This document shows, in pieces, positions 1-64,000 of a stretch of 64,000 nt of DNA. How positions within the stretch are numbered: position 1 is the first letter of the stretch; the number at the start of each line of letters is the position of its first letter. A model generated the notes under the pieces. That model was given only the letters and a program-made list of their open reading frames with translations. It searched no databases and had not been told where the DNA came from. The DNA is taken from NCBI GenBank assembly GCA_043808155.1, contig JAZDFD010000012.1, positions 23,822 to 87,821 on the forward strand. The letters run 5' to 3'. This DNA comes from Candidatus Iainarchaeum sp. GTDB taxonomy: Archaea; Iainarchaeota; Iainarchaeia; Iainarchaeales; JAZDFD01. Position numbers and translations under genes: made by a program.

Positions 1-628
1 GTTCCTTTGAAATTGTAAGTGTTTTCTCAATTCCCTGGAATTCTGCTTTAATTTCATTTTCCCCTTCCTGCAATTTCACTGTCTCAGCAGAGGAAAATTC
101 ATTTCCAGAAAAATAAACTCTGTGGTCTAAGTTACCATTAACATAAATTGAAACAGGGGCATAGGCTTTTCCGTCATAATTATTTATCTCAATTTCAACT
201 TTTTCATTTTCTGCACTTAAAAAAAATTCAGGAACAGTTTTCTCATAGTTCTGTACTACCACATGATAAAACAAGGTATGAGACCCGAAAAACATTGTAA
301 CTTTGTTTTCACCAGAATTCAAAAACTCTGAAGAAACACACTCACTAATCCCATGTCTGTTTGAAACATCAACTTTTTTCTGCAGTACAACAGACTCATT
401 TGCAACTATGGTCATATCCTGAAAATTTTCCGTGTAATAATTTGATTCAATTCCCATTATGAAGCAGCTGTCCTCGTCCTCACTAACTTTTTTGTCAAAC
501 TCCTCCAGAAATATGTTTACTGATTTGAAATCTCCTGAAAAAGTTCCCCAGTAAAAGCTGCCCTGCCATGCAATAACTAATAATAAAAAAATCCCTGCAA
601 ACAGCAGTATCTGATTTTTAGTAATCAT
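1..628 (-). CDS. Hypothetical secreted/membrane-anchored protein (runs off window edge)
   Basis: ATG at 628, manual translation MITKNQILLFAGIFLLLVIAWQGSFYWG... with an N-terminal hydrophobic segment; not in ORF track because it is truncated. Confidence 0.6.
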   Translation of the reverse strand, partial: MITKNQILLFAGIFLLLVIAWQGSFYWGTFSGDFKSVNIFLEEFDKKVSEDEDSCFIMGIESNYYTENFQDMTIVANESVVLQKKVDVSNRHGISECVSSEFLNSGENKVTMFFGSHTLFYHVVVQNYEKTVPEFFLSAENEKVEIEINNYDGKAYAPVSIYVNGNLDHRVYFSGNEFSSAETVKLQEGENEIKAEFQGIEKTLTISKE

Positions 629-664
629 CTAAGAAATTTTATACAGAAAGCTTTAAAACTGCCC

Positions 665-3259
665 TTATCTGAGGAATGCGCTGGCAGTAACACCTGCATC
701 CCATGAATATCTCGGCCTGACTCTAATCATCCAGATTTTCTCAGTATTGTCATCTATAATCAGTGCATAACCCTTTTCTTTGGGCATTTCTGCATAATAC
801 TTATCCAGATCCTGATGCAGATAACTCGGTCTTAATGCAGAAACTGCATCAATATCAGGTTTTGAAGTCATTCTGTGACTTATGAATAAATCACACTGGG
901 AGATGGCATCGGGATGCAGTTTATTCGGACGTTGTGTTGCCAACAAAAGGCTCAAACCTGGTTGCCGTCCCACACGCACCCATTCAAGCAGAACTCTTAA
1001 TGCAATATTGTCTTCATCTTTGGGCATGAACATATGCGCTTCATCAATCATCATCCAGATAATTGGCATTGAACTTTCTTTTGTTTTCCCCTGAATTAGT
1101 TTCATTTCTTCTTCCTTTCTGTAAAGCATTCTTTCTTCAAAAAGTTTTTTTCCAAGCAGTGCAACAATAATGTCTTTAGTTCCTTCCATTCCAATTGCCT
1201 GTCTGTAAGCAGAAACATCAATAATTGTAACTTTTCCCGGCTTTGTAATATCTTTTATTTTAGTTCCTTCCTTTTCAATCAAACCCCAGCTTTTTGCAAT
1301 GTTTATTCTGTTAATAGTTGCCTGTTTTTCATGTGGGGAAGATTCTGTATCCTGCTTTATTGCAGTTATAATATCGTCAAGCCCAAAGTAGGTTCCCATT
1401 TTTTCTTTTATTGTTTCAATAACACGTGTAAGGAGAATTCCTTCGGGATCTCTCCATGTAAGTTTAAATAATGCCATCCATTCAATTGCTTCCAATTCAC
1501 TTGCTTTTAATGTGAATGCACCATCAACAGGAATGTTTTTTTCTTTGTAAAATTTAAGTTTTCCTTTGGGTACAAAAACTTTTGTGTCTGTTCCCGCTGG
1601 TTCCAAATCCCAGCTTTTCAAATATTCTACGTTCGCAGTATCTGGTAATTTCAAACTCCAAAAAATTCCAACAGTATCAATCACAATAACTGACACTCTT
1701 GATTTCACACTCGGCGGAAGTCTTGCAAATTCTTCTATAAGAACTGCCATAGTGTAACTGTTGTGAATTATTATGTCATTTGCTACAAAATTGTGCATTT
1801 CAGGAACTGAAATATCGTAGACTGTTGTTTTTTCATTTATTTCCTCAATTTTTTTTATCTCATCCCAGTAAACATCTGATTCTGCAATATTTTGAATTAA
1901 TTCATTTTCATCCGCAAGTGCAATTTGCAATAATTTATTTCTGCTCGGTGAATATCTAACACTTTCCCGTAATGCTTTTGGATGCTTGTAACCAATTTTT
2001 CTTCCAACCGCAGCCCAGTTTTCAGGAATATAATAATCCCAGATTTCTTTCGGAATTGTGTCTAAATTAGGATTGAATTTCTTGTCTTTAATGTCTTTTT
2101 GAAATTGCGCCTGCAATTCCTCTTTTTTCCCAAAGAACCCAATTTGATTTATAAACTCCTTGCAGAATTGACCCTCAATAGTTAATTCAAATGATGTAAA
2201 CTGTTTTCCATCCAAAATAATTTTTTTATCTCTTAGAATCGAAACAATCCCAAATTTAAGCAATAAGTGCTGAATCTGTTTTATCATTTTTTCAGAACTT
2301 GAACAATAGCTTATCCGATATCTTGTGTCTTCTTTCCAGATGCTACCGTCACAGGAAAACAAACGGTTCAGGAATAGTGCTGTTTTTTGTTTTGTTAGTG
2401 AGAAGACTTCTTTTGGAATTGTTTTTTCTGTTGCTTTAAATCCGTATGCGCCAATCGAAATAAGCCAATCTTTCAACGAGTGCTGTTTCTCAAATATAAT
2501 TCCCTTTGCAAATTTCCCTTCATTTCTTACATTTTTTTCAATTTTTTGTTTAAATTCTTTGCATACTACTCTGAATTGCTCTTCAGTATTTTTCATTTTT
2601 TTGACAGTGAGTTTTTCATCAAAAGTTATTACTGCTTTTTTGAAATCATTTTGGATTTTTTTATCAGTGTTCGTGAACCATACTGCTTTTCGCATTGTGT
2701 GGCCTTCTGCAATAAGATATGCCAATAGTTTAATCTGTGATTCACTCATGAATTCATTGCCGAAGAAACTTATTTTTCTTGGCGTAGCAATGCGTGAACC
2801 TTCTGAAAGTTCACTTACTGGTTTCCACCCGTCAATTGTAAGCAAGGGGTGTTCAGGAGTCAAAGTTATTTCTTTCCCTGCTCGTGTTGTTATTTTCAAA
2901 ACTTTTTCTACTTCTCTGCTGAAAAAATCACTTTTTTTTGCAGGTTCTAATTTGTAGCTTTCATTTAATGCAATTATTTTTTTTGAATTTTTTTTCAAAT
3001 TTTCAATTTTTTCAATAGATCCATCTTCAAGAATTATTTCGGTATCTCCTGAAACGCATTTTCCTCCTCCGCGCTTGCCGCATACAAGCATAACATGCGG
3101 CATTGCTAAATCAATAAGGATTTTTCTTCCCATTACTGGAGTTTCACCTGAACTCATTACAACTTTTCCCAGATAACCAGTGCCGTCTTCCCCGTATTTC
3201 TCAATATCCGAAAGGGAACGCCCCACAATTGAACTCTTTTCACTAAGCTCCATAGCCAT
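665..3259 (-). CDS. HerA/DUF87-family P-loop ATPase containing an intein
   Basis: Walker A GKRGGGK|S split by an intein; Walker B MMIDEAH; VGRQPG and LATQRP motifs typical of HerA/FtsK ATPases. Confidence 0.85.
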   Translation of the reverse strand: MAMELSEKSSIVGRSLSDIEKYGEDGTGYLGKVVMSSGETPVMGRKILIDLAMPHVMLVCGKRGGGKCVSGDTEIILEDGSIEKIENLKKNSKKIIALNESYKLEPAKKSDFFSREVEKVLKITTRAGKEITLTPEHPLLTIDGWKPVSELSEGSRIATPRKISFFGNEFMSESQIKLLAYLIAEGHTMRKAVWFTNTDKKIQNDFKKAVITFDEKLTVKKMKNTEEQFRVVCKEFKQKIEKNVRNEGKFAKGIIFEKQHSLKDWLISIGAYGFKATEKTIPKEVFSLTKQKTALFLNRLFSCDGSIWKEDTRYRISYCSSSEKMIKQIQHLLLKFGIVSILRDKKIILDGKQFTSFELTIEGQFCKEFINQIGFFGKKEELQAQFQKDIKDKKFNPNLDTIPKEIWDYYIPENWAAVGRKIGYKHPKALRESVRYSPSRNKLLQIALADENELIQNIAESDVYWDEIKKIEEINEKTTVYDISVPEMHNFVANDIIIHNSYTMAVLIEEFARLPPSVKSRVSVIVIDTVGIFWSLKLPDTANVEYLKSWDLEPAGTDTKVFVPKGKLKFYKEKNIPVDGAFTLKASELEAIEWMALFKLTWRDPEGILLTRVIETIKEKMGTYFGLDDIITAIKQDTESSPHEKQATINRINIAKSWGLIEKEGTKIKDITKPGKVTIIDVSAYRQAIGMEGTKDIIVALLGKKLFEERMLYRKEEEMKLIQGKTKESSMPIIWMMIDEAHMFMPKDEDNIALRVLLEWVRVGRQPGLSLLLATQRPNKLHPDAISQCDLFISHRMTSKPDIDAVSALRPSYLHQDLDKYYAEMPKEKGYALIIDDNTEKIWMIRVRPRYSWDAGVTASAFLR
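1760..3058 (-). mobile_element. Intein (433 aa) with LAGLIDADG homing endonuclease
   Basis: Starts CVSGDT, block B TPEHPL, endonuclease motifs LLAYLIAEG and FLNRLFSCDG, ends VYDISV...NFVANDIIIHN followed by Ser+1. Confidence 0.93.
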
Positions 3260-3382
3260 GCTATCATTAACACTTTTGAATATTTAAATGTTATATCTGC
3301 GTGTTTATAGTTCCTCTACTGAATTAAAACTTCCTTTAATATCAGCGAAAACTTTAAATGTAAGCCCCCACTTATTTATACC

Positions 3383-3841
3383 ATGGCTGATTTAAAAGAA
3401 CAGGAAGAAACCTACAGACTTCTCATCAGAAAAATTGATACTGAATTAACAAAATTTGAGAAATTAAAAGAAAAAATAAAATCAAAAAGAAGAGAAGTTA
3501 CTGACGAAGTTAAAAAAGCGGGATTTGATACTGTTCCTGTTAGAATAACTCCGCATTCAAACACTAAAGACGATTTAATTTCTGAAATTGAAACTCACAT
3601 TATGTCTCTTACGAAAACCAAAAATTTCATAAGTATGAAATTAGAGTCAATAATGCAGGAAGAAGAACTTTTGGCAGAATTAAAAAAGAAATTCAAAGAC
3701 AGTGTCAAACTAACAAAATTAGAGCATGGTGAATTTGAACTTAATTTCACTGATGCTGAAACAAAAGATGCTTACACTGAACTTTCTCAAAGTACAAAAC
3801 TCATTGAAAACATAAAGAAAACAATGCAAAACAAAGAATAA
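3383..3841 (+). CDS. Hypothetical coiled-coil protein
   Basis: 152 aa K/E-rich helical ORF with a TATA-like TTTAAA upstream. Confidence 0.6.
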   Translation: MADLKEQEETYRLLIRKIDTELTKFEKLKEKIKSKRREVTDEVKKAGFDTVPVRITPHSNTKDDLISEIETHIMSLTKTKNFISMKLESIMQEEELLAELKKKFKDSVKLTKLEHGEFELNFTDAETKDAYTELSQSTKLIENIKKTMQNKE

Positions 3842-3851
3842 GTTTTAAATC

Positions 3852-4982
3852 GTGAACAAGATGAATAATTGGAATTTTTTTAACCCAGTTGACGTTGCTT
3901 TTGGTGAAGGACGATTTGCAGAGTTTGCAGATTTTGCATCAAAATTTGAAAATAAAAGAATACTTCTTGTTACTGGAAAATCATCCATGACAAAATTAGG
4001 TTTCACTGGAAAAATAAAAAAATTCTTTTCAGGAAATGAGATCGAGGTTTTCAATAAAGTTGAGCCAAATCCCTCATTAAAAACTATTGATGAATCTGCA
4101 CAGTTTGCACGTTTATTTCATCCTGATTTAATTATTGGTTTAGGCGGAGGCTCTGCAATTGATGCTGCGAAATTCTGTGCTGCGTTAAACACAAACCCCG
4201 GGGATGCAAAAGACTATTTTTATGATAAAAAAGAATTTTCAAAACCCGCTACGACTTTAGTTGCAATTACAACAACTTCAGGAACCGGAAGTGAAGTTAC
4301 ACCCTATGGTGTTTATACTGACCATGAAAAAAATTTAAAGCAGGGATTTTCAACTCCTGTATTTTTTGCTCAAAAAGCAATTGTTGATCCTTCATTGACT
4401 GTTTCAATGAGCAAAGACTTAACTTCCTCAACAGGACTTGATGCATTTTCTCATGGTATTGAATCTTTGTGGAGTCCTAAGGCATCTAAGTTTTCACAAT
4501 TGTTTTCAGTTGAAGCAATAAAATTAGTTTATGAAAATCTGATTAACACAATTCACAAACCACTTAATATTGAACTCAGAACTTCAATGAGCCATGGACA
4601 ACTTTTAGCAGGTTATTCAATTTCATTAGCAGGTACGAATGCAATGCATGCATTTTCATATCCCTTGACTGTGAAATATAATGTTCCTCATGGAACTGCG
4701 TGTGCAATAACAACTGTTGGTTTTATGAATGCAGTAAAAAAAGAAAAAAATAAAGAACTGCAGATGATTACTTGTGCTATCGGAGCAGATAATATTGATG
4801 ACGCAATTTCCAAAATTGAACAGTTTTTCCATGCTGCGGGTGTTAAGAAACTCAGTGATTATGGTGTAAGTGAGGAGGATTTAGATGATTTATTAGATGG
4901 GACAAATGTCCCAAAAGTTAAGGCATCTTTCCCTAATTTTAATGAAGTAAAAATAAGAGAAGTTTTTGAAAACTCGTTATAG
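3852..4982 (+). CDS. Iron-containing alcohol dehydrogenase family protein
   Basis: GLGGGSAIDAAK, TTSGTGSE, DAFSHGIE, HAFSY and HGTAC metal-binding motifs. Confidence 0.9.
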   Translation: MNKMNNWNFFNPVDVAFGEGRFAEFADFASKFENKRILLVTGKSSMTKLGFTGKIKKFFSGNEIEVFNKVEPNPSLKTIDESAQFARLFHPDLIIGLGGGSAIDAAKFCAALNTNPGDAKDYFYDKKEFSKPATTLVAITTTSGTGSEVTPYGVYTDHEKNLKQGFSTPVFFAQKAIVDPSLTVSMSKDLTSSTGLDAFSHGIESLWSPKASKFSQLFSVEAIKLVYENLINTIHKPLNIELRTSMSHGQLLAGYSISLAGTNAMHAFSYPLTVKYNVPHGTACAITTVGFMNAVKKEKNKELQMITCAIGADNIDDAISKIEQFFHAAGVKKLSDYGVSEEDLDDLLDGTNVPKVKASFPNFNEVKIREVFENSL

Positions 4983-5022
4983 TTTCCAAATATTATTTAA
5001 ACTTACAAGCCCTATTTCTAAT

Positions 5023-5637
5023 ATGCCTGTAAGACCTTTACCCCCTGCACTTGTTAAACGCTTGACAAAATCGTCACGTGTTATAAGCGCGTATTTGGGC
5101 AATATGGAAAATTTGGACCATAGACCATATATTGAATTAGATGACCTCAGGGATACGCACTCATCAGGTGGGCGCGTAAGAGAAATGAATATTTCAAAAA
5201 ATTTTCCAGGTGATGACTTAGTAATAAAGCGAGCGCACACTGGGCTTTTTGGTGAAGCAGAAATTAAAGATGACGCACCTGCTCGGATAATAAAACATTT
5301 TTCCGAACTTGTTGATAAACATAACTCACTATTCAAACCGGGCGACTATGAGCTTAGAAAACCAATAATTTATGATATTGGTCACGGACTTATAGCAATG
5401 GCAAAAACTGATGCACCATCTATCGAAGAAATGATTCATACGGATATTAGCCGAAGAACAAAAAGAGGACGCGCATTTATGCGTAAGTTAATTAAAGATC
5501 ACAACATAAGTGTTAAAAAATTCGAAGACATTTGTAAAACTCTGCGTACTAGAACAAAGCTCCCTTCTGCGCATCTGCTTGTGTTAGGTGTTGAAAATGG
5601 AAAAATTATTTTCATGCCTCTGCCTGACGTAGCATAA
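5023..5637 (+). CDS. Hypothetical protein (possibly degenerate kinase-like fold)
   Basis: Likely start MPVRPLPP at 5023 after a TATA-like TTTAAA; LVIKR motif; no firm family assignment. Confidence 0.5.
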   Translation: MPVRPLPPALVKRLTKSSRVISAYLGNMENLDHRPYIELDDLRDTHSSGGRVREMNISKNFPGDDLVIKRAHTGLFGEAEIKDDAPARIIKHFSELVDKHNSLFKPGDYELRKPIIYDIGHGLIAMAKTDAPSIEEMIHTDISRRTKRGRAFMRKLIKDHNISVKKFEDICKTLRTRTKLPSAHLLVLGVENGKIIFMPLPDVA

Positions 5638-5649
5638 TTTTAATTTTCT

Positions 5650-5830
5650 ATTAACAAATTTCAGGGGTTGGCAAGGGGATGAAATCCAAAGTTCCATTAA
5701 AAAATTTCAGGGTTTGAAAAGGGACAGAGTCCCTATCCGGCGCTCCGGATGTGAGCATATGTGCCCTATCTTCGATAGGGCGGTAATTTACATTAACAAA
5801 TTTCAGGGTATGAAAAGGGACAGAGTCCCT
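5650..5830. repeat. Three direct repeats ATTAA(C/A)AAATTTCAGGG with interspersed hairpins
   Basis: Copies start at 5650, 5696 and 5792; copies 2 and 3 extend to ...TGAAAAGGGACAGAGTCCCT; hairpins at 5735-5750 and 5763-5781. Confidence 0.85.
5757..5787 (-). repeat. ATTAYCG-hairpin-CACRTAT element, copy A
   Basis: Minus strand ATTACCG CCCTATC GAA GATAGGG CACATAT. Confidence 0.75.
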
Positions 5831-5901
5831 TTCAGGCGAAGGAGTTGGGTATTTGAGAAAGTTGGCAAAGAGGTGGGGGTTGGGAGTTAAAAAGAAGTAA
5901 C

Positions 5902-6393
5902 TCATGACTTTGCCAAATACAGTACTTTTCTGCCAGACTGAACTTTTCTCAAATACCCTTCCTTATATAATTTATTTAAGCGCTGTGATGCTGCATTAGT
6001 TCCTTTGTAGCCTAATGCAGACTTTATATCTTTTGCTTCTACTGAGCCATTTTCCTGAACAAGATTAATAATCATCTGATCCTGCTCAGGTAACACTTCA
6101 ACTAATTCTCTATTCTCTGCCACCCCGTTCTTCTTCTTTTTTACTTCCTCTTTTCTTAGGTGGAAGTTTATTTCATCTAATTTTTCACCAATTTGCTCCA
6201 TTATTTTATTGGTTTGTTCCCGTTCCTGTGCCAGTTTGTACATCAGAACCGAGAGAAACGCAGGATTCTTGCTAAGTTCCATGATTTCCTGTAAATCAAG
6301 GCTTAAACCCTCGATTTTGGGATTTATCTTGTTAATTAGCTCTTCCTGACGCATTGTGTCATGAATATCCAGTGAAGTGTCATGATTTTTCAT
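5902..6393 (-). CDS. Coiled-coil plus C-terminal winged-helix DNA-binding protein
   Basis: C-terminus LPEQDQMIINLV...AASQRLNKLYKEGYLRKVQSGRKVLY fits a wHTH. Confidence 0.7.
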   Translation of the reverse strand: MKNHDTSLDIHDTMRQEELINKINPKIEGLSLDLQEIMELSKNPAFLSVLMYKLAQEREQTNKIMEQIGEKLDEINFHLRKEEVKKKKNGVAENRELVEVLPEQDQMIINLVQENGSVEAKDIKSALGYKGTNAASQRLNKLYKEGYLRKVQSGRKVLYLAKS

Positions 6394-6416
6394 AGCATAT
6401 CATGATAGTGTCATGA
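6356..6416. promoter_or_regulatory. Phased (GTG)TCATGA repeats overlapping the start and promoter of the wHTH gene
   Basis: TCATGA at 6359, 6380, 6400 and 6411, next to the TATA-like run at 6417-6426. Confidence 0.55.
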
Positions 6417-6520
6417 TATATATAAAGCTTTCGTGTTTGGAGGCTTTGCACATAAAGGGATTAGAAATTCGGGATTTGAACACCCCCTTTTTGTGCAAAA
6501 AGAAAAAACGAATAGTTAAT

Positions 6521-6763
6521 CTACTTAGGTCTCTTTGGAGGGGGTAATGCTTTATGATGTGGCTTAAATTCATGAACATTTTGTATTCGGTACGTATGAA
6601 GTTTGCTTCTTAAAGCATTAAATTCTTCTAACATTTCTTTTGTCTCTTTTGAATTTGGGTCTTTTATCAGCCTGTGACTGAGTTGAACATCAAGCAAACT
6701 TAAGGCAGATAAACTGTTTACCCATTTCCTATAACTTGTAATCTCTTGCATGAATAACATCAA
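6521..6763 (-). CDS. Hypothetical protein, possibly a 5'-truncated remnant
   Basis: Frame stays open upstream to 6850, abutting the stop codon of the VIT1 gene. Confidence 0.35.
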   Translation of the reverse strand: MMLFMQEITSYRKWVNSLSALSLLDVQLSHRLIKDPNSKETKEMLEEFNALRSKLHTYRIQNVHEFKPHHKALPPPKRPK

Positions 6764-6850
6764 TCTCTTTTCTTCTAAAAAAAGGTTTCGGAAACCACAT
6801 TTTATTCTTTTGGAACGCCTTAAATGTGCAGAATATAGTTTATGTGCATA

Positions 6851-7327
6851 TTAAACAAACGTTCCCGCAATCCACATTCCTACGCAATTTGCTATGAAAA
6901 CAACAACTAATGCAAGAGAAATATGCTCTGCAATAACGTGGAGTGTGCTTGTTTTATGGTCTTTTGAAATATAGTAGCTCAAAACACTAAGAATTAACAA
7001 ACCCCAAACCACACTAACAATAACTGCAGTTCCCAAGTCAAACAAGAACACAGGCACTGCGAAGGTTAAAGCACAGAAAAATTTGAAAAGAAATGTTGAA
7101 ATTGTAGAAGTCCAGATTTCCTTTTGCGTATGCTTATTTTCTGATTCTTCAGAAATATGAATTCCAAACGCATCTGAAAATGCATCTGCAATTGCAATCA
7201 TTATTATTCCGCCAAGAACAATAACTGTTGAATTAGTGCTTGCACTAAGTCCGACTAATAATCCAAGTGTGGTTATAACTCCGGAAGTTAAACCAAAACA
7301 TAAACCCACTTTAACAGAATGTTCCAT
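6851..7327 (-). CDS. VIT1/CCC1-family Fe/Mn transporter-like membrane protein
   Basis: FGLTSGVITTLG and IADAFSDAFGIHISEESE; several TM helices. Confidence 0.8.
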   Translation of the reverse strand: MEHSVKVGLCFGLTSGVITTLGLLVGLSASTNSTVIVLGGIIMIAIADAFSDAFGIHISEESENKHTQKEIWTSTISTFLFKFFCALTFAVPVFLFDLGTAVIVSVVWGLLILSVLSYYISKDHKTSTLHVIAEHISLALVVVFIANCVGMWIAGTFV

Positions 7328-7379
7328 CAGATATAAGAAACTCTAACTAATATTTTAAACTTACGCATTTTCATAAGTT

Positions 7380-7886
7380 TCACTTAAAACTAATTTCTGT
7401 TTTCTTTCCGTTAATTTCAGAAATTATTGTCTCAACTGTTTTTTTATCTGCAGGCAATCGATGTTCATCTGCTTTTGGAATAAAAAGTAGAGTCTCTTCC
7501 GTCCCTGGTTTGAATACTTTGTTCATTCCCAAAACCCTAACATTACCAAGAACATTCTGCACATTGTCTTTTTCAGAATTAGTATGTTCAACAATTCTTA
7601 TTTTTTTACCAAAATCTTTTGAAAGCGATTTTACAATTTCCCCGCCTTTGCCAATCAATGCACCAACATTCCCTTTGCAAACAATAAGAATGAATTCCCC
7701 AGCTTCATAAGCTTTAACAAATTCAGTGTCTTTAAGCACCAAGGTTTTTTCCATATCCTGAAGTTTCCTCAGAACTTTCAAATCAGTTTCACTGACCAAA
7801 CCCTGTTTTATTTTTGCATTGCACAATGCACAGAAACTGTTATTTTTCAATTCTTCATTACAGAGCGGACTTTTCATTTTTATCAC
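7380..7886 (-). CDS. NusA-like KH-domain RNA-binding protein with N-terminal Cys cluster
   Basis: KH motif GALIGKGG...KKIRIVE; N-terminal C..CxxC. Confidence 0.8.
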   Translation of the reverse strand: MIKMKSPLCNEELKNNSFCALCNAKIKQGLVSETDLKVLRKLQDMEKTLVLKDTEFVKAYEAGEFILIVCKGNVGALIGKGGEIVKSLSKDFGKKIRIVEHTNSEKDNVQNVLGNVRVLGMNKVFKPGTEETLLFIPKADEHRLPADKKTVETIISEINGKKTEISFK

Positions 7887-8000
7887 TAACTGAGTTCAAT
7901 CCCAATATATTATGATAGAAAAAGATTAACAGGGGGTACTATTGCAATCTGATATCTAAAATCTGCTAAAAATAAAAAGAAAAAAGTGAAATAAAAAATT

Positions 8001-8285
8001 TCACCTTGCTAATTTAATCTCAATTGCTGAGACTTTTAAAGGACTCCCATCTTCAATAGGGATTTCCTCTGTTGAAATTGAAATATTTGCAATCTTTGCA
8101 TCTGTTATGAATTTGTTTCTTACGATCTCTGCTACGTCTACTGCTCTGCTGATTGCTTTGCCTCTTGCTTTGATGTAAACTTCATTTGAACCCTTGTTAT
8201 TCATCTGGGTTACGACTGCAAGGACATAACTCATTGTACCTTTCTTTCCAACGAAAACTGCATTTTCTTCTGCCATTTTGTGCAC
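8001..8285 (-). CDS. albA: DNA/RNA-binding protein Alba
   Basis: [40 protein letters not shown]; likely start 8276. Confidence 0.95.
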
Positions 8286-8294
8286 CTCCAGGGA

Positions 8295-8510
8295 TCACTT
8301 AATAATAGTTTCTGCATTATTTTCTGTTTTTACAAGTATTGCATTTTTTGGACAGGCATTGTAACATAGTTTACAATCAATGCATAATGACTGTTTTTCA
8401 GGATGAACGCTTACGCGTCCCTGTGTCATAATGAATAATTCCAATGGGCAAGCATGCACACAGATTCCGCAGTGCGTACACTCTCCTAAATCATGGAATA
8501 TTTCAGTCAC
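8295..8510 (-). CDS. 2[4Fe-4S] ferredoxin
   Basis: Two CxxCxxCxxxCP motifs. Confidence 0.9.
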   Translation of the reverse strand: MTEIFHDLGECTHCGICVHACPLELFIMTQGRVSVHPEKQSLCIDCKLCYNACPKNAILVKTENNAETIIK

Positions 8511-8614
8511 AATACCCCCCTATGATTGCTGTAAATATAGCTCTGGAAATGATATTTAATACTTATGGTTAAGCTCAAATAAAAAAGAAAATAAGGAAAT
8601 AAGCCCTAATTGGC

Positions 8615-9466
8615 TTATCTCAGATATTCTAAAGTGTTTTCAAATACACCGCGTGTTTTACCAGGGTCGTAATTGAAGTAAATGCTTTTTCCCACAATCT
8701 GAGTTCTTTCAACAATTGCAGGGAAGTAACGCGGAGTTGCAACATCCTGAATAGATGCTATGATTTTACCTGTTGGTGTAACATCAAATGTTTCAAGTAA
8801 TAATGGTGCGTCATTTGGCTGTGCAGGAATTCTGTCAATCCCTTCCATTATTTTATGGTCAAAGTCCTGCTTGTAAATTACACCGTGTACTGAGTATTTT
8901 ACTGTACAACTTGGAACACTATTTTCAAGTGGTCCGCACTCAACAGGAATTGCATCCCCAAATGTTGCTTTCCATCCCACAACATCTTTTGCAGGATTGC
9001 CTAAACCAACTTCTCTGTAAATTCCAGAATCCATTACAGTAATTAATTTTCCGCCCTTATTGACATAGCTTTCAATTGCTTCACCAAGCTGTCTTGAAAC
9101 TGCTTTATTTGAATTGTATGCCTGATAAAGCATTACTACATCATACTGAGCTAATTGTTCGTCTGGACTTATATTTAATGCAGACGAACTTTTGACATAG
9201 TACTTGACAAGATCTCTGTCCTGATCAAGAATTATCTGCAGGTCTGCACTAGGTGAACCAATAATTAACATTTGCATTGGGTCATTCCCATCAAAGCCTG
9301 GAAGAAATCCTAAGTCTATGAAATTAAATTTGTGTGCCAAGAAAGCCACAATAATTATTATAAGAATCAAAGGAATGAGGCCTTCGAGATTTGATGTTAG
9401 TTTTGATTTTAAGCTACCGCCCATATTCATTGGTTCAGCTGCTCCTCCACCATTATCAGGATACAT
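8615..9466 (-). CDS. Membrane-anchored protein with glutamine-amidotransferase-like alpha/beta domain
   Basis: N-terminal TM; LAQYDVVML and IESYVNKGGKLI; paralogous to 9608-10543. Confidence 0.55.
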   Translation of the reverse strand: MYPDNGGGAAEPMNMGGSLKSKLTSNLEGLIPLILIIIIVAFLAHKFNFIDLGFLPGFDGNDPMQMLIIGSPSADLQIILDQDRDLVKYYVKSSSALNISPDEQLAQYDVVMLYQAYNSNKAVSRQLGEAIESYVNKGGKLITVMDSGIYREVGLGNPAKDVVGWKATFGDAIPVECGPLENSVPSCTVKYSVHGVIYKQDFDHKIMEGIDRIPAQPNDAPLLLETFDVTPTGKIIASIQDVATPRYFPAIVERTQIVGKSIYFNYDPGKTRGVFENTLEYLR

Positions 9467-9607
9467 TTTTTCTTACCTCGCTAATTTTTTATAATATATT
9501 TGAATATATTATACTTTGTGCCTGCCCTAATTTAAATACGTTTCGGGCAGTTTTGAGTTTATAAAGCGTTTTCTAGTTTAAAAACCTTTCCGTGAGATTA
9601 ATTGGAT

Positions 9608-10543
9608 TCAGCCCCAGAGCATTCCATAGTACATATTTTCCAGAATTAACATATACTCATTATTTTTAACATAGTATTCCGGAGGCATTGCATAGTATGC
9701 GATTTTCCCGCCAACACCTGACTTAACAATCATTGGCGAACTACTACCGATAAGGTCACCATCAAGTGTGTAAATATTACTCCCATAAGTTACTGAAAGA
9801 ACTTCCTCAGTCAATGTTCCCGAAAGTGCTTTAACCAGTCCGAAGTCTTCCTCCGGAACAATACTCAAAGTTCTGCTTGATGCAAATCCCTCAATTAATG
9901 GGTCACTTCTGCTGGGTTCAGGAATCAAAGTTCCAACATAAATTTTTCCTTCTGCATCCGGCACACAATTTTTCATTTCACAATAATTTCCAACATATTT
10001 TACTGAAAGAAGATTATCTAATGAAATAATATCTTCTCCCTGTTTTCTTGCCCATGGCCCTAATGCAGTATGTTCTGCCCCTTCTGTTTTTTCATCAGCA
10101 TAAAGCATTTCATCTCCTGGTCCTAATTCCGTTCCTGCATCACCTGTCCAGATTAATCTTCCACCTGTAGGGCCCATGGTATAGTCTATAAATGCACGCA
10201 TTTTCTCAGTTGACATTTCTCTTGCTTCCTCAACAATTACAAGATCATATTTTTTCAGATTTCCAACATTAACATTATCAACATGGCTCAAATAGGGGGT
10301 GACTCCAATTATGTTTGGATTTGACATGTATTGCTTTAATAACAGATGATCCCCTAATCCTTCATTCCCGTATACAATAAGCACTTTTGGTTGTCCCATT
10401 ATGCCCCAGTAAATATTGCACCATCCCGGAATTGTTTTGCATTTTACAACTCCACCCCATGTAAGCATGAAAAGCAGTGCAAATATCAGTACAAGAAGAA
10501 CTGCAACATGCAGGACATCTTTCATCATATCTTTTGAAACCAT
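9608..10543 (-). CDS. Membrane-anchored protein, paralogue of 8615-9466
   Basis: N-terminal TM; LKKYDLVIV, GGRLIWTGDAG, GGKIAYY. Confidence 0.55.
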   Translation of the reverse strand: MVSKDMMKDVLHVAVLLVLIFALLFMLTWGGVVKCKTIPGWCNIYWGIMGQPKVLIVYGNEGLGDHLLLKQYMSNPNIIGVTPYLSHVDNVNVGNLKKYDLVIVEEAREMSTEKMRAFIDYTMGPTGGRLIWTGDAGTELGPGDEMLYADEKTEGAEHTALGPWARKQGEDIISLDNLLSVKYVGNYCEMKNCVPDAEGKIYVGTLIPEPSRSDPLIEGFASSRTLSIVPEEDFGLVKALSGTLTEEVLSVTYGSNIYTLDGDLIGSSSPMIVKSGVGGKIAYYAMPPEYYVKNNEYMLILENMYYGMLWG

Positions 10544-10634
10544 TTTGACACCAATAACAATCTTTATATTCCTTCCCCTATTTATTAGATTTATATAAAC
10601 GAACTATATTAAAGTTCTCTTTTTTGGTGATATA

Positions 10635-10811
10635 ATGGTTAAATTAAGAAAAGGTCCTGGCGTCTCAAGCCCAAGTTCATCTTTGGGGATTATGAGATTC
10701 TTTGATGCAGACACAAAAGGACCCAAAATGTCCCCTGAGTTTGTGATTGCATTATCTTTAGGACTCATTTTAGTAGTTCTCGCAGCAAGATACTTTTTGG
10801 GATTGAATTAA
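10635..10811 (+). CDS. secG: Preprotein translocase subunit Sec61-beta
   Basis: Manual translation MVKLRKGPGVSSPSSSLGIMRFFDADTKGPKMSPEFVIALSLGLILVVLAARYFLGLN; GGTGA SD upstream. Confidence 0.88.
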   Translation: MVKLRKGPGVSSPSSSLGIMRFFDADTKGPKMSPEFVIALSLGLILVVLAARYFLGLN

Positions 10812-10814
10812 GAT

Positions 10815-13658
10815 TCACTTCTTAATCTCAATGTAAAAAGACCTTTCAAGAACTTTCTGCAGTTCACCCTGTTTTTCTGAAATTTTTGTGTTTGTTTCTT
10901 TTTCAATTAGGGTTTTCCATTTTTTCAAAAACATAGAGTCATCACTCCCTAAAAACAAATCAATTGTGTCATTAGGATTGAGTTTTTCTTCTTTTCTCAT
11001 TGACTGAATTCTTCTTACGAGTTCTCTGAATTCCCATTCTTGCTTCAATTCAGAATCTGCATCAATATTCAATACAAATTTAATTCCTGAAGCTTCACCT
11101 TCTGCATAATTTCCTGAAACACTTTCATGAACTCTGATTTTTTTCACATTAACCATGCTTGCAAGAACATGTTTCAGATTTGGAAATATGTCTTCTTTTG
11201 AAAGCACAACTAATTCTTTAAGCGGCCATCTCAGTCTCATTTTATGTTCTTCACGCAATGAAAGTGCACTTTGTGAAATTTCTCTTACTAAATTCATTTC
11301 TTTTTCCAGACTTTCATCTTTCAGTGCATCAAATGCTTTTGGAAAGGGAAGCATGTGAACTGATTCTGGAGACTTAGCTTTCTTCAAATACTGATAAATA
11401 TATTCTGAAATATGCGGAGTAACTGGTGCAAGGATTTTCATAAGTGTCTTAACAACAACACTCATTACTTTGCTTGCTTCTTCTCCGGTTTCAGTTCCAA
11501 TTCTGCCCCTTACTAATTTAATGTAAGTTCTGCTGAAATCTTCCAGAACAAAATCAGAAACTAATTTTGGAACTTTAAAATAAACATATGTTTCAAATGC
11601 ATTGTCACATTCTTCAACCAATGAATTTAACCTGCTCAAAATCCACTTATCTTCTGCCTGCAATTTTTTCATATTAACTTTTGCATCTAAATCCAAATTC
11701 ATGTAAAGTGCTGCAAAATTCATTGAGTTCCAGAAAATATTAAAGAATCTTGAAATGTCTTTGTAAATTTCCCAGTCAAAACCAAAGTCTTCCCCTCTTG
11801 AAGCCATTGTTAAATGGAATCGTAAATAATCTCTGTTGTGTTTTTCAAAAACTTCTGAAGGCTGAACATTGTTCCCTAAACTTTTACTCATTTTTTTCTT
11901 ATCTAAATCAGTAACCATTCCGTGAACCATGATATTTTTGAATGGTTTTTCATCAAATGAAATCACTGAATTTAATAACTCCGCATTCCACCATCCGCGT
12001 ACCTGCTCAGTTGCTTCAATGTTCAAATCAGCAGGCCAGTATTTTTTGAAAAGCTTGTCCCCTTTAGAATAATCCAATGCACCCCAGCTTGAAATCCCCG
12101 CATCAAACCAAACATCTAATGTTTCTTTAACGCGTGTCATAGTCCCTCCGCATTTGCAGGGAATTGTAATTTCATCAATGAAAGGTTTGTGCAATTCTAA
12201 ATCTTTAGGAACTTTTGTCTTCTCTTTAAGCTCTTTTAGCGAACCAATAACAACCTGTTCTCCGCACTCACAAATCCAGATTGGGCACGGCGCACCCCAA
12301 TATCTTTCACGCGTAACTGGCCAGTCATTCAAAGTATCTAACCAGTCATGCATTCTGTCTTCCATCCAGCTTGGTACCCAGTTAACTTCCTGATTCAAAT
12401 CAACTGCTTTTTTCTGGATGCTTTCAACTTTCAAAAACCACTGAGGAATTGAAACCATCAGTAACGGACTTTTACAACGCCAGCAAATTGGGTAATCATG
12501 TGTATAAGGATGTTTGTAAATTAAGTTTCCTGATTCTTCTAAATCAGAAACAATTTCTTTATCAACTTCTCTTGCTTTCTTTCCTGCATATTTTCCAGTT
12601 TCTTCTGTTAACTCACCGTTAATTTTCACAGGGCAGTACGCTGGCAAACCTGTTTCTCTGCCAACTGTAAAATCTTCTTTACCATGTCCTGGTGCAGTAT
12701 GAACCAAACCAGTTCCGTCTTCAACATTAACAAATCTTGCACTTAACACAACTCTGTTCGCATTTTCAAATTCAGGACGCTTCATGTGTTTTTCTAATGG
12801 GTTTTCATATCTCCAGCCTTCCAATTCTTTTCCTGGAAATTCTCTTTTCACAACATAACCTGCTTCTATTGCTTCCATTAATTTCTGCAGTAATTCTTTT
12901 GCCATAATCCATGTTTCACCCATCACTTCAACTTCAACATATGTTTCAGTCGGGTGAACCATCACACCTGTGTTGCCTGGTAGCGTCCACGGAGTAGTAG
13001 TCCAAATCAATAAGAAGGTTTTTTCTTTTCCCATAACCGGAAATTTAAAATAAATTGAATTATCTGTTTGTTTTGTATATTCAATCTCATTATATGCAAC
13101 TGCAGTTGCACATCTCGGACAAACATGAACAGGATATGTCCCTTTGTATAACAAACCTTTTTCCTCTGCTTTTTTAAAAGTCCACCAGATTGATTCTATA
13201 TATTCATTATTAAGTGTCAAATATGGATTTTCCCAGTCCATCCAGACTCCCAAATCTGCAAACTCATCATTCATTGTGCCAATGAATTTTGTTGCATACT
13301 CCCTGCACTTTTCAACAAACTTTCCAACGCCGTAATTTTCAATATCGTGTTTTCCTCTAAATCCTAATTCTTTTTCAACCTGAAATTCAATTGGCATTCC
13401 ATGGCAATCATAACCTGGTCTGTCAAACACGTCACGACCGTTCATTCTCCAGTATCTGATTGCAACATCCTTCAGAATTTTATTTAATGCAGTTCCCATG
13501 TGAATGTGACCTGTTGCATACGGCGGGCCGTCCATGAAATAAAAAGTTTTTTCAGCACTGTCATTCATGTGCCTGACTTTATTTGCAATGTCATGTTTAT
13601 CCCAGAAGTCTTTCACTTCTTTTTCCTTTTCCTTATTGTATGCTTCTAATGTTTTCAT
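10815..13658 (-). CDS. ileS: Isoleucyl-tRNA synthetase (archaeal type)
   Basis: DGPPYATGHIHMGT, WTTTPWTLP, GTGLVHTAPGHG, KMSKS. Confidence 0.96.
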   Translation of the reverse strand: MKTLEAYNKEKEKEVKDFWDKHDIANKVRHMNDSAEKTFYFMDGPPYATGHIHMGTALNKILKDVAIRYWRMNGRDVFDRPGYDCHGMPIEFQVEKELGFRGKHDIENYGVGKFVEKCREYATKFIGTMNDEFADLGVWMDWENPYLTLNNEYIESIWWTFKKAEEKGLLYKGTYPVHVCPRCATAVAYNEIEYTKQTDNSIYFKFPVMGKEKTFLLIWTTTPWTLPGNTGVMVHPTETYVEVEVMGETWIMAKELLQKLMEAIEAGYVVKREFPGKELEGWRYENPLEKHMKRPEFENANRVVLSARFVNVEDGTGLVHTAPGHGKEDFTVGRETGLPAYCPVKINGELTEETGKYAGKKAREVDKEIVSDLEESGNLIYKHPYTHDYPICWRCKSPLLMVSIPQWFLKVESIQKKAVDLNQEVNWVPSWMEDRMHDWLDTLNDWPVTRERYWGAPCPIWICECGEQVVIGSLKELKEKTKVPKDLELHKPFIDEITIPCKCGGTMTRVKETLDVWFDAGISSWGALDYSKGDKLFKKYWPADLNIEATEQVRGWWNAELLNSVISFDEKPFKNIMVHGMVTDLDKKKMSKSLGNNVQPSEVFEKHNRDYLRFHLTMASRGEDFGFDWEIYKDISRFFNIFWNSMNFAALYMNLDLDAKVNMKKLQAEDKWILSRLNSLVEECDNAFETYVYFKVPKLVSDFVLEDFSRTYIKLVRGRIGTETGEEASKVMSVVVKTLMKILAPVTPHISEYIYQYLKKAKSPESVHMLPFPKAFDALKDESLEKEMNLVREISQSALSLREEHKMRLRWPLKELVVLSKEDIFPNLKHVLASMVNVKKIRVHESVSGNYAEGEASGIKFVLNIDADSELKQEWEFRELVRRIQSMRKEEKLNPNDTIDLFLGSDDSMFLKKWKTLIEKETNTKISEKQGELQKVLERSFYIEIKK

Positions 13659-13672
13659 TCTATCACTCTCAT

Positions 13673-13703
13673 ATTACCGCAGGGTTGAAAACCCTGCACA
13701 TAT
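13673..13703 (+). repeat. ATTAYCG-hairpin-CACRTAT element, copy B
   Basis: ATTACCG CAGGGTT GAA AACCCTG CACATAT. Confidence 0.75.
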
Positions 13704-13729
13704 TGCGGACCATCCGTACGCAATTGGAT

Positions 13730-13803
13730 TGGGCATGGGAGGATTTGAACCCCCGACCCTTGGTGTATAAGACCAATGCTCTGCCAGACTAAGCTACATG
13801 CCC
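13730..13803 (-). tRNA. tRNA-Ile (anticodon UAU), intronless, CCA not encoded
   Basis: Cloverleaf: acceptor GGGCATG/CATGCCC, D stem GCTT/GAGC, anticodon stem TTGGT/ACCAA with loop CT-TAT-AC, T loop TTCAAAT, discriminator A. Confidence 0.93.
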
Positions 13804-13891
13804 ACAAGGCCACAACCTTGAATTGCAACCCATACTCACTTTGTTCATATGGGTTTTGCTCACTTCGTTTGCACACGCTCCTCGAGTGCGA

Positions 13892-13930
13892 ATACGTGCG
13901 ATATTTCGCTTTGCTCAATATCGCGGTAAT
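13892..13930 (-). repeat. ATTAYCG-hairpin-CACRTAT element, copy C
   Basis: Minus strand ATTACCG CGATATT GAGCAAAGCGA AATATCG CACGTAT. Confidence 0.75.
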
Positions 13931-14095
13931 ATTCCTATAACCCGAGCTTAAAGCGCAATTAAAATTAGAATTAGAAATATGTTTAAATAGATGATTAATC
14001 TGTTTCCGGGTGAATCCGCTGCCCGAGTATTTGATAACACCTTCTGGTAGTCATGAATTATTCCTTCTATGAATGGTTTTTAAAGCTAACCATGT

Positions 14096-14635
14096 TTACC
14101 CAACAGTTTCAAAAATATCAACCAATTTCTCAACATCTCTTTTAAGAGCTTCAAAATCAGAATTATTTTCAATTTCTTCATCTGCAGAGTCAATTACTTT
14201 TCCAAGTCCTTTATTTTTAACATCTCTCTCATCACGCGCAAAGAATTCAACTCTGTCTTGTGCATCCTGTGAATTTTTCCTGTCAAATCTTTTATCACTT
14301 TCAGCAACAACTCTCACGAGAACACATTTTTCCAGATACTTTTTTAAATATTCAACCTCTTCCAATGAACGTGCACCAACAAAAACTGCTTTTTCTGCGT
14401 TCGTATTTTTTGCTTTCTCAAAAACTAACTGTGCAACAACATCCATTCCTCTTTCTGTTCTAAGTTCATCTCCGACTTGGGAAAGATTCATTTTTGTAAG
14501 TTCAAGATTTTGTTTTCTTAATTCATCAAACAAACAGTCACTGAAAACAAAAATATCATAACCAAAATCATGCAGCATTTTTGCAACAGTATCTTTTCCG
14601 CTTCTGGCTAAACCCGTAATTATAATTCCATTCAT
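14096..14635 (-). CDS. Nucleoside-monophosphate/dephospho-CoA-kinase-like P-loop protein (UPF0200-like)
   Basis: ITGLARSGKDT, GARSLEE, RDERD...GLGKVI..AD. Confidence 0.8.
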   Translation of the reverse strand: MNGIIITGLARSGKDTVAKMLHDFGYDIFVFSDCLFDELRKQNLELTKMNLSQVGDELRTERGMDVVAQLVFEKAKNTNAEKAVFVGARSLEEVEYLKKYLEKCVLVRVVAESDKRFDRKNSQDAQDRVEFFARDERDVKNKGLGKVIDSADEEIENNSDFEALKRDVEKLVDIFETVG

Positions 14636-14802
14636 TTTCTCACTTTATAAAAAAGCCCACACATCCTTTTATACTTTCTGGACAGGGGACTGCCCCCTTG
14701 TTACGCTATTTCACTAAAGTGAAATGCGCCTATTTCAACTTTGTTGAAATCGGGACCCCTGAAATTGTTACTCAATAAAAAGAATAAAAAAGAAAAAGGA
14801 AT

Positions 14803-14842
14803 ATTACCGAGACATTGAGCAAAACGAAAATGTCTCACATAT
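14803..14842 (+). repeat. ATTAYCG-hairpin-CACRTAT element, copy D
   Basis: ATTACCG AGACATT GAGCAAAACGAA AATGTCT CACATAT. Confidence 0.75.
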
Positions 14843-14870
14843 CTCGGTACGTCCGGTCGAAAACGGACGG

Positions 14871-16523
14871 TTACATCATTGGAGGCATTCCGCCGCCCAT
14901 GCCACCTGACATGTCTGGCATTCTGCCTTTTCCAGTTCCTAAGATGATATCATCAATTCGAAGTATCATTTCAGCAACTTCAGTTGCGGAAGTAACTGCC
15001 TGTGTTTTAACTCTTAAAGGTTCAACAACATTCAGTTTTCTCATGTCTGCATATCCTGCATTGTAAACATCAATACCGATATACTTTCCTTCCTTACCTT
15101 TGTGCTTACTTCTCAAGTTCACAATTGAATCAAGCGGATCCATACCTGCAGTTTCTGCAAGAGTTCTTGGAATTTCTTCCAGTGTATCTGCAAATGCTTC
15201 AACTGCTAATTGTTCTTTTCCGCCAACTGTGCTTGCGTATGCTCTAAGTTTCATTGCAACTTCAACTTCAATTGAACCCCCGCCTGAAACTATTTTTCCT
15301 TCTCTTAATGCAGTGGTTGTTGAACCGATTGCATCTTTCAAAGCTCTTTCAGCTTCATCTACAACGTGTGCTGTTCCGCCGCGTACTAAAACTGAAACTG
15401 CTTTAGGATTTTTGCATCCTTCAACAAAGACCATGTCATCGCCTGAAACTTTATCTTCGTAAACTGATGCTGCGTTTCCCAAATCAGATTTTGTTAAGTC
15501 CTTAATTCTTGAAACAACTTTTGCACCTGTTGCTCTTGCTAATGCATCCATGTCAGATTTCTTAACTCTTCTAACAGCTGCAATTCTTTCTTTTGCTAAG
15601 AAGTGCTGTGCAACATCATCAATTCCTTTCTGGCACATTACAACATTTGCACCTGATGCTTTAATTGTTGCAACCATGTCTCTGAGCATTCTTTCTTCCT
15701 GATCTAAAAATGCCTGTAGCTGTTCAGGTGTTGAAATCTCAACTTTTGTGTCTGTTTCGGGACCCTTGATTTCAAGTGCTGCATCAATTAATGCAATTTT
15801 TGCATTGTTTGTTCTTTTCGGCATTCCGCTGTGAACAAATTCTTTGTCAATAACAATTCCTTTGATGAGTTTGCTGTCTTTCAAAGAGCCACCGCTCTTT
15901 TTCTCAAGCTTTATGTTGTCTGCATCAATGTACATTTTTCCGTTTTCTTCATCTGCAACCATTAAAACTGCGTTAACAACAAGCTCTGATAATTCAGCTG
16001 CTGATTCTGAAGCCTTTCCTGTCATTGAAGTTAATGCAATATTCTTCAGAGTTTTTTTGTCAGTGTATGCAACTTTGTCTGCTGTGTATTCTAAAATTTC
16101 AATTGCTTTTTTTGATGCCATTCTGTAACCCTTTATGATAACACTTGGGTGAATTTCATCATCAAGCAAATTTTCTGCTCTCTTCAGAAGTCCGCCTGCA
16201 AGTACAACTGCAGTTGTTGTTCCGTCACCGCATTCACTGTCCTGTGTTTTTGCAACTTCAACCATCATCTTCCCTACTGGGTGATCAATTGAAATTTCAC
16301 TTAAAATTGTTGCACCATCATTTGTGATTATTACATCACCTAAATCATCAACAATCATTTTGTCCATTCCTTTAGGACCTAGTGTACTTTTCACTGCATT
16401 AGCTACTGCCTTTGCAATCAAAAGATTGATTCTTTGTGCATCTCTGCCTCTGGTTCTTTTTGTGCCGTCTGACATGAAAACCCCAGATTGCTGTTGTTCT
16501 GACATATTATCATTCCTCCACAT
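14871..16523 (-). CDS. ths: Thermosome (group II chaperonin) subunit
   Basis: [26 protein letters not shown]-rich tail. Confidence 0.96.
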
Positions 16524-16672
16524 ATAAGCGCTCTATGGGTCTTAAACCCCAAAATAAGCTTCTTAATACATTATTGATGGATATGAATGTTTATAAACCT
16601 ACACTTCTTGATGGATATACATGTAAGGTCTCAATAGAAGATAGTAAGCAAAATAGGTGAAAAACCTTTATA

Positions 16673-16804
16673 TTATTTACGTTTTGCTTTCAGAAGCCCC
16701 AGTATGATTTGCTCGTAGGTTTCGCCCTTTTTTCCCAATTCTTTGAGTTTATCCCTCGTTTGAGGGCTCATCTGTATGGTTGTAACACCTTTTGTGTATG
16801 GCAT
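16673..16804 (-). CDS. Small RHH/antitoxin-like DNA-binding protein (43 aa)
   Basis: Manual translation MPYTKGVTTIQMSPQTRDKLKELGKKGETYEQIILGLLKAKRK; same TTIQ...ETY pattern as 35362-35616. Confidence 0.7.
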   Translation of the reverse strand: MPYTKGVTTIQMSPQTRDKLKELGKKGETYEQIILGLLKAKRK

Positions 16805-16937
16805 AGTGCTATATAAGGGCTGTAGGTGTATATATTTGTTTCGTTTTTATTGGTTCAAACTTAATCTACGCCTTTTCTTTGTGCCAAGCTTCACCTGCAA
16901 AAACTATATATAGCTCTTTTGCGTTTGATTATAGTGG

Positions 16938-17681
16938 ATGACTCACCCTATTTTGGAGAAAAAAATCAAGTTCGCGTTGAATGATTTAGTGAAGAAAAGG
17001 CACACGTTTTCTTTGGATGAAGTAAATGAGTATCTTGAACCCGAAAACAGAATGGATTTTAAGGATATTTTTGAAATAGCTCATCCTATTCTGCAGAAAA
17101 TGAATGTTTCATGGCATGGTGCAGCAACCCCTCCATGCATAATGATTTCTGCTGATGAATCCTTCATTGCCAAGGTCCATGTTGTTCAACAGCATTTCCC
17201 TGATTTTATGGGCGAGGGGGAGTGGAGCGCAATTGTTGAATTGTTTAAGGAAAAAGGTGACGTCAAATGGGCTAAGATTTTAGGCGGCTTGCTTGCCGAG
17301 TATATGAAAAGAAATCCTGAGTTAAAAAAGGTTGATTTTATTTCCCCAGTTCCTTGCGATAGGGGAACCATAGAGAGTTTAGGCTATGATCCCAACATGC
17401 TGCTTGCCGCTGAAATTATTAAAGAAACAAACATTCCTGCAATAAAAGTTTTTTCAAAGACACAAAAAACTAATTTTTGCAAAATGAAGTCGTTGAACGA
17501 AAAAGAAGAATTGGTTAAAAATACTTTTATTTTGATTAATGAGGATTTGATTAGAGAAAAACATGTTTTGCTGCTGGATGACATTATGAATTCCGGGGCA
17601 ACAATAAAACAGTTAACTGGAATGCTTGAAAGAGCCGAAGCAAAAAAAACAGACGTGCTTGTATTAAGCCAAAACCGCTAA
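16938..17681 (+). CDS. ComF-like phosphoribosyltransferase-domain protein
   Basis: SPVP...GYD..MLLA; PRPP loop VLLLDDIMNSGAT. Confidence 0.8.
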   Translation: MTHPILEKKIKFALNDLVKKRHTFSLDEVNEYLEPENRMDFKDIFEIAHPILQKMNVSWHGAATPPCIMISADESFIAKVHVVQQHFPDFMGEGEWSAIVELFKEKGDVKWAKILGGLLAEYMKRNPELKKVDFISPVPCDRGTIESLGYDPNMLLAAEIIKETNIPAIKVFSKTQKTNFCKMKSLNEKEELVKNTFILINEDLIREKHVLLLDDIMNSGATIKQLTGMLERAEAKKTDVLVLSQNR

Positions 17682-17690
17682 ATCTTTTAA

Positions 17691-18056
17691 CTAAGTTTTT
17701 TTCAAGTATTCTTCCAAAATTTTTACTCTGCTACTTTTTGGTAATTTTTCTTTTTTTGAATAAAGCAGTTCAGCTTTTTTAAAGGGTTTTATTTCTTTTA
17801 ACTCGTTTTGAATTTGAATTGCTGTTTCTTCCAGGGCATTGATTCTTGAATAAATGTTTTCTTGCTGGTTTTTTAACCCGTTGATTTCTGCCAAAAAATC
17901 ATTGTTTTGTAAACTGCCTGTTTTTTGGTTTTTTAAAAGAGTTGTTTCAAAACCAGCGTTTGCCTTTTTATTCTTTTTTTCGGCAAACCAGAGCACAGCG
18001 TTTGCTGAGCCAAACAAGCCAATTAAAACTAACAAAAAAATGGTTATTGCAGACAT
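17691..18056 (-). CDS. Membrane-anchored coiled-coil hypothetical protein
   Basis: N-terminal TM, heptad region, G-rich SD upstream. Confidence 0.6.
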   Translation of the reverse strand: MSAITIFLLVLIGLFGSANAVLWFAEKKNKKANAGFETTLLKNQKTGSLQNNDFLAEINGLKNQQENIYSRINALEETAIQIQNELKEIKPFKKAELLYSKKEKLPKSSRVKILEEYLKKT

Positions 18057-18140
18057 AGTACCCCCCCTCCCGCAATATAATTAAAAGAGGCGAATCCTTT
18101 AAATAGCTTATTAATTTGTTAAGGTTAATGCATTATTTTT

Positions 18141-18239
18141 TTACTTTTTGCTCTTTCCATAATAGAATTCGGCAATGTATCTGTCCATTTGCTGCGCAAA
18201 AGCCTTAAACTTTTCCTGTAATCCCTTAACTGAACTCAA
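18141..18239 (-). CDS. 32-aa microprotein resembling the C-terminus of the GvpC-like protein
   Basis: TTG start 5 nt after an AGGTGA SD; MSSVKGLQEKFKAFAQQMDRYIAEFYYGKSKK. Confidence 0.55.
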   Translation of the reverse strand: MSSVKGLQEKFKAFAQQMDRYIAEFYYGKSKK

Positions 18240-18244
18240 TCCAC

Positions 18245-19015
18245 TCACCTGCGCCTTGCCAAAAACGTGTTAAATCTATCCATAATGGATGTCTTTTCCT
18301 CGTATTTTTTCCCAATTAATGTAGCGGCAATTTGTTTAAACGCATAAGCAGCCGGAGAAAAAGGGTAAAGCGTTACAACAGGCTGCCCAAAAGAAACAGA
18401 GCTCGCCACCAACGAGTCTTCAGGCACTTTCCCCAAAATTTTAATATTTCCCATGATCAAAACAATTTCCTCATCAGTTAGCTCGTGCTTGAATCTTCCG
18501 CTCCTGTTAATTATTACTCCCGCGATTTCTACTCCAAGATCTTGGGCAATCTGAATAGTTTTGCTCGCATCAGCCAACGAGGGCAATTCAGGGTTCAGGA
18601 CAATAATCGCATTTTCACTTGCCTTAAGAGCATTAATTACTTCAACCCCCAAGCCGGGAGCGCAGTCAATTAAAGTCAAATCGTTGTTTGCTTCAATTTT
18701 TTTAATCAGTTTCTTAAATTTTTTTGGTTCAAATCCCTGAAGGCTTTCAACGCCGAATGCAGCCGGAATCACTCTGACGCGTGGTTTCAATAAATAGGTT
18801 GCTTTCTCTATTCCGGCTTCTCCTCTAATTACGTCATTCAATGTTTTCACTTCTACCGGAATCTTTAAATGCAGTGCAATATTGGGCGTGGGCAAATTAG
18901 CATCAACAATAGTTATATCCTTTCCAAACATCCCTAATGCCACACCTAAATTGATTGTTGTGCAGGTTTTTCCAACACCGCCTTTTCCACTGCAGATTAA
19001 AAAACTTTTATTCAT
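18245..19015 (-). CDS. minD: MinD/ParA-family ATPase
   Basis: Deviant Walker A SGKGGVGKT, IDCAPGLG, GVIINR, C-terminal amphipathic SIMDRFNTFLARRR. Confidence 0.88.
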   Translation of the reverse strand: MNKSFLICSGKGGVGKTCTTINLGVALGMFGKDITIVDANLPTPNIALHLKIPVEVKTLNDVIRGEAGIEKATYLLKPRVRVIPAAFGVESLQGFEPKKFKKLIKKIEANNDLTLIDCAPGLGVEVINALKASENAIIVLNPELPSLADASKTIQIAQDLGVEIAGVIINRSGRFKHELTDEEIVLIMGNIKILGKVPEDSLVASSVSFGQPVVTLYPFSPAAYAFKQIAATLIGKKYEEKTSIMDRFNTFLARRR

Positions 19016-19639
19016 TCAAAATCTCCTAAGCTTTTTCAATTTTTCTTCTAATTCCTTAAATCTCTTTGCACTCCAATTAAATTCTTCTTCCTCTTTTGTT
19101 TTGGGGATTGAAATTTCAGTGTAATGCCCGATAATAGTAGCTGTTTCAACAGGCTTTTTTTCTTTCTCAACTTTTTCAATTTTTGGTTTTTCTTCCGGCA
19201 AAGATTCTTTTAAAATAGCGGCAACTAATTCTTTTTCTTTTTCAACAGGCTTAACAGCTTTCGTCTTAACCTTTGGCTTTAATTTTATTCTCTGGTTTTT
19301 AATTTTTTTCTTTTTTTCTCTTTTAACTTCTTTTTTTAATTCTGCTGCGACAGCTTTAACTTTTTCCTCAACAGCTTTAACTGGTTTTTCTATTTTCTCT
19401 TCAACCTTTTCAGTAACAGCAGCTATTTCTGGAATTTTTACATCAAATTTGGCTGCTCTTCTGTTCCATTTTGCTGTACGTTTTTCTGCCCAAGTATCCG
19501 TCCTTGCCTTTCTTCTGGCATGCCTAAAAGCATGTTTTTCTGCCCAAGTATCCGTCCTTGCCTTTCTTCTGGCATCCCTTGCAGCATCATTTCTCTCAAT
19601 TTTCGCATGATGCAAATCAATTTTTCTCTCCAAATCCAT
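19016..19639 (-). CDS. Highly charged low-complexity protein with an internal ARRKARTDTWAEK repeat
   Basis: Stop codon abuts the minD ATG; 42-bp perfect repeat at 19480-19521 and 19534-19575. Confidence 0.65.
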   Translation of the reverse strand: MDLERKIDLHHAKIERNDAARDARRKARTDTWAEKHAFRHARRKARTDTWAEKRTAKWNRRAAKFDVKIPEIAAVTEKVEEKIEKPVKAVEEKVKAVAAELKKEVKREKKKKIKNQRIKLKPKVKTKAVKPVEKEKELVAAILKESLPEEKPKIEKVEKEKKPVETATIIGHYTEISIPKTKEEEEFNWSAKRFKELEEKLKKLRRF

Positions 19640-19656
19640 ACATATCACGTGTAAAT

Positions 19657-19806
19657 TTATTCGGCTTCAAGTTTTTTGTCCCTTTCTTCAAGCCACTTGT
19701 CCCACTTTCTCTTCCACTTTGCGCTCTTGCCTGTAAAGCCACTTCTCCTTGCCCATTTAGCATTCCATCTGGCTTCCCTTCGAGAGGCTTTTTCCCCCAA
19801 TTCCAT
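19657..19806 (-). CDS. 49-aa Trp/Arg/Lys-rich microprotein
   Basis: ATG after a GGTGGA SD; MELGEKASRREARWNAKWARRSGFTGKSAKWKRKWDKWLEERDKKLEAE; fits the gap without overlaps. Confidence 0.55.
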   Translation of the reverse strand: MELGEKASRREARWNAKWARRSGFTGKSAKWKRKWDKWLEERDKKLEAE

Positions 19807-19829
19807 TTTAAATCCACCAAATAAAAATT

Positions 19830-20117
19830 TTATTTTGTTTCTTCCTCACTTATTTCTGACGGGCCAGTATCGCATTTTCTCCTTACTGAAACCCGACTGT
19901 AACCCAAAAGATTATTGCTTGCATCAAAGGTCAACTTGTATTGGCCAATGAGGTTCTGTGTGTCAGGTATTGCTTCCCTTTCAAGCACTTCAACCAATGC
20001 AACTGATTTGTTGCCTTCTTTTGTTACGCTGATTACGCTTAACGGCTTTTTATCTATCAGCTCTTTAACGTTTTCCTTAGCCAGCTTAACGATTTCATTG
20101 AATTCATTTTTTGCCAT
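19830..20117 (-). CDS. gvpO: Gas vesicle protein GvpO
   Basis: VEVLEREAIPDTQNLIGQYKLTFD...LLGYSR signature; downstream of gvpN. Confidence 0.88.
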   Translation of the reverse strand: MAKNEFNEIVKLAKENVKELIDKKPLSVISVTKEGNKSVALVEVLEREAIPDTQNLIGQYKLTFDASNNLLGYSRVSVRRKCDTGPSEISEEETK

Positions 20118-20135
20118 TTCTCATACCTCCTAACT

Positions 20136-20501
20136 TCAGGGGACATAAATGTAATGATCTCCCTTTTCCTTAACAACTTTTACTTTTTTATTTTTCCATT
20201 TACGAATGTTATCAACTAAATTGTACTCCTCCGGAGAATCTGTTAATTTGTAGTAAGTTAAAAATTTCGCAAGCTTCTCCCTTCTTAACTTGGCAATGTG
20301 ATTCGGGGTTTGCAATGAAAAAGTTCCGTCTGCTTTCAGGCAGGTGAAAAAAGTTTCCTTTACATTTTCACCGCCTTTTATTTTTGCTGTAACAACAATT
20401 GCATCAGTGTCATTGAATGTAAGGCATTTGGGCTTGCGTTTCCATAAATCAAATACTTTGTAAATCTTTGCATCTTGAATCACTGCATTTTTTTCTTCCA
20501 A
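20136..20501 (-). CDS. Hypothetical protein between gvpN and gvpO
   Basis: 121 aa ORF tightly packed in the operon. Confidence 0.65.
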   Translation of the reverse strand: MEEKNAVIQDAKIYKVFDLWKRKPKCLTFNDTDAIVVTAKIKGGENVKETFFTCLKADGTFSLQTPNHIAKLRREKLAKFLTYYKLTDSPEEYNLVDNIRKWKNKKVKVVKEKGDHYIYVP

Positions 20502-20507
20502 ATTAAT

Positions 20508-21572
20508 TCACCATTTGTGCAAGTTTAATTTATCGATTGCGGTTTTAATTAATGCCCCTTTCTGCTCCAAGTCCACTGAATCCTTTGTCTTTGAAGCAAT
20601 TGCATCAAAGCATAATTGCTCAAACAAATCCGTGCTCATGCCGTTTGTTACTCTAATTGCATGGGCAAGCATTATCGCTGGTCTTGTTCCTGGGGCTTCG
20701 GTTCCCTTCAGAGTTTCCCTCAAGTGCCTGACTACTCCAACTATTTTTTTAGCATCTGCGTCAGCAATTTTGGCGTGGGCCTTAACTATTGCAACTTCAG
20801 TTGCCTCGTCATAGTAGTCCATGTAAATTGCGCAAATTCTGTCCAGCAAAGCATCTTGCGGCTGGTGTACGCCGGCATACTCAGTATTGTTTGAGGTTAA
20901 AATCAGATTGAAATCAGGGTGCACTTTTATGTAGCGATCTTCACCAAACTTTGTTGGCAGTTCAAGAATTCCTTCTTCTAAAATCGAAAGCAAAATGTTA
21001 TTTGCCTCCGGCTTTGACCTGCTGAACTCATTATAAATCAGGGTATAGCCTTTCTGGCAGGCTAATGCCAAAGGGTTGTTAACCCACTGCGGCTCAATAA
21101 TGTCCTCACTTTTGTAAACATTGTGAATGTACTTATCCCTCAGGCTTTTCATTTCAATTCTTGAGTAGCCGCCAATTAACTCATGAGTTGTAAGCTGTTC
21201 ATCCCCGTTAATCCAAACTGCGGGCTTTCCCAGCTTTTCAGCAATGTGAATTGCCAAAGCAGTTTTTCCACAGCCTGTTGGACCAATAATATGCACGGGA
21301 TAGCCGGCCTTAATCCACAAAAGAGCCCTGTCCTCATATTTTTTAACTGCATCTGTTAAAACAAAATTTTTCGATTCTGGGGTTAAAAACTTTGCTTCAA
21401 CAATCTGGGTTTCCTCCAGCTTGTAAGTTTTCTCAATATCTCTTTCCCTTACTGCTGATTTTTTTCTTTCAACAGTCTGCTGTTTTTTTCTTTCCTCCTG
21501 CGTATGATGAACTGATTTCCCTCTAGTAGTTCTCGGATGTGTTTCTACATATGTCATTTCTTTAACCCCCAT
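20508..21572 (-). CDS. gvpN: Gas vesicle AAA+ ATPase GvpN
   Basis: GYPVHIIGPTGCGKT, TLIYNEFSRSKPEANNILL, EYAGVH..QDALLDR. Confidence 0.93.
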   Translation of the reverse strand: MGVKEMTYVETHPRTTRGKSVHHTQEERKKQQTVERKKSAVRERDIEKTYKLEETQIVEAKFLTPESKNFVLTDAVKKYEDRALLWIKAGYPVHIIGPTGCGKTALAIHIAEKLGKPAVWINGDEQLTTHELIGGYSRIEMKSLRDKYIHNVYKSEDIIEPQWVNNPLALACQKGYTLIYNEFSRSKPEANNILLSILEEGILELPTKFGEDRYIKVHPDFNLILTSNNTEYAGVHQPQDALLDRICAIYMDYYDEATEVAIVKAHAKIADADAKKIVGVVRHLRETLKGTEAPGTRPAIMLAHAIRVTNGMSTDLFEQLCFDAIASKTKDSVDLEQKGALIKTAIDKLNLHKW

Positions 21573-21758
21573 TGTAAATTTTTATCATTAAGTTTTCCCA
21601 ACTGCTAAATATTATATGTATCGCTAATTTAAACATAACGGAAACAAAAAAAATTATCGGAAAGTTAAGCCAGCAGAAAAACCTAAATATGTGTCCCATA
21701 TGTCCCAACACCCAAAAATAAAAAAAGAGAAAAGCCAAGCAAAGAGAGACACTAGTTG

Positions 21759-22130
21759 TTACTCTTTAACATGGCCGTGGTAGAACCGATCAATGAATTT
21801 CTCTGTGTCCTTTTCTAAAGCCCTTATGCTGGCATGCATTATGTTAACGCCTTTCTCTATTTCTCTAGTTTTTTCTCTTATGCCAGCTTTTACTGCATCG
21901 ATACCTTTTTCAATTTCCTTTACGGCTGCTGTGTTTTCTCGCTCCTGTGCTCTAATGCCAGCAACTACTTCCGAAGTGCCTTTCTCCATTGCCTTTACTG
22001 CTGCTTCATTTTCTCTTGCTTGCCTTTCAAATGATTCCAGATGTTTTTTTACACAAGTTACTTTCTCTTTTTCCCTATGTTTTACTCTGTGCTTTACCTT
22101 ATGTCTGGTTTTAAGTTTCTTTCTAGCCAT
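21759..22130 (-). CDS. GvpC-like helical repeat protein
   Basis: Lies between gvpA and gvpN; repeated amphipathic units RENxAAVKxxEKG...AGIR; sequence not recognisably canonical GvpC. Confidence 0.6.
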   Translation of the reverse strand: MARKKLKTRHKVKHRVKHREKEKVTCVKKHLESFERQARENEAAVKAMEKGTSEVVAGIRAQERENTAAVKEIEKGIDAVKAGIREKTREIEKGVNIMHASIRALEKDTEKFIDRFYHGHVKE

Positions 22131-22172
22131 ACATGAACTCCTCCTTTTTTAGGTATTGGAAAAGCATTAGGC

Positions 22173-22394
22173 TTACTTTGCCGGCGCTGCTATCGCTGCT
22201 TGCTCTACCTTTGTAATCTCTTCAGCGTAGTGCAGGAACGTATCAACACTTGCTACTACAACACGAGCTTCAATAGTTAAAATTTCAATTCCAACCAATG
22301 AAATTCTTGCCCATATGTCTACCACAATTCCTTTGTCTAAAATTCTGTCCAAAACTTCTGCTAAGCTTGAAACATCAGGTCCTTGATTTACCAT
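22173..22394 (-). CDS. gvpA: Major gas vesicle shell protein GvpA
   Basis: [52 protein letters not shown]; GGAGGTG SD before the ATG at 22394. Confidence 0.97.
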
Positions 22395-22483
22395 AGCTTT
22401 TACACCTCCATTTTTATTGTAAAAACTTACATTAGAAATATGTAATAGGTTGCTTATATGCTGATTTAACAAATCGCGACATG

Positions 22484-22498
22484 TGTCGGAATTCGACA
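22484..22498. promoter_or_regulatory. Palindromic operator TGTCG-N5-CGACA upstream of gvpA
   Basis: TGTCGGAATTCGACA; related copies at 24269, 24299, 32942 and 33490. Confidence 0.6.
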
Positions 22499-22697
22499 TT
22501 TGGTTAAATGCCTCAAAATATTTTTACTTGCTCGCCAGGTCTTTTCTTTTAACATACGTCAAGACCTTTTCGTCATCTCGCTTGGGGCAACTGGCTCTGA
22601 GCCAAAAACACTCTCTGCTGAAAAAAATAAAAACTTTTTCTAATCATATCAATTATTAAATATTTTTGTTGCAAATTTTACATATTGAGATAAATGC

Positions 22698-23849
22698 GTG
22701 AATGAAATGGCAAAAAGTTCAATTGTTAAATTAAAGCGCCGAAATAAAGGCATCGAAGCAGATGAATTTATTAGATTTTCCAAAAAAATTCCCTTCACAC
22801 AAAAGGAGCGAATTGTTTTTTATGGCTTAGTTAAATTTCCTGACTTAAACGACCAAAAATTGTCCAAAAAATTGAAAATTAAGAGGCCGACTGTTACAGC
22901 AATCAGAAATAAGTTGAAGAGGCAAAATTTTTATTTTCCTCGCGTTATCCCAAATTTTAAATTGCTGGACTATGAGTTAATGACATTTATTTGGGGTAAT
23001 TCAAGCTACTCTGTATCATTGGAAGAAAAAAGAAAAATTTCTGCAATTAAAAACGCTATGCAATCGCCTGAAGTAGTTTTTCAAATTATAACAGATAATG
23101 AATTTTTTTCTTTACTAATTTTTAAAAACTTTACAGAATTTAAAAAAATGGAGGATGGATTTGCACACATGTATAAAAAATATTCTTCCAGGGAACGCAA
23201 TGTTAACATTGCCCATTTTCCACTTGAAACAAGCGAAATACTTTCTTTATTTGATTATTCCTTATGTTTAAAAGATTTGTTAAAATTAAAGCCTGAAGAC
23301 AAAAAGACTGCAACAAAACCAAAAACATCAAAAGCAGTGCCATTAATGGAACTGAAGGAAAGAGAAAAGGCTGTTTTAGGCGTTCTAATCAAATACCCTG
23401 GATTAAATGATGCGGAGATTGCAGAGAAAGTTAGCATCACAAGGCAAACTGCTTCAAAAATTAAAGCAGGGTTAATAAAAGAAGGGGCAATTAAACTAAT
23501 TAATGAGCCGAATTTTAAAAAAATTGGCTGTGAGTTATTTGTTGCCACGCATACTAGATTTAATCCCCAAGTTGAACCAAATAAAAGAAAGTTGTTGCTG
23601 GAAAAGCCAAAAAGCAAATGCCCCACAATAATTGACGTGGAAAGCTGTACAGAAGAAATGTGTGGCGGCTTTTTCGAAGATTACCTAAGCTTTAAAATGA
23701 CTCAAGACGATTTGGAAAAAGTTTATAGGCAAAAGGATTTGTTGTTAAGAGAACCAGTAACCCAAATAATTCCAATGCAACAAATAAAATTTTACAAAAT
23801 AGATTTTGTTCCAATTACTGAAAAAGCCTTGAATATAAAAATACCATAA
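22698..23849 (+). CDS. Tandem Lrp/AsnC-like wHTH transcriptional regulator
   Basis: Two similar halves (FPDLNDQKLSKKLKIKRPTVTAIRNKL / YPGLNDAEIAEKVSITRQTASKIKAGL), each followed by PNFK. Confidence 0.75.
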   Translation: MNEMAKSSIVKLKRRNKGIEADEFIRFSKKIPFTQKERIVFYGLVKFPDLNDQKLSKKLKIKRPTVTAIRNKLKRQNFYFPRVIPNFKLLDYELMTFIWGNSSYSVSLEEKRKISAIKNAMQSPEVVFQIITDNEFFSLLIFKNFTEFKKMEDGFAHMYKKYSSRERNVNIAHFPLETSEILSLFDYSLCLKDLLKLKPEDKKTATKPKTSKAVPLMELKEREKAVLGVLIKYPGLNDAEIAEKVSITRQTASKIKAGLIKEGAIKLINEPNFKKIGCELFVATHTRFNPQVEPNKRKLLLEKPKSKCPTIIDVESCTEEMCGGFFEDYLSFKMTQDDLEKVYRQKDLLLREPVTQIIPMQQIKFYKIDFVPITEKALNIKIP

Positions 23850-24268
23850 AAAAGGATTATTTTTTCATTTATTTTGATTTCTGCCACTCCTTTAACTCCC
23901 ACCATTTTATCAAACAGTTTCTGACAGCAAAACCTAATTCTTCATCATCAATTTTGTTAATTATTTGAAGCCTCTTTACCACCTCTTTTGGAATATTCAT
24001 TTCCAACTTTTGTTTTGCTAGCTTTTTAGTCATTTTGAAAAACCAATCCCACGGCAATTTATTTGAATTGAAAAAGAAACCGACATATCTATAATCTTAA
24101 CTTTTAGATGTTTTAAAAGCTTAATTAATAACTTTAAGTTTTAAAAAAGAAAAAAAATATAACTTAGTGATATTTTATTTATCAAATGTTGTGGTTAAAA
24201 GTATCCGAATATTAACGTAAAGCATTTAAATTCTAACATTATGATAGTATCGGGTTAATTAATATCCG

Positions 24269-24313
24269 TGTCGGATAATGACATAAATTTCAGAAATATG
24301 TCGAAGCCCGACA
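24269..24313. promoter_or_regulatory. Two TGTCG-N5-(C/T)GACA operators upstream of the gvp accessory arm
   Basis: TGTCGGATAATGACA and TGTCGAAGCCCGACA, 30 bp apart. Confidence 0.6.
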
Positions 24314-24445
24314 AAAAAGAATAAGTCTCAAAAATTAGGGGTTGGGATATTTGGCTAAATGCATAACTAATAAAGAAAAAGCAGCGAATTCTTTTTCGGA
24401 GAATGGAACATTCAAATCACAGTCTCTTTCGGGGGGGGGCAACGA

Positions 24446-25327
24446 ATGAAAAAACATGAATCCCACACCAAAAAAATCAAAACTATTTTTTCAGGCATTG
24501 GTGGGAAGAAACACATATTGCATTTATACGTTCCAACATTGGATAAGTATGCAATTCAGTCCTCTTTTCTGGGAAATAAAAAAGAAAAAGCTGCCTATGT
24601 CTCAACCGAGCAACCAGAAACTGTGCATGCACAACTTGATTCATCACACAAAAACTTGTCAATAATTTCTCCAAAGGAAATGGAAACAATTGAAAACTAT
24701 AATAAAATAATTATTGATGCAGGCTCAATCAGTTCAAAAACAATTGACACCAGCAAAAAACACAAAAGAAAAATTGGAGAAGACTTAATAATAAAGGAAT
24801 GCACAGACCACATCAAAAGGGAAAAATATTTATCAAAGCTTAAAGGTGATAAATCAATTCTCTGCACTTATGATATAAGCAAATTAACACCAAACAAAAT
24901 CAGGCAATTAGTTAAGGTCCATGACCAATTGATTTTGACAACAGACGACACAGCTGTGGTTTCATCAAAAACCCTTTCACAAGAGCATTTGAACATCAGC
25001 AGTGAATTAATCGACGAATTCCTAAAAAATGAATTAGAAACAGTTGTTTTGGCACTAATTGTAGCAAAACCGAGGTGCGGGACAGAAATCAAAAAAGCAA
25101 TCCATAAAAAATTTGGAATTCTGCTCAGCTCCGGCACGCTTTATCCCTTACTGCACAAGCTGCAAAAAAACGATTTAGTGAAATGCGAGTACGGGGTAAA
25201 AACAAAAACATACAGACCAGCTAACGGAAAAGATATTCAAATAATTTTGGATGAAAGAATGAAGGCAAAAGATTTCTTAACCAGCTTTATTCAAGCAAAC
25301 ATGGGGGGGAATAAAAAATGGCTTTAG
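24446..25327 (+). CDS. Regulator with MEDS-like N-terminus and PadR-type wHTH (GvpE position)
   Basis: ILCTYD motif; C-terminal CGTEIKKAIHKKFGILLSSGTLYPLLHKL; overlaps the gvpF start. Confidence 0.7.
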   Translation: MKKHESHTKKIKTIFSGIGGKKHILHLYVPTLDKYAIQSSFLGNKKEKAAYVSTEQPETVHAQLDSSHKNLSIISPKEMETIENYNKIIIDAGSISSKTIDTSKKHKRKIGEDLIIKECTDHIKREKYLSKLKGDKSILCTYDISKLTPNKIRQLVKVHDQLILTTDDTAVVSSKTLSQEHLNISSELIDEFLKNELETVVLALIVAKPRCGTEIKKAIHKKFGILLSSGTLYPLLHKLQKNDLVKCEYGVKTKTYRPANGKDIQIILDERMKAKDFLTSFIQANMGGNKKWL

Positions 25328-25977
25328 GTGAATATGTTTACTGTGTTATATCTAGCAAAGACACGCCAGAAGAATTTAATATTAAAGGGATGGACGGAAA
25401 TCCCATATATCCCTTAAAATATAAACTTCTTACAGCAATAGCAAGCAAAGCAGTAATGAAAGAATACAAGCCAACAGACGAAAACGTTGAAATACACAAA
25501 AATGTTGAACTGGAAGTAATGAAACACTGCTCGGTTCTGCCAGTGGCATATGGAATGGTATTCAAAAGCAGGGGCATTGTATTGGGAACAGTGAAAAAAG
25601 TTTATCCATTGCTTTGGAGAAGCCTGAAAAAAGTGGAGAATAAAGTAGAATTGGGAATCAAAGTAATTGTTCCAAAAGAAAAAAAAGAATTAGAAAAATT
25701 ATTGAACAAAAAAAGTTTGGATGAATTCAGGAAAGAATGCGAAACAGAATTCATTGAAAATTTGAGTGAAATAGCTGTAAGTACAAAAAAAGACCGCTTG
25801 TTTTCAGATAAGCTGGTTTGCAACCAGTCATTTTTAGTGGAAAAAGATAAAGTTGATACATTCACTGAAAAAGTGGGGGAATTGAGAAACAAGCACAAGT
25901 CATTGAAAATCCAGTACACTGGACCATGGCCGGCGCACAACTTTGTAAACATAAGAATAATGGGTGGAGGCAGATAA
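25318..25977 (+). CDS. gvpF: GvpF (GvpL/GvpF family)
   Basis: YVYCVI, VLPVAYG, VELGIK, YTGPWPAHNFV. Confidence 0.88.
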   Translation: MALGEYVYCVISSKDTPEEFNIKGMDGNPIYPLKYKLLTAIASKAVMKEYKPTDENVEIHKNVELEVMKHCSVLPVAYGMVFKSRGIVLGTVKKVYPLLWRSLKKVENKVELGIKVIVPKEKKELEKLLNKKSLDEFRKECETEFIENLSEIAVSTKKDRLFSDKLVCNQSFLVEKDKVDTFTEKVGELRNKHKSLKIQYTGPWPAHNFVNIRIMGGGR

Positions 25978-25979
25978 AA

Positions 25980-26282
25980 ATGGTGCTTATGGTTGATGAT
26001 TTACTTACATTGCCATTTGCATTTGTAGGCATGGAGCTCTTGCCTAATTATTTTACTATTATATTTAATGCAATATATAAACACACTCTTGAGGAAATGT
26101 ATCCCTTGGATAAAATCAATGACGCAATAAAAGAAAACCGTATGCTGTACGAGTTTGACGAACTTACAACAAAAGAATATGAGGCAACAAAAAAACAATT
26201 AATGGAAAAATTGGAGATGGCAAAAAAGGTAAGGGATATGGATTTAGGACCAAGGTTAGATATTTTGGGAATTGGTGGTTAA
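25980..26282 (+). CDS. gvpG: Gas vesicle protein GvpG
   Basis: LMVDDLL...EEMY..IKENRMLYEFDE...EY; follows gvpF. Confidence 0.8.
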   Translation: MVLMVDDLLTLPFAFVGMELLPNYFTIIFNAIYKHTLEEMYPLDKINDAIKENRMLYEFDELTTKEYEATKKQLMEKLEMAKKVRDMDLGPRLDILGIGG

Positions 26283-26284
26283 AA

Positions 26285-26848
26285 ATGGAAAGAAAAAGAA
26301 AACCTGCGAAAGGATTGTTGGATGGATTGGCAGACTTCATCCGGTTGATTGAGGAAATGGAAAAAAAGGGCTTGACTGAACAGGTGAAAAGGGGAGACTT
26401 GGAAGGGCCTTACGGCTCAAAAGTAAAATATGAGTACAGGGTAAGAACCGGTTTGGGAATAAGGCCTGGGAGCATGGAAAGGTTTGCAGGCAAACCAAGC
26501 GAACCATTTTATAGGGCAAGCAAAAGAATGCCAACCAAGGTAATAAAGCCGGAGGAAATGAAAGAAAAAGAGGAACTGGCAGAAGTAACAGAAAAAAAAG
26601 ACACAATAGAAATTACAGTTGAACTGCCCACGGTTGAAGAAAAAGACATTGATTTAAAGATAGTGAAAAACGCTTTGAAAATTACTGTTAAAAGACCTGA
26701 GGGAAAAATAGAGAAAATGATTTCAATTCCAAAAGGCAGCAAAGCAGAAAAGATTGAAAAGGCTTCATTCAAAAACGGCATACTTGAAATAACTTTAAAA
26801 AAGAAAATAAAGAAGAAAAATAAAAAGGGGGTAAAACCAAATGGTTGA
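26285..26848 (+). CDS. gvpH: GvpH-like Hsp20/alpha-crystallin domain protein
   Basis: Y..RTGLG motif; VELPTV...FKNGILEITL; follows gvpG. Confidence 0.75.
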   Translation: MERKRKPAKGLLDGLADFIRLIEEMEKKGLTEQVKRGDLEGPYGSKVKYEYRVRTGLGIRPGSMERFAGKPSEPFYRASKRMPTKVIKPEEMKEKEELAEVTEKKDTIEITVELPTVEEKDIDLKIVKNALKITVKRPEGKIEKMISIPKGSKAEKIEKASFKNGILEITLKKKIKKKNKKGVKPNG

Positions 26849-27218
26849 CGAAATCGGCAGATGGAAGGTTGGAGCTGACTCAGTGGACAGAAGGGACGTA
26901 ATAAAAGACAGAATCAGAAGGAGGGCGGAGCAAAACTTGGAAAAAAGCAGGAGAAAAATTCTGGAGCTCAGGAGAAGATACAAAATAAAAGTCAAAAGAA
27001 ACGAGGAAAAAATGAAGAAGCGCAAAAAATATGGGGAAAAGCTGGGCCCAACATGCGTTTCCCTGATGGATTCAAGGGAAAAGGCAAAACAAAAACGCTC
27101 GGCAATAGGGTCTTTGGTTCCTGAAAAACCAAAGTTCTCCCAGGCAAAAGGCCGTCCGGAAAGAATCTATGGAAAAAAATTTGAATTAAGGGAACTGAAA
27201 CAAGAGCAAAGGAGGTAA
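26841..27218 (+). CDS. Very basic protein in GvpI position
   Basis: K/R-rich, between gvpH and the gvpJ-like genes. Confidence 0.5.
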   Translation: MVDEIGRWKVGADSVDRRDVIKDRIRRRAEQNLEKSRRKILELRRRYKIKVKRNEEKMKKRKKYGEKLGPTCVSLMDSREKAKQKRSAIGSLVPEKPKFSQAKGRPERIYGKKFELRELKQEQRR

Positions 27219-27224
27219 TCCCAA

Positions 27225-27611
27225 ATGAGAAGAAAGCATGAATGGATTCGCCAAAGAAAAAAGAGGGGGGAGGGATTTTCTGAAGAAGACTCCCCAGAAG
27301 AAACTACCGAGTTTGCAGAAGAACAGGCTGAAGAAGCAACGGGAGAACCGATTGAAGAAGCAGCGGAAGAAAAAATAGGAATAGAACCATTACAAGAACA
27401 AGAGGTTGTTTTAAGACCATTGAAAATAAGTTCACAGAAAAGAAGTTTCATAACATTCAGAAAAAGAAGAAAAATTGGTGATGGCATGCTTGAAAAAGAA
27501 ATTAAAGAGCAAAAAGCCAAAGCTAAAAAAGCAATGAAAAAGCTGATAAACGAATTACCTGAAGAGCAGAGAAAAGCATTCCTTGAGGAACTCCTTGAAG
27601 AATATGAATGA
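27225..27611 (+). CDS. Hypothetical protein with acidic and basic blocks (gvp operon)
   Basis: GGAGGT SD; E-rich centre. Confidence 0.6.
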   Translation: MRRKHEWIRQRKKRGEGFSEEDSPEETTEFAEEQAEEATGEPIEEAAEEKIGIEPLQEQEVVLRPLKISSQKRSFITFRKRRKIGDGMLEKEIKEQKAKAKKAMKKLINELPEEQRKAFLEELLEEYE

Positions 27612-27627
27612 GTTTGAGTGAAACAAA

Positions 27628-27954
27628 ATGCCTAAATTAAGACCCAAAAGTTATCAATCGCACGGAGTAAAGCAAATTATTGAAAGAATGTTAGACAAGG
27701 GAGTAGTAATTAATGCAAAGATTAGAGCTTACCTTGTTGATTTTAAATTAATTGAGCTGGAAAGCATTGTTGTGCTTGCGTCGTTTGAAACTGCGGCAAA
27801 AATTGGCGTGTCTTTCCCAAAGGGTATTGATTTTGAAACAAAAGCATGGAAGGAGCTTTTAACAAAAGAAACCTGTCCTCAATGCAGGAAAAAGGTCTAT
27901 GAAGAAGAACTGCGATTAGGTTGTCCTTGGTGCAGCTATAAATTAGGAGGTTAG
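27628..27954 (+). CDS. GvpA/J/M-family protein with C-terminal zinc ribbon
   Basis: IIERMLDKGVVINA...LASFETAAK, then CPQC...CPWC. Confidence 0.82.
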   Translation: MPKLRPKSYQSHGVKQIIERMLDKGVVINAKIRAYLVDFKLIELESIVVLASFETAAKIGVSFPKGIDFETKAWKELLTKETCPQCRKKVYEEELRLGCPWCSYKLGG

Positions 27955-27961
27955 ATTTAGG

Positions 27962-28372
27962 GTGAAGGAAAAAGAGAAATTGGAAGTAATTGAATTTGAA
28001 GATGAAGAGGCATTGCAGCCGGAAAAAAGCACCCAAACAGATTCAACTCTAGCAGCAGTGATTGACAGAGTATTGGAAAAGGGGCTGGTGATAAATGCAG
28101 ACATAACTGTAAGCGTTGCTGATACGGAACTGCTTGGGATAAAAATCAGGGCAGCACTGGCAAGTTTTGAGACAGCGGCAAAATACGGCTTGCAGTTTCC
28201 TCAGGGCACGAATATGGAAACAGCAGCATGGAAAGAGGCAATAGTTGAAAAGGAAGAATGTCCAAACTGCGGAAAGAAAGTGGAAACAGAACAGCTTTTG
28301 AATAAGTCATGCTATTGGTGCGGATGGCAGTCTGCTAAATCAAAAGCTTTGAAAAAAATTGAAGTTCGTTAA
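27962..28372 (+). CDS. gvpJ: GvpJ with C-terminal zinc ribbon
   Basis: LAAVIDRVLEKGLVINADITVSVADTELLGIKIRAALASFETAAKYGLQFP, then CPNC...CYWC. Confidence 0.88.
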   Translation: MKEKEKLEVIEFEDEEALQPEKSTQTDSTLAAVIDRVLEKGLVINADITVSVADTELLGIKIRAALASFETAAKYGLQFPQGTNMETAAWKEAIVEKEECPNCGKKVETEQLLNKSCYWCGWQSAKSKALKKIEVR

Positions 28373-28574
28373 AGCTGTAAAGGTTTTTGCAATGATTGAC
28401 CCAGTTAGCCAAACAATTCTAAGGAGGATTGAAGAAAGGGTAAAAGCAGAACCAAGAGAGGGGAATATTGCCTATAGAAAGCAGTGTCCAAGGTGTATGA
28501 AATGGCAAGTAAAAGAAGTTTTAATGAAAGAAGGTTGTTTTAAATGCGGATGGAAACAAAACAAAGCAAGGTAA
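28359..28574 (+). CDS. Stand-alone zinc-ribbon microprotein
   Basis: CPRC...GCFKCGW, same spacing as the GvpJ tails; likely start 28392. Confidence 0.65.
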   Translation: MKFVKAVKVFAMIDPVSQTILRRIEERVKAEPREGNIAYRKQCPRCMKWQVKEVLMKEGCFKCGWKQNKAR

Positions 28575-29092
28575 ATTTATTCATGAATGAATTGGATACC
28601 GAAAGCAGGTCAATTGTTTCATATCTTTTAATCAAAAAGCATGCGCGAATAAATGAGTTAAGTGATTTAATAAACGAAAATGATACTCTTACTATAATTA
28701 AAATAAAGGAAGCCATAAATCCGCTGGCTGAAAAAATTTTTGGAATGCAGATTCTTGTTTTTAAAGAAAGTGCAATTGATATAAGCGAAGGAAGGAAAGT
28801 ATTGTTTTCCTGGTGGCTGGAAAACGCGGAAGAATTAATTGAAGAGCAGAAAAAGGAATTAATTGATGTTTTTGACGAAAAAGATTATGTAAAAGTTGTA
28901 ATGGAACTGCCTGACAGCAAAAATATTAATGCAAAAATCAACGGAAACGAACTAATAATAACTGCAGAAAAATCAAATGAAAAAATTTGCAGAAAAATTC
29001 CCTTAAGTGCGGATGTGAAAAAAATAATTGGAAAAAGATACAACAACAGCGTGCTGGAAATTAAACTGGAGAAAGGGGCGGAAAATGTCTGA
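28544..29092 (+). CDS. Hsp20-domain protein with helical N-terminal domain
   Basis: IDVFDEKDYVKVVMELP...YNNSVLEIKL. Confidence 0.75.
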   Translation: MRMETKQSKVNLFMNELDTESRSIVSYLLIKKHARINELSDLINENDTLTIIKIKEAINPLAEKIFGMQILVFKESAIDISEGRKVLFSWWLENAEELIEEQKKELIDVFDEKDYVKVVMELPDSKNINAKINGNELIITAEKSNEKICRKIPLSADVKKIIGKRYNNSVLEIKLEKGAENV

Positions 29093-29144
29093 AAGGAAGA
29101 AAAGAAAAAGTAGCGATTGGTTTGAAGAATTTTGGAAAAGGTAA
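29085..29144 (+). CDS. 19-aa putative microprotein
   Basis: MSERKKRKSSDWFEEFWKR fills the gap before gvpK; G-rich SD. Confidence 0.35.
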   Translation: MSERKKRKSSDWFEEFWKR

Positions 29145-29150
29145 TAAAAA

Positions 29151-29495
29151 ATGGTTACAAAAATTGATTTGAAAAATGATGACAAAGAGAGCCTGAAAAA
29201 CGGCGTAATGGGATTGGTGCTTGCAATAGTTGAAGTGATAAGGGATGCCTTGCGCCTGCAGGCAATAAGGCGAATTGAAGGAGGCTCTCTTACAGAAGAA
29301 GAAGAGGAAAGATTGGGAAGAGCGTTGGAAGACTTTGATGAAGCAATTGAAAAAATGAAGGAAGAGCAAGGCCTGAATGAAGCAACGCAAAGTGTTAGAA
29401 ATGGTCTTGACGATTTGGCAAACGATTTAGTGAATAACTTTCTCAATGAGGAGCAAATAAAAGCTGCAGATAAGGGTGGAAAGCTTGGAAAATAA
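29151..29495 (+). CDS. gvpK: Gas vesicle protein GvpK
   Basis: GVMGLVLAIVEVIRDALRLQAIRRIEGGSLTEEEEERLGRAL. Confidence 0.92.
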   Translation: MVTKIDLKNDDKESLKNGVMGLVLAIVEVIRDALRLQAIRRIEGGSLTEEEEERLGRALEDFDEAIEKMKEEQGLNEATQSVRNGLDDLANDLVNNFLNEEQIKAADKGGKLGK

Positions 29496-30252
29496 AGAGC
29501 AGGGAAGGTATATTTACTGCGTAGCAAAAGGCAGTGAACAAACAGATTTGGGGAAAATAGGGATAGAAAACAGCGAAGTTTACACTATTCCAAGCAATGG
29601 ATTAATTGCAGTAGTGCATGACTGTGGAGCAAAAGCATACGATTCAAAAAATGAGGAAAAAGTGAAGGAATGGATTAAACAGCATGAAAATGTGATAGAG
29701 AAAACGCAGAAAAAATTTGAAACAATTGTTCCATTAAGTTTTAATGTAATAATAAAAGGGGAAAACGCAAGCAAGGAAGTGACTAATTGGCTGCAAACTG
29801 AAAAAGAGAGACTTGAAAGAAACCTGGAAAAAGTAAAGGGAAAAGAGGAATTCGGAGTGCAAATAACTTGGGACCCTATAAACATTGGAGAAAAATTAAG
29901 CAAAGAAAAAGAGGGAATCAAAAGTTTATTAGAAGAGATGGAAAAAGCCTCAAAGGGACAGGCCTACTTTATCAAACAAAAGATAAAGAAAGCATTGAAA
30001 CAGGAAATGGAAAAACTGGCTGACGAGAAATTCAAGCAATTTTATTCAGAAATCAAAAAGCACTGCTACCGGGTAAATATTGATAAAAACAAAAAAACCG
30101 AGGTAGAAAAAGAAATGCTAATGAACCTGAGCTGCCTTGTGGCAAAGGAAGAGGTTAAAGCCCTTGGAAAGGCGCTGGATAAAATAAACAAATTAGATGG
30201 ATTTAGTGTAAGGTTCACAGGTCCCTGGCCGCCTTACTCATTTGTAACTTAA
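29476..30252 (+). CDS. gvpL: GvpL (GvpL/GvpF family)
   Basis: GRYIYCVA, IVPLSF, GKEEFGV, FTGPWPPYSFV. Confidence 0.9.
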   Translation: MESLENKEQGRYIYCVAKGSEQTDLGKIGIENSEVYTIPSNGLIAVVHDCGAKAYDSKNEEKVKEWIKQHENVIEKTQKKFETIVPLSFNVIIKGENASKEVTNWLQTEKERLERNLEKVKGKEEFGVQITWDPINIGEKLSKEKEGIKSLLEEMEKASKGQAYFIKQKIKKALKQEMEKLADEKFKQFYSEIKKHCYRVNIDKNKKTEVEKEMLMNLSCLVAKEEVKALGKALDKINKLDGFSVRFTGPWPPYSFVT

Positions 30253-30259
30253 AGGAGCG

Positions 30260-30574
30260 ATGAAAATGGAACCAACGAGAGAAAAAAATGCAACGCTTGT
30301 TGATGTGCTGGACAGGGCATTGAATAAAGGATTGTTAATTAATGCTGACTTAATTATTTCAGTTGCAGATATCCCGCTTATTGGGGTTAATTTGAAAGCA
30401 GCAATTGCAGGAATGGAGACAATGCTCGAATATGGCATGATGAAAGATTGGGATGAGGCATTGAGAGCAATTGCAAGGGAAGAAAGAGCTAGAATTGCAA
30501 AAAAAGAAAAAATTATTACGTCTTTAAGTGAGAAAAATGAACACAGCACTATATCTTTACTGCGCAGTAAATGA
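30260..30574 (+). CDS. gvpM: GvpM (GvpA/J/M family)
   Basis: MEPTR...TLVDVLDRALNKGLLINADLIISVADIPLIGVNLKAAIAGMETMLEYG...WDE. Confidence 0.85.
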   Translation: MKMEPTREKNATLVDVLDRALNKGLLINADLIISVADIPLIGVNLKAAIAGMETMLEYGMMKDWDEALRAIAREERARIAKKEKIITSLSEKNEHSTISLLRSK

Positions 30575-31250
30575 AAGAAGTGAAAAAAGCTTTGGCCACA
30601 TTGGCTTTCAGGAACAGGAGGTTTACGCTGTTCCGTATAAAACTATTAGTGTTGTTGTGCAGTCTTGCTCTGCTAAGGAATTAAGGAACAAGCGCCAAAC
30701 AGAGTTAGCTATAAATCACCAATATATAATAGATTTGGTAATGAGAGAATTTAATGAGGTAATTCCATTTAATGCTGCTATAGCGGTTAAAAACAAAAAA
30801 AATTTGAATAAAGTGCTTTCACTCAAATACAAAAAAATTAAATCAGAGTTGGCGGAAAAAAAAGACAAAAGGGAATACGGCATTCAAATATTTTATTCTC
30901 CTCTCTATTTAAAGGAAAAAGCAGGGGTTTTAACCAGTGTAAAGTCATTTGTTTTGCAGCAGGAGCAAAAAAGAAACCTGTCAATGCATAAAGAAGCCAA
31001 ATACAAAACCTTCCTGTTAAACGAGTTAAGGGAGTTAATTGATGAAATAAAAGTTAACTCCGCTTTCAGGGCATCAATTGAAGACTTAAGGGATAAAAGA
31101 ATTTTATTAAACTTAAGCTGTTTGGTGCATAAGGACAATGCAAAAAAACTTGAGGAAAAACTTGCTGAAATCAATAATAAAAAGGAATTCACCGTCAAAT
31201 TTAACGGCCCGTGGGCGCCATATTCTTTTACAGAAATACTTGAGGAATGA
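30528..31250 (+). CDS. Third GvpL/GvpF-family protein
   Basis: LYLYCAV, VIPF, EYGIQI, FNGPWAPYSF. Confidence 0.85.
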   Translation: MRKMNTALYLYCAVNERSEKSFGHIGFQEQEVYAVPYKTISVVVQSCSAKELRNKRQTELAINHQYIIDLVMREFNEVIPFNAAIAVKNKKNLNKVLSLKYKKIKSELAEKKDKREYGIQIFYSPLYLKEKAGVLTSVKSFVLQQEQKRNLSMHKEAKYKTFLLNELRELIDEIKVNSAFRASIEDLRDKRILLNLSCLVHKDNAKKLEEKLAEINNKKEFTVKFNGPWAPYSFTEILEE

Positions 31251-31253
31251 AAA

Positions 31254-31940
31254 ATGAGGAAATTGTTGTATGTGCCTATTCTGCATTCCGCTGCAGACCT
31301 TGGCAGTATTGGGAAAGATGTTACAAGCAAGGGAGTTGAATTAGTTGGCCCAGAAAAATGGAAAAAGCATTTGCACACAATTGACTTGTTTTGGGATTCA
31401 ATTGAAAACTATTTTCATGAACTGAACGTAGAGAAATTTAAAATATTTCAAGACGGCTTTGTTGTCAGCGGAGAAACCAGTGAAAAAATTGTTAACGAAG
31501 TAGCAGCAAAGGGAAGCAGAAACTATGAAGTAATTAGAGACCTCATTAGCAGGGGCGCAAAAATTATGAAAACAGAGGAGCTTTCTTTAGTTAAAAGAGA
31601 GGTAGTTTACGTAAGCAAACTTGCAAAGGCAAAAAAGTTAACAGAAAAACTGACTGCTTATTTGCAATATAAATTAAACAAAGGAAACCTGTTAAATAAA
31701 AGGGATGAATTTATTGCAAAAACAATTAATGAATCCTTAAAAGAGGGGGAAACTGGCGTATTGTTCTTGGGGGCATTCCATAATGTAGTGCCTAAACTTG
31801 AGGGAGATATAAAAGTAATTGAACTGAAGGAAAAAGAAAAAGTTGTCAAATACCAGAAAATTTATTACTTCAAAACAAAAGAAAAGGAAACAGATGAGTT
31901 AAGCAAATACCTTGTGGCGCCAATAAAGGAAGTGTTTTAA
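31254..31940 (+). CDS. Conserved-looking hypothetical protein at the end of the gvp operon
   Basis: YVPILHS, FQDG, RDEFIA, FLGAFH resemble TraB/TIKI-like metal motifs. Confidence 0.6.
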   Translation: MRKLLYVPILHSAADLGSIGKDVTSKGVELVGPEKWKKHLHTIDLFWDSIENYFHELNVEKFKIFQDGFVVSGETSEKIVNEVAAKGSRNYEVIRDLISRGAKIMKTEELSLVKREVVYVSKLAKAKKLTEKLTAYLQYKLNKGNLLNKRDEFIAKTINESLKEGETGVLFLGAFHNVVPKLEGDIKVIELKEKEKVVKYQKIYYFKTKEKETDELSKYLVAPIKEVF

Positions 31941-31941
31941 A

Positions 31942-32373
31942 ATGAAAAACTTCAGGGAACTGCATGGAAAAAAGAGGAGAGGCAAAGTTTCAGCAAAGAG
32001 AAAAATGGAGCTAAGCGAAAAAAGATTGCTGGCAAATGCAAGAAAAGTGTTTCAAAAAATCAGGAGAAGAAAGAAAACAAAAGAACTGGCTTCACTGCTC
32101 CCTGATACTGCAATAAGAATTGATTTGGTTGGCTCGCCGGAAGTAAGCTTTATGCTGTTAATAAAAAATGGGAAAATTGGTTTTTCTACAAAGAGAACAG
32201 CTGCGAGGCTTGCAATAGGAATCCATAAAGAGCTGTTCTTAAAACTAATTAAAAATCCCCCTAAAACAGGGAACCTGAAAATTGCATTATTTGACAACAT
32301 TTTCCTAAGAAAGGGCCCGATAAGGGAATTTCGATGGCTAAAGGCAATCTTGGTGCACTTTTTGTTAGGGTAG
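31942..32373 (+). CDS. Basic hypothetical protein (possibly SCP2-like)
   Basis: Operon-coupled 143 aa ORF. Confidence 0.5.
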   Translation: MKNFRELHGKKRRGKVSAKRKMELSEKRLLANARKVFQKIRRRKKTKELASLLPDTAIRIDLVGSPEVSFMLLIKNGKIGFSTKRTAARLAIGIHKELFLKLIKNPPKTGNLKIALFDNIFLRKGPIREFRWLKAILVHFLLG

Positions 32374-32443
32374 AAAATAGACTTATATAAGTACCCCCTG
32401 AACTAAAAGAAAAATAAAAATTGAGGGTTTAATTGAATCTTAT

Positions 32444-32878
32444 TTATTCTCCGCCCTCTATTTCAGCACACTCGCCTTCAACGCACTCTTGCCCTTCAGC
32501 ACATTCCACTTCTGCACAAAGATCAACTGCAATACATTCTCCTTCAAGGCATTCCTCTCCTTCAAGGCATTCAACGCTTTCACAGGGATCCACAATCACT
32601 GTCTGGCATTCAACAGCACAGCACGCTTCGGTATCACTTGCTTCAATTAACTGCTCGCAGGTTTGCTCTTCTGCGCAAATGCTTCCGTCCTGCTCTTCAC
32701 AGGTTTTCAGTACACACTCGCCTTCAGCGCACTTTTGGTTTGCTTCGCAGGTAACGTCAGCGCAAGGGTCTGCTGGAGGAGTTTCCTCTTCTTTCACTGG
32801 TGGTATAGTCAACACAATTGCTGCCAATATTACAATGACTACAACGCCAATAATTATGTACAAAGTATTATTTTTCAA
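32444..32878 (-). CDS. Membrane-anchored Cys/Glu-rich repeat protein
   Basis: N-terminal TM; three DxCxxVxCxxxxxCxEGEC repeats; GGAGGT SD. Confidence 0.7.
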   Translation of the reverse strand: MKNNTLYIIIGVVVIVILAAIVLTIPPVKEEETPPADPCADVTCEANQKCAEGECVLKTCEEQDGSICAEEQTCEQLIEASDTEACCAVECQTVIVDPCESVECLEGEECLEGECIAVDLCAEVECAEGQECVEGECAEIEGGE

Positions 32879-33053
32879 ATTAATAACCTCCCTAAAGTTT
32901 GTTAATTAAAAAGTTTATTGTTTAATTAAAAGTGTTGGAGAAATCGGAGTTCGACTCAGAAAGCTAAAAGAAGGGATGGCAGGGGCAAGCCACTCACATA
33001 TGATAGCCCCTGCTAATAAAATGGCAACTTAGAAGAAAACCACTTTAAGCATT

Positions 33054-33434
33054 TCACTTTGCTCTTTCGGATGTCTTAGCTAAGGCGTAAACTGCTTTCA
33101 GTCCAACTACAATGACTGCTGGTGCAATGAATACTACAATATTTGCCAAGATTGCCTGCAAAATTGTTCCCACGCCAGCAACAACTGTGTCAATTACCAG
33201 CAAGTTAGCTGAACCTGCAACAATTAAGCCAACTGAAGCCACCATGAATGTTAAAACTTCCTTGTCTGAAATGTTCAGGTAGCCGACAATTAAACCCAGA
33301 ATCACTAAAACCAAAGCAATTCCGCCAGCATACCCGGCAACTAACCCGCCAACAATCCCTGCAAGTAAAGCTATAACTACACCAACAATGAAAGCATAGC
33401 CACCAATTTTTTGAGTAGATAACGGCAATTTCAT
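33054..33434 (-). CDS. Small four-TM membrane protein
   Basis: Hydrophobic helices, GYLNISDKE loop; GGAGGT SD before the ATG at 33434. Confidence 0.7.
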   Translation of the reverse strand: MKLPLSTQKIGGYAFIVGVVIALLAGIVGGLVAGYAGGIALVLVILGLIVGYLNISDKEVLTFMVASVGLIVAGSANLLVIDTVVAGVGTILQAILANIVVFIAPAVIVVGLKAVYALAKTSERAK

Positions 33435-33707
33435 GTACAATACCTCCATTCTAAAGAATAACAAAACTAATATTTAAACGAATCCCGCAAATCGAAAGCC
33501 GACACTGTTTTTAAAAGGAGGCGGCTTTTCAACAGGCTTTTAAGTACCAGATATTACCTGTAAACCGCTAAATTATACTCTTTCTTCGGTTTTAATCATC
33601 TATTCTCTTGTTACCACATTTTATAAATTTTTTACATAATATTTATTTTGTGGTAACAAATGGTTTTTGTGCTTAAGCGCGTAATCAGTCTAATTTAATA
33701 GTAATTA

Positions 33708-34040
33708 TCAGCCGATTTTTATTTTCAGCAGATGTTTGCTTTCAGGAATTAGCTGCACTTTTTCGCCTTTTTTCAGTTTGTAAAATTTTGCTAAATCTGT
33801 AGGAATGGTTATTGCCAAGCTCCTGCCTGTAGAAACTATTGGTCTTGTAACCGAAAATACGTTTAACTGCTTTTCAGTTTCTTTCATTTGTTCAGAAGTA
33901 ACGAATTCCTTTTTGCATTTTTTGCATTTGTAGTAAGGTTGCTGTTTCAGAATAACTTTTCCTTCAAGAAGTTCAATTGTTTCATACTTTAATTCAGCTT
34001 CAGCTTCACAAAAAACACATTTTATTTTTTCTTTTTCCAT
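33708..34040 (-). CDS. YgiT/MqsA-type zinc finger fused to an AbrB/MazE domain (antitoxin-like)
   Basis: CxxC...CxxC then GRSLAITIP...LKKGEKV. Confidence 0.8.
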   Translation of the reverse strand: MEKEKIKCVFCEAEAELKYETIELLEGKVILKQQPYYKCKKCKKEFVTSEQMKETEKQLNVFSVTRPIVSTGRSLAITIPTDLAKFYKLKKGEKVQLIPESKHLLKIKIG

Positions 34041-34285
34041 AATTCAACCTCGTTTACATTTGATTCCCAGATGCTTACAACATTAATAATTTTTTTTGTT
34101 TCTTCTTTTATTACAGTAAAATAATAATCCATTATCTTGAATATTGTTTTAATTGTTCCTTCCTTCTGTTTTTGTTTCACCTTCTGTTTCACTATTTCCT
34201 GTTCCACTTCACTATGAGTAATCCCATATTTAAGTGAACGCTCAAAAAATCTTTCTCTAGCATGCCTTGTCCATACTACATCCAT
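34022..34285 (-). CDS. DUF4258-like toxin candidate
   Basis: WTRHARER...GIT motif; overlaps the antitoxin-like gene. Confidence 0.65.
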   Translation of the reverse strand: MDVVWTRHARERFFERSLKYGITHSEVEQEIVKQKVKQKQKEGTIKTIFKIMDYYFTVIKEETKKIINVVSIWESNVNEVELWKKKK

Positions 34286-34517
34286 AAGAAACTAACTCAC
34301 CAAAAAATATTTAAATGTATTCATTACCATTTCATTATCTTTTCATTAATTGATTTGTGTTATAAAAAGTATGTGATTACAAGTTTGTGAATATGCAATA
34401 GATGTAGTCACACAATACTTAGACGCAGGATTCCAAGTGCAGGTACTTGCTGTTTTATAATTCTTTCATTTTTGATGGATGTGCGTGTAATAGCAGTCTA
34501 GACGACCACCTCCAGAA

Positions 34518-34655
34518 ATGATTATTAATAACTTAGCGCTTTTTCTTAGTATGAATTCTTTTGAGGTTCTTGCAATTGTATTGCTTGCCTGCATGTTTTT
34601 CACAGTATGGGCGTTTCTTGAGATTTCCAGAAAACGTGCAATGAAAAAGAACTAA
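34518..34655 (+). CDS. Putative single-TM microprotein
   Basis: MIINNLALFLSMNSFEVLAIVLLACMFFTVWAFLEISRKRAMKKN. Confidence 0.35.
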   Translation: MIINNLALFLSMNSFEVLAIVLLACMFFTVWAFLEISRKRAMKKN

Positions 34656-34692
34656 TCGCAAAGTTTAAGTTTGCCTTGTTCTTTGTTTTATT

Positions 34693-35310
34693 ATGCTGTC
34701 TTTAGAAGAACGTTTGGAAAAATTTCTTGATGAGAACTCCCTGAAAAAAATTGAAAAAATTTCCAAGGGGTGGAGTTCGGAAATCTATTTAGTTGAAAAT
34801 TTAAAAAGTGAAAATTCAAAAGAAGAAAATTCAAAAAAAGAAAATTCCGAAAAAGAAAAATTCGCACTAAAAATTGAGCGTGAAAAATCCCCGCGTGAAA
34901 ATATGGCAAAGAAAGAAGTTGAAAATTTAAAACTTGCAAACTCAGTAAACATCGGACCAAAATTAATTTCGTGGGATTTTGAAAAGCGTGTCATTCTTAT
35001 GCAATACATTCCCGGCAAAACTTTTCAGGACTGGATTCACGAAAACCCATCCCGCGAAGACTTACAAAAAGTAATGCAGGATTTATTTTTCCAGGCAAGA
35101 GAATTAGATAAACTTGGATTGGATCATGGGCAATTAGCAGGGCCGGGAAAAAATATTTTAGTATGGGACACATGTCCCATAATTATAGATTTTGAAAAAG
35201 CTTCCATTGGAAGAAAAACCCACAACGCAAATGTCCTCCAGGCCTTATTCCACCACAACCCCAGCTCTGCAATAACAAAAAAGATTCAAGAGATTCTAAC
35301 CAAAAAGTGA
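34693..35310 (+). CDS. RIO/Bud32-like Ser/Thr protein kinase
   Basis: SKGWSSEIY, ALK, DHGQL...KNIL, IIDFE; inserted ENSK repeats. Confidence 0.82.
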   Translation: MLSLEERLEKFLDENSLKKIEKISKGWSSEIYLVENLKSENSKEENSKKENSEKEKFALKIEREKSPRENMAKKEVENLKLANSVNIGPKLISWDFEKRVILMQYIPGKTFQDWIHENPSREDLQKVMQDLFFQARELDKLGLDHGQLAGPGKNILVWDTCPIIIDFEKASIGRKTHNANVLQALFHHNPSSAITKKIQEILTKK

Positions 35311-35361
35311 TTTTTCAACCAAAACAAAACTTTAAATATACTTTACTATAGTATATTATAG

Positions 35362-35616
35362 GTGATTATAATGTCTGAAACAACAACAATCCAAATCCCA
35401 ATTAAACTCAAAAAAGAACTTACGTCTCTTAAAGATTATAATAGAGAAACCTATGCAGATGTTATTGAAAAATTAATTTCAATTGCAAAACAAGATGAAG
35501 AAGACAAATTTGAACTGAGTGAAGAAACATTAAAAAATATTGCTGAAGCCAGAGACGACATAAAAAAAGGCAGAGTTTATTCATCTAAACAAATAAAGAA
35601 AGACCTGGGTTTGTGA
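35362..35616 (+). CDS. Antitoxin (RHH-like)
   Basis: TTIQIP...ETYADVI...DIKKGRVY; upstream of a RelE-type gene. Confidence 0.78.
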   Translation: MIIMSETTTIQIPIKLKKELTSLKDYNRETYADVIEKLISIAKQDEEDKFELSEETLKNIAEARDDIKKGRVYSSKQIKKDLGL

Positions 35617-35877
35617 ATGAAACTATTCGTTGTCTGGACTAACAGAGCAAAGAAAGATCTTAAAAATCTGGAAAAATCAATCGCAAAAAGAATTTATCTT
35701 AAAACAGATGACTTAAGCGAAGGAAAAATTCAGTTGCAAAAAGTCCAAGGTCATGATTTTTACAAATTCAGAGTGGGACATTATCGGATTTTTGTAACTA
35801 AGCTGGCATCCCACGACACATTATTAATTTTGACAATTAAACATCGGAAAAATGCCTATAAAAATTTGAAGAAGTGA
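35617..35877 (+). CDS. RelE/ParE-family toxin
   Basis: AKKDLKNL...YKFRVGHYRI...HRKNAY. Confidence 0.85.
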   Translation: MKLFVVWTNRAKKDLKNLEKSIAKRIYLKTDDLSEGKIQLQKVQGHDFYKFRVGHYRIFVTKLASHDTLLILTIKHRKNAYKNLKK

Positions 35878-35881
35878 TTAC

Positions 35882-36433
35882 ATGAATGAATTAATTGATT
35901 TCATTTTACAAGTTGAAAATTTAAAAGAAGAAAAAAGAAAAGGATGGAAACTGCGTAAAGTGAAATCACCTGAATCAGTTGCAGACCACTCTTTTGCAGT
36001 CACATTTCTCACACTAATCCTTGCAGAAAACTCAAAGCAAAAATTAAATAAACAAAAACTCCTTGAACTTGCAATAATTCACGACATTGCAGAATCAATC
36101 TGCGGTGATATTACCCCTTGGGACAAAAATGCGAAATACAAATCAGAAATTGAAGACTCTGCAATGCAGGAATTAACACAACATCTTCCACCAAAATTAA
36201 AAAAGAAAATTCTCACTTTATGGAATGAATACGAAGAAGAAAAAACAAAAGAAGCAAAATTCGTAAAAGAAATTGACAGATTAGAAGTATTCTTTCAGGC
36301 ATACAAATACGAAAAACAAAACAAAGGCGAAAAAAACTTATTTGAAAAATTCCCAATCTGGAAATCACAAATCAAAACTAAAGAACTAAAAGAAATTTAC
36401 AATGAATTAAAGAAAAAAAGAAAAAGAAATTAA
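35882..36433 (+). CDS. HD-domain hydrolase (YfbR/HDDC2-like)
   Basis: RKGW..ESVADHS, IHDIAE, EIDRLE. Confidence 0.88.
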   Translation: MNELIDFILQVENLKEEKRKGWKLRKVKSPESVADHSFAVTFLTLILAENSKQKLNKQKLLELAIIHDIAESICGDITPWDKNAKYKSEIEDSAMQELTQHLPPKLKKKILTLWNEYEEEKTKEAKFVKEIDRLEVFFQAYKYEKQNKGEKNLFEKFPIWKSQIKTKELKEIYNELKKKRKRN

Positions 36434-36864
36434 AGCTGGAATTTTCTGTCAACTTCTCTTGCTAATGAATCACAGTCTGCTTTAATTTTCTCAAGATATT
36501 TGATAATTCTTTCTTTTTCTAATTCAATATCCTGAACTTTTTCATATGTTTCAACTGCTTCTTTGAACATTGAATAATCAACATATGTGTAAGGATAGCT
36601 GTCCATTTTCTTTGAGATTCTTTCAACCATTTTCCCAAGCCAGATATTCATTTCATCTTTAACCTGTCCTTTGATTTGCTTTCCAGGACTAAGATGTTTT
36701 CTCATCATATTAACAATTGTTGCTCTTGGAAATGGTAATTTACTCTCATCAACTAATCCTTCTTCTTCCTCTCCAGAGGCTTCTTCTTTGATTTCGGCTT
36801 CAACTGCCCCTTCTGAAACCTCTTCTGCCAGCTTTTCTTTTTCTTTATGTGTTTTTTTACTCAT
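36430..36864 (-). CDS. Histone-fold protein with acidic N-tail and C-terminal coiled coil
   Basis: LPFPRATIVNMMRKHL...QIKGQVK histone-fold alpha1/L1 pattern. Confidence 0.65.
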   Translation of the reverse strand: MSKKTHKEKEKLAEEVSEGAVEAEIKEEASGEEEEGLVDESKLPFPRATIVNMMRKHLSPGKQIKGQVKDEMNIWLGKMVERISKKMDSYPYTYVDYSMFKEAVETYEKVQDIELEKERIIKYLEKIKADCDSLAREVDRKFQL

Positions 36865-37069
36865 TTATATCACCAAAAATCGCCTTATAGCGTACAAAAA
36901 AGATAATATTATTTGTGAAACATTGAGATTTTAAATGCTTCCATGCACAAAAAAGCCCCCTTCAAAAATGAAAAACCCATCAAAAAACATGAAATTTTGC
37001 AAACAATTTTAATATAGTTAATACTTTTATTAATGAGAATTATAAATCATATTATTATAAGGGATTAAA

Positions 37070-38041
37070 ATGTTAGAAGGGTTTTTTACTATTGCAAATG
37101 GCTGGCTGTTTGCAAATGATTTAACATCAATAGCAATTCGCGTAATTCTAATTTTGGCAATTACTTTTATTTTAGGCAGATTAGTACACATGTTTCTTTC
37201 AAAACACTTCAAAAGAACTGCCCGCAAACTAAAAATTGATGAAACTCAGTTCATAATGGTAAAGAGAGTTGCATCCTTGCTGATTTATATTTTCGGTGTT
37301 ATGATTGCACTTTCCCAATTACCTGATTTCCAATCAATCTGGGTTTCAATTTTTGCTTCTGCAGGTATTATTGCAATTGTTGTTGGTTTAGCAGCCCAGC
37401 CTACACTTTCAAATGTTGTTGCAGGAATCTTCATGACAACTTTCAGGCCTTTCCGCGTAGGAGATAAAGTAAGAATTCAGGGTGAATATGGTGCAATTGA
37501 AGACATCACTTTGCGACACACTGTTCTCAAAACATGGGACAATAGAAGAATAATAATTCCAAATTCAAAAATGAATGATGAATACATTATGAATTATACA
37601 ATTTCCGATCCGAGGATTTTAGGTTATCTTGATATTATGATAAGTTATGATTCGGATGTTTCATTAGCAAAAAAAATAATGGTTGAAGAAGCGTTAGCGC
37701 ATTCCGATATTTTAGACGCAACAAAAGATGCAGATTTACTTGCAGGAAAAGATTCTGCATTTGCAAGAATCCGAGAATTCCAGGATAATGGATTGCAATT
37801 AAGACTTTATTTTTGGGTTGCAGACCAACCAAAATTCAGAAGAATGAGAGCTGAGCTTTTTGAAACAATAAAGAAAAGATTCCAGAAAGAAGGAGTTGAA
37901 ATACCCTACCCATACAGAACAATTGTTTACAAAACAGATTTACCTAAAACAACACAGTTACGCAATGGCATAGATGAAAAACAAAAGAGATTAGAATTGG
38001 GTGACAACCCAACCGAACCCCCTGACAGGGAACTGTTGTAA
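37070..38041 (+). CDS. mscS: Small-conductance mechanosensitive channel
   Basis: GLAAQPTLSNVVAG, PFRVGD, IPNS, EIPYP. Confidence 0.92.
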   Translation: MLEGFFTIANGWLFANDLTSIAIRVILILAITFILGRLVHMFLSKHFKRTARKLKIDETQFIMVKRVASLLIYIFGVMIALSQLPDFQSIWVSIFASAGIIAIVVGLAAQPTLSNVVAGIFMTTFRPFRVGDKVRIQGEYGAIEDITLRHTVLKTWDNRRIIIPNSKMNDEYIMNYTISDPRILGYLDIMISYDSDVSLAKKIMVEEALAHSDILDATKDADLLAGKDSAFARIREFQDNGLQLRLYFWVADQPKFRRMRAELFETIKKRFQKEGVEIPYPYRTIVYKTDLPKTTQLRNGIDEKQKRLELGDNPTEPPDRELL

Positions 38042-38085
38042 ACTCCTTTCTCCACGAAATCTTTTATATTCTCCTGTAGTTATAT

Positions 38086-39147
38086 ATGTTTATGAAAAAA
38101 ACACAGCGGGGCTCGAAAAAATCCGGGCTTCCCCCCGGCACACTTGTTCACATAGGGCATAAAAAAGAAGAACAAGTGGAAATACAAATAATTGATTACA
38201 GCGAATTCGGCGTAACAGAAAAAATTGCAAAAAACATTGAAGAAATCATGCCCTTTAAAGAAACACCAAGTGTCACATGGGTAAACATTAATGGTCTGCA
38301 CGATATTTCACTCCTTGAAAAAATTGGGGAAATGTTTGAAATCCATCCTCTTGTTCTTGAAGACATTCTCAACACAGAACAAAGGCCAAAAATAGAAGAA
38401 TTTGAAAATCATCTTTTCACTGTTTTGAAAATGCTTTTCTTCGAAGATAAAAATCTGCATACTGAACAGGTAAGTATGATTGTAGGAAAAAATTTTTTAA
38501 TTTCTTTTCAGGAACAAAAGGGCGATGTTTTTGATCAGATACGTGAAAGAATAAAAGATCCCAAAAGAAAATTCAGAAAATACGGTCCTGATTATCTGGC
38601 TTACACAATTATTGATGCAATTGTTGACAATTATTTTGTTGTTCTTGAGAAAATAGGTGACCGAATAGAAGAACTTGAAGAAGCAGTAATAAAAAATCCC
38701 TCTCCTGACACTCTACAGAAAATTCACTTTCTTAAACGAGAAATGATTTTCATACGAAAATCTGTCTGGCCTTTGCGGGAAGTAATAAGCGCACTTCTCA
38801 GATCTGAATCCCCGCTAATAAAAAAATCAACTGCAGTTTATTTTAGAGATGTTTACGATCACACAATTCAGGTAATTGACGCAGTAGAAACCTTCAAAGA
38901 TATGCTTTCCGGAATGCATGACACATATCTTTCAGGAATAAGCAACAGAATGAACGAAGTAATGAAAGTCCTTACAGTTTTTGCATCTATTTTCATACCC
39001 CTTACATTCATTGTAGGGGTTTACGGAATGAATTTCAAATATATGCCTGAATTAGAATGGGAATTTGCATATCCTCTTCTTTGGGCAATAATGATTACAA
39101 TTGGAGTTTCGATGTTCCTTTATTTTAAAAAAAAGAATTGGGTTTGA
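38086..39147 (+). CDS. corA: Magnesium/cobalt transporter CorA
   Basis: GLPPGTL, HPLVLEDI, QRPK, YGMNF, MPEL. Confidence 0.95.
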   Translation: MFMKKTQRGSKKSGLPPGTLVHIGHKKEEQVEIQIIDYSEFGVTEKIAKNIEEIMPFKETPSVTWVNINGLHDISLLEKIGEMFEIHPLVLEDILNTEQRPKIEEFENHLFTVLKMLFFEDKNLHTEQVSMIVGKNFLISFQEQKGDVFDQIRERIKDPKRKFRKYGPDYLAYTIIDAIVDNYFVVLEKIGDRIEELEEAVIKNPSPDTLQKIHFLKREMIFIRKSVWPLREVISALLRSESPLIKKSTAVYFRDVYDHTIQVIDAVETFKDMLSGMHDTYLSGISNRMNEVMKVLTVFASIFIPLTFIVGVYGMNFKYMPELEWEFAYPLLWAIMITIGVSMFLYFKKKNWV

Positions 39148-39282
39148 ATTTCTAATGCGCATGCCCACTAACTTAAAACTAGGTGAAAACCCAACAGAAC
39201 CCCTTGACAGAGAACCGCTTTAATACGCACCTTTTTATTCTTTATTAATAAGTGAATATTATAATTCACGGGGGGTTTAGGA

Positions 39283-39864
39283 GTGAATTTTAGGCATTTA
39301 TATTTAGCAGTTTTTTTGGTTTTGGCAGTTGGTATTTTCATTTCTCTTTCTGATAACGAATCAATAAACGTTTCTAAGTTCTCAGGAAACATTGTTGTGC
39401 CTCTTTTGGAAACTCCTGCTTCTGAAAAAGAAACTGAAGTTGCTAATTTTAATATTGAAGAGAAAGAACAACCTTTAGTTGGAACAGCTAACCCTGCAAC
39501 TGTTTATTGTGGTGAGTTAGGATATCAGTGGAAAATAAATGAAAATCCAATGGGGCAACAAGGTATTTGCATTTTTTCAGATGAAAGCGAATGTGATGAA
39601 TGGGATTTTTTAAGGGGCACTTGTGGGCAGCAATGGTCGTATTGTGCTGTAAATGGTTATGATATAATTACCAAAGATGATGGTCGAAATCCTTTTACTC
39701 CTGAGTACGCGGTTTGCGTTGATGAAGAAGGTAATGAAATTGGTTCTGTAACAGAGCTGATGAATTTGCTTGAAGAGCCTTTGGGTTGTGCAGTTAAGTC
39801 AGATAAGCAAGAAACAAATACGAAAACTGCTGAAAATTTCTCGTTTAATAATTTGGAAAACTGA
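39283..39864 (+). CDS. Secreted protein with two DUF333-like domains
   Basis: ANPATVYCGELG...GICIFSDESECDEWDFLRG. Confidence 0.78.
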   Translation: MNFRHLYLAVFLVLAVGIFISLSDNESINVSKFSGNIVVPLLETPASEKETEVANFNIEEKEQPLVGTANPATVYCGELGYQWKINENPMGQQGICIFSDESECDEWDFLRGTCGQQWSYCAVNGYDIITKDDGRNPFTPEYAVCVDEEGNEIGSVTELMNLLEEPLGCAVKSDKQETNTKTAENFSFNNLEN

Positions 39865-39874
39865 ATGTGATAAA

Positions 39875-42800
39875 ATGAAATCTACAAAACTTTTTGTAAT
39901 TATTTTTTTGTTGGCATTTGGTTACTTTATACCTTTTGTTGCTGCTCTTCCAAGCAACTTTGACTGGAGAAATCACGATGGCTATAATTGGATGACTTCT
40001 GTAAAAAATCAGGGTGATTGCGGTTCCTGTTGGGCTTTTTCTACTGTTGGTTCAGTAGAAGCAGTTTACAATATCCGCAAAAATAATTACAATCTTGATT
40101 TAGATCTAGCCGAAGAAGAAATAGTTTCGGATTGCCTTCTAGATAGCGACTGTTGTGTTGGTTGGATTAGTTCAGCTTTGAATTATATTAAAAATAATGG
40201 AATTACTGATGAAACGCATTTTTCGTATGTTGATAACTCTTGTTCATGTTCCGGTGGTAATTGTACTTGCACATATAGTGGTCCAGACAGATGCAGTAAT
40301 AGGACTTGTGGTGACAAAATTGGGGGTGGACTGAATTATAAAATAAGTAACACGAGTAGTGTTCCCGCATATACCGAAACTATTAAGCAATATCTTATTG
40401 AAAAAGGTCCTCTTTCAGTTTGTATGGGCTGGGGTAACCACGGTGGTTATTGGGATGGAGATATTTATAGATGCACAAATGATGAAGGTACTGACCATTG
40501 TGTAGTTCTGGTTGGTTATAATGCTGATGAGTATTATTGGATTGCTAAAAATAGTTATGGTAGTTCTTGGCAGGATAATGGTTACTTTAAAGTTGGTTAT
40601 GGTGAATGTGATATTGAAAGTTATGCGCGTTATGCGGATGTAATAGGTTGTGGAACCACCATAACCAAAAACACAATTTTAACTGGAGATCTTATAAATT
40701 GTCCAGGTAATGGGATAAATATTGGCGCTAACAATATAACTCTTAATTGTAATAATCTTTTGATTGATGGAGATAACCTCGGATATGATTATGGAATTTT
40801 TCTTGAAGAAAGAGAGGGAGTTACAATTAAGAATTGTAGGATAGAGGAATTTTATAACGGAATCGGACTGTGGTGGGAAAATACTAACCATACTTTGATT
40901 GATAACACTATCAAAAATAACAAATATGGAGTTATTTTTAATGATTGGACAAATAATCATAATAATATTAGAAACAACGAGTTTAATGGAAATACTCAAT
41001 ACGGGGCGTGGCTTCAGGGCGGTGCAGCAGATAACACTTTTTGGAACAACACTTTCACAAACAACGGCGAAAATGCTTATGAATACTCAAACAATAATGA
41101 TTGGGATTATAGCGGAGTAGGAAACTACTGGGATGATTTTTCAAGTAATAGTGGTTATCCCACAGAATATATAATTCCGGGTCCTGGTGATGGTGTTGAC
41201 CATTTTCCTGAAGGTGCGTTACTTCCTCCCGGGGAAATATGCAATTCAGATTCAGAATGTGGCAGCAATTACTGCGAAGGTTCAGTGAGCAATCCTGCAA
41301 GATGTTGCATTTCAGAACCGGCAGGAGATAGCTGGGAAGGCGGAGGAAACAGTCTGGGTTGCGGCACCGACCCAAATGCAAACTATAACGATTATTACTG
41401 TAATGCTAGTGGTAATATACAATCTGAAATAACTGATACCAAAAATTGCGATTCCCAGGATAATTGTAGTGACTATTGCCTTTGGGACTATCAAGACGGA
41501 ACAGATTATTATTTTGATACAAGTTTGGGTGAATGTGTTTCAAAAGCTTATGAATCAGATGATGACGAAGAAAATTGCACTAATTGTATTGGTGAAAGCC
41601 TTTGGAATCTAGGCGGAGAAATAGAGTTGTGTTGCGGAGATGATTCAAGCGAATTCAAAACCACACGCAACTGCGAAGTAGATGCATGCACTTCTGATGC
41701 AACAGATGATGCATGCTGCATTGCAAATACTAGTTGCGTTTACAATTCAGGTTGTTATAATAATGGTTATATTGGTGATGTTGATAGTGATACTGAAAAT
41801 GAAGAATGTGAAAATGGAATTTGGAAATTACAACCACCACAATGCGGAGACACAATAACGGAAGACACAACATTAACTGCAGATCTCTTAAACTGCTCTA
41901 ATGGGGGATTAGGTATTGGTGCAGATAATATAACTTTAGATTGTGATAACCATTTGATTGACGGAACTGGTGAGTTTTCAGGAATTTATTTATATGACAT
42001 AGATACAGTCACTATTAAGAATTGCAACATACAGGAATTTCAAAATGGAATTTTATTATTGTACAAAAGCTCTAGCAATATTTTGCTCGATAATGTTGTT
42101 GAAAATAATGAGTATGGGCTTATAATAAATAATCAAGGTTCCAACAACACAGTAACTGGCAATGATTTTATTGAAAATTCCACTCATGGAATATCTATTG
42201 GTAGCGATTCACAGAATAATACTATTTGGAACAATGATTTCATAGATAACAGTGTTAATGCCTACGAAGACTCATTTTCAAACAACAACAATTGGGATTA
42301 TAGTGAAACAGGAAATTACTGGTCTGATTTTGAAAGCAATGAAGGTTATCCTTATGAGTATGTAATTGCTGGTTCTGGAAATGGAATTGATAATTTCCCA
42401 AACACAAATGAATATGCACATCTTTTATTTCCCGAAAATAACACAACTTTAGGAATGGGTTCGCAGTTCTTTGACTGGACTGATGTTCCCAACGTGACAC
42501 AATATGAATTACATGCAACAAAACCCGATTTAACAGAAGAATCATTAGTTGTTCCAACAAACAGTGAAGTTACTTTTGGTGCAAAATTCTGGAACACAAA
42601 ATTGGAAGATGGTTTATACACTTGGAAGGTAAGGCCAATCTTTGATGGCATTCCTGGAAAATGGTCTGGAGAAAGAAATATTACACGAAAAACAATTCCT
42701 GAACTTTATCTCCCTGAAAATGGTGCAGAACTTGGTTTGGGAGGCCAATATGTAGATTGGGAAGCAATTATTGGCGCAGATGGCTACTACCTTTATGTAG

Positions 42801-42973
42801 TCAGGCCTGAAGGTTTAAAATATAATTTGTACGTGAAAAAAGATGAATTCACGGTTCCAGCATGGTTTTGGGATCCTCTGCCTTTAGGAGAATACACTTG
42901 GAAAGTGCGGACAGTGAACTCAGGTGATTTTGCGCCATATTCTGAAGCTTGGACTTTTACAAAAACAGAATAA
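39875..42973 (+). CDS. Secreted papain-family (C1A) cysteine protease with beta-helix (NosD-like) and Fn3-like domains
   Basis: Signal peptide, LPSNFDWR, QGDCGSCWAF, HCVVLVGY, KNSYG; two Asn-rich beta-helix blocks. Confidence 0.88.
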   Translation: MKSTKLFVIIFLLAFGYFIPFVAALPSNFDWRNHDGYNWMTSVKNQGDCGSCWAFSTVGSVEAVYNIRKNNYNLDLDLAEEEIVSDCLLDSDCCVGWISSALNYIKNNGITDETHFSYVDNSCSCSGGNCTCTYSGPDRCSNRTCGDKIGGGLNYKISNTSSVPAYTETIKQYLIEKGPLSVCMGWGNHGGYWDGDIYRCTNDEGTDHCVVLVGYNADEYYWIAKNSYGSSWQDNGYFKVGYGECDIESYARYADVIGCGTTITKNTILTGDLINCPGNGINIGANNITLNCNNLLIDGDNLGYDYGIFLEEREGVTIKNCRIEEFYNGIGLWWENTNHTLIDNTIKNNKYGVIFNDWTNNHNNIRNNEFNGNTQYGAWLQGGAADNTFWNNTFTNNGENAYEYSNNNDWDYSGVGNYWDDFSSNSGYPTEYIIPGPGDGVDHFPEGALLPPGEICNSDSECGSNYCEGSVSNPARCCISEPAGDSWEGGGNSLGCGTDPNANYNDYYCNASGNIQSEITDTKNCDSQDNCSDYCLWDYQDGTDYYFDTSLGECVSKAYESDDDEENCTNCIGESLWNLGGEIELCCGDDSSEFKTTRNCEVDACTSDATDDACCIANTSCVYNSGCYNNGYIGDVDSDTENEECENGIWKLQPPQCGDTITEDTTLTADLLNCSNGGLGIGADNITLDCDNHLIDGTGEFSGIYLYDIDTVTIKNCNIQEFQNGILLLYKSSSNILLDNVVENNEYGLIINNQGSNNTVTGNDFIENSTHGISIGSDSQNNTIWNNDFIDNSVNAYEDSFSNNNNWDYSETGNYWSDFESNEGYPYEYVIAGSGNGIDNFPNTNEYAHLLFPENNTTLGMGSQFFDWTDVPNVTQYELHATKPDLTEESLVVPTNSEVTFGAKFWNTKLEDGLYTWKVRPIFDGIPGKWSGERNITRKTIPELYLPENGAELGLGGQYVDWEAIIGADGYYLYVVRPEGLKYNLYVKKDEFTVPAWFWDPLPLGEYTWKVRTVNSGDFAPYSEAWTFTKTE

Positions 42974-43068
42974 TTAATGCACATGTTCTTAGTTATCAGA
43001 TTACAAATTAGCAAGAATAAGAAAAAATACTCTCGGACCAACAGTAATTTTTATTAGGGAATAGCTAT

Positions 43069-43683
43069 TCACTTTGATTTAATTTTTTGAAGTAGCTCCT
43101 GCTTTTTCTTTTTCAGTTCTCTTAAATTTAAATCCAAATACTCATGTTCTCTAAAACTGTTCACAATTAAAATTAATCTTTTACGAAAATCCCCTAACTC
43201 AAATTTTTCAGTTAACTCAGAATATTTTCCAAAATTTATTTTGGTTTTCAGCAGTAACTGCATTATATCTACTCTGTCCTTCATCCCCTTTTCACTGTGC
43301 CCTCTTGCCTTTTCCGCGCCCTGCTTTAGTAGAAGTAAAATCTCCGCATCCACTACTTTAAAACCTTCTATTTTTGAAACATAATTTTCTAATTCCTCAA
43401 TTGGAATTGAGAGTTTTGAATAGAAAGGAACATAAATATCCACATCCACTTCATCAACAATTATTTCATACTTTCTCAGTCTGTCATTTTTCTTTAAATC
43501 ATACTCTGTTTTAATTTTTTCCAACTCTTCAAAACCAATCACAATATCTATATCCTTGGATTTTTGTGCATGTGTCCACAAATAAGCTGCCCAGCCACCA
43601 ATTAAAATAAAATCAATCTCTTTATTCAGTTTCTGGAGAAGCTTCCAGCTCTTTTCCGTAATTAAATCATTCCAGTACTGCAT
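43069..43683 (-). CDS. Nucleotidyltransferase (AbiEii-like)
   Basis: LIGGWA...SKDIDI...KDRVDI. Confidence 0.75.
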   Translation of the reverse strand: MQYWNDLITEKSWKLLQKLNKEIDFILIGGWAAYLWTHAQKSKDIDIVIGFEELEKIKTEYDLKKNDRLRKYEIIVDEVDVDIYVPFYSKLSIPIEELENYVSKIEGFKVVDAEILLLLKQGAEKARGHSEKGMKDRVDIMQLLLKTKINFGKYSELTEKFELGDFRKRLILIVNSFREHEYLDLNLRELKKKKQELLQKIKSK

Positions 43684-44281
43684 TTAATCTCACTTCAAAT
43701 TCTTTCAAAAAATCTTTTGCATACCATTGCGGTAGATTCCACAAATCAGCAAAGATATTAGCATCAGTTGCAATTTTACCATCTTTTCCCATCACTGAAT
43801 CCTTACTCAAAACAAACAAATTTGCTGTTTTTTTATTTTCTGGGAACCTTTTTTTAACTTCCTTCAATTCTTCATCAGAAGTATAAATATATACTTCGGA
43901 ATAATCTGCAGGAACTGAGTTAAACTTAAATTTATAGCCAGAATATGCAGTAAAAATAACTCCTGCCGGCATTCTTTTTTCAATCTGCAAAACACTTTCA
44001 TCTACACGTGTTTTATAAATCAAATCCTTTTCCAAATTTCTCACTGATGACCAGTAAAGCAAAATCTTTTTCGCATTCACTACAACAAAATTTCTAGGAT
44101 TCACTTTAATAGCATTCATTCTCTTCAAGGGTTTCAGCGCGTGATTCACCATTGAAAGCGAGAGCCCAAGCTCATTAGAAAGCTCTTTCTGTGTGAAAGA
44201 CTCCGCTTTCTTCTCCAAAACTCTGAAAAGAATTTCCCTGTACACAAATTCAATCTTTTTCATACTTAAATATATGCACAA
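43667..44281 (-). CDS. wHTH protein (AbiEi-like antitoxin)
   Basis: FTQKELSNELGLSLSMVN HTH; IFADLW C-terminus; overlaps the NTase gene. Confidence 0.72.
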   Translation of the reverse strand: MCIYLSMKKIEFVYREILFRVLEKKAESFTQKELSNELGLSLSMVNHALKPLKRMNAIKVNPRNFVVVNAKKILLYWSSVRNLEKDLIYKTRVDESVLQIEKRMPAGVIFTAYSGYKFKFNSVPADYSEVYIYTSDEELKEVKKRFPENKKTANLFVLSKDSVMGKDGKIATDANIFADLWNLPQWYAKDFLKEFEVRLNAVLE

Positions 44282-44464
44282 AATAGTATTTAAATGTTTC
44301 TATATTTGTAGAAATATTTAAAAATAATTAAAATAGCTCATTAAATCCCCGATTTTTTTACCTCTAAAGTGTAATCAGCGAAAACCGCCAATACAAATCC
44401 GCAAGAATAAGAAAAACCACTTTCGGACCAACAGTAATTTTTATTAGGGGCTAATTTTTTACTT

Positions 44465-45016
44465 TTAGTTGCGCTGTCGCTCTGCCTTAATTTTTTGAAT
44501 AATTTTTTCTCTTAATTGTTCTGCTATTTTTTCTAATTCTGAAGCCTGTTGTTTATCCCCCATGAGTTCGCTCATTTTAGCAGCTCTGATGTAAAAATTT
44601 TCAGCTAGTGCAAGTTTCCCTTGTGATTCATAACTTTTTGCGTTTTTTAAATATGTGTTGTGTTTTGCCATAATTTCTTTTTTGTGAGTGTCGTCCATTG
44701 TAATTATTTTTGTGCCACGTCTTTCTATTTCATTTTCAAGTGCTTTTGTTTTTTCAATATTTTGTATTCTGCTTTTAGGTTCATGTTCAGATACAAGTTC
44801 ATCTGTTGCAATTGTCTGAAATCCGCGCAGTTCATTACTTGTCCATGCTTCTTTGTTTGTTTTGGATCTATGAACAGTTTTTCCTGTTGTTGCGAAATAT
44901 TTTGCCTTTTCCATATCGTGCCTGGCTTTTGCCCGTCTTCTTTTTTCCTCCGCGGATACAAATAAATTCCCAAAACCTTCCCTAACTCTTTGAAAAAAAT
45001 TAATTCTTTTAGGCAT
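44465..45016 (-). CDS. Hypothetical helical protein
   Basis: 183 aa ORF with GGAG SD and TPR-like end. Confidence 0.55.
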   Translation of the reverse strand: MPKRINFFQRVREGFGNLFVSAEEKRRRAKARHDMEKAKYFATTGKTVHRSKTNKEAWTSNELRGFQTIATDELVSEHEPKSRIQNIEKTKALENEIERRGTKIITMDDTHKKEIMAKHNTYLKNAKSYESQGKLALAENFYIRAAKMSELMGDKQQASELEKIAEQLREKIIQKIKAERQRN

Positions 45017-45221
45017 TTGATTAACTCCATTAAAATGTTATGTCTGCATAGTTCAATATCTATTATAGCGGTTTAGGGTTTTATATCTTCCCCCATAATC
45101 CCTCCGTATTCATGCTTTTTCGCAAAAATTAAATCGATTTTTAAGAGTAGATTGCGATATTATATTGTATGAAAAAAAGCGATCACTTGGACATATATTG
45201 TCATAAGTCAAAACAGAATAA

Positions 45222-45962
45222 TTAATGCGCATGCCCTGAAGTTCCAATTGCAAAATAAATTATTGCAATTCCCAAAAGCATTGCAATTGACTGCAGAATC
45301 ATTTTTTTCATTTCTCTTTCTTTGTGCAGTTCAGGAATTAAATCTGCAGCTGCAATATAAATGAATCCGCCTGCTGCGAATGCAATCAGCATTGGAATTG
45401 AACCTTCAATTAATGGTGCGAAGAAAAATGTAAGCAATGCACCAAGCACAGCAGTCAGTGCTGAAATAAAATTGTACAGCAATGCTTTTCCTCTGCTCAA
45501 ACCTGCATGCAATAAAACTGCAAAATCACCAATTTCCTGAGGAATTTCGTGCAGTGCAATTGCAAATGCGGATGTAATCCCCAGAGGAATTGAAACCATA
45601 AATGAAGCTGCAATTATAACACCATCAATGAAATTATGCAAACCATCTGCAATCAAATTAATATACGCATAACTGTGAATATGACACTCGTGTGTTAAAC
45701 AATGGTGCCAATGTATGAATTTCTCTGCAAGCATGAAAAAAACAATCCCTGCAAGAACCAACATAAATGCATTATCTACTTCATGAACTGCTTCAGGGAG
45801 CATATGCAAAAATGCAGTTCCCAATAAAGTTCCCGCAGCAAACGCAATCAAAATAAGCAGAAATCTGTTCAGAATATCTTTCTTAATTGAAATTGTAAAA
45901 AGCCCGACCAATGAAATCAGACTAATTATGAAAACACTCGCAAGAATATAAAACAAAACCAT
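45222..45962 (-). CDS. ZIP-family zinc transporter
   Basis: HMLPE, HWHHC loop, DGLHNFIDG, LHEIPQE. Confidence 0.92.
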   Translation of the reverse strand: MVLFYILASVFIISLISLVGLFTISIKKDILNRFLLILIAFAAGTLLGTAFLHMLPEAVHEVDNAFMLVLAGIVFFMLAEKFIHWHHCLTHECHIHSYAYINLIADGLHNFIDGVIIAASFMVSIPLGITSAFAIALHEIPQEIGDFAVLLHAGLSRGKALLYNFISALTAVLGALLTFFFAPLIEGSIPMLIAFAAGGFIYIAAADLIPELHKEREMKKMILQSIAMLLGIAIIYFAIGTSGHAH

Positions 45963-46049
45963 AGTATCAACTGTAAATAGATGAGTTTAAATAATTTGCC
46001 TCAGACAGCAGCCGTCACGTCCGGCGAGTGCGGATTTATTAACAAACAT

Positions 46050-46089
46050 ATTATCGCAGGATTGAGCATAGCGAAAATCCTGCACGTAT
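46050..46089 (+). repeat. ATTAYCG-hairpin-CACRTAT element, copy E
   Basis: ATTATCG CAGGATT GAGCATAGCGAA AATCCTG CACGTAT. Confidence 0.75.
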
Positions 46090-46202
46090 CTCGGAGCAAC
46101 CGTACGAAATCGGTTGGTGCCTCAGACAGCCCATCGCCGAACGCCCGGCGAGTGCGAGTGCACCTTCGGTAGCACATGCTCACTTCGTTCGCATTAATTA
46201 GT

Positions 46203-46269
46203 TGCCTCAGACAGCCCATCACTCGTCATTGGTTGAAACCTCGGTGTCATCGTCAGTTCATCACTGGCA
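46203..46269 (-). ncRNA. C/D-box sRNA (2'-O-methylation guide), probably targeting 16S rRNA
   Basis: TGCC-A-GTGATGA(C)-13 nt-CCGA(D')-hairpin-ATGACGA(C')-12 nt-CTGA(D)-GGCA with terminal stem TGCC/GGCA. Confidence 0.8.
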
Positions 46270-46366
46270 TTAATATTGCTGAAAGAAAGTTTTTAATGCT
46301 GAGTTTTTTCTTTATTTTGTTTAACGACCAAAAGTATTTAAATATTGATGAACATCAATATGTTTT

Positions 46367-46681
46367 ATGCCAAATAAAAAATCCCTTAAGATATTTAAAG
46401 CACTTGCAGACGAAACAAGGCTGAATATTTTAGAACTGCTTTTGGATGGTGAAAGATGTGTCTGTGAAATATTTCCTAAGGTAAAACGAACCCAGTCAAC
46501 AGTATCACTCCAGTTATCCAAACTTGAAAAAGCAGGCTTAATTGAGTCGCGAAGGGAAGGAAAAAAGATTTTTTATAAAATTAAAGATTACCGCGTTTGC
46601 GATGTTTTCAAATCGCTTGGTTATGGCAAAGGAAAAGTTCTGAAAAAAACGTGTTGTATAATCAAAAAGAGGGTGCAGTAA
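46367..46681 (+). CDS. arsR: ArsR/SmtB-family regulator
   Basis: FKALADETRLNIL..ERCVCEI...QSTVS..L. Confidence 0.9.
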   Translation: MPNKKSLKIFKALADETRLNILELLLDGERCVCEIFPKVKRTQSTVSLQLSKLEKAGLIESRREGKKIFYKIKDYRVCDVFKSLGYGKGKVLKKTCCIIKKRVQ

Positions 46682-47887
46682 ATGAAGCTGGCGATTATTT
46701 CATCATTAAAAGAATTTACAAAATCTAAATTCAATCTTAGTTTAATTATTGTTATGCTTGTACTGGGAAGTTTTTTAATTTTTTCAGAACCAGTTAAGCC
46801 AGCTTATGAATATGACGGCTTTGTTGTAACTTATTTTTATTTGCCATCCTGTTCACACTGTGCAGAACAGAAACCCATTATTTTAGAATTACAGCAGGAA
46901 CTAAAAGACATAACCTTTGTTTTTCATGACGCTTCTTCACAAGAGGGATCTGTGCTTTTTTATCAGATGGCTACAGAAGCAGGAATGGATACTTCGCAAC
47001 TCGGAACTCCGACAACTTTTGTTGAAAACCATCCGCTAGTTGGAGTGCACAGCAAACAAGAAATACTAAATGAAATCGATGACTGCATTAAAGAATGCAC
47101 TACTGGAGAAGTAAAGTCTGAAGTTCAAGATATTGAAACTGGGTTTGCGGATTTTGAACTTCCATTTTTGGGAAGAACAGACCTGACTTCTTTTTCAATT
47201 CCTGTGCTTGCAATAGTGCTTGGCGCAATAGATGGATTTAATCCGTGTGCAATGTGGGTTCTTGTTTATTTGATAGCACTTTTAGTAAATGTTCGGGACA
47301 GAAAAAAAGTCTGGCTTATAGTCGGAAGTTTTGTTCTAGCTTCGGGAATACTTTACTTTTTGTTCATGACTGCATGGTTGAATGTTTTCCTGCTTTTGGG
47401 TTATATAAAAACAATAACCGTCATTATAGGATTAGTTGCATTAGGTGGGGGGATACTAAGTGTTAAGGACTTTTTAACAACCAAAGATGCAATGACTTGC
47501 AAAGTAGGAGATGAAGCATCACACAAAAAAACAATAAGCAAAATGGAAGAAATAATTGCTAAGCCGATTTCGCTAGCATTAATTTTAGGAATAGTTGCAC
47601 TTGCATTTGTAGTAAACTCTGTAGAATTTGTCTGTTCTGCAGCAATCCCTGCAGTATTTACGCAGATACTTGCATTAAGTAATCTTTCAACAATTGAACA
47701 CTACATGTACATTTTACTTTACGACATTTTCTTTATGCTTGATGATTTATTAATATTTGGGCTTGCAGCACTTGCAATTAACAGTAGTTTTGGAGAAAAA
47801 TATGCAAAATACTGCAAAATAATTGGCGGGATAATATTAGTGGTTTTAGGACTGATACTTTTGTTCGCACCGCATTTATTAAGGTGA
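46682..47887 (+). CDS. Thioredoxin/glutaredoxin domain fused to a DsbD/CcdA-like membrane domain
   Basis: CSHC; DGFNPCAMWVL; VEFVCSA. Confidence 0.8.
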   Translation: MKLAIISSLKEFTKSKFNLSLIIVMLVLGSFLIFSEPVKPAYEYDGFVVTYFYLPSCSHCAEQKPIILELQQELKDITFVFHDASSQEGSVLFYQMATEAGMDTSQLGTPTTFVENHPLVGVHSKQEILNEIDDCIKECTTGEVKSEVQDIETGFADFELPFLGRTDLTSFSIPVLAIVLGAIDGFNPCAMWVLVYLIALLVNVRDRKKVWLIVGSFVLASGILYFLFMTAWLNVFLLLGYIKTITVIIGLVALGGGILSVKDFLTTKDAMTCKVGDEASHKKTISKMEEIIAKPISLALILGIVALAFVVNSVEFVCSAAIPAVFTQILALSNLSTIEHYMYILLYDIFFMLDDLLIFGLAALAINSSFGEKYAKYCKIIGGIILVVLGLILLFAPHLLR

Positions 47888-47894
47888 ATTTAAA

Positions 47895-49001
47895 ATGAAG
47901 GAAAAAAATATTTTGATAATAATTGTTGCACTTTTTCTGGCATTTTATTTTATGCCTGCGGGAAGTGAATGGTTTAATACTGCAATCTTAAGCGGAGTTT
48001 TACTTTTGCATGAATATGCAACTCAACATGTTTTAACCTGCCTTGTTCCAGCATTCTTCATTGCAGGTGCCATCGCAGTATTTATAAAAAAACAGGCTGT
48101 GCTGAAATATCTTGGCGGAAACACAAAAAAATATATTTCATATCCCGTTGCTTCCGTTTCAGGTGCAGTGCTTGCTGTTTGCAGTTGCACTATTCTCCCC
48201 TTGTTTGCTGGAATTTACAAAAGAGGCGCAGGGATTGGTCCGGCAACCGCATTTCTTTATTCCGGTCCGGCAATAAACATAGCTGCTATTTTCCTTACTG
48301 CAAGCGTTCTAGGTTTTAAGATTGGGTTGGCAAGAGCAGTTGCAGCAGTTTTTTTGGCAGGGTTAGTTGGGCTGACAATGGCCTTTCTTTTCAGAGAAAA
48401 GAGTGCAAACCAGGAAATAACAATTGACAAAGAACCAGAACAAAAAATTTCAAAAACCGTATTGGGATTATTTTTTGCTTCAATGGTTTCAGTACTTATC
48501 GTGAATAGTCTGCAGATTGATTTTATAATAAAATGGTCTGTGATGGGTCTATTAACTTTGATTGCTTTAGCAGTTGTTTTACTGAAATTTAAAACAGAAA
48601 CAAGAAACAAATGGCTTTCAGAAACGTGGAGTATAAGTAAGTTGTTGATTCCATATTTGTTCATTGGAGTGTTCCTGGTTGGATTTATTGAACCACTGCT
48701 ACCTGAACAGCTCATTGTGCAGTGGGTTGGTTCAAACACAATACAGGCAAATTTATTAGCTTCAATATTCGGAGCATTCATGTATTTTTCAACTTTAACA
48801 GAAGTGCCGATAATGCAGGCATTAATCACAAAAGGAATGAGTCCGGGTCCCGCACTTTCACTTCTGTTAGCAGGTCCGTCATTAAGTCTGCCTGCAATGC
48901 TCGTAATAAGACAAATTTTAGGAAATAAAAAAACAATTGCATATGTTACAATAGTTGTGATTTATTCTTCAGTTGCAGGATTAATATTTGGAATGATTTA
49001 A
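47895..49001 (+). CDS. ArsP/DUF318-family permease
   Basis: CLVPAFFIAG, AVCSCTILP, YFSTLTEVP, GPSLSLP. Confidence 0.85.
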   Translation: MKEKNILIIIVALFLAFYFMPAGSEWFNTAILSGVLLLHEYATQHVLTCLVPAFFIAGAIAVFIKKQAVLKYLGGNTKKYISYPVASVSGAVLAVCSCTILPLFAGIYKRGAGIGPATAFLYSGPAINIAAIFLTASVLGFKIGLARAVAAVFLAGLVGLTMAFLFREKSANQEITIDKEPEQKISKTVLGLFFASMVSVLIVNSLQIDFIIKWSVMGLLTLIALAVVLLKFKTETRNKWLSETWSISKLLIPYLFIGVFLVGFIEPLLPEQLIVQWVGSNTIQANLLASIFGAFMYFSTLTEVPIMQALITKGMSPGPALSLLLAGPSLSLPAMLVIRQILGNKKTIAYVTIVVIYSSVAGLIFGMI

Positions 49002-49014
49002 GGGGGGGGTTAAA

Positions 49015-49545
49015 ATGAGTAACAAAGAATGTTTTAGAAAATATAGTATATTGGTTTTTTTAGTAATCCTTGCACTTCTTTCTGGTTGCATCCAAAGCAA
49101 TGATACTACAAATGCAGAACAAGACCAAAGTAATATTGAATTGGAACAATACAGCGAACTAGATAATACGCCTGAGTCTTCAGACAAATTAACTTTATCT
49201 GATAATATTGAAAAAATTGAGATTATTCATTTCCACGGAACCAATCAGTGTTATTCATGCATTACTGTTGGCAATTATGCTGAGGAAACAGTCAACACCT
49301 ACTTTGCAGAAGAGTTGAAGTCAGGAAAGATAAGCTTTGCGCACATAAATGCAGAACAACCGGAAAATTTTGATATTGTAAAAAAGTATGGTGTGACAGG
49401 CTCTTCTTTATGGATTGGCGTCTACAAAAATGATGGCAGTTTTTCAAAGGAACAGAATACATCTGTTTGGTCTAAAATCAACAACAAATCTGATTACATG
49501 ACTTATCTACAAGGGATAATAAAAAACAAACTGGAAGAGAATTAA
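49015..49545 (+). CDS. ArsF-like thioredoxin-fold lipoprotein
   Basis: Lipobox LSGC; HFHGTNQCYSC. Confidence 0.72.
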   Translation: MSNKECFRKYSILVFLVILALLSGCIQSNDTTNAEQDQSNIELEQYSELDNTPESSDKLTLSDNIEKIEIIHFHGTNQCYSCITVGNYAEETVNTYFAEELKSGKISFAHINAEQPENFDIVKKYGVTGSSLWIGVYKNDGSFSKEQNTSVWSKINNKSDYMTYLQGIIKNKLEEN

Positions 49546-49546
49546 G

Positions 49547-50254
49547 ATGGATGTAATGGCATTTATGGGCACTTTGGGAGAAAGTAATTTGCCATTAGTT
49601 GCAGCTTTTTTTATTGGCTTAATGACTGCAATAAGTCCCTGTCCTCTTGCAACCAATATAACTGCAATCGCATACATGTCAAAAAAAATAGAAAAACGAA
49701 CAACAATAATTGTAGGTTTGTTATATACATTGGGGCGAATGTTAACCTATGTTGTTTTAGCATCATTAATTGTGTATGTTGGAATAAATACTCAGGCAAT
49801 TTCATTTTTTCTTCAAAAATACGGGGAACAATTCATAGGTCCATTTTTGATTCTAATTGGTGTTTTGATGCTTAGCGCGCACAAATTTAATTTTTTTAAA
49901 GGAAGTTCGAGAATGGAAAAATTAAAACAAACACTTTCCGAAAAAGGATATTTAGGTTGTTTTTTACTTGGTGTTGTTTTTGCACTTGCTTTCTGCCCAT
50001 TCAGCGCAGTTTTATTCTTCGGAATGTTAATCCCACTAGCCTTACAAACAGGAGACGCGATTGCAGTCCCCGCAGTTTTTGCAATAGCCACTGGTTTGCC
50101 AGTAATAATTTTCTCATTTATCCTGGTTTACAGTGTTTCAAAAATAGGAACAATGCTAAACAAGCTTCAATTATTTGAAAAGTATATGCGCATAGCAGTT
50201 TCAATAATATTTATCTTAATCGGACTATATTACACATATAATATTTGGATTTGA
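49547..50254 (+). CDS. ArsG-like (DsbD_2/CcdA-type) membrane protein
   Basis: TAISPCPLATNI; LAFCPFSAVLFFG. Confidence 0.78.
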   Translation: MDVMAFMGTLGESNLPLVAAFFIGLMTAISPCPLATNITAIAYMSKKIEKRTTIIVGLLYTLGRMLTYVVLASLIVYVGINTQAISFFLQKYGEQFIGPFLILIGVLMLSAHKFNFFKGSSRMEKLKQTLSEKGYLGCFLLGVVFALAFCPFSAVLFFGMLIPLALQTGDAIAVPAVFAIATGLPVIIFSFILVYSVSKIGTMLNKLQLFEKYMRIAVSIIFILIGLYYTYNIWI

Positions 50255-50296
50255 TTTAGTATTTCACTCTTAAATGACAAATGAGGAGGAATTAAA

Positions 50297-50524
50297 ATGA
50301 ACATAAAGGTTTTAGGAACTGGATGCTCGAAATGCAAACAGCTAGAAGAAAACACAAGAAAGGCATTGGAAGAAACAGGAAAAAAAGCAGAAATTGAAAA
50401 AGTAACAGATATGAATAAAATAATTGAAGCAGGAGTTATGACTACACCAGCACTGTCTGTTGATGGAAAAATTGTTTGCAGCGGTACAATTCCGTCTTCT
50501 GAAGAAATAAAAAAGTGGCTTTAA
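50297..50524 (+). CDS. Small redox-active disulfide protein (MTH895/ArsE-like)
   Basis: IKVLGTGCSKC...GVMTTPAL. Confidence 0.88.
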   Translation: MNIKVLGTGCSKCKQLEENTRKALEETGKKAEIEKVTDMNKIIEAGVMTTPALSVDGKIVCSGTIPSSEEIKKWL

Positions 50525-50650
50525 TGAATCCGCAGGCGATGTCAGGATATTTGTTTTTATTTCGTTTATATGCCTTAGATTTGTAGAGCAAAATATTCCT
50601 TTAAAAATGCGATATATTATATAGAGTACTTCTATGTAATTGTCAGTTCA

Positions 50651-52231
50651 TCAAATCATTTTTTTGGGAATTTCCTCGATTACCCCGTCACTTAATTTTA
50701 GAATTCGCTGTGCAATTTTTTCAATGAAATATCTGTCGTGTGATATTGCCAGAATTGCACCATTATAGTTCAAGAATGCGTTTTCAATGATTTCGCAAGC
50801 GTCGATATCCAAGTGGTTAGTTGGCTCGTCAAGCAAAAGCAAGTTTGGTTTTTTGATGAGTATTTTAAGCAAGTTAAGCCTAGATTTTTCACCCATGGAC
50901 AGTTCGGAAATTGGCTTGAACACGTCTTCATCCACAACAAATCCCAGCATGGACAATTGCTGGCGCGTTTTAGCGAGGTCTTTAAAGAAGGGATATATTT
51001 CATCATACAAAGTAACATTGGTTGACAGGTCTTTGAGTTCCTGGTCTACATAGCCAAGTTTTGTCTGCGGATCCAAAATCACTTTGCCAGAAATTGCAGG
51101 AACCCTTCCCTCAATTGTTTTGAAAAGAGTGCTTTTGCCCATTCCATTTTCTCCGATTAGAATAGTCCGTTGGCCAATGCCCACATTAAAATTGATGTTG
51201 GAAATGAGCGGTTTTTCATATCCAACACTCAAGTCAGCCAGTTCTAAAACCACAACAGAGCTGATTGGTGATGCTTCAAAAGAGGTTTTGAAATTTGACT
51301 GATCCATGTCTGGTTTTTCAATAATTTTGCGCTTTTCCAAAAGTTTTTCACGGTATTGCCCTTGTTTGACTTTCAGAGGGCTTTTGCCAATGCGAGCTAT
51401 TTTGTCTTTTTGAATAGCAAGGTATTTTTTTTCTTGCACGTAGGCTGTTTGTTGAGCTTTAAATGTTGATTCGCGCGTTTTCACGTACGCAGAATAATTG
51501 CCGTTGTACTTAATCCATTTTCCGTTCTCTATTTTCAGAATAGTGTTGCACACGCGATCCAAAAAATACCTGTCATGCGTGACCATGAGCACTGTTCCTT
51601 TAAAATCACGCAAGTAGTTTTCTAAAATATTCAAGCGTTTGAAATCAAGGTGATTGGTTGGTTCATCGAGCAGCAAAAAATCAGCGTCAGATGATAAAAT
51701 TTGGACCAATGCAATAATCGCCCGCTGTCCTGTGGAAAGCGAGCCAATGCTTTGATCAAGCCATGATCCTTTAACTCCGAGCGTTTGTAAAACAGATTTG
51801 ATTTTGTTAATACCGGGCGGAGTTTGATGTTTTGCAATTTCGGCCTGCAATTTCACGTAGTGCTCCATTAGCTTGTTTACTCTATTGTTGTCTTGATAAA
51901 TGTCCGGGCGTGAAAGAAGCTGCTCAATCTCGTGCAATTTTTTCTCAGACTTGTTTTGGTGATGAATTGTGGCGCTTTTTCCAATTGTTTGCCACCCTGT
52001 TTTATGCAAGTCTAAGTCAATGTGTTGGGAAAAATAAGCGGCTTTGCCATTGAATTCAATCTTGCCGTTGTAGTCCACTTGGCCTAAAATTGCTTTGAGA
52101 AACGTTGTTTTCCCAGCCCCATTTCTACCAAGAAGCCCTACTTTGGAGCCATCTTCGATTCCTACGCTTTCGTTAATCAGTATGTCTTTGGGTCCAAAGG
52201 AAATTGAAATGTTTTTGACAGAAAGAGCCAT
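50651..52231 (-). CDS. ABC-F family ATPase
   Basis: Two NBDs (GRNGAGKT, GENGMGKS), LDEPTNHLD twice, HDRYF, GNYSAY linker, no TM segments. Confidence 0.9.
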   Translation of the reverse strand: MALSVKNISISFGPKDILINESVGIEDGSKVGLLGRNGAGKTTFLKAILGQVDYNGKIEFNGKAAYFSQHIDLDLHKTGWQTIGKSATIHHQNKSEKKLHEIEQLLSRPDIYQDNNRVNKLMEHYVKLQAEIAKHQTPPGINKIKSVLQTLGVKGSWLDQSIGSLSTGQRAIIALVQILSSDADFLLLDEPTNHLDFKRLNILENYLRDFKGTVLMVTHDRYFLDRVCNTILKIENGKWIKYNGNYSAYVKTRESTFKAQQTAYVQEKKYLAIQKDKIARIGKSPLKVKQGQYREKLLEKRKIIEKPDMDQSNFKTSFEASPISSVVVLELADLSVGYEKPLISNINFNVGIGQRTILIGENGMGKSTLFKTIEGRVPAISGKVILDPQTKLGYVDQELKDLSTNVTLYDEIYPFFKDLAKTRQQLSMLGFVVDEDVFKPISELSMGEKSRLNLLKILIKKPNLLLLDEPTNHLDIDACEIIENAFLNYNGAILAISHDRYFIEKIAQRILKLSDGVIEEIPKKMI

Positions 52232-52546
52232 GTATAATTACCATTCGAATGAATTCTTTAAAGTATGCTAAAATTATTATTTTTTCCAGATTCATAAATG
52301 TAATAAAAGAGTAAAAACCTGTTTTGAAAAAGTTATATTACCCTGACAACATAGAGGTAATTGTCATCTAATCATTGACATTAATAATTTGGATAAGAAG
52401 GTTTTTTATTACTCCTTTTTGTTCAAAAAAAAATAAATTTAAATACTAGTTTTGTTGTATTAAATGCAAGGCGTGACAGTTTTGTTGTGGCGGCTTCCGA
52501 TTCTGACAAAACTGATTCTGACCTATAACCAAGGGGGGATACTCTA

Positions 52547-52660
52547 ATGGCAACAAAAAGAAAGAAAACTACTGCTAGTAGAAGCACTGCTAGTAGAAGC
52601 ACTGCAAGTAGAAGCAGCACTAGTAGAACTAGACCTAGTCGAACTAGTACATCTAGATAA
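52547..52660 (+). CDS. 37-aa Ser/Thr/Arg-rich basic microprotein
   Basis: AGGGGGG SD; MATKRKKTTASRSTASRSTASRSSTSRTRPSRTSTSR; hairpin at 52687-52704 downstream. Confidence 0.6.
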   Translation: MATKRKKTTASRSTASRSTASRSSTSRTRPSRTSTSR

Positions 52661-52894
52661 AATTAAAGATTATTTATTTTACTGACGGGGCATTTTTTTT
52701 GCCCCACCAATTTCTCACTCAAATTTTTCAAATTTACACTTTCATAAAGAAATTCTGCTTTCCGATATTCAGTAAAGAAATGGCATTTTGCAAGCCGTAA
52801 TAAAAAGGCAAAGGCAAATATTAAATAAGAGCAAAGCCAATGTAATATACATTCAAATGCATTTGTTTGCGTTGTGCGGATGGTGGTTAATAAA

Positions 52895-53965
52895 ATGAAG
52901 AAAATTTTTTTACTGACAATTTTTTTGATTTTTTTTGGCTTAGCTGTTTTTGCTGTTGAAGATTCACGTGCGGAAGAGGATTGCATTAAATTTGCGTATA
53001 TTTGCGCGGGTCCGCCTTTAAATCTTATAGTTGGTGAAAATTGCTGGTCAAGCGGATTGAGTGCGGAAGCAAAGGTTTCAATAGCACAATGGGAAAAAAC
53101 TGAAGTAGGGGATGATTGTGAACCTTTGGATGCAGACAATGACAATGTTCCCGACTCTGAAGTTGTGCCCTGTGACACATGTGATGAAAGCGAAAAAATG
53201 GGCTGCTGTTACGGATTTTTTGATGACGGAACGCCACGCTTTTTAGGGTTCACAACACAGGATGATTGCACTGGAGTCAGTATCTGGGATCCGAAGTGCG
53301 CAAATGGAACTGGGTCGCAGACAAGTACAGGCTGTTGTGTATGCGAAGTTGAAAACTCAGATTGCATTGACAAAGGTGGTTCTCAGAATTTTTATTATTA
53401 TACTATGAGTCAAGCAAGCTATGAGGCATGCGTTGCTTCCTGCACAAGCGCGTACAATGGGCAAGTATTTGCTTTTGACACTGATGATCCGACTTGTGTG
53501 AAATCAAGGCAGACATACGATATATGCGGCGATTGCAAACTTGATAAGGGTGAGGACTGTGATCCGCCAACATCACTGTGTGACTTTAATGTTCCCTGCA
53601 ATGCTGCCTGTAAATGTGCATTCACAGATCCTGTCTGCAAAAAGTATTCTGTCTGCAAGGACAATGGGCAGATATGCAATTTTGATTCAGTAAAATGCGA
53701 AATTATTGAAGACAGCTGTCATGTATGTGAAAGAGGGACAGTTTGCAAAGAGAGTACGGATGCAACAACTGGATGGGTCAGTGCGCAATGCATTGCACCT
53801 GACATAAAAGCCGCAACAGGCCCGAGCGCAAAGCCATTGGGCTGGGCTTCCGCGCCATTAGGCATAATAAACACTGCGGGGATTGAAACCTTAGTTGTGG
53901 GTACGATTTTTGTGGTTGCCGTAATAGCGGGAATAATTTTGCTTAAAAAAAGGCGAACAGCGTAA
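52895..53965 (+). CDS. Cys-rich secreted protein with C-terminal TM anchor
   Basis: Signal peptide MKKIFLL..., dozens of Cys, CGD..LD.GEDCD motif, TM plus basic tail. Confidence 0.75.
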   Translation: MKKIFLLTIFLIFFGLAVFAVEDSRAEEDCIKFAYICAGPPLNLIVGENCWSSGLSAEAKVSIAQWEKTEVGDDCEPLDADNDNVPDSEVVPCDTCDESEKMGCCYGFFDDGTPRFLGFTTQDDCTGVSIWDPKCANGTGSQTSTGCCVCEVENSDCIDKGGSQNFYYYTMSQASYEACVASCTSAYNGQVFAFDTDDPTCVKSRQTYDICGDCKLDKGEDCDPPTSLCDFNVPCNAACKCAFTDPVCKKYSVCKDNGQICNFDSVKCEIIEDSCHVCERGTVCKESTDATTGWVSAQCIAPDIKAATGPSAKPLGWASAPLGIINTAGIETLVVGTIFVVAVIAGIILLKKRRTA

Positions 53966-54115
53966 GCTGTTCATACTTTTCTATTTTTTATTTGTTTTTT
54001 ATTATACAAAAAAAATATATCTAACTTTGTGCTTAGTTCTACTACGCAATTAAAAATGCGCTATTTTTCATAGCGATTATATTTAAAAATAGGTTTTCAA
54101 TTATCAATACAACCT

Positions 54116-54454
54116 TTGGAGGTAATTTGGATGAGCAATAGTGAAGACAATAGTAAAACAGTTGCAATCCTCGCATACTTTTTGATAGGCATTATCTGGT
54201 ATTTTGCTGATGAGAAAGTAAAGAAAAGCGAGTTTGCAAAAGGACATGTTAAGCAGGCACTAAATCTTTTAATAATTGAAATAGTTGTTATGACTGCGTT
54301 AGGTTTAATCCCTATTCTCGGATGGGTAATGATGCCTTTGGCAAGTTTAGCATTCATCATATTGTGGATTATCGGACTGATAGCAGCTCTTAACAATCAG
54401 ACAAAAGAGCTACCAGTTATTGGCCAGTTCGCAAGCAAATATTTACAATTCTAA
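54116..54454 (+). CDS. DUF4870-like three-TM membrane protein
   Basis: AILAY...HVKQAL...IPILGW...LPVIG. Confidence 0.8.
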   Translation: MEVIWMSNSEDNSKTVAILAYFLIGIIWYFADEKVKKSEFAKGHVKQALNLLIIEIVVMTALGLIPILGWVMMPLASLAFIILWIIGLIAALNNQTKELPVIGQFASKYLQF

Positions 54455-54581
54455 ATGCAAAGGGCGAGTGCCCTTTCTATTTTTATTTTTTCAAAACTTA
54501 ACACTATGTAAAGCTTTAAATACTCTTATGAATATATATTCACTATGGATTATGAATAATAATCCATAAGGAGGTAATATT

Positions 54582-54719
54582 ATGCCAAATAGAGACGGAA
54601 CAGGTCCCGAAGGAAAAGGTCCCAAAACCGGCAGAGGTTTAGGGAAATGCACAGGAAAAAATTCTGAAGCTAAAAGTGGTCCAGGAATGGGCATGAGACG
54701 AAGAGCAAACAATCCTTAG
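54582..54719 (+). CDS. DUF5320-like Gly-rich small protein
   Basis: MPNRDGTGPEGKGPKTGRGLGKC; GGAGGT SD. Confidence 0.78.
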   Translation: MPNRDGTGPEGKGPKTGRGLGKCTGKNSEAKSGPGMGMRRRANNP

Positions 54720-54784
54720 TTTTTTTAATTAATATTAATTAATACATAAGTGACATATATAGTGATTAAACTAGAGTGATTTAA

Positions 54785-55120
54785 ATGCCCAGACCCCGCA
54801 GAAGAAGAAACATCGGATTTGAGCCAGACGTAGTTCTGTTTAAACCTGCGGGGACACCTGCATTTGAATTAGAAACTGTGATTCTGAAAATGGAAGAATT
54901 AGAAGCAATACGTCTGAAAGATTTTCAGGAAAAAGATCAGGCTGAATCTGCAGAAAAAATGGGGATTTCCCAGCCGACATTTCACAGACTACTTTTAAGT
55001 GCTAGAAAAAAAATCGCAGATGCATTAGTAAACGGAAAAGCAATAAAAATTGAAGGCGGACATTATGAATTTATAGGTTCCCCTTCTCAAAGAAGAAGGC
55101 GTACACCCCTTTCAGATTAA
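54785..55120 (+). CDS. DUF134 family DNA-binding protein
   Basis: MPRPR...FKP.G...EELEAIRLKD...MGISQPTF...ARKKIADALVNGK. Confidence 0.9.
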   Translation: MPRPRRRRNIGFEPDVVLFKPAGTPAFELETVILKMEELEAIRLKDFQEKDQAESAEKMGISQPTFHRLLLSARKKIADALVNGKAIKIEGGHYEFIGSPSQRRRRTPLSD

Positions 55121-55243
55121 ACAAAAACCTCCATAACCCCCAAAATCTGCCTTAAAACCACCTTTCTAAGCACGTTTAAGCCTATTCATTTATAAATATA
55201 TATTCCACAATTTCATTAGAAACAGCCTATGGAGGTCTTTATT

Positions 55244-55420
55244 ATGGCAGAAACATATATTGTAAAATCAAAAATAGCAGACTACATCAGATCACAGAAC
55301 ATGATGATGTCAAAGGATGCATATGAGTCTTTGAGCGCAGAGGTTGAATCAATGCTCTCAAGTTCAATCAAAAGATGCAAAGAAAACGGCAGAAAAACCG
55401 TTAAATCATACGACTTTTAA
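55244..55420 (+). CDS. Minimal histone-fold protein (DUF1931-like)
   Basis: IVKSKIADYI...RCKENGRKTVKSYDF; GGAGGT SD. Confidence 0.82.
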   Translation: MAETYIVKSKIADYIRSQNMMMSKDAYESLSAEVESMLSSSIKRCKENGRKTVKSYDF

Positions 55421-55501
55421 ATTTTTAACAATGGGGCTAAATGCCCCTAATCTCTTATTTTTAATGAATGTTTTATATACTTTAATGGATTCTAATTAAT
55501 A

Positions 55502-56560
55502 ATGACTTTCAATTTTCGCTATTTGCTGACGTTCACTCTGTTGCTTATTCTAGTTTCTGTTAACGCTGCCAGTACGGAAATTGAAATTTTGGAAATCCCA
55601 ACTGCCAGTGAAATAACAGTAGAACTAGCTGTTTCTGAAATTGTGAACGAGGGAGAAATGATTTCATTTAGCTATGAACTTTCTTCAAACAAAGAAACTA
55701 CTGTAAGTTTCATCCCGCATATAAAATGTAACAGCGGCCCCGGAGATTTTTTAAACGAGGAAACAGCAACAATAACTCCGAGTGAACCCTATTCAGGAGC
55801 GCATACTTTTGTAAAAGTTAATTACAAGGAATTTGAAAATGGAATGTGCGTTGCGTATATTTACATTCTGGAACCTGAAGAAGAAACTTTTTCGGAAACA
55901 TTTGAGATAAAAGTTGCAGATTATCTGCATGCAGAAACAGACACTTATGCACCTGATGAAACAGGAAATAAAAGGGTTTTCCTTGTTGGGGAAACAGCTG
56001 AAGTAAGAAGTGAAGCAACAACAAACACATACGCAGAAGCTGCAATAACCTACACAACAACTGTTTCAAATAACGGAAGCATAGTTGGTACATTCACAGG
56101 AAAAACATTTACGCTTCTTTTGTCAGAAACCGGATATTATGAAGTAAGAGTAATTGCAAGTGCAAATAGTTTCATGCTAGATGAAGCAGTTACTAGATTT
56201 ACTGTTGTAAAAGAGCATGCGATTCCCACAAGTGTCAACACAATTTGCAATTACAATATGACTTGCGAACCAAATTCAGGCGAAAACTCCGGGAACTGCG
56301 TAATGGACTGCCCGCTGGCGCAACCTGTAATTTCTGAAGACCCTTTTACAAAAGACCTTACCCCTGAACCTAAACCCGCGCCAGTTATTCCAACAACCCG
56401 GAAAACTACTTCTATTGGTGCTGTTCTTGGAAGTGCAATGTGCATTTTTGATGATGCATGCACAAGTGTTTTAAATTTTGGAATAATTGCAGCTGCAATT
56501 GCAATTATAATCGGAATTATGTTTTTGAAAATCAGAAAAAATAAAGGTGCATTAAAATGA
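55502..56560 (+). CDS. Surface protein with Ig-like domains and C-terminal TM
   Basis: Signal peptide; CEP..GENSGNC..DC motif; TM plus basic tail. Confidence 0.7.
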   Translation: MTFNFRYLLTFTLLLILVSVNAASTEIEILEIPTASEITVELAVSEIVNEGEMISFSYELSSNKETTVSFIPHIKCNSGPGDFLNEETATITPSEPYSGAHTFVKVNYKEFENGMCVAYIYILEPEEETFSETFEIKVADYLHAETDTYAPDETGNKRVFLVGETAEVRSEATTNTYAEAAITYTTTVSNNGSIVGTFTGKTFTLLLSETGYYEVRVIASANSFMLDEAVTRFTVVKEHAIPTSVNTICNYNMTCEPNSGENSGNCVMDCPLAQPVISEDPFTKDLTPEPKPAPVIPTTRKTTSIGAVLGSAMCIFDDACTSVLNFGIIAAAIAIIIGIMFLKIRKNKGALK

Positions 56561-59424
56561 TTCTGAATTTTAGGCATGGAATTTTGCTCCTGTTTTTCCT
56601 TATTCTCTCAACATCTGCACTTGCCCTTAACGAAAAAAACATGAGCATGTACCAAGACGGCCAGGTTTTCATGATTTCCGACTCCGACTGGAGAAACGTT
56701 CTTTCCCTTGTGCCGTTAACGACATGGACTGACTTAAGCACTGGTGAAATCCACAAATATCCGACGCTCGCTTACAAAGACCAAAAAGAAGCACCAACTT
56801 TGAGTTTAGAGACAAAAATTACCTGGGAGAGTGGAGATGGGCGTTTTTCAAAGAAACCCGTAATCACATTGCAAGCAAAGAAAGATCAAGATGATTGGTT
56901 TTCATATTTTTATACTTCATTCCTAATAGAAGAAGATTCAAAATATTGTGATGGAACCCCAGTTTGCGGATTGAAAATAGGCTTAATAGATTACTATTTT
57001 GAAAAAAATATTATAAAGTATGGAGAAACGGTAAACGCGGTTTTAGTTTTTAAAAGCTGCGATGGTGAAGAGCACACTCTTTCAGAAATAGAGTTGGATG
57101 AATTTCCACACAGTGATTTTTTACAAGCACTCGAAGTTCCACAAGAACTTCATATACCCGCGGCTGGATCTGCCGTACTCAAAATCCCACTTACTTATCC
57201 TGTTTTTCAAGAATCCTTTGACGCCGATTCCGCATTGCATTTCTTAGGTCAATACAAGCAGGTTAAGCCAAACATTAAGGTTACTGCAATTTTAGAGCAG
57301 CCACAGGAATTACTTGACTTGGCTTCAGCTCAAGGCATTCCAGTCGAGAAATTAGACGCGCCGTGGAAGTATTTATCTTACTGGGGCAATATTGATTCGG
57401 TTTTTGTGGTAGATTACGATGATTACTCTTCAGGTTTAGTTGCTTCAGTTGCTGCGTCGTACTTGAATGCGCCATTGTTCTTCGTGAACAAGGATAATGT
57501 TGACGTTTTCAAGTACGTGGTAAAGAACCGCGTTGTTTTAGCTGTAGGTGATCTTGACAGTGAAACGAAAACCAAACTTTCCATTGCTGCTTCTAAGTAT
57601 TACGCGATTCCTCTTATTGATTTGCAGAAGATTTCCGCTCAAGTCTCGGGTTCGGATAAATTGTTGATGGTTAACCCAACGGATTTGCAAGAAGTTGGAG
57701 TCATTGTGAAACCGGAGAAATCTAGCGGATTTGTTTCAGGCTATACTTCTGCTTCTTTAGCCGCTCCTTTCTTAGCAGCCGCCAAGCACGAGGTGCTTAT
57801 TCCGGTTTATTCAAGTGATTACGCAGACGTGGATGCCGAGCTTGACTGGCGCATTAATTATCTCGGCGGCGTAGACAAGTTCAAGTATCTAACGATTTTT
57901 GCTACGCCTGACGCAATCACTACCAATGCTCCACCATGGATAACCGCGGACATAGCCATATATGCCGACATCAACAAAAACTACCTACCAGATTTAGCAA
58001 CTGGTCGCGTATACGGAATTACTGACACTGACGTATTTTCTTATGTTTCAAGAGATCTATTTTATAATGAGCTAGGTATTTCTAACCAAGCGTTGATAAT
58101 ACACGGCTACGATCCCAGCCTTGGAATGAAGGGCGAGGCAGCGTCTGTTAGCAAAATCCTGAGCGCAATGGGCTTGAAAACCACGTCGGTTTATCTTGAT
58201 GACGACAAGGATGGCTATCCATACGAGGAACTGCCCCCAGTTTCTTTTTTGGAGGAAGTGTCTTTTGCTAGTTTTCATGATCATGGCAATGCAGCTGGCT
58301 GGTCTGAAGCCTATTATTCGAACGACTTGCAACAAGAAGACGCATGGTTTAAATCATCAATTTTCCTGAGTGACGCTTGTTCAACCTGTGATTATTCCAC
58401 GAGTTTTATTATAGGCACAGTAGATAACCTCTTTTGTACCCAGTTAATCCGTCGCGGAGCTTTAGCCCACTTCGGCGCAATAGGAGTTGCCCGTTCAGGC
58501 TGGCTTTTACCGACGCTTTTGGTAAGCGACTTGTACTCAGGCCTTTCCTTAGGCACAGCTTTGAAAAACAATTTTGAAAACGTTCTTGGTAACTCAGGTG
58601 ACTCCTTTGCGAGTCCTTATACGACTGTCTTGACTTCCAATTTCCTGCTTTTAGGAGATCCTACTCTGGTTTGGAGTGACGACTTGGCGTTATCCTCATT
58701 GGACAAAAGAGAGCTTGCACAGAAAATAACAGATAACGGAAACATTGAATTGAAGCTGCATCTGCCAAGCTCGTTTTTAATAGCACAAGGAAGCTTTGAT
58801 CACGACTCAATAGCAACACCCGGATTTTACACTCATCACATAATAAGTTCTGCCTATACCCCACCTAAAGCCCCCTACCAGGCTGAAGAGCTAGAAGTTC
58901 AGCAAATCTTTAAATACAATGATTCAGACCCCGAACATGATGTTCTATTCCATGAAACGGTACACGGTTTACAGTTTTGTGACCGTTTAGTGTTTTCTCT
59001 CCCGCAAGGCAAAAAGCTTGGAGCGCCGACTTTGCTTTCAATTAAAACAGGCTCGCAGATACTTACACTAGGATTTGACCCCTTTATCCCTCCCATTTCA
59101 CCCGAGTGGCTGCCTGTCCGACAGAAAGTTTGTTCCGACACAGAGCTTTTTCCAGATTCTCCCGAGTGTTATGCTTACGCGTATCAAGTTTTAATTAAGA
59201 ACCCTTGCTTTAAAGAAGAAAATGGGCCAGTAAAAGGCTGTGCTGATAAAGAACACGGATTCGTAGGCGTTTACCCTAACACGATGGATGGGAAATACGT
59301 TGTCAATTTTTGCATGCCTAGTTACTTGTTTCCGAATCCTGACGTGAACATGGATGATGACAGCTTTCCAGATTACGCACCAGCACGTGACATCATAATA
59401 GAAATAGAATTAGTTGATGAATAA
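56557..59424 (+). CDS. Secreted protein with C25 (gingipain-like) cysteine peptidase domain
   Basis: PDLATGRV, HDHG, DACST, LLGDP. Confidence 0.72.
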   Translation: MILNFRHGILLLFFLILSTSALALNEKNMSMYQDGQVFMISDSDWRNVLSLVPLTTWTDLSTGEIHKYPTLAYKDQKEAPTLSLETKITWESGDGRFSKKPVITLQAKKDQDDWFSYFYTSFLIEEDSKYCDGTPVCGLKIGLIDYYFEKNIIKYGETVNAVLVFKSCDGEEHTLSEIELDEFPHSDFLQALEVPQELHIPAAGSAVLKIPLTYPVFQESFDADSALHFLGQYKQVKPNIKVTAILEQPQELLDLASAQGIPVEKLDAPWKYLSYWGNIDSVFVVDYDDYSSGLVASVAASYLNAPLFFVNKDNVDVFKYVVKNRVVLAVGDLDSETKTKLSIAASKYYAIPLIDLQKISAQVSGSDKLLMVNPTDLQEVGVIVKPEKSSGFVSGYTSASLAAPFLAAAKHEVLIPVYSSDYADVDAELDWRINYLGGVDKFKYLTIFATPDAITTNAPPWITADIAIYADINKNYLPDLATGRVYGITDTDVFSYVSRDLFYNELGISNQALIIHGYDPSLGMKGEAASVSKILSAMGLKTTSVYLDDDKDGYPYEELPPVSFLEEVSFASFHDHGNAAGWSEAYYSNDLQQEDAWFKSSIFLSDACSTCDYSTSFIIGTVDNLFCTQLIRRGALAHFGAIGVARSGWLLPTLLVSDLYSGLSLGTALKNNFENVLGNSGDSFASPYTTVLTSNFLLLGDPTLVWSDDLALSSLDKRELAQKITDNGNIELKLHLPSSFLIAQGSFDHDSIATPGFYTHHIISSAYTPPKAPYQAEELEVQQIFKYNDSDPEHDVLFHETVHGLQFCDRLVFSLPQGKKLGAPTLLSIKTGSQILTLGFDPFIPPISPEWLPVRQKVCSDTELFPDSPECYAYAYQVLIKNPCFKEENGPVKGCADKEHGFVGVYPNTMDGKYVVNFCMPSYLFPNPDVNMDDDSFPDYAPARDIIIEIELVDE

Positions 59425-59432
59425 GTTCAGGG

Positions 59433-59503
59433 AGTATCCCATCGTCGAACGCCCGCAAGGTTCAATCCTTGAGCTCGCCGAACGCCCGGCGGGTGCGGAT
59501 ACT
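59433..59503. repeat. GC-rich palindromic element related to 46011-46156
   Basis: AGTATCC/GGATACT closing stem; TCGCCGAACGCCCGGCG(G/A)GTGCG shared with 46134-46156. Confidence 0.7.
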
Positions 59504-59532
59504 TTAGAAAAGTTTTATATTAATCTTTCTAA

Positions 59533-59805
59533 TTAAATATCTAAAAATTCTTTAATTTCATTTATTTTTCTCGGGTTGATTGAAACATGTACTTCATTAG
59601 TTGATGGTTTTGAAAGCAAGAAGTAATCATTTGTTAATTCTTTAACTGCCTGCTTAATTGCTTTTTGCCCTTTTTTGTTAGAGCGTATATGGGCAGGTAA
59701 CCCTTTGCTCAAATTAAATACTGATGTGTGCGACCCGCCAATCTTTCCAAGATTAATAAGCTTTCTCAAAATAAAAAGTTTAATAAAAATAGCCTCTTTT
59801 TGCAT
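59533..59805 (-). CDS. Hypothetical small basic protein
   Basis: GKIGGSHT...KGLP...HVSINP; divergent from a wHTH gene. Confidence 0.6.
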   Translation of the reverse strand: MQKEAIFIKLFILRKLINLGKIGGSHTSVFNLSKGLPAHIRSNKKGQKAIKQAVKELTNDYFLLSKPSTNEVHVSINPRKINEIKEFLDI

Positions 59806-59939
59806 ATCTTTTATTTCTGTTTCAAGTGTTTATATACGCTTTCGGGAGTAGATTTCCACTAAACCTAAAAACGCTTTCAAATAATCTTACTTCCATTATG
59901 GTATATTAATATACCAAAAAGAAAGGTTTAAATATTTGT

Positions 59940-60299
59940 ATGTATTATATTTTACTGATAATTATGACTAATTTATTTTTAGATTTTTTGGGCGATAATC
60001 CAAACACACGATTATTGGAGTTTCTGATTACAGGACGAGAATTTGACTACTCCCTGACTGATTTGGCTGACAATGCAGGTGTTTCCTGGACTACTTTGCA
60101 CAGGATTTTCCCAAAATTTGAGAAACAAAAAATAGTGGTTAAAACCCGTGAAATTGGCAGGGCAAAACTTTACAAGTTAAATATGGAAAATGACGGCGTA
60201 AAGATACTGATTAAGTTATACGATAAATTATTGAAACTGCAATTAGAATCTGCCGAAGACAAAATAACCAAAACTGCAAAAGCAGTTGCTGTGTCTTAA
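59940..60299 (+). CDS. wHTH transcriptional regulator
   Basis: YSLTDLADNAGVSWTTL...TREIGRAKLYKLN. Confidence 0.78.
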   Translation: MYYILLIIMTNLFLDFLGDNPNTRLLEFLITGREFDYSLTDLADNAGVSWTTLHRIFPKFEKQKIVVKTREIGRAKLYKLNMENDGVKILIKLYDKLLKLQLESAEDKITKTAKAVAVS

Positions 60300-60330
60300 T
60301 ATAGTCAAATAGAGTCAGCTGTGTTACAGA

Positions 60331-60609
60331 CTATCTTTTATAAATGTCATCGTGATGTTGCAAATCTTCAAATTTTATTTTACCTGTTTTTTTATCAAAT
60401 TTGAAAATTAAAACAAAATGAGAAAGTATATGCACTCTCTTGAATTCTTTCATATCGTAAGAGAGATTTTTGTAATGTTCAATATCTTTACCGGAACTGA
60501 TTTCATCAATTTTCTTAAGAGTTGCCTCGTATCTGACTTTGTCCTTCTTAATCAGCTTCTTTAGAATTCTTTTAAGCTTAACACTTATTTCAAATTCATG
60601 CATCTTCAA
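60331..60609 (-). CDS. RelE/YafQ-family toxin
   Basis: YKNL...KRVHI..HFVLIF...HHDDIY. Confidence 0.85.
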   Translation of the reverse strand: MKMHEFEISVKLKRILKKLIKKDKVRYEATLKKIDEISSGKDIEHYKNLSYDMKEFKRVHILSHFVLIFKFDKKTGKIKFEDLQHHDDIYKR

Positions 60610-60838
60610 GCGCCTTCCTTAATTCCTTTACGCTTGAAAATTTCTCAAATTTACCATTATCTATCTTTTTTATTTTTTCTTTATACTCTGGTCTTAATTC
60701 AGGCTCTAAAAAAGCTTCTTCAAATTTTGTAATAATCAAATTAGCTGCTTCGGATTTATTGTCTAATCCATATTTTCCTTTGACAATAGTCAAGACTCTA
60801 TTTTGACGCTCATTAAAATCAATTAATGCTCTAACCAT
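60596..60838 (-). CDS. DUF2683-like antitoxin
   Basis: NRVLTIVKGKYGL.NKSEA...LEPELRPEY. Confidence 0.8.
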   Translation of the reverse strand: MVRALIDFNERQNRVLTIVKGKYGLDNKSEAANLIITKFEEAFLEPELRPEYKEKIKKIDNGKFEKFSSVKELRKALEDA

Positions 60839-60965
60839 TAAATCACCATTATCTTTTATAACAAAACATAATAAAAAGTTATGTTTCGTTGATTACATTG
60901 AGTTTAACCTTTTTTATGTAAAATCAGACTTCAGTAGCACTGTTAATTCATTTACAAAATCAGTT

Positions 60966-61505
60966 CTAAGGCGTAACCCTGTCAATTTCATAATAATTTA
61001 TGTCATCTTCAGAATCAACTATTGCCAAAAGAATCTTTGCACGAATGTTTCCGCTTAATCTTACCATTCTGCTGACTTCAGGCATTGTAAATTTATCATC
61101 CTGTGTAACTGCAGCAACAACCCATTGAGTGTGTGCTTCACCCACTTTCTTTCCGCGCGGGTAAACCCTGAAATCAAAACCAAACTTAAAACCAGTTTTA
61201 ACAACAAAACCGCGTGTCCTTAAATCAGAATAAACCAAATACTTAGTGTAAAAATTCTTTTCTTTTGCGGATGCGTATTTCAGTAACTCATCAAAATCAA
61301 ACGCATTTCCTTTGGCATCTTCAATCTCAAGTTTGTCCTTATCAATCAAAAGAAGAGCTTCTTTCAAATCCAGAATTAATTCTTTCTCATTCTTTTCACC
61401 GAATCCTTTCTGGATTAGTGAATCCTTCAGACTCTTCACTCTTACAATCACTTTATTTCCCGTAAGCAATGATTTTATGGATTTTTTCTTAGCCATTTTG
61501 TGCAC
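60966..61505 (-). CDS. endA: tRNA-intron endonuclease (single catalytic unit)
   Basis: VYSDLRTRG..VKTGFKFGFDFRVY..G...AH. Confidence 0.92.
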   Translation of the reverse strand: MHKMAKKKSIKSLLTGNKVIVRVKSLKDSLIQKGFGEKNEKELILDLKEALLLIDKDKLEIEDAKGNAFDFDELLKYASAKEKNFYTKYLVYSDLRTRGFVVKTGFKFGFDFRVYPRGKKVGEAHTQWVVAAVTQDDKFTMPEVSRMVRLSGNIRAKILLAIVDSEDDINYYEIDRVTP

Positions 61506-61562
61506 CTTTTATATATACAGATTTATATAGTAAATATCAGTATATAATAAGTATATTAAATC

Positions 61563-62663
61563 TTGCATGTTAGTGGTTTTATGGCTATGATTGACCCTTG
61601 GGAAGCGGAACTAATTGATGATTACTCCAAACTGATTAAGGAGTTTGGACTCCAGTCTCTTGATGAGAATTTACTTAAAAAATTCCCAAAGCCAAACAGA
61701 TTAATGAGACGCCAAATCTCATTTGGTGGCACAGACCTTGACAAAGTCTCAGTTGCAATAAAATCAAAAACACAGTTTTATGTTCTCACGGGAATTATGC
61801 CAACCGCAGACAGAATTCACTTCGGAACAAAAAGCGTAATTGAAAACGTGAAATACTTCCAAGACCAAGGTGCAAAAACCTATGTTTTAGTTGCAGATTT
61901 AGAAGCAAATGCAACTCGTGAAATTTCTCTGGAAGAAGGAAGAAAACGCGCACTGAATTTTTATATCCCTGCGTACATCGCACTTGGCTTAGACCCAAAG
62001 AAAACAACTTTCTATTTCCAGTCTGAAAATAACTGGGTAAGAAATTCAGCTTATGAATTTGCACCGCGCGCAACTCTGAATGAATACCGCGCAATTTACG
62101 GAACACCGCATCCTTCACGAATATTAGTTTCACTTTTACAAGCAGCAGACATTCTATACCCGCAGGAAAAAAAAGAAATGCTCGGAGTAATTCCAGTTGG
62201 CGCAGATCAGGCACCGCACATAAGACTCACGCGTGACATAGTGAAGAGAGTAAAGAAAAGAAACTTCATTCCTCCTGCTGCAATGTATCACAAATTTGTC
62301 CCCTCACTCGACGGCGCCTCAAAAATGAGCAAATCAAATCCTAATGCAATGATTTCAATTCCTGAAGATTTGAAAACTGCAAAAAAGAAAATCATGAGTG
62401 CATTCACTGGCGGAAGAGAAACATTAGAAATCCAAAAGAAAGAAGGCGGCAAACCAGAAATCTGCATGGTGTTTGAATTAGAAAAACAGCACTTAATTGA
62501 AGACGACAAAGAACTCCAAAGAATTTACAACGACTGCAAAGCAGGAAAACTCCTCTGCGGAGAGCACAAACAAAAAACATGTGAACATTTAGAAAAATTC
62601 ATGAAAGAATTTGAAAAGAAATTCGCAAAAGCAAAAAAAGTGAAAGTGAAATTCGTTGAATAG
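61563..62663 (+). CDS. trpS: Tryptophanyl-tRNA synthetase
   Basis: IDPW, TGIMPT..IHFG, QAADIL, PVGADQ.PH, KMSKS, AFTGGR, LLCGEHK. Confidence 0.92.
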   Translation: MHVSGFMAMIDPWEAELIDDYSKLIKEFGLQSLDENLLKKFPKPNRLMRRQISFGGTDLDKVSVAIKSKTQFYVLTGIMPTADRIHFGTKSVIENVKYFQDQGAKTYVLVADLEANATREISLEEGRKRALNFYIPAYIALGLDPKKTTFYFQSENNWVRNSAYEFAPRATLNEYRAIYGTPHPSRILVSLLQAADILYPQEKKEMLGVIPVGADQAPHIRLTRDIVKRVKKRNFIPPAAMYHKFVPSLDGASKMSKSNPNAMISIPEDLKTAKKKIMSAFTGGRETLEIQKKEGGKPEICMVFELEKQHLIEDDKELQRIYNDCKAGKLLCGEHKQKTCEHLEKFMKEFEKKFAKAKKVKVKFVE

Positions 62664-62696
62664 CTATTTTTTGAAAAAGTGAAATTCGCAAAATAA

Positions 62697-63410
62697 TTAT
62701 TTCTTCATCTTTCTCTTAGCAGGAATTATTTTTCCCAAACCCGCATCTGTAAATCCCGCAACATCTTCCCCAAATCTGTCAACTTCTTTTCTGAATGCTA
62801 ACATTTCTCTGTGAATATCATACGCACGCTCAAAATCAATTTTTTCAACCGCATTCCAGTAAACTTTCAATAAATGGTCTGCTCTTGCTTCAAGCTCTCT
62901 TTTTATTTCAGGAGGAATCTTAACTTCTCCGCCTTTAACTACTGCAAATCCCTTAGTGTTTTTTTCGATGCTTGTTTTTTCTACTTTAATATGCTTCGTT
63001 AATTCACTTTCCGGTACAAAAAATTTTTTCATATCCCCGTAAAGAAAATGGTCTTTCCTAAGTTCAAGTGTTTTATTCAATCCAGAATGAAGTCTGTATG
63101 CATCATTTAAAATTTCAAGAAACGCTGGAACTTCTGGTGACGGTGCAATATTTTTTCTTGCATCCCCTACTTCTTTAACAACAATTGCCCTGCTTTTTTT
63201 CGGAAGTGTATCTAAAAACTGGACAACTTTTCTTTCATCTGAAAATCCGGATTTCTGCAAAATTAGGTGTGCACTTCCCTGATTAAGTCCATGCACTAAT
63301 TCATTTACAAATTCTTTTCTCTGTTCTTGTACATCTAAAGGATCCATTTCACTAACGTGTCTGTCAAATCCTCTAACTTTTCTTCCAATAGCTATTGTTA
63401 CGCGCTTCAT
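62697..63410 (-). CDS. Hypothetical protein
   Basis: 237 aa ORF with no recognised motif. Confidence 0.55.
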   Translation of the reverse strand: MKRVTIAIGRKVRGFDRHVSEMDPLDVQEQRKEFVNELVHGLNQGSAHLILQKSGFSDERKVVQFLDTLPKKSRAIVVKEVGDARKNIAPSPEVPAFLEILNDAYRLHSGLNKTLELRKDHFLYGDMKKFFVPESELTKHIKVEKTSIEKNTKGFAVVKGGEVKIPPEIKRELEARADHLLKVYWNAVEKIDFERAYDIHREMLAFRKEVDRFGEDVAGFTDAGLGKIIPAKRKMKK

Positions 63411-63462
63411 ATTATTTCACTTATATCTTATCTCTAATATATGTCACTTATCTTATTGTGAA

Positions 63463-63756
63463 TTAAATAAGCACATAAGTAGTTTTTATTCCTTCTTCTT
63501 TTTGCTTTTTTATCAATGGTCTGTTAATTCCTTTTCTTTGCAAACTTCCACATTGTGTTCTGCATTGTAAAACTGAAAGCTGTTTTCCAATTGAATAAAC
63601 ACTTGAACCTGTTTTGTTGCTAATTTCAGAAAGAGTTAATGGTTTTTCAGAAAGTTCAAAAACAATTTTCTGCTGAAGAGGGGAAAGTATTACAAATGTA
63701 TCTTCTTCAATTCGTTCTTTCAGTCCTTTTCTGAAGTGATAGCCATTATATTTCAC
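63463..63756 (-). CDS. Small wHTH protein
   Basis: LSPLQQKIV..LSEKPLTLSEI....GSS...IGKQL. Confidence 0.6.
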   Translation of the reverse strand: MKYNGYHFRKGLKERIEEDTFVILSPLQQKIVFELSEKPLTLSEISNKTGSSVYSIGKQLSVLQCRTQCGSLQRKGINRPLIKKQKEEGIKTTYVLI

Positions 63757-64000
63757 AAAAATCCCTCTGCCCCTATACCATTTTTAGTGCTTGTAATCCT
63801 TATAAAAGTAATGCAATCACTCCAAATGGTTATTTTACAGCAATTTCACTAATTCTCAAAAATCATTTTTTTCTACATTTAGCTTAAACATAATTTGACT
63901 AAAACTCAACCTATATAAAAAGAATCTACTTATTTCTTAACAAATAATTTATTCAAAATAACTAACTCGGGGGGGTTGAATAAATATGAACGTAAATAGA

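Follow-up and report, generated by a model that had tools for sequence, protein, structure and literature searches.

The window analysed here, a stretch of 64,000 nt, comes from Candidatus Iainarchaeum sp. (G000), a DPANN archaeon with a genome of 1.08 Mb (88% complete, 92% coding). It holds five copies of a dispersed repeat, in which the head ATTAYCG, a 7-bp hairpin, and the box CACRTAT follow one another. The original prediction had described five such copies, and a search with the same pattern returned exactly five matches, agreeing in coordinates, strands, flanks, stems, and loops; 0.01 matches were expected from dinucleotide shuffles of the window, and five were reached in 0 of 100 shuffles. 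The stems (CCCTATC, CAGGGTT, CGATATT, AGACATT, and CAGGATT) are all perfectly paired, and the loops are either GAA or GAGCAWARCGA(A). This core was correctly delimited, but the element itself is larger. The full repeat covers ∼60–70 nt and consists of an outer helix, an internal loop, the covarying stem, and a second covarying hairpin (hairpin 2). In the outer helix, of 4 bp, the 2 nt before ATTAYCG and its first 2 nt pair with the last four of CACRTAT; the internal loop is conserved and asymmetric, with TACYG opposite C-AC; the main stem is variable, has 7–8 bp, and is capped by GAA or by a mini-hairpin flanked by GA/GAA. After a linker of 8 nt comes hairpin 2, also variable, a fold predicted for nearly all of the genome's 38 copies. 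The head is present in all aligned copies, with the second box 3′ of the stem, and the repeat is a small non-coding element.

Copy 1 (5735..5791, minus strand, from outer helix to hairpin 2; model match C12:29570-29612) belongs to subfamily C and is built of 4 nt of outer helix, ATTACCG, the 7-bp stem with a GAA loop, CACATAT, and the hairpin 2 ATCCGG-AGCG-CCGGAT. Directly 5′ of it lies module M (5791..5829, minus strand), a hairpin GGGAC-TCT-GTCCC plus CCCTGAAATTTGTTAATG, which recurs at further loci and 3′ of copy 1 (5648..5733, minus strand, with a second M at 5695-5733 and a third, partial one at 5648-5689). Because M is a recurrent module, the apparent flanking duplication of copy 1 corresponds to M modules and not to a clean target duplication. 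Copy 2 (13669..13728, plus strand; pattern and model match) abuts, with the foot of its hairpin 2, the 3′ terminal nucleotide of the opposite-strand gene for tRNA-Ile(UAU) (anticodon TAT; 13729..13804, minus strand), while 14 nt separate its 5′ end from the start codon of a class I aminoacyl-tRNA synthetase gene. The tRNA-Ile gene thus has copy 2 on its 3′ side, in convergent orientation, and on its 5′ side copy 3 (13870..13934, minus strand), which has the subfamily B tail TCGCAC plus a hairpin and lies 87 nt upstream in the same direction. The structured leader of this tRNA (13805..13869, minus strand) shows a hairpin ACCCATA..TATGGGT with an E-like GA..GAG loop and a second hairpin; its CAAGG-TTGTGG-CCTTG hairpin abuts tRNA position +1, and the leader of tRNA-Glu(CTC) has the same architecture. 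Copy 4 (14799..14868, plus strand) runs antisense to the gene for the thermosome; 2 nt separate the end of its hairpin 2 from the stop codon of that gene (14871-14873). Copy 5 (46046..46115, plus strand) is an ATTATCG/CACGTAT variant with the hairpin 2 AACCG-TACGAAAT-CGGTT. Converging on it from the opposite strand is a related composite element (46135..46192, minus strand), made of GCGAACGAAGTGAGCAT, a GTGCTACCGAAGGTGCAC hairpin, TCGCAC, and a TCGCCG-GGCGTT-CGGCGA hairpin. The region that the original prediction had called iteron-like (45998..46032, plus strand) is a GCCTCAGACAGC motif with the reverse complement of a TCGCCG..CGGC-type hairpin, a unit repeated at 46119-46156 and, in part, at 46205-46220.

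A structure-selected family had been proposed, and covariation bore this out. In an alignment of 78 copies (71 distinct) from 13 genomes, gathered with a model that takes the stem into account and thereby favours pairing, the 7-bp stem was 99.3% paired, all seven of its pairs showed changes on both sides, and its covariation score was reached in 0 of 500 shuffles. When the outer helix, closing pair, main stem, and mini-helix were taken together, 90.3% of 955 cells were paired, against 68.8% in shuffled data, and 12 of the 15 pairs changed on both sides. The strict pattern, with no stem required, matched 17 sites in G000, of which 16 had intact stems and one a stem shifted by 1 nt, and no decayed copies were found among them; this absence fits selection in place as well as recent spread.

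The expectation of further copies was also confirmed, as a covariance-model scan of G000 gave 38 copies at E<=1e-4 and 42 at E<=1. Among the other Iainarchaeales genomes, the family was present in 17 of 150 at E<=1e-4, with 1–11 matches each and a patchy distribution across the families of the order; the complete genome G015 has five near-identical copies. The copies are intergenic, occur in both orientations, and form mosaics with other modules. Subfamilies have identical modules in common, and dozens of related modules, in addition to the ∼38 copies, lie around tRNA, rRNA, and ribosomal-protein genes. With regard to novelty, an Rfam scan of the window matched only the tRNA, 20 of 26 loci with copies, scanned permissively, gave just tRNAs and two chance matches, and literature searches found no description of a small-repeat family in this phylum.

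Eighteen of the 38 copies lie within 100 nt of tRNA genes or inside them, whereas such positions make up 8.9% of the non-coding bases (p about 8e-10). Four copies are in tRNA introns, and eight lie against tRNA 3′ ends. The foot of hairpin 2 is 0–1 nt from the terminal nucleotide of the tRNA in six of the eight convergent copies and at the splice junction in all four intron copies; such exact abutment could reflect a processing role. In addition, GC-rich structured leaders composed of related modules, in which a hairpin abuts +1, precede about 18 of the 45 tRNAs. Together with the strong covariation and the lack of decayed copies, these positions favour a non-mobile, host-functional cis-RNA module, that is, processing, stability, or translation signals that would have grown in number by ordinary duplication. 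We regard this as unlikely. The orientation relative to transcription varies, being sense in operons, antisense in 8/8 copies at tRNA 3′ ends, and antisense in 3/4 of the intron copies, which occur in both orientations; carriers make up just 17 of the 150 genomes of the order; and since RNase P RNA is present, the tRNA leaders need no special system.

The ribosomal-protein operon bears on the same question. Its junctions with a copy (L23/L2, S3/L29, L32e/L19e, and L19e/L18) measure 91–116 nt, in contrast to almost all copy-free junctions, which measure 12 nt or less (a putative 150-nt gap before L22 being left out). Seven operon copies end 0–1 nt before a GGTG-type Shine-Dalgarno site, as a cis-RNA module would predict. 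However, conservation of copies at orthologous positions was not seen in relatives. The S3/L29 junction, expanded with a copy in G000, spans −4 to +21 nt in relatives and is compact in 5/5, a comparison of filled and empty sites of the kind that the original prediction had asked for; at the thermosome site, no copy was found in 80+80 related loci, the covariance model having been run on the first 80. True presence/absence polymorphism was not seen because the relatives compared include no close one.

Duplicated flanks were found at a minority of copies. A flank duplication score of at least 12 was obtained for 9 of the 38 copies, versus 3 of 300 random sites, and in four of these nine the duplicated sequence is locally unique. 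These are 17 nt comprising a Shine-Dalgarno site plus ATG (C31:6404), 19 nt of unique local sequence (C28:56327), 20 nt of a tRNA-Arg 3′ end (C1:46025), and a local sequence that is itself among local repeats (C12:7702); the duplications of window copies 1 and 5 are recurrent modules and are not clean. The duplications are of variable length (7–35 nt). The downstream duplicate begins, in 11 copies, 22–29 nt after box 2, which corresponds to the hairpin-2 foot, and in some it starts exactly there. The same was observed in other genomes, with a duplicated stretch of 33–35 nt from a gene end (L027) and, in several of them, tandem flank-element-flank-element-flank arrays (L028, L029, L138, and L135). 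With their expanded operon junctions, flank duplications, and tandem arrays, the copies look inserted; for a cis-RNA module the duplications and arrays are a further difficulty, because they require an insertion or recombination step.

The precision of one end raises another explanation, a SINE-like, RNA-mediated spread in which a reverse-strand RNA would be freed from pre-tRNA by RNase Z or the splicing endonuclease and recopied into DNA, with target duplications of variable length. The 5′ end of the released RNA would accordingly be the hairpin-2 foot, and this end is indeed precise behind tRNAs and introns and in dispersed copies, while the opposite end has a variable, A/T-rich junction, duplications differ in length, and the sense of the released RNA would be that of the tRNA at 8/8 tRNA 3′ ends. 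Even so, we find this route quite improbable: RVT_1 had two matches in G018, the only carrier with any of those searched, and was absent from G000 (88% complete), the complete G015, G012, and G024; no consistent T-run follows the tRNA-adjacent copies; and copies adjacent to C/D sRNA genes, as well as some adjacent to tRNAs, are in the opposite orientation.

The copies might instead be independent small RNA genes of ∼65 nt, with their own promoter and terminator, acting in trans. In G076 and G085 they share a ∼30-nt 5′ extension with a TATA-like TTTATAG ∼28 nt before ATTACCG, and end in hairpin 2 and a T-run. The conserved single-stranded boxes could bind protein or RNA, and box 1 with the first stem bases is complementary to 9–11 nt of the organism's own 16S rRNA. 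In G000, however, no promoter-like motif occurs at a fixed distance, and box 1 is unlike the TTTAAAWA found around −33 in the tRNA promoters of this genome. Most G000 copies are without a T-run and inside operons or introns, and all thirty-eight paralogues, their boxes being identical, would have to act on a single target, so that we consider such genes a distinctly unlikely explanation. Guide RNAs were considered separately. C/D-box sRNAs are recognised by their C and D boxes and H/ACA RNAs by a guide pocket with ACA 14–16 nt from the pocket top; neither C nor D boxes were found in the element, and its flanks are conserved, unlike variable guides, so both classes were rejected.

Profile searches with Y1_Tnp, RVT_1, and DDE_Tnp_1 revealed no candidate enzyme common to the carriers, and those with the most copies have neither a Y1/HUH transposase nor a reverse transcriptase nor a DDE transposase. 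Y1_Tnp (PF01797) was absent from G000, the complete G015, G018, and G012, with one gene in G024, and DDE_Tnp_1 had no match in G000 or G018. G000 has two TnpB genes, whose flanks show no element-like ends. The box ATTAYCG presumably resembles the nick-site nonamer of CRESS viruses and geminiviruses, but it lies 5′ of the stem, not in the hairpin loop as the nonamer does; for CRESS-type Rep, Gemini_AL1 gave no match, and neither did Viral_Rep, whose control matched no genome either. The original prediction had linked the repeats to HUH nucleases, and an ssDNA element of the REP/RAYT or IS200/IS605 type, which an HUH (Y1) nuclease would read, is suggested by the conserved head 5′ of a variable palindrome, the extragenic mosaics, the hairpin at each end, and the single Y1_Tnp gene of G024. 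This link did not hold up and is very unlikely, given that Y1_Tnp is missing from the host and from three of the four other carriers searched, one of them a complete genome, and that copy orientation follows the tRNA and not a chromosome-wide strand. Moreover, by the definition of REPs in PMC2817692 the palindrome is directly preceded by GT(A/G)G, where this family has ATTAYCG; with no RAYT (Y1_Tnp-type) gene in G000, where one between two inverted REPs would be expected, REP/RAYT membership was rejected. An IS200/IS605-derived element, which a Y1 TnpA would insert beside a fixed target of 4–5 nt and without target duplication, was likewise rejected, on the flank duplications, the lack of Y1_Tnp in G000, and the TnpB loci; the statement in PMC2817692 is that this family does not make larger target duplications, and duplications were seen here.

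On balance, we think it somewhat more likely than not that the family consists of REP/BIME- or MITE-like, structure-constrained, non-autonomous elements that are part of a wider modular hairpin superfamily. Structural constraint, multiplicity, patchy distribution, filled versus compact junctions, flank duplications, and tRNA association were all shown. In a genome that is 92% coding, few sites are permissive, and the elements would have entered these by insertion or duplication: the 3′ ends and introns of tRNA genes, junctions between cistrons, and spacers downstream of small RNA genes. The local flank would sometimes have been duplicated in the process. Staggered breaks of variable spacing, with precise joining at the hairpin-2 end, could produce this pattern, driven by a trans-acting, structure-reading enzyme encoded elsewhere or by a host process. 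To the host, some copies may have become useful, for instance as hairpins in leaders or trailers that lie flush against tRNA ends. There is also a small but appreciable chance that DPANN archaea harbour here a new class of mobile hairpin elements that are independent of a transposase or directed by RNA ends; the hairpin-2 foot would then be joined exactly at positions matching the ends of processed RNAs, namely the 3′ ends of tRNAs and small RNAs and the splice sites of tRNAs, with tRNA-processing enzymes defining the element ends and long, variable duplications being made.

DPANN genomes are regarded as streamlined, and one of this type here carries ∼38 structured copies around tRNA, rRNA, and ribosomal-protein genes. 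If mobile, this would be the phylum's first described small-repeat family, and its spread without a recognisable transposase would point to a novel structure-reading enzyme or an RNA-linked route. The family offers a concrete case of sequence being gained at the ends of tRNAs and inside their introns, with a bearing on the spread of archaeal tRNA introns; should the joining be RNA-end-directed, the family would show in action how archaeal tRNAs acquire introns as well as structured leaders and trailers. If functional instead, the copies would represent a lineage-specific layer of RNA processing.

Among known systems, the bacterial REP/BIME sequences (REPINs), which have RAYT transposases, are described in PMC2817692 in similar terms: these palindromes are short and lie outside genes, they have a conserved head, compensatory changes preserve their stems, and they are placed between cistrons or at 3′ positions, in either orientation, and in mosaic arrays with other short motifs. 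The REP-like character originally predicted stands in this respect, with 38 extragenic copies and compensatory changes in 7/7 stem pairs, but not with respect to the head and the RAYT gene. The Iainarchaeales family further differs in its second box after the stem, its two hairpins, its flank duplications, its strong link to tRNA ends and introns, and its archaeal host. With MITEs it shares small size, lack of coding content, multiple copies, restriction to a lineage, apparent insertion with duplicated flanks, and a link to small RNA genes; for the MITE-like C/D-box sRNA element of Pyrobaculum calidifontis, the account in PMC6009581 likewise identifies no transposase. The repeat differs from MITEs in having neither C nor D boxes and no terminal inverted repeats, none being found by eye at copy ends in G000 and other genomes, and its duplications are long and variable rather than fixed and short; on these grounds, and with no cognate insertion sequence, DDE_Tnp_1 having no match in G000 or G018, a DDE-type MITE was rejected.

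Eukaryotic tRNA-targeting retroelements and SINEs use tRNA genes as safe landing sites in compact genomes, produce variable target duplications, and have one precise and one variable end. The family described here differs in that it is ∼65 nt long, RVT_1 is absent from most of the carriers searched, and neither a poly(A) tail nor an internal promoter was shown. The double-hairpin elements and GC clusters of fungal mitochondria consist of two short hairpins rich in GC, in genomes that are compact and AT-rich, and occupy spacers, introns, and places beside RNA genes; their mobility was inferred from comparisons, and to our knowledge no enzyme is known for them. Judged from this general description, they resemble our family in the two-hairpin build and the choice of spacer, intron, and RNA-gene sites, while their sequence is unrelated and their host belongs to another domain, and the Iainarchaeales elements have conserved single-stranded boxes and an exact abutment to the ends of tRNAs.

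All five copies of the repeat named in the original prediction lie in the window where it had placed them, and their pattern gives 5 matches there against 0.01 expected, a number that 0 of 100 shuffles reach. Further copies elsewhere in the genome, which that prediction had left to be looked for, do exist: covariance model R1, built from 26 copies, finds 38 in the genome of the window (G000; a 1.08-Mb assembly of 35 contigs, 35% GC and 88% complete, in which the window belongs to contig C12) when copies are counted at E ≤ 1e-4. A strict pattern applied to this genome without any stem requirement gave 17 matches, in 16 of which the stem is intact and in one shifted by 1 nt. The proposed novelty also holds with respect to Rfam, as a scan of the window matched tRNA alone and a permissive scan of 20 copy-bearing loci added nothing beyond tRNA. 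The pattern used on the viral_contigs and genome_contigs collections had too few fixed bases, and the covariance model accepts 0 of its 93 matches there (13 in the former and, among the matches listed, 80 loci in the latter).

Beyond G000, 150 genomes from the order were scanned with the model, and 17 of them have matches (1–11 each, E ≤ 1e-4), scattered over 8 of about 31 families; a looser earlier search (E ≤ 0.001) had given 4 of 30 genomes. In a phylum-wide sample, 14 of 150 genomes had matches, every one within the same order, figures to be read with the loss of sensitivity with distance that follows from training the model on G000.

The element is a double hairpin of about 60–70 nt. Pairing was evaluated over 78 rows (71 distinct, 13 genomes), which were gathered with a stem-aware model. 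Of 955 cells in total, 90.3% are paired; shuffles give 68.8%, and sliding the partners gives 27–50%. The two bases preceding box 1 (ATTAYCG) and its first two form an outer helix with the last four of box 2 (CACRTAT; 96.5% paired), whose outermost pair is mostly A-U (55 rows), with U-A in nine rows and G-C in one. Inside this helix lies an internal loop with TACY as its 5′ strand and AC as its 3′ strand, followed by a closing G-C pair (95.8%) and the 7-bp stem (99.3%), where both sides change in 7 of 7 pairs. The stem cap is either GAA or GA, a 2-bp covarying mini-helix (79% paired) with a triloop, and GA(A). Hairpin 2, of at least four sequence types, begins 8 bases past box 2, and a long variant with three hairpins past box 2 is found, with compensatory changes, in one G000 copy and two copies of genome G012. 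Of the 38 copies, 22 have their lower minimum free energy on the forward strand (p = 0.095, not significant), and among wobble-compatible cells there are 16 G·T on the forward strand against 19 A·C overall (10 against 3 in the core stem). Neither measure tells the strands apart.

The copies are strongly associated with tRNA genes, of which the genome has 45: 18 of the 38 are inside them or within 100 nt, against 8.9% of non-coding bases. Eight converge on a tRNA 3′ end, with 25–27 nt from box 2 to the tRNA, and in six of these the foot of hairpin 2 is 0–1 nt from the last base of the tRNA. Four copies, three antisense and one sense, are within tRNA introns, and in all four the end of hairpin 2 adjoins the splice junction; another lies in the rRNA spacer, behind tRNA-Ala. 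That hairpin 2 joins tRNA ends and splice sites so precisely possibly reflects a target preference, as the adjoining sequence tends to begin with (T)GG or GGTG; a mechanism linked to RNA ends, or later co-option of the elements as processing hairpins, is also possible. Unusually long tRNA introns of 68–169 nt are predicted by ARAGORN at C1:10370-10612, C6:43557-43752, C26:56259-56428 and C26:73758-73930, and the 169-nt intron of tRNA-Trp holds no copy. Box 1 with the first stem bases (TATTACCGC, in some copies followed by GG) is complementary to 9–11 nt of the 16S rRNA of this genome (C26:82465-82500), which could be a chance match.

Four further copies are in the ribosomal-protein operon, at the junctions L23|L2, S3|L29, L32e|L19e and L19e|L18, all sense to the operon and each stopping just short of the next Shine-Dalgarno site. 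Within the window, copy 2 (13669–13728, plus strand) abuts tRNA-Ile(UAU), and 14 nt separate it from the start codon of a gene for a class I aminoacyl-tRNA synthetase, while copy 3 (13870–13934, minus) lies upstream of the same tRNA. The synthetase gene lies about 70 nt downstream of the tRNA and runs in the same direction (13658–13804); copy 2 occupies this entire spacer, which leaves only the interior of the element or the region before the tRNA for the synthetase promoter. Copy 4 (14799–14868, plus) is antisense to the thermosome gene and lies 28 nt past its stop codon, and copies 1 (5735–5791, minus) and 5 (46046–46115, plus) are within clusters of related modules. For 27 of the 38 copies, orientation is that of the local gene majority, with exceptions mostly among copies linked to tRNA or rRNA genes, so that strand choice follows the neighbouring gene and not the chromosome. 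A replication-strand bias was ruled out: GC skew goes with the coding strand, and it is tRNA-linked copies that form the exceptions.

The element belongs to a wider set of structured modules. For about 18 of the 45 tRNA genes, the 5′ leader is long, rich in GC and structured; it is composed of related modules, and a hairpin abuts tRNA position +1 (for example, C35:18270-18330, C26:56200-56258, C26:83590-83641, C34:12150-12213 and window 13805–13869). RNase P RNA is present (C26:89018-89268). In the tRNA genes without such a leader, the upstream region is AT-rich and contains TTTAAAWA near −33. This speaks against box 1 as a TATA box and, judged by the same promoter motif, a promoter role for the element is unlikely. 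The recurrent hairpins include TCGCAC + TCGCCG-GGCGTT-CGGC (16 copies), found again as the tail of an element subfamily, the GTGCTACCGAAGGTGCAC hairpin (14 copies), which has TACCG...CAC in common with the element, and CNAGG-6 nt-CCTNG (11 copies). TCGCCG-type and AGCTCAAGGATTGAACCT hairpins also occur at about 59458–59500 of the window (minus strand; C12:83279-83320), far from any tRNA called by ARAGORN. Another module, a GGGGAC-TCY-GTCCCC hairpin followed by a short linker and CCCTGAAATTTGTTAATAGAA, is often directly 5′ of an element copy and also occurs in tandem (window 5648–5733 and 5791–5829, minus strand; C7:19440-19530, C23:50780-50890, C1:28195-28235 and C26:87040-87080); a loose motif scan gave 18 matches, of which about nine look real.

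In the ribosomal-protein operon of G000 almost all copy-free junctions are at most 12 nt, with the exception of one putative 150-nt gap before L22, and the four copy-bearing junctions measure 91–116 nt; S3|L29 spans −4 to +21 nt in five of five relatives. There is no copy behind the thermosome gene in 80 related genome loci. Thermosome relatives assign the organism to Iainarchaeota/Diapherotrites (DPANN). The closest thermosome loci in genome_contigs and metagenome_contigs belong to Candidatus Iainarchaeum MAGs at 73–74% protein identity and, as no relative is closer than 74%, the comparison is one of distant relatives and not of true polymorphism. For a comparison of empty and filled sites, contigs from four DNA runs lacked the length and similarity needed.

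The flanks themselves carry traces of duplication. In nine of the 38 G000 copies the upstream flank recurs just downstream (score ≥12), against 3 of 300 random sites. One of the nine reflects neighbouring paralogous tRNA-Pro genes, four come from tandem arrays or further recurrent modules, among them window copies 1 and 5, and four are unique local sequence, although one of these, C12:7702, sits among local repeats. Among weaker cases, a Shine-Dalgarno site with its start codon is duplicated at three more junctions. The downstream duplicate begins 22–29 nt past box 2, at the hairpin-2 foot, in 11 copies, and the upstream one stops 0–26 nt short of box 1, usually after A-rich filler. In other genomes, 11 of 38 copies reach the same score of 12, several owing to tandem arrays; at locus L027, a gene end of 33–35 nt with its stop codon is duplicated around one copy, and four loci (L028, L029, L138 and L135) hold flank-element-flank-element-flank arrays. 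In L029, L135 and L136 (genomes G018, G073 and G099) the element lies just behind a C/D-box sRNA gene, whose 3′ end is the flank that is duplicated. This looks like the same gene at all three, with a GATGATGA box near the start and GGGCGGACTGA then a closing stem at the 3′ end. Behind a G000 tRNA-Asp (C28:16964-17090), the last 11 nt of the tRNA occur three times, with a GTGCTGCCGAAGGTGCAC-type element in each of the two gaps; this array of the same layout is the product of a sister family. Genome G015, which is complete and AR10-like, has five near-identical copies (L033–L036) that share a strand and fall within about 173 kb. They are nested behind older copies that are truncated, and CGTAAACGGA of a previous hairpin 2 precedes each new one.

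Taken together, the best fit is a family of REP/BIME- or MITE-like elements that are non-autonomous and constrained in structure. Elements would have entered permissive sites, insertion may sometimes have duplicated the flank, and unequal exchange between duplicated flanks could have amplified them locally. A purely functional element that does not move ranks lower, because the copies are of mixed orientation, lack orthologous conservation and show these duplications.

The HUH-type enzyme suggested in the original prediction fared less well. Y1_Tnp has one match in genome G024 and is absent from G000, G018, G012 and G015; as the enzyme is missing where the copies are youngest, the reading in which a HUH nuclease acts on the hairpins ranks lowest. 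RVT_1 is absent from G000, G015, G012 and G024 and has two matches in G018, DDE_Tnp_1 is absent from G000 and G018, Gemini_AL1 gave no match, and Viral_Rep gave none either, with a control equally silent. Phage_integrase detects a Xer-like gene in every genome tested and is hence uninformative. A link to TnpB was ruled out, as the two G000 genes are far from any copy and their flanks are not element-like; both TnpB-like genes are intact (429 and 414 aa; C23:25545-25742 and C7:9042-9236), and no TnpA was detected in the assembly. A composite transposon was rejected as well, because the two 179-aa ORFs that each lie between inverted copies are unrelated proteins, one S15-like by eye (a ribosomal protein) and the other AAA_17 kinase-like.

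Mitochondrial double-hairpin elements are one system with which the REP/BIME- or MITE-like family can be compared. The literature searched held no description of such elements in this phylum; in one search, the 12 best-ranked of 1,900 papers lacked the phylum names. The term HhcRNA does not occur in PMC3491384. The REP/RAYT features used for comparison are those given in PMC2817692, and a MITE-like C/D-sRNA element from Pyrobaculum calidifontis (PMC6009581) is the nearest archaeal precedent in the literature read.

What the first reader, a model, noticed from the sequence alone, without database searches (positions are those of the whole stretch)
17691..33504. Complete gas-vesicle island in an apparent DPANN-type archaeon
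Seen: gvpA, a GvpC-like gene, gvpN and gvpO leftward; regulator, gvpF, G, H, I-like, two J-like, K, L, M and a third L/F rightward; no obvious frameshifts. Established: this mirrors the divergent haloarchaeal gvpACNO / gvpDEFGHIJKLM layout, and the genes essential in Halobacterium (A, F, G, J, K, L, M, O) are all represented. Inference: the flanking housekeeping genes suggest a small-genome DPANN host (Iainarchaeota-like), for which I know of no characterised gas vesicles. The proteins are not acidic, so a non-halophile donor is likely. Buoyancy could serve dispersal or host-finding.
Basis: partly seen in the sequence, partly recalled or inferred. Interest (0 to 1): 0.9.

Follow-up and report, generated by a model that had tools for sequence, protein, structure and literature searches.

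The report
Gas-vesicle gene island in DPANN archaeon
A tiny-genome archaeon of the Iainarchaeota (DPANN) carries an intact, inserted 17-kb set of genes for gas-filled flotation organelles, of a type that appears to circulate among DPANN archaea, a group not known to make them.

Summary
Window ~16.9-32.4 kb holds an intact gas-vesicle (gvp) cluster. Leftward lie gvpA, a repeat protein, gvpN, an OB-fold-like ORF and gvpO, then a charged protein and a second MinD paralogue. Rightward lie two wHTH regulators, gvpF, G, H-like, J1, J2, K, L, M, a third F/L and several unnamed ORFs.

The host is an Iainarchaeota/Diapherotrites MAG of 1.08 Mb, 88% complete. The contig is collinear on both sides of the island with a complete relative (G015). 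There the thermosome and the RIO kinase are 3.5 kb apart instead of about 18 kb. So the island is an insertion, not a chimera.

GvpN falls in a clade holding seven of the eight DPANN-labelled rows and no methanogen or Thermoplasmatota row. GvpA-family genes occur in 2 of 215, 8 of 401 and 2 of 61 genomes of three DPANN-labelled phyla. dN/dS against a syntenic 97-kb metagenome contig is 0.03-0.18 for the gvp genes.

Nine literature searches found no description of DPANN gas vesicles, although NCBI already names GvpN in DPANN MAGs. Verdict: a real new member of a known kind, not unique within DPANN. Expression and read support could not be tested.

The parts
16938..17681 (+). ComF-like phosphoribosyltransferase at the left edge of the block shared with L024
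   Evidence: PF00156 25.9 bits, just under its cut-off. Syntenic in L024, where it is split into two ORFs. No match in the thermosome-RIO gap of G015.
17691..18056 (-). Small protein with an N-terminal hydrophobic helix and a coiled-coil-like tail, last gene of the leftward operon
   Evidence: No family match. 52% identical in L024. dN/dS 0.39.
18245..19015 (-). Island-borne archaeal MinD paralogue (ParA/MinD ATPase)
   Evidence: TIGR01969 222.7 bits against a cut-off of 201.75. It is a second copy; the canonical MinD on contig C1 scores 302.6 bits. 88% identical in L024.
19016..19648 (-). Highly charged K/R/E-rich protein abutting the MinD gene, with a conserved C-terminal stretch of about 45 aa; candidate adaptor
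   Evidence: 30% K+R and 18.6% D+E. Tandem 54-nt repeat (D3). Aligned with the L024 homologue.
19830..20117 (-). gvpO
   Evidence: PF05800 60.6 bits. dN/dS 0.044.
20136..20501 (-). Conserved unnamed gvp-associated protein with an OB-fold-like model
   Evidence: Matched in 57 of 99 other loci. Model pLDDT 92.8. Best structural matches: PrgE at Z 7.9 and Foldseek E 5e-3. No Pfam or NCBIfam match.
20508..21572 (-). gvpN (AAA+ ATPase). The record form is 349 aa, which implies a start near 21557.
   Evidence: TIGR02640 343.1 bits against 266.8. P0001 is 349 aa.
21759..22130 (-). Basic repeat protein in the position of gvpC (about 25-aa repeats, read from the sequence)
   Evidence: No GvpC or other family match. 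Matched in 7 of 99 loci. The L024 homologue is longer and matches twice.
22173..22394 (-). gvpA, the major shell protein (73 aa)
   Evidence: NF046092 129.8 bits against 112. Matches solved shell proteins 8gbs (E 1.9e-22) and 7r1c (E 1.4e-21). GGAGGTG lies before the ATG. dN/dS 0.027.
22484..22498 (.). Palindrome TGTCGAATTCCGACA upstream of gvpA; candidate operator
   Evidence: One of only 2 matches in the window, against 0.02 expected. TGTCG-N5-CGACA also occurs only twice in the whole 1.08-Mb genome.
22698..23849 (+). Regulator with winged-helix domains (TrmB/MarR-type), divergent from gvpA
   Evidence: PF01978 34.1 bits. Only L024 has a homologue, at 70%.
24299..24313 (.). Second copy of the palindrome (TGTCGAAGCCCGACA), upstream of the rightward operon
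   Evidence: L024 has TGTCGAATTTCGACA upstream of its homologous gene.
24446..25327 (+). Regulator with a RecA/KaiC/FlaH-like N-domain (no Walker A seen) and a PadR winged-helix C-domain; it occupies the gvpD/E position
   Evidence: PF03551 37.1 bits. Model pLDDT 69.9. Structural matches: FlaH 2.8e-5, KaiC 2e-4, PadR 3e-5. Matched in 37 of 99 loci, directly upstream of gvpF in L028 and L031.
25318..25977 (+). gvpF
   Evidence: PF06386 143.1 bits.
25926..26282 (+). gvpG (the likely start is the internal ATG at 25980)
   Evidence: PF05120 31.8 bits against 30.6. NF045779 55.6 bits, below its cut-off of 85.
26285..26848 (+). GvpH-like Hsp20-domain protein
   Evidence: PF00011 32.4 bits. PF05455 GvpH 21.3 bits against 22, just under the cut-off.
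26841..27218 (+). Very basic protein (pI 10.7) in the position of gvpI
   Evidence: No family match. 71% identical in L024.
27225..27611 (+). Charged protein of unknown family
   Evidence: No family match. 58% identical in L024.
27628..27954 (+). GvpJ-like paralogue 1 with a C-terminal CxxC...CxxC zinc ribbon
   Evidence: PF00741 25.6 bits. Zinc-ribbon tails occur in 43 of 48 loci with a hit.
27962..28372 (+). GvpJ-like paralogue 2 with a zinc ribbon
   Evidence: PF00741 55.5 bits. NF046090 106.5 bits, below its cut-off of 125.
28359..28574 (+). Small zinc-ribbon protein
   Evidence: CxxC...CxxC read in the sequence. Matched in 3 of 99 loci, counted as locus ids; two of the three (L007, L008) overlap on one G174 contig, the third is L024.
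28544..29092 (+). Second Hsp20-domain protein
   Evidence: NF041800 54.2 bits, below its cut-off. Matched in 33 of 99 loci.
29151..29495 (+). gvpK
   Evidence: PF05121 68.4 bits.
29476..30252 (+). gvpL
   Evidence: PF06386 217.9 bits. NF045778 206.2 bits against 200.
30260..30574 (+). gvpM-like
   Evidence: PF00741 55.5 bits. NF046091 101 bits, below its cut-off of 109.
30528..31250 (+). Third GvpF/L paralogue
   Evidence: PF06386 131.8 bits. Absent between gvpM and the next gene in G174.
31254..31940 (+). Conserved unknown protein, often found in gvp loci
   Evidence: Matched in 11 of 99 loci. Its neighbours by Atlas features are unnamed bacterial clusters.
31942..32373 (+). Very basic unknown protein (pI 11.6), last gene of the rightward operon
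   Evidence: No family match. Matched in 1 of 99 loci.

Best explanation
The region is a working gas-vesicle (gvp) island of about 17 kb, inserted between the thermosome gene and a RIO-kinase gene in the chromosome of a small-genome Iainarchaeota (DPANN) archaeon.

Shown:
- The gene content, its intactness and its host.
- The insertion relative to relatives of the same order.
- Purifying selection on the genes.
- Membership of a gvp lineage shared with other DPANN-labelled genomes.

Inferred from what is established for Halobacterium and for solved GvpA shells:
- GvpA polymerises into the ribbed, gas-permeable shell.
- The GvpJ/M paralogues with GvpF/L, G, K and O nucleate and assemble it.
- GvpN (AAA+) supports enlargement.
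- The repeat protein stiffens the shell as GvpC does.
- The two Hsp20-domain proteins act as chaperones.

The two divergent operons are probably co-regulated. A palindrome, TGTCGAAnnCCGACA, occurs only at their two promoters in the whole genome. It is probably bound by the KaiC-like/PadR protein or the winged-helix protein encoded between the operons.

The product would give a planktonic nano-sized cell lift in a water column. The island was acquired horizontally from within a DPANN-associated gvp pool. That pool nests among methanogen- and Thermoplasmatota-type archaeal clusters when the GvpN tree is rooted on haloarchaea.
For: Gene set: family matches above curated cut-offs for GvpA, N, O, K, G, L and F/L. 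GvpA aligns to the solved shell proteins 8gbs and 7r1c. All genes recalled as essential in Halobacterium (A, F, G, J, K, L, M, O) are represented.

Host: the thermosome's named neighbours are 16 of 23 Diapherotrites/Iainarchaeum. TrpRS neighbours with a phylum-level name are all DPANN-labelled; other named rows read only 'archaeon', one reads 'bacterium', and the best named one is Diapherotrites at 64%. The genome is 1.08 Mb, 88.5% complete and 0.36% contaminated.

Integrity and insertion:
- In G015, a single-contig relative of the same order, the window's genes from the HerA-like gene through Alba, IleRS and the thermosome are collinear. RIO kinase (54%) and o36430 (81%) follow the thermosome after 3.5 kb, against about 18 kb here.
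- G090 has the homologues of 33708-34285 placed 5.5 kb after its thermosome.
- PF00741 was found in 0 of 40 sampled relatives of the order and in 2 of 215 genomes of the phylum, counting this genome.

Selection: against the fully syntenic L024 (52-90% amino-acid identity), dN/dS is 0.03-0.18 for 12 genes and 0.39 for one.

Lineage: in the GvpN tree of 70 rows, the window lies in a 43-row clade (SH-aLRT 98). That clade holds 7 of the 8 DPANN-labelled rows; the eighth, L010 (labelled Altiarchaeota), branches as its sister. It holds none of the 13 other named archaeal rows (12 methanogen, Thermoplasmatota or Hydrothermarchaeota, and one 'uncultured archaeon').

Regulation: the palindrome occurs twice in the window against 0.02 expected. 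It also occurs only twice in the whole genome, at both promoters.
Against: No transcript, protein or image exists.

Halo-specific GvpJ and GvpM models and the GvpH model score just below their cut-offs.

No GvpC, GvpD or GvpE family match was found.

No integrase, transposase or flanking tRNA marks the island. Only a weak 20-nt repeat brackets it.

Its tetranucleotide make-up is only mildly atypical: correlation 0.949 against a genome median of 0.990, with 2 of 55 windows more distant.

Only 7 of the 43 rows in the 'DPANN' clade carry a name besides the window's. NCBI MAG labels are the submitters' own. The tree was a quick search and its root is assumed.

A second set of gvp-bearing genomes, from the phylum of the Woesearchaeota MAG, has a different GvpN clade at about 50% identity.

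Whether enough vesicles fit into a nano-sized cell to lift it is unknown.
Confidence: 0.72

Rival explanations
1. The cluster is ancestral to Iainarchaeota or to DPANN and was inherited vertically, with loss in nearly all lineages, rather than gained horizontally.
For: GvpN of DPANN-labelled genomes from several phyla form one well-supported clade apart from methanogens. The island's GC content (0.33-0.39) equals that of the genome. No mobility genes were found.
Against: Only 2 of 215 genomes in the phylum have PF00741. Two relatives, G015 and G090, from two families of the order, show right-flank genes 3.5-5.5 kb after the thermosome; G091 shows o36430 homologues about 5 kb after it; and none of the four loci fetched (G012 included) shows any island gene. 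L024 carries the same block in a different neighbourhood. G174's GvpM, J2 and L are 74-88% identical to the window's, yet its thermosome is only 71% identical. A second, unrelated GvpN clade exists in the other phylum.
Confidence: 0.12
2. The island does not belong to this organism: the contig is chimeric or mis-binned, and the gvp genes come from a methanogen or another larger archaeon in the same sample.
For: The genome is a 35-contig MAG. The island's tetranucleotide profile lies at the edge of the genome's range. Read support could not be examined.
Against: Both flanks on the same 87.8-kb contig are collinear with a complete Iainarchaeota-type relative. The named thermosome and TrpRS neighbours are DPANN-labelled. 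An independent 53,321-bp contig length is recorded for both a thermosome homologue (75%) and a TrpRS homologue (68%). The nearest GvpN sequences sit on long contigs labelled DPANN (102, 74 and 59 kb) and on a 97-kb contig of 37% GC. Methanogen-type loci have 45-50% GC and tetranucleotide correlations of 0.24-0.69 with this genome.
Confidence: 0.03
3. The genes are intact but make no buoyancy organelle in this host. They are silent cargo, or the vesicles serve another purpose, such as filling volume, changing the surface-to-volume ratio, or helping attachment to a host cell.
For: No expression data exist. DPANN cells are recalled to be 0.1-0.5 µm across, leaving little room for vesicles. No DPANN gas vesicles were found described.
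Against: Strong purifying selection acts on 12 genes between two lineages. Accessory and regulatory genes and the operator are conserved in L024. Silent cargo would decay in a 1.1-Mb streamlined genome.
Confidence: 0.12

Closest known systems
Halobacterium salinarum gvpACNO / gvpDEFGHIJKLM clusters (locus L011 used here; gene roles recalled from the Pfeifer and DasSarma literature)
   Same: Two divergent operons, with A-(C-like)-N-O on one side and F-G-H-(I-like)-J-K-L-M on the other. All eight genes recalled as essential are represented. GvpA passes the NCBIfam haloarchaeal GvpA model (129.8 bits against 112).
   Different: GvpN is only 47% identical. The proteins are not acidic. No GvpC, GvpD or GvpE family match was found. 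Extra genes are present: an OB-fold ORF between N and O, a KaiC-like/PadR regulator, two Hsp20 proteins, zinc-ribbon tails on GvpJ, a third F/L, and MinD with a charged partner.
Methanogen- and Thermoplasmatota-type archaeal gvp clusters (metagenome loci such as L028 and L031; NCBI-labelled Methanoperedens, Methanothrix, Methanocellales and Thermoplasmatota GvpN)
   Same: They share the OB-fold ORF after gvpN (57 of 99 loci), the KaiC-like/PadR gene before gvpF (37 of 99) and the second Hsp20 gene (33 of 99). GvpJ zinc ribbons occur in 43 of 48 loci with a hit. GvpN is 53-59% identical.
   Different: In L028 and L031 the genes run in one direction (A-A-N-x-O-reg-F-G-...-M). Here and in L024 they form two divergent operons. 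Those loci have no winged-helix regulator like 22698-23849 and no MinD with a charged partner. Their GC content is higher.
gvp clusters in public MAGs labelled Micrarchaeota, Nanoarchaeota/Woesearchaeota, Aenigmarchaeota and Altiarchaeota (P0007, P0022, P0027, P0029, P0043, P0060, L009, L010)
   Same: They share the window's GvpN clade at 56-70% identity. L009 has the same N-OB-O order. The host genomes are small.
   Different: They belong to other phyla. Nothing beyond PGAP names was found written about them. The window's nearest relatives (78-88%) are unnamed metagenome proteins. The MinD linkage was seen only here and in L024.
Solved gas-vesicle shells, PDB 8gbs and 7r1c ('Gas vesicle structural protein')
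   Same: GvpA aligns over residues 4-69 at E 1e-21 to 2e-22, with the central hydrophobic beta-hairpin region nearly identical.
   Different: No structure or vesicle from this organism exists. Vesicle width and strength cannot be read from the sequence.
ParA/MinD ATPase with a charged adaptor as a cargo-positioning pair (for example McdA/McdB of carboxysomes; recalled)
   Same: A deviant-Walker-A MinD-family ATPase (SGKGGVGKT read; TIGR01969) is encoded right beside a highly charged, low-complexity protein inside an organelle gene cluster.
   Different: There is no sequence relation to McdB. Binding is not shown, and no cargo link has been tested. This is an analogy only.

Membership tests
Gas-vesicle (gvp) gene cluster | GvpA major shell protein | tested here: met
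   PF00741 53.5 bits against 25. NF046092 129.8 bits against 112. PRK09371 127.4 bits against 100. Matches the solved shell proteins.
Gas-vesicle (gvp) gene cluster | GvpN AAA+ ATPase | tested here: met
   TIGR02640 equivalog, 343.1 bits against 266.8. Walker A GPTGCGKT is invariant in alignment A1.
Gas-vesicle (gvp) gene cluster | GvpF/GvpL assembly proteins | tested here: met
   PF06386 at 143, 218 and 132 bits for three genes. NF045778 GvpL 206.2 bits against 200.
Gas-vesicle (gvp) gene cluster | Minor GvpA paralogues GvpJ and GvpM | tested here: inconclusive
   Three extra PF00741 genes score above the Pfam cut-off (25.6, 55.5 and 55.5 bits). The haloarchaeal J and M models are their best matches but fall below cut-off (106.5 against 125; 101 against 109).
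Gas-vesicle (gvp) gene cluster | GvpK, GvpG and GvpO | tested here: met
   PF05121 68.4 bits against 25. PF05120 31.8 bits against 30.6 (marginal). PF05800 60.6 bits against 25.
Gas-vesicle (gvp) gene cluster | GvpC outer stiffening protein | tested here: not met
   The 123-aa repeat protein at 21759-22130 matches no Pfam or NCBIfam family at E 0.01. It resembles GvpC only in position and repeat structure.
Gas-vesicle (gvp) gene cluster | GvpD/GvpE regulators of the haloarchaeal type | tested here: not met
   No such family was listed for any island ORF. The gene in that position has a KaiC/RecA-like and PadR fold.
Gas-vesicle (gvp) gene cluster | Gas-filled vesicles are actually formed | not testable with these tools
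   Needs expression, flotation or pressure-collapse tests, or cryo-ET.
Iainarchaeota / Diapherotrites (DPANN) host | Housekeeping genes on the same contig group with the phylum | tested here: met
   Thermosome: 16 of 23 named neighbours are Diapherotrites/Iainarchaeum, and it is 63-74% identical to the listed matches among the 199 of 215 phylum genomes that have one. TrpRS: the best named neighbour is Diapherotrites. Gene order matches G015. No marker-gene tree was built.
Iainarchaeota / Diapherotrites (DPANN) host | Small, reduced genome | tested here: met
   1,077,490 bases at 88.47% completeness and 0.36% contamination. Listed phylum members are 0.3-1.5 Mb.
Horizontally acquired genomic island | Absent from the same site in relatives | tested here: met
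   G015 and G090 show right-flank genes 3.5-5.5 kb after the thermosome. G091 and G012 show no gvp genes there either.
Horizontally acquired genomic island | Mobility hallmarks (integrase, tRNA target, direct repeats) | tested here: not met
   No integrase or transposase family was found. The only tRNA lies at 13729-13804, outside the island. Only an 80-85% 20-nt repeat occurs, at 16571, 16605 and 34469.
Horizontally acquired genomic island | Atypical composition | tested here: inconclusive
   Tetranucleotide correlation is 0.949 against a median of 0.990; 2 of 55 windows are more distant; GC is unchanged.
ParA/MinD cargo-positioning pair | MinD/ParA-family ATPase with a deviant Walker A | tested here: met
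   TIGR01969 222.7 bits against 201.75. SGKGGVGKT is at the N-terminus. It is a second paralogue in the genome.
ParA/MinD cargo-positioning pair | The partner protein binds the ATPase and the cargo | not testable with these tools
   Only adjacency and charge are seen. Needs pull-down, two-hybrid or imaging.

The most novel reading that the evidence does not exclude
Some DPANN archaea, including this Iainarchaeote, build real gas vesicles from a gvp island that moves among DPANN phyla. In this lineage the island brings its own MinD-type ATPase and a charged adaptor, which space or partition the vesicles in a nano-sized cell. On this reading, buoyancy is part of how such small-genome archaea hold their depth or meet hosts. 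It would be a positioning system for gas vesicles, and a lifestyle trait, that has not been described for the group.
Probability: 0.2. Interest if true: 0.8.

Novelty: new member of a known kind. Interest (0 to 1): 0.62.

Why it matters
Gas vesicles are known from cyanobacteria, haloarchaea, some methanogens and various bacteria. DPANN archaea are thought of as tiny cells, often attached to hosts, with stripped-down genomes.

This genome keeps an intact, selected 17-kb organelle cluster within 1.1 Mb. Related clusters occur in about 1-3% of the genomes searched in three DPANN-labelled phyla. Together these suggest that a planktonic, depth-seeking way of life exists in the group, and that the genes spread laterally within it.

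The island also offers compact, non-halophilic, low-GC archaeal gvp parts. Some are unstudied but conserved: an OB-fold protein, a KaiC-like/PadR regulator with a defined palindromic site, and zinc-ribbon GvpJ. These could be tested in heterologous gas-vesicle systems.

Tried and rejected
- **Sequencing runs:** 7 rows from 4 studies held parts of window 14871-24800, with shares of 0.09-0.33. They were labelled groundwater or biofilm metagenomes. No RNA holder was listed. None could be laid, so I draw no conclusion on habitat, strain or expression.
- **Read laying:** Junction coverage is therefore untested.
- **Complex prediction:** two copies of MinD, ATP and the charged protein gave 'no answer' (score 0.01 against a mark of 0.32). 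I draw no conclusion on binding.
- **Genome-contig scan:** the scan with the GvpN alignment was swamped by the Walker-A pattern. Of 600 stretches, only 15 were relatives, and 7 of those were unrelated bacterial AAA proteins. The window's own record is withheld there, so it did not name the host.
- **L024:** the rest of this contig is not held. Its host could not be placed, and its flank ORFs were uninformative.
- **Sigma-70 promoter and terminator scan:** 53 promoter-like sites against 46.9 expected, and 15 terminator-like sites against 14.8. This is no more than chance, and the scan does not suit archaea.
- **Tandem repeat finder:** nothing beyond low-complexity runs. It did not pick up the protein-level repeats of the GvpC-like ORF.
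- **ESM Atlas:** only unnamed clusters were returned. A 0.91 lead to a phage translation-repressor family was not supported by the fold searches.
- **Island MinD in five other gvp-bearing genomes:** only 33-37% identical paralogues in four of them and no match in the fifth (G336), so the MinD linkage is not general.
- **Not used:** the one search of protein representatives.

Full report
**1. What is there**

ORF listing and family scans show an uninterrupted gas-vesicle cluster.

Minus strand, transcribed leftward:
- gvpA at 22173-22394. The ATG follows a GGAGGTG motif, giving a 73-aa protein. It passes PF00741 and two NCBIfam GvpA models.
- A basic 123-aa protein at 21759-22130, with repeats of about 25 aa and no family match.
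- gvpN at 20508-21572 (TIGR02640 343 bits against a cut-off of 266.8).
- An unnamed ORF at 20136-20501.
- gvpO at 19830-20117.
- A K/R/E-rich 210-aa protein at 19016-19648.
- An archaeal MinD at 18245-19015 (TIGR01969 222.7 bits against 201.75).
- A small protein with a hydrophobic N-terminus at 17691-18056.

Plus strand, transcribed rightward:
- A winged-helix regulator at 22698-23849.
- A PadR-type regulator at 24446-25327.
- gvpF, then gvpG.
- An Hsp20/GvpH-like gene.
- A very basic ORF in the gvpI position, then a charged ORF.
- Two GvpJ-like genes with C-terminal CxxC...CxxC motifs, then a small zinc-ribbon ORF.
- A second Hsp20-domain gene.
- gvpK, gvpL, a gvpM-like gene and a third GvpF/L.
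- Two unnamed ORFs, ending at 32373.

The proteins are not acidic. GvpA aligns to the solved shell proteins 8gbs and 7r1c at E about 1e-22. This contig holds the only GvpA-family genes in the genome.

**2. Whose genome it is**

The window is part of an 87.8-kb contig in a 35-contig, 1,077,490-base assembly. The assembly has 35% GC, 88.5% completeness and 0.36% contamination.

The thermosome lies 400 bases left of the island's first gene. Of its 120 best homologues listed, 23 carry an organism name. Fourteen are 'Candidatus Diapherotrites', 2 'Candidatus (I)ainarchaeum', 5 'archaeon', 1 Aenigmarchaeota and 1 Micrarchaeota.

TrpRS lies 28 kb right of the island. Its neighbours with a phylum-level name are all DPANN-labelled; other named rows read only 'archaeon', and one reads 'bacterium'. 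The best named one is Diapherotrites at 64%.

In the held GTDB set the genome is alone in its family and genus. Its phylum has 215 species genomes of 0.3-1.5 Mb. Of these, 199 have a thermosome match, and the listed matches are 63-74% identical.

I built no marker-gene tree.

**3. Is the island really in that chromosome?**

I fetched the thermosome neighbourhoods of four relatives of the same order and compared them with the window's proteins.

- **G015** (one contig, 1.24 Mb). The window's genes from the HerA-like gene through Alba, two unnamed genes, IleRS, o14096 and the thermosome are collinear, at 37-77% identity. Only 3.5 kb past the thermosome come the RIO kinase (54%; window 34693) and o36430 (81%). 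In the window these two anchors are about 18 kb apart.
- **G090.** Homologues of window 33708-34285 lie 5.5 kb past the thermosome.
- **G091.** It has o36430 homologues about 5 kb past the thermosome.
- **G012.** It shows the left flank only.

None of the four has a gvp gene there. So both flanks belong to one conserved Iainarchaeales neighbourhood. The stretch from about 16.6 kb to about 33.6 kb is an insertion relative to these relatives. This argues strongly against a chimeric contig.

Composition gives little signal. GC is 0.33-0.39, as elsewhere. The tetranucleotide correlation with the genome mean is 0.949 against a median of 0.990, and 2 of 55 15-kb windows are more distant.

No integrase, transposase or adjacent tRNA was found. 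A 20-nt repeat of 80-85% identity lies at 16571, 16605 and 34469. It may be chance.

**4. Relatives of the island**

The closest GvpN homologues are unnamed metagenome proteins at 78-88% identity. Next come NCBI-named 'GvpN' proteins:
- Micrarchaeota MAG, 70%, on a 102-kb contig.
- Nanoarchaeota MAGs, 60-65%.
- Aenigmarchaeota MAG, 60%.
- Thermoplasmatota, Methanoperedens, Methanocellales, Methanothrix and others, 53-59%.

A genome scan added a Woesearchaeota MAG (59%), an Altiarchaeota-labelled MAG (56%) and haloarchaea (41-50%).

One metagenome contig of 97 kb, of which 21 kb is held as L024, carries the whole block in the same order. It runs from the ComF-like gene at 16938 to gvpL, at 52-90% amino-acid identity. 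It includes both regulators, MinD, the charged protein and every unnamed ORF. Beyond the ComF-like gene its neighbours differ from the window's.

The only other genome of the phylum with GvpA-family genes is G174, from a different family. It has a 4.2-kb contig with J1-J2-Zn-Hsp20-K-L-M-o31254 in the same order, but without the third F/L.

dN/dS between the window and L024 is 0.027-0.175 for 12 genes and 0.39 for the small 17691 ORF. dS is 0.46-1.7, partly saturated. The genes have therefore been kept by selection in two lineages.

**5. GvpN tree**

The tree has 70 rows:
- The window.
- All of P0002-P0045.
- The 12 organism-named rows among P0046-P0120. The 63 rows without an organism name in that range were left out.
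- 13 sequences from loci.

The search was a quick IQ-TREE run, rooted on five haloarchaeal rows.

- The window lies in a 43-row clade with SH-aLRT 98. That clade holds seven of the eight DPANN-labelled rows: Micrarchaeota, four Nanoarchaeota, Aenigmarchaeota and Woesearchaeota.
- The clade holds none of the 13 other named archaeal rows (12 methanogen, Thermoplasmatota or Hydrothermarchaeota, and one 'uncultured archaeon').
- The Altiarchaeota-labelled row is the next branch out. Its branch is long, so its place is unsure.
- Four gvp-bearing genomes from the phylum of the Woesearchaeota MAG form a separate clade, at about 50% identity to the window.

With this root, the DPANN-type clade nests among methanogen- and Thermoplasmatota-type sequences.

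Caveats apply. Most rows in the clade are unnamed. MAG labels are the submitters' own. The root is assumed.

**6. How common it is in DPANN**

PF00741 was found in:
- 0 of 40 sampled relatives of the order.
- 2 of 215 genomes of the phylum, counting this one.
- 8 of 401 sampled genomes of the phylum of the Woesearchaeota MAG.
- 2 of 61 genomes of the phylum of the Altiarchaeota-labelled MAG.

Many of these genomes are incomplete, so these are minimum counts.

The island is therefore rare but not unique.

Literature searches:
- 'gas vesicle' with DPANN: 10 papers.
- 'gas vesicle' with Woesearchae-: 3 papers.
- 'gas vesicle' with Nanoarchaeota: 14 papers.
- 'gas vesicle' with Diapherotrites: 4 papers.
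- 'gas vesicle' with Iainarchae-: 2 papers.
- 'buoyancy' with DPANN: 10 papers.
- Three mixed searches.

For most papers I saw only the listings and abstract openings.

I read passages in two papers. In PMC9258230 the terms refer to Halobacteria. In PMC8382752 gas vesicles refer to a Thiocapsa MAG.

The library lacks most subscription journals, and supplements were closed. A table entry somewhere cannot be excluded.

**7. How it probably works**

The following roles are inferred from established knowledge of Halobacterium and cyanobacterial systems, which I recall rather than tested:
- GvpA forms the ribbed shell.
- The GvpJ/M paralogues with F/L, G, K and O act early in assembly.
- GvpN drives enlargement.
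- A repeat protein on the outside stiffens the shell.

All of these have counterparts here. The repeat protein is GvpC-like only by position and repeat structure, since no family match was found.

*Regulation.* The gene in the gvpD/E position (24446-25327) was modelled from 23 homologues, with mean pLDDT 69.9 and domain cores of 76-91. Its N-domain resembles FlaH, KaiC, RAD51 and RecA (E 3e-5 to 4e-4). Its C-domain resembles PadR regulators (E 3e-5). I see no Walker A motif in the family consensus. Homologues lie in 37 of 99 other loci, and directly upstream of gvpF in L028 and L031.

The palindrome TGTCGAAnnCCGACA occurs twice in the window against 0.02 expected. TGTCG-N5-CGACA also occurs only twice in the whole genome. 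The two copies lie about 90 bases upstream of the gvpA ATG and about 130 bases upstream of the 24446 ATG. L024 has a one-mismatch copy before its homologous regulator gene.

I infer a shared operator for the two operons, bound by one of the two encoded regulators. This is untested.

*Unnamed conserved parts.* The ORF between gvpN and gvpO is matched in 57 of 99 loci. It gives a confident model (pLDDT 92.8) with an OB-fold-like architecture. Its best match is PrgE (Z 7.9, rmsd 2.7 Å over 91 residues; Foldseek E 5e-3). That is borderline by the tool's own note. A nucleic-acid- or protein-binding role is only a lead.

Zinc-ribbon tails on GvpJ-type proteins occur in 43 of 48 loci with a hit. They are a general trait of this archaeal gvp type, not of DPANN.

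*MinD.* The genome has a canonical MinD on contig C1 (302.6 bits) as well as the island copy (222.4 bits). The island copy is 88% identical in L024. It is preceded, with no gap, by the charged protein, whose last 45 or so residues are conserved. By analogy with ParA/MinD-adaptor pairs that position other organelles (recalled), this pair may space or partition the vesicles. The linkage was not seen in five other gvp-bearing genomes: four had only 33-37% identical paralogues and G336 had no match.

**8. Verdict**

The new points are:
- The island is an insertion at a defined syntenic site.
- It is under purifying selection.
- It belongs to a gvp lineage shared among DPANN-labelled genomes rather than coming straight from a methanogen.
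- Such clusters are sporadic (about 1-3% of genomes) in three DPANN-labelled phyla.

It is a new member of a known kind of system, in a host group for which I found no published account. Function in vivo is inferred, not shown.

Noticed in passing
window 665-3259 (-): A HerA/DUF87-type ATPase gene is interrupted by an intein with a LAGLIDADG homing endonuclease (Intein_splicing 110 bits, LAGLIDADG_3 58.7 bits). The G015 homologue matched in two pieces at 67-68%. I did not check whether it also carries the intein.
   Followed up: no
window 13729-13804 (-): A tRNA-Ile gene with anticodon TAT (ARAGORN and Rfam). As I recall, most archaea read AUA with a modified CAU tRNA, and UAU is known from a few reduced lineages. 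I did not check whether the genome lacks the modifying enzyme.
   Followed up: no
window 18245-19648 (-): A second, divergent MinD paralogue and an abutting K/R/E-rich protein with a conserved C-terminal tail sit inside the gvp island. The pair is conserved in L024 (88% and 62%). Other gvp-bearing genomes searched lack a close copy.
   Followed up: partly
window 20136-20501 (-), and 57 of 99 other loci: A conserved, unnamed protein of about 120 aa lies between gvpN and gvpO in many non-halophilic archaeal gvp clusters. Its model is confident and OB-fold-like. It seems to lack a Pfam or NCBIfam family.
   Followed up: partly
window 22484-22498 and 24299-24313: The palindrome TGTCGAAnnCCGACA is unique in the genome to the two gvp promoter regions. 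It is also present before the regulator gene of L024.
   Followed up: partly
window 27628-28574 (+): Both GvpJ-like proteins carry C-terminal CxxC...CxxC zinc-ribbon tails, and a separate 71-aa zinc-ribbon ORF follows them. Such tails occur in 43 of 48 related loci with a hit.
   Followed up: partly
window 32433-32909: Two overlapping ORFs lie on opposite strands. The minus-strand one (32444-32878) has an N-terminal hydrophobic helix and acidic Cys-rich repeats, and looks like a real small surface protein. The plus-strand S/T/H-rich ORF is probably spurious.
   Followed up: partly
window 16571-16624 and 34469-34488: A 20-nt motif (TTnTTGATGGATaTgnaTGT, 80-85% identical copies) occurs twice just left of the island and once just right of it (family D10). 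It could be a remnant of an insertion site, a regulatory motif or chance.
   Followed up: no
L024 14121-14874: In the syntenic metagenome contig the ComF-like gene is split into two overlapping ORFs. This could be a frameshift or a sequencing error. In the window the gene is whole.
   Followed up: no
window 39770-42973 (+) and 56557-59424 (+): Two very large predicted surface or secreted proteins. One of 1067 aa combines a papain-like protease with NosD/beta-helix repeats. The other, of 955 aa, has a peptidase C25-like region.
   Followed up: no
window 33708-34285 (-) and 35362-35877 (+): Two small toxin-antitoxin-like pairs flank the right edge of the island. One is a zinc-ribbon/AbrB-like pair conserved beside the thermosome in G090. 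The other is a DUF7557 and ParE-family pair.
   Followed up: no

Follow-up and report, generated by a model that had tools for sequence, protein, structure and literature searches.

Judged from gene order and sequence conservation, the genes pep49, p207, minD and pep35 (together with tmcc121, if it is counted in) form a lineage-specific accessory module of the gas-vesicle (gvp) operon in one Iainarchaeal lineage. The module lies in the window, i.e., the whole stretch of 64,000 nucleotides that was analysed, and the original prediction had suggested that it might tether, space or segregate gas vesicles. We tentatively propose that it may act as a membrane-based, MinD-type system which positions or partitions gas vesicles as its cargo.

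The host genome is a 1.08-Mb Iainarchaeum-type DPANN MAG. Groundwater-metagenome labels were carried by the best matching DNA datasets (word shares 0.33 and 0.21), from which no habitat is claimed. The genes named in the original prediction were all present on the minus strand, where their order is gvpA, gvpC-like, gvpN, orf121, gvpO, pep49, p207, minD, pep35 and tmcc121. The features are listed below.

22173..22394, minus strand: gvpA, major gas-vesicle shell protein (Pfam Gas_vesicle, E 2.6e-14)
21759..22130, minus strand: gvpC-like gene for a basic helical-repeat protein that ends ...KFIDRFYHGHVKE; no Pfam family
21573..21758, minus strand: intergenic gap 5' of gvpN with T7 at 21726, T8 at 21653 and a TATA-like TTTAAATT at 21633
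20508..21557, minus strand: gvpN, AAA+ ATPase (NCBIfam TIGR02640, 343 bits against a cut-off of 266.8; Pfam AAA_5)
20136..20501, minus strand: orf121, unnamed gene between gvpN and gvpO; no Pfam or NCBIfam family
19830..20117, minus strand: gvpO (Pfam GvpO, E 1.5e-16)
19657..19806, minus strand: pep49, Trp/Lys/Arg-rich peptide of 49 aa; its ortholog at locus L027 is 59% identical
19016..19639 (or from a GTG start at 19648), minus strand: p207, basic, largely disordered protein of 207 aa, candidate MinD adaptor
19480..19587, minus strand: 54-nt tandem duplication in p207 (18 aa twice, copies 93% identical)
18245..19015, minus strand: minD, MinD-type ATPase (TIGR01969, Pfam ParA/CbiA), second paralogue, "clade A"
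18141..18248, minus strand: pep35, mini-GvpC-like peptide that ends ...RYIAEFYYGKSKK; its GTG start overlaps the minD stop
18057..18140, minus strand: 84-nt gap between pep35 and tmcc121 with a TATA-like TATTTAAA at 18105 and the ribosome-binding site GGAGGGGGGG
17691..18056, minus strand: tmcc121, N-terminal transmembrane helix, KKNKK, cytoplasmic coiled coil

The likely start of gvpA is the internal ATG at 22394, in agreement with GvpA of L187, a Nanoarchaeota locus in which a homologue of the gvpC-like gene (40% identity) also lies 3' of gvpA. The gvpC-like proteins of the window, of L187 and of the Methanothrix locus L188 have an FY[FYH]G tail in common. Homologues of orf121 occupy the gvpN-gvpO interval in L027, L187, L188 and L199 and another position of the cluster in L197 and L200.

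From gvpO to pep35 the successive genes are separated by 23, 17 (or 8 with the GTG start of p207), 0 and -4 nt. A motif scan revealed neither a T-run of at least six nor a TATA-like motif in the gaps that separate the genes gvpN through pep35, and detected such signals before gvpN, before tmcc121 and after tmcc121. The gap ahead of gvpN is predicted to hold a partial terminator together with an internal promoter, and tmcc121 possibly has its own promoter in the 84-nt gap. The original prediction had allowed for a promoter or terminator that would set the module apart from gvpO; no predicted signal of this kind lies in the gaps between gvpN and pep35. A sigma-70 scan, which gave 11 sites against 12.1 expected, was uninformative, this promoter type being wrong for an archaeon.

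The MinD of the module is a single-domain protein of 256 aa that passed the archaeal MinD cut-off (NCBIfam TIGR01969, 222.7 bits against 201.75). Its deviant Walker A motif is SGKGGVGKT, and residues K11, G12, G13, G15, K16, T17, D38 and D117 are invariant in 18/18 clade members; we take the signature lysine of MinD to be the Walker A residue and the conserved aspartates to belong to the switch and Walker B regions. Because the signature and catalytic residues do not vary within the clade, clade-A MinD is predicted to be a competent ATPase. The amphipathic tail described earlier was recovered as well: the C-terminal IMDRFNTFLAR, conserved in the clade, has a hydrophobic moment of 0.64 (rank 5 of 246 windows; 0.65 for the tail of a Paenibacillus MinD), which is consistent with a putative membrane-targeting role. 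In a 70-row tree, for which 4 bacterial MinDs served as the root and 68 of the 120 listed homologues were left out, the query fell inside a DPANN "MinD2" group (36 rows, SH-aLRT 98) apart from bacterial MinD, and the clade-A side of its branch comprised 19 rows including the query (SH-aLRT 80). The other MinD of the host is 36% identical to the module MinD and groups elsewhere in the tree. Compared with housekeeping archaeal MinDs, as had been suggested earlier, the module protein is thus a distinct paralogue.

MinD4 and MinD2 of Haloferax volcanii are archaeal MinDs, the family to which the window protein is assigned by TIGR01969 and by its place in the tree. MinD4 is reported to position archaella and chemosensory arrays rather than the division ring and to depend on its membrane-targeting sequence (10.1101/2020.04.03.021790); the C-terminal amphipathic helix of the window MinD resembles this sequence as described there. 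In both organisms the protein is one of several paralogues per genome and its role, putative in our case, is other than division-site selection. The window MinD differs in that it is encoded in a gas-vesicle operon and coupled to a private partner gene, that it is known from genes alone, that its candidate cargo is a protein-shelled organelle and that it comes from a DPANN archaeon whose genome measures about 1.1 Mb. With bacterial MinCDE it has in common the deviant Walker A ATPase, a putative membrane-binding tail and a small partner gene beside minD. However, the bacterial MinD cut-off was missed (TIGR01968, 114.7 bits against 212.9), the partner is unlike MinE or MinC, with no match to either family among the neighbouring genes in the Pfam and NCBIfam scans, and the context is gas vesicles and not division.

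The stop codon of p207 abuts the start of minD (TGAATG). The protein begins with a basic helix that contains Trp, continues with a Lys/Glu-rich linker of variable length and closes with about 50 conserved C-terminal aa ending RFKELEEKLKKLRRF; 49% of its residues are charged, the net charge is +24 and the pI 10.0. Its ESM Atlas model had a pLDDT of 0.55 and no informative relatives. The original prediction had described it as a charged repeat protein touching minD. Its charge and the contact of stop and ATG held true, whereas the repeat is the tandem duplication listed above. None of the 8 further family members in alignment A3 has it, so it characterises this genome rather than the family. The p207 family yielded 7 matches among 5.8 billion proteins in a whole-database search and 12 when 1.84 billion representatives were searched with a profile, and its members share 5 contigs with clade-A MinDs, as judged from equal contig size and source. 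Since the family is so small and co-occurs with the clade, p207 is a candidate private partner of clade-A MinD. A complex prediction with the MinD dimer, ATP and the C-terminal 58 residues of p207 scored 0.05 against a mark of 0.32 and counts neither way. We also considered the p207 N-terminus as a pep49-like domain and dropped this idea: a BLASTP comparison of the single pair (E 0.009) aligned a different region, and hhalign gave a probability of 0.4% when the pep49 group was compared with the p207 family, so that a loose KW...KW likeness remains at the motif level.

The basic character of p207 (net charge, pI) would also fit a protein that binds DNA, and small basic partners are commonly found with ParA-type ATPases. 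MinD and p207 could then be a ParA/ParB-like pair segregating the chromosome or a mobile element. We regard such DNA partition as very improbable: the MinD missed the ParA_partition cut-off (NF041546, 49.6 bits against 180) while passing that of archaeal MinD, and it carries a MinD-like C-terminal amphipathic helix. Moreover, the contig has a housekeeping content (IleRS, thermosome), no integrase or replication gene was seen adjoining the module, and no recognisable DNA-binding fold was found in p207 with Pfam, NCBIfam or the Atlas model.

The small open reading frames on both sides of this pair appear in the orthologous locus L027 too. Relative to L027, dN/dS was 0.21 for pep49 and 0.17 for pep35, at a dS of at least 1 in both cases, which argues that the two are real genes; judged from the coding sequences, purifying selection acts on all parts of the module. 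The pep49 peptide contains 5 Trp and 16 Lys/Arg residues (pI 10.3). At the motif level (KW...KW...W) it resembles two small ORFs that L187 carries between its gvpC-like gene and gvpN; the BLASTP value for a single such pair, E 0.17, was not significant.

The pep35 peptide, which is 32 aa long if started at the TTG at 18239, terminates in FYYG plus four residues as does the GvpC-like protein, and its L027 ortholog (pep39) ends KFIDEFYYGKHKK. A strict tail motif, [FY][IV]x[DENRKQ]FY[FYH]G with no more than 6 residues after it, was defined once these sequences had been seen. Among the 21,885 segments of the six-frame translated genome it occurred in 2, both of them in this operon (pep35 and the GvpC-like protein). 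The loose form, FY[FYH]G within 6 residues of the stop, was found in 4 of the 21,885 segments, pep35 and the GvpC-like protein among them, and in 2 of 40,429 segments from 2 Mb of unrelated MinD loci. The tail motif is also present in pep39 of L027, in the GvpC-like proteins of L187 and L188 and in a free-standing 48-aa ORF of L187 (orf48) 3' of the gvpC-like gene. BLASTP produced no alignment of pep35 with the GvpC-like protein of the window or with orf48. The likeness of the 32-aa peptide to the GvpC-like C-terminus, noticed from the start, therefore stands at the level of the motif but not of an alignment. The position of this tail 3' of MinD and of gvpO 5' of it, i.e., gvp-type genes on both sides, suggests that MinD is linked to gas vesicles.

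The TM-anchored coiled coil was likewise found as described (18056..17691), with a single transmembrane helix at the N-terminus and a long helix after it. The L027 ortholog of tmcc121 (tmcc141) is 56-64% identical with a dN/dS of 0.34. The structural neighbours of tmcc121 in the ESM Atlas are generic TM-plus-helix proteins, and we consider it a candidate membrane anchor or landmark.

Near relatives of the MinD (62-88% identity) retain the p207-MinD pair, and gvpO is retained as well where this was checkable, namely in one sequenced locus and one inferred contig. The sequenced locus is L027, whose MinD is 77% identical and whose genes follow the same order, gvpN-orf121-gvpO-pep49-p216-MinD...pep39-tmcc141, at a dS of about 0.7-1.1 from the window. 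A Logan contig of 5440 nt would encode GvpO (P0133), a p207 homologue (P0152) and a 63% identical MinD (P0015), the three being placed together by equal size and source. On the same grounds, p207 homologues accompany clade-A MinDs on contigs of 2990, 5893, 3339 and 3169 nt, and an NCBI contig of 6222 nt carries GvpO (P0129) and a p207 homologue (P0121). The number of relative loci, obtained from alignment-based scans, is to be read as "at least". As to whether the closest MinD homologues are ever found near gvp genes, on which the original prediction had staked its case, they are so found in L027 and, as far as size and source tell, at 63% identity next to GvpO. Synteny was verified by sequence at two loci, the window and L027. 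These also share a convergent, unrelated ComF-like gene (68% identity), so part of the conservation possibly reflects recent common descent. The search of genome contigs with the single MinD matched only a 3.3-kb contig (L003) of genome G134 with an identical MinD; although assigned to another family, we take it to be a mis-binned piece from the same population and did not accept it as an independent occurrence.

The nearest MinDs outside clade A, those of G014 and G024 (49% identity), are surrounded by riboflavin, exosome, prefoldin, pentose-phosphate and fn3 surface-protein genes. At these loci 0 of 22 ORFs scanned belonged to a gvp family, no gvp or module protein, p207 included, had a match, and gvpA is absent from both genomes (97% and 92% complete). 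The occurrence of sister MinD2 genes in gvp-free genomes implies that MinD2 proteins serve, or once served, a function in which gas vesicles play no part. Conversely, MinD was missing from all seven gvp loci outside the lineage (L187, L188 and L196-L200, from a Nanoarchaeota order and Methanothrix; tblastn E <1), in which gvpO is followed 3' by a MEDS/PadR-type regulator or directly by gvpF. Gas vesicles thus do not generally need such a module, and MinD, present in the window and L027, is indeed no canonical gvp gene. The minD-gvpO linkage was borne out within clade A where this was checkable but is confined to one narrow lineage. The other gvp-bearing genome of the order, G174, has only a housekeeping-type MinD (33% identity); as its assembly is 82% complete and also without gvpO and a true gvpA, its silence on MinD says nothing.

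These data could also mean adjacency without shared function, in that p207, MinD and tmcc121 would be an ancestral MinD2 module of these DPANN archaea, for another cargo or for envelope shaping, which ended up 3' of gvpO on acquisition or rearrangement of the gvp cluster, and read-through from the gvp genes would be incidental. Besides the unrelated neighbourhoods of the sister MinD2 genes and the seven gvp loci without MinD, this explanation draws on the gvp cluster being probably a late arrival, since gvpA occurs in only 2/196 genomes of the order. Furthermore, related clusters run collinearly gvpO-(regulator)-gvpF, while in the host lineage the cluster consists of two divergent operons split just after gvpO, so unrelated neighbours may have been joined there by rearrangement; the ComF-like gene shared with L027 extends synteny beyond any functional unit. 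Nevertheless, we consider it rather unlikely. A peptide with a GvpC-type tail lies downstream of MinD and overlaps the minD stop, and p207 is absent beside the sister MinD2 genes, being known only with clade-A MinD and, where visible, GvpO. In addition, no terminator or promoter is predicted between gvpO and minD, and the arrangement appears to persist at a MinD identity of 63%.

The positioning reading finds a parallel in the carboxysome system McdA/McdB, cited in support of the original prediction. In both cases an ATPase would be paired with an adjacent adaptor in a two-gene logic, the adaptor is highly charged and largely disordered with a poorly conserved middle, and the candidate cargo is a low-copy, protein-bounded organelle. 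Residue W189 of p207, invariant in 9/9 close members (all rows of A3), recalls the C-terminal Trp reported as invariant in McdB (PMC11321042); in contrast to McdB, it is replaced in four more distant relatives (P0153, P0154, P0155 and P0157). The Pfam and NCBIfam scans revealed no sequence similarity of p207 to McdB. The analogy extends to the adaptor but not to the type of ATPase, as McdA is described as ParA-type and nucleoid-bound, and the window ATPase is MinD-type with a putative membrane helix.

According to the proposed mechanism, ATP-bound MinD dimers would attach to the membrane from inside the cell by means of their C-terminal amphipathic helix. As a dedicated adaptor, p207 would contact the gas-vesicle surface, or a protein on it, with one end, and with the other, most likely the conserved C-terminal helix, whose codons lie immediately 5' of minD, would bind MinD and stimulate its ATPase. 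Cycles of binding and release might then spread, tether or partition the few vesicles of a very small cell. Because of its shared C-terminal tail, pep35 may use or compete for the docking site of the GvpC-like protein, and tmcc121 could serve as a membrane anchor or landmark. It is conceivable, and we put it more cautiously, that this is the first ParA/MinD positioning or partition system dedicated to gas vesicles, made up of a membrane-bound MinD and a disordered, McdB-like p207. The mini-GvpC peptide and the membrane-anchored coiled coil also figure in that reading, as accessory docking parts.

The module might instead contribute to gas-vesicle biogenesis by analogy with the ArsA/Get3-type ATPases of bacterial gvp clusters, with MinD and p207 marking or energising nucleation or assembly near the membrane or acting as chaperones of hydrophobic shell proteins. 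The module is situated in the gvpN-gvpO unit, whose known members act in assembly, and ArsA is of the same P-loop class as MinD. Castillo and Saier (2010, PMC2963123) reported ArsA homologues from such clusters in four phyla of bacteria, with the proposal that they "energize a biogenic step". These ArsA/Get3 proteins, like the window MinD, are P-loop ATPases found besides GvpN among gvp genes, but as described there they are two-domain, bacterial and about 600 aa long, in contrast to the single-domain archaeal MinD of 256 aa. A biogenesis role seems improbable: the window MinD does not belong to the ArsA family (TIGR00345, 21 bits where 135 are required), and related gvp clusters manage without the module. 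To our knowledge, those MinD/ParA proteins that combine a membrane-targeting helix with a small stimulating partner act in positioning and not as chaperones.

We know of no other widespread protein-shelled organelle than gas vesicles for which an active positioning or inheritance system has not been described, and our literature search found no paper tying MinD or ParA to gas vesicles. If the positioning reading is true, the cargo list of ParA/MinD would gain a new class of organelle and would reach into the DPANN archaea, and each daughter of an ultrasmall DPANN cell would inherit buoyancy. The compact five-gene cassette would then be testable in heterologous gas-vesicle expression systems, which are already used as acoustic reporters. 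Ultrasmall archaea are thought to be host-dependent, and buoyancy control in them would bear on their lifestyle. No descriptions of DPANN gvp clusters were found in our literature search; among the genomes analysed such clusters are rare, occurring in two orders (2/196 genomes of the host's order and 7/240 of another).

The window genome (1.08 Mb, 35 contigs, 88% complete) carries its gas-vesicle genes on contig C12. From the ORF list, the sequence and Pfam, the following minus-strand order was obtained:

22394..22173, (-), gvpA, from the ORF list and sequence, named by Pfam
22130..21759, (-), GvpC-like basic repeat protein, from the ORF list and sequence, no Pfam family; a 186-nt gap separates it from gvpN
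21557..20508, (-), gvpN, Pfam AAA_5
20501..20136, (-), orf121, no Pfam or NCBIfam family
20117..19830, (-), gvpO, named by Pfam
19806..19657, (-), pep49, small protein, no Pfam family
19639..19016, (-), p207, basic protein of 207 aa, no Pfam family
19015..18245, (-), MinD, Pfam MinD/ParA fold
18248..18141, (-), pep35, small protein, no Pfam family; an 84-nt gap separates it from tmcc121
18056..17691, (-), tmcc121, TM-anchored coiled coil, no Pfam family

A ComF-like phosphoribosyltransferase gene, convergent to the module, ends 9 nt away. The divergent plus-strand operon starts with two regulators (TrmB/MarR-type and MEDS/PadR-type) and continues with gvpF, gvpG, an Hsp20/GvpH-like gene, two gvpJ-like genes, gvpK, gvpL, gvpM and a third gvpF/L gene. 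The original prediction, which proposed a gvp-linked MinD module as a gas-vesicle positioning system, had described the genes that follow gvpO one by one, and the ORF order, the sequence and the Pfam and NCBIfam matches showed every item to be correct, with the nuance that the p207 'repeat' is a 54-nt tandem duplication private to the window genome. Intergenic coding-strand runs of at least six T and TATA-like motifs were scanned as predictors of transcription signals. Such signals were predicted 5' of gvpA, between the gvpC-like gene and gvpN, and after tmcc121; ahead of tmcc121 the scan gave a TATA-like motif only. As to a promoter or terminator separating gvpO from the module, the scan detected neither a T-run nor a TATA-like motif in the gaps from gvpN to pep35, and at the p207/minD and minD/pep35 junctions the start codon abuts or overlaps the stop codon. 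The likely transcription units are gvpA-gvpC and gvpN to pep35, the latter perhaps including tmcc121, for which an extra promoter is possible.

The window ATPase scored 222.7 bits against the NCBIfam archaeal MinD model TIGR01969 (cut-off 201.75) and remained far under the cut-offs of all the bacterial MinD, ParA partition and ArsA models of NCBIfam. DNA partition, a rival function for a protein of the MinD/ParA fold, is in our view highly improbable. Among 5.8 billion proteins we found a tight set of 17 relatives of the window MinD (62-88% identity), after which identity dropped to 52% or less. Throughout this set no variation was seen in the deviant Walker A motif, either of its lysines or the conserved aspartates, and the C-terminal amphipathic helix is retained. 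A maximum-likelihood tree was built from 70 rows (52 of the 120 listed homologues and 18 rows from loci and genomes) and rooted with four bacterial MinDs. The window MinD and its close relatives (clade A, 19 rows) all fall on the same side of a branch with an SH-aLRT of 80 and are nested with five relatives of 46-52% identity (support 97). Compared with other archaeal MinDs, as originally proposed, the window protein falls within a DPANN-wide group, MinD2 (36 rows, support 98), apart from the second MinD of its genome (contig C1, 36% identity), which groups with another Iainarchaeal MinD and methanogen MinDs.

The gvp linkage of a clade A MinD was verified by sequence in L027, a metagenome contig whose MinD is 77% identical to that of the window. 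The order is as in the window: gvpN, orf121, gvpO, a 49-aa ORF, a 216-aa p207 homologue and MinD, followed by three extra small membrane ORFs, a 39-aa ORF ending KFIDEFYYGKHKK, a 141-aa TM coiled coil and a convergent ComF-like gene. The window has no counterpart of the extra ORFs (32, 56 and 114 aa; L027 3581-4194), which separate MinD from the pep35 ortholog; the 114-aa one has an HEFVH (HExxH-like) motif. Further co-locations are deduced from the equal size and source of contig records and not from read sequence: GvpO P0133 (77%), p207 homologue P0152 and MinD P0015 (63%) on a 5440-nt Logan contig, GvpO P0129 and p207 homologue P0121 on a 6222-nt NCBI contig, and a p207 homologue with a clade A MinD on each of four contigs of 2990, 5893, 3339 and 3169 nt. 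For two of these, the contigs of 5893 and 2990 nt, no GvpO was among the matches listed. Inside clade A the MinD-gvp link is conserved, so far as these contigs show. A 3321-nt contig of another genome (G134:C8, locus L003) carries the end of p207, MinD, pep35, tmcc121 and ComF, all 100% identical to the window; this genome belongs to another family and lacks gvpA, and the contig was probably mis-binned from the window's population.

Between the window and L027 the synonymous divergence is about 0.7-2 and dN/dS ranges from 0.11 to 0.34 across every gene. It is 0.21 for pep49 and 0.17 for pep35, and both are genuine genes under constraint. The GvpC-like proteins of this cluster type (window; L187 from Nanoarchaeota; L188 from Methanothrix harundinacea) have a C-terminus of the form [FY][IV]x[polar]FY[FYH]G, with a few residues after it, and in L187 a separate 48-aa ORF that has a single repeat and this tail lies directly 3' of the gvpC-like gene. 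The likeness of a 32-aa peptide to the GvpC-like C-terminus, pointed out in the original prediction, was borne out: the strict tail motif occurs in 2 of the 21,885 six-frame segments of the 1.08-Mb genome, namely in the GvpC-like protein and pep35, both four residues before the stop. A looser motif occurs four times in this genome and in 2 of 40,429 segments from unrelated loci; since the motif was defined after the sequences had been seen, the exact odds are inflated. Judged by its tail, pep35 is best read as a mini-GvpC, and gvp-type genes therefore flank p207-minD on both sides. Its tail is the strongest single point for MinD being embedded in the gvp unit, not appended to it. A role of the module in vesicle assembly and not in placement seems unlikely. 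On the other flank, pep49 shares three aligned Trp, two of them preceded by Lys, with two small ORFs between the gvpC-like gene and gvpN in L187, a loose likeness without statistical support. Short ORFs 5' of gvpN, on the strand opposite to it, were seen in two distant clusters, L188 (~8429, -) and the Nanoarchaeota locus L197 (~11544, +). Close to its end each contains ...F[FY]YGFY..., which may point to a conserved DNA element preceding gvpN and not to a gene.

Outside clade A, the MinD2 genes of genomes G014 and G024 (49% identical to the window MinD) have housekeeping genes as neighbours; of the 22 ORFs scanned around them, none matched a gvp family, and gvpA was not found in either genome. 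Only L027 has gvp genes among the 160 loci listed by MinD similarity (L027-L186), and gvpA (PF00741) is present in 2 of the 196 genomes of the window's order. From the gvp side, a Nanoarchaeota order of 240 genomes gave a GvpO match in 7 (six over the cut-off). In the six Nanoarchaeota loci read (L187, L196-L200), what comes after gvpO is a MEDS/PadR-type regulator, a wHTH coiled-coil protein or the contig end, and in L188 three gvpA genes, the GvpC-like gene, gvpN, orf121 and gvpO are followed directly by gvpF. No match to MinD, p207 or tmcc121 was obtained at E <1 in these seven loci. The proposed minD-gvpO linkage thus held inside clade A (L027, and by deduction the 5440-nt contig) and failed outside it (G014, G024, seven gvp loci); by these gene neighbourhoods it is absent there from the MinD side and the gvp side alike. 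Adjacency without shared function is a rival reading of so restricted a linkage, somewhat less likely than a role in vesicle placement or partition; the pep35 tail speaks against it.

Complete gas-vesicle clusters are rare in DPANN genomes (window 17691-32400; G174:C128; L187, L196-L200). Their type (gvpA, GvpC-like, gvpN, orf121, gvpO and further genes) is common to DPANN and M. harundinacea, which suggests transfer of the cluster between methanogens and DPANN. orf121, at 33-82% identity, lies between gvpN and gvpO in L027, L187, L188 and L199, whereas L197 and L200 have it at another place in the cluster; it is an unnamed gvp-associated family. The MEDS-like regulator with PadR wHTH is also kept in gvp clusters (window 24446-25327, +; L196 1004-1789; L197 9271-9990; L198 1403-2122; L200 8300-9019); its slot in Nanoarchaeota is between gvpO and gvpF, and the MinD module adjoins that slot in the window. 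Located 37 nt 5' of the G014 MinD2 gene (L017), an 849-aa fn3 surface protein (L017 7393-9942) has a C-terminal TM helix and then a short cytoplasmic tail, basic and helical (...KKDSLEKIEDKIKGLRSKEDL), that loosely recalls the p207 C-terminus and could be another cargo adaptor for the MinD2 lineage.

The p207 family is very small, with 7 matches in a word-indexed search and 12 when 1.84 billion representatives were searched in full with a profile. Its members have in common a basic N-terminal helix containing Trp, a linker rich in Lys and Glu that differs greatly in length, and a C-terminal block, FT[ED]IS[IM]P...RFKELEEKLKxLRRF-COOH. The Trp of this block is present in all 9 close members and replaced in four distant ones. 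The Atlas model of p207 is of low confidence (pLDDT 0.55). The position, charge, disorder and private distribution of p207 fit an ATPase adaptor or activator, and in these respects, with no sequence relation claimed, it can be likened to McdB, which acts in this way for McdA (PMC11321042).

The data are consistent with recruitment of a lineage-specific accessory module into the gvp operon. Its parts would be a DPANN MinD2 paralogue that already existed, a new partner, a mini-GvpC and a coiled coil anchored in the membrane. As its most likely mechanism we tentatively favour a MinD-type system that acts at the membrane to place or partition a low-copy organelle; very small cells with few vesicles may need active inheritance. 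The nearest precedent is that of ArsA homologues encoded in bacterial gvp clusters (PMC2963123). Literature searches, with subscription journals and supplements outside their scope, returned no publication linking gas vesicles with MinD, ParA, ParA-like proteins or positioning, and none, as judged from the listings for DPANN and its phylum names, on gvp genes in DPANN archaea. One apparent gas vesicle-MinD match was the English word 'mind'.

Just outside the gvp cluster, window 32444-32878 (-) encodes a protein of 144 aa without a Pfam family, which has a TM helix at its N-terminus and an acidic repeat rich in Cys (C-x-E-G-E-C-like units). A multi-pass membrane protein of ~140 aa (33054-33464, -; ending ...GLKAVYALAKT) resembles two tandem membrane proteins 3' of the gvpO region in L199 (2626-3534; ...SLKTMYALATK and ...GLKHLFDLLAT), and these may form another cluster-associated family. 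Judged from their translations, two small gene pairs resemble toxin-antitoxin modules. One combines a zinc-ribbon/AbrB-like protein and a partner of 87 aa (33708-34285, -), and the other is a RelE/ParE-like pair of 84 aa and 86 aa (35362-35877, +).
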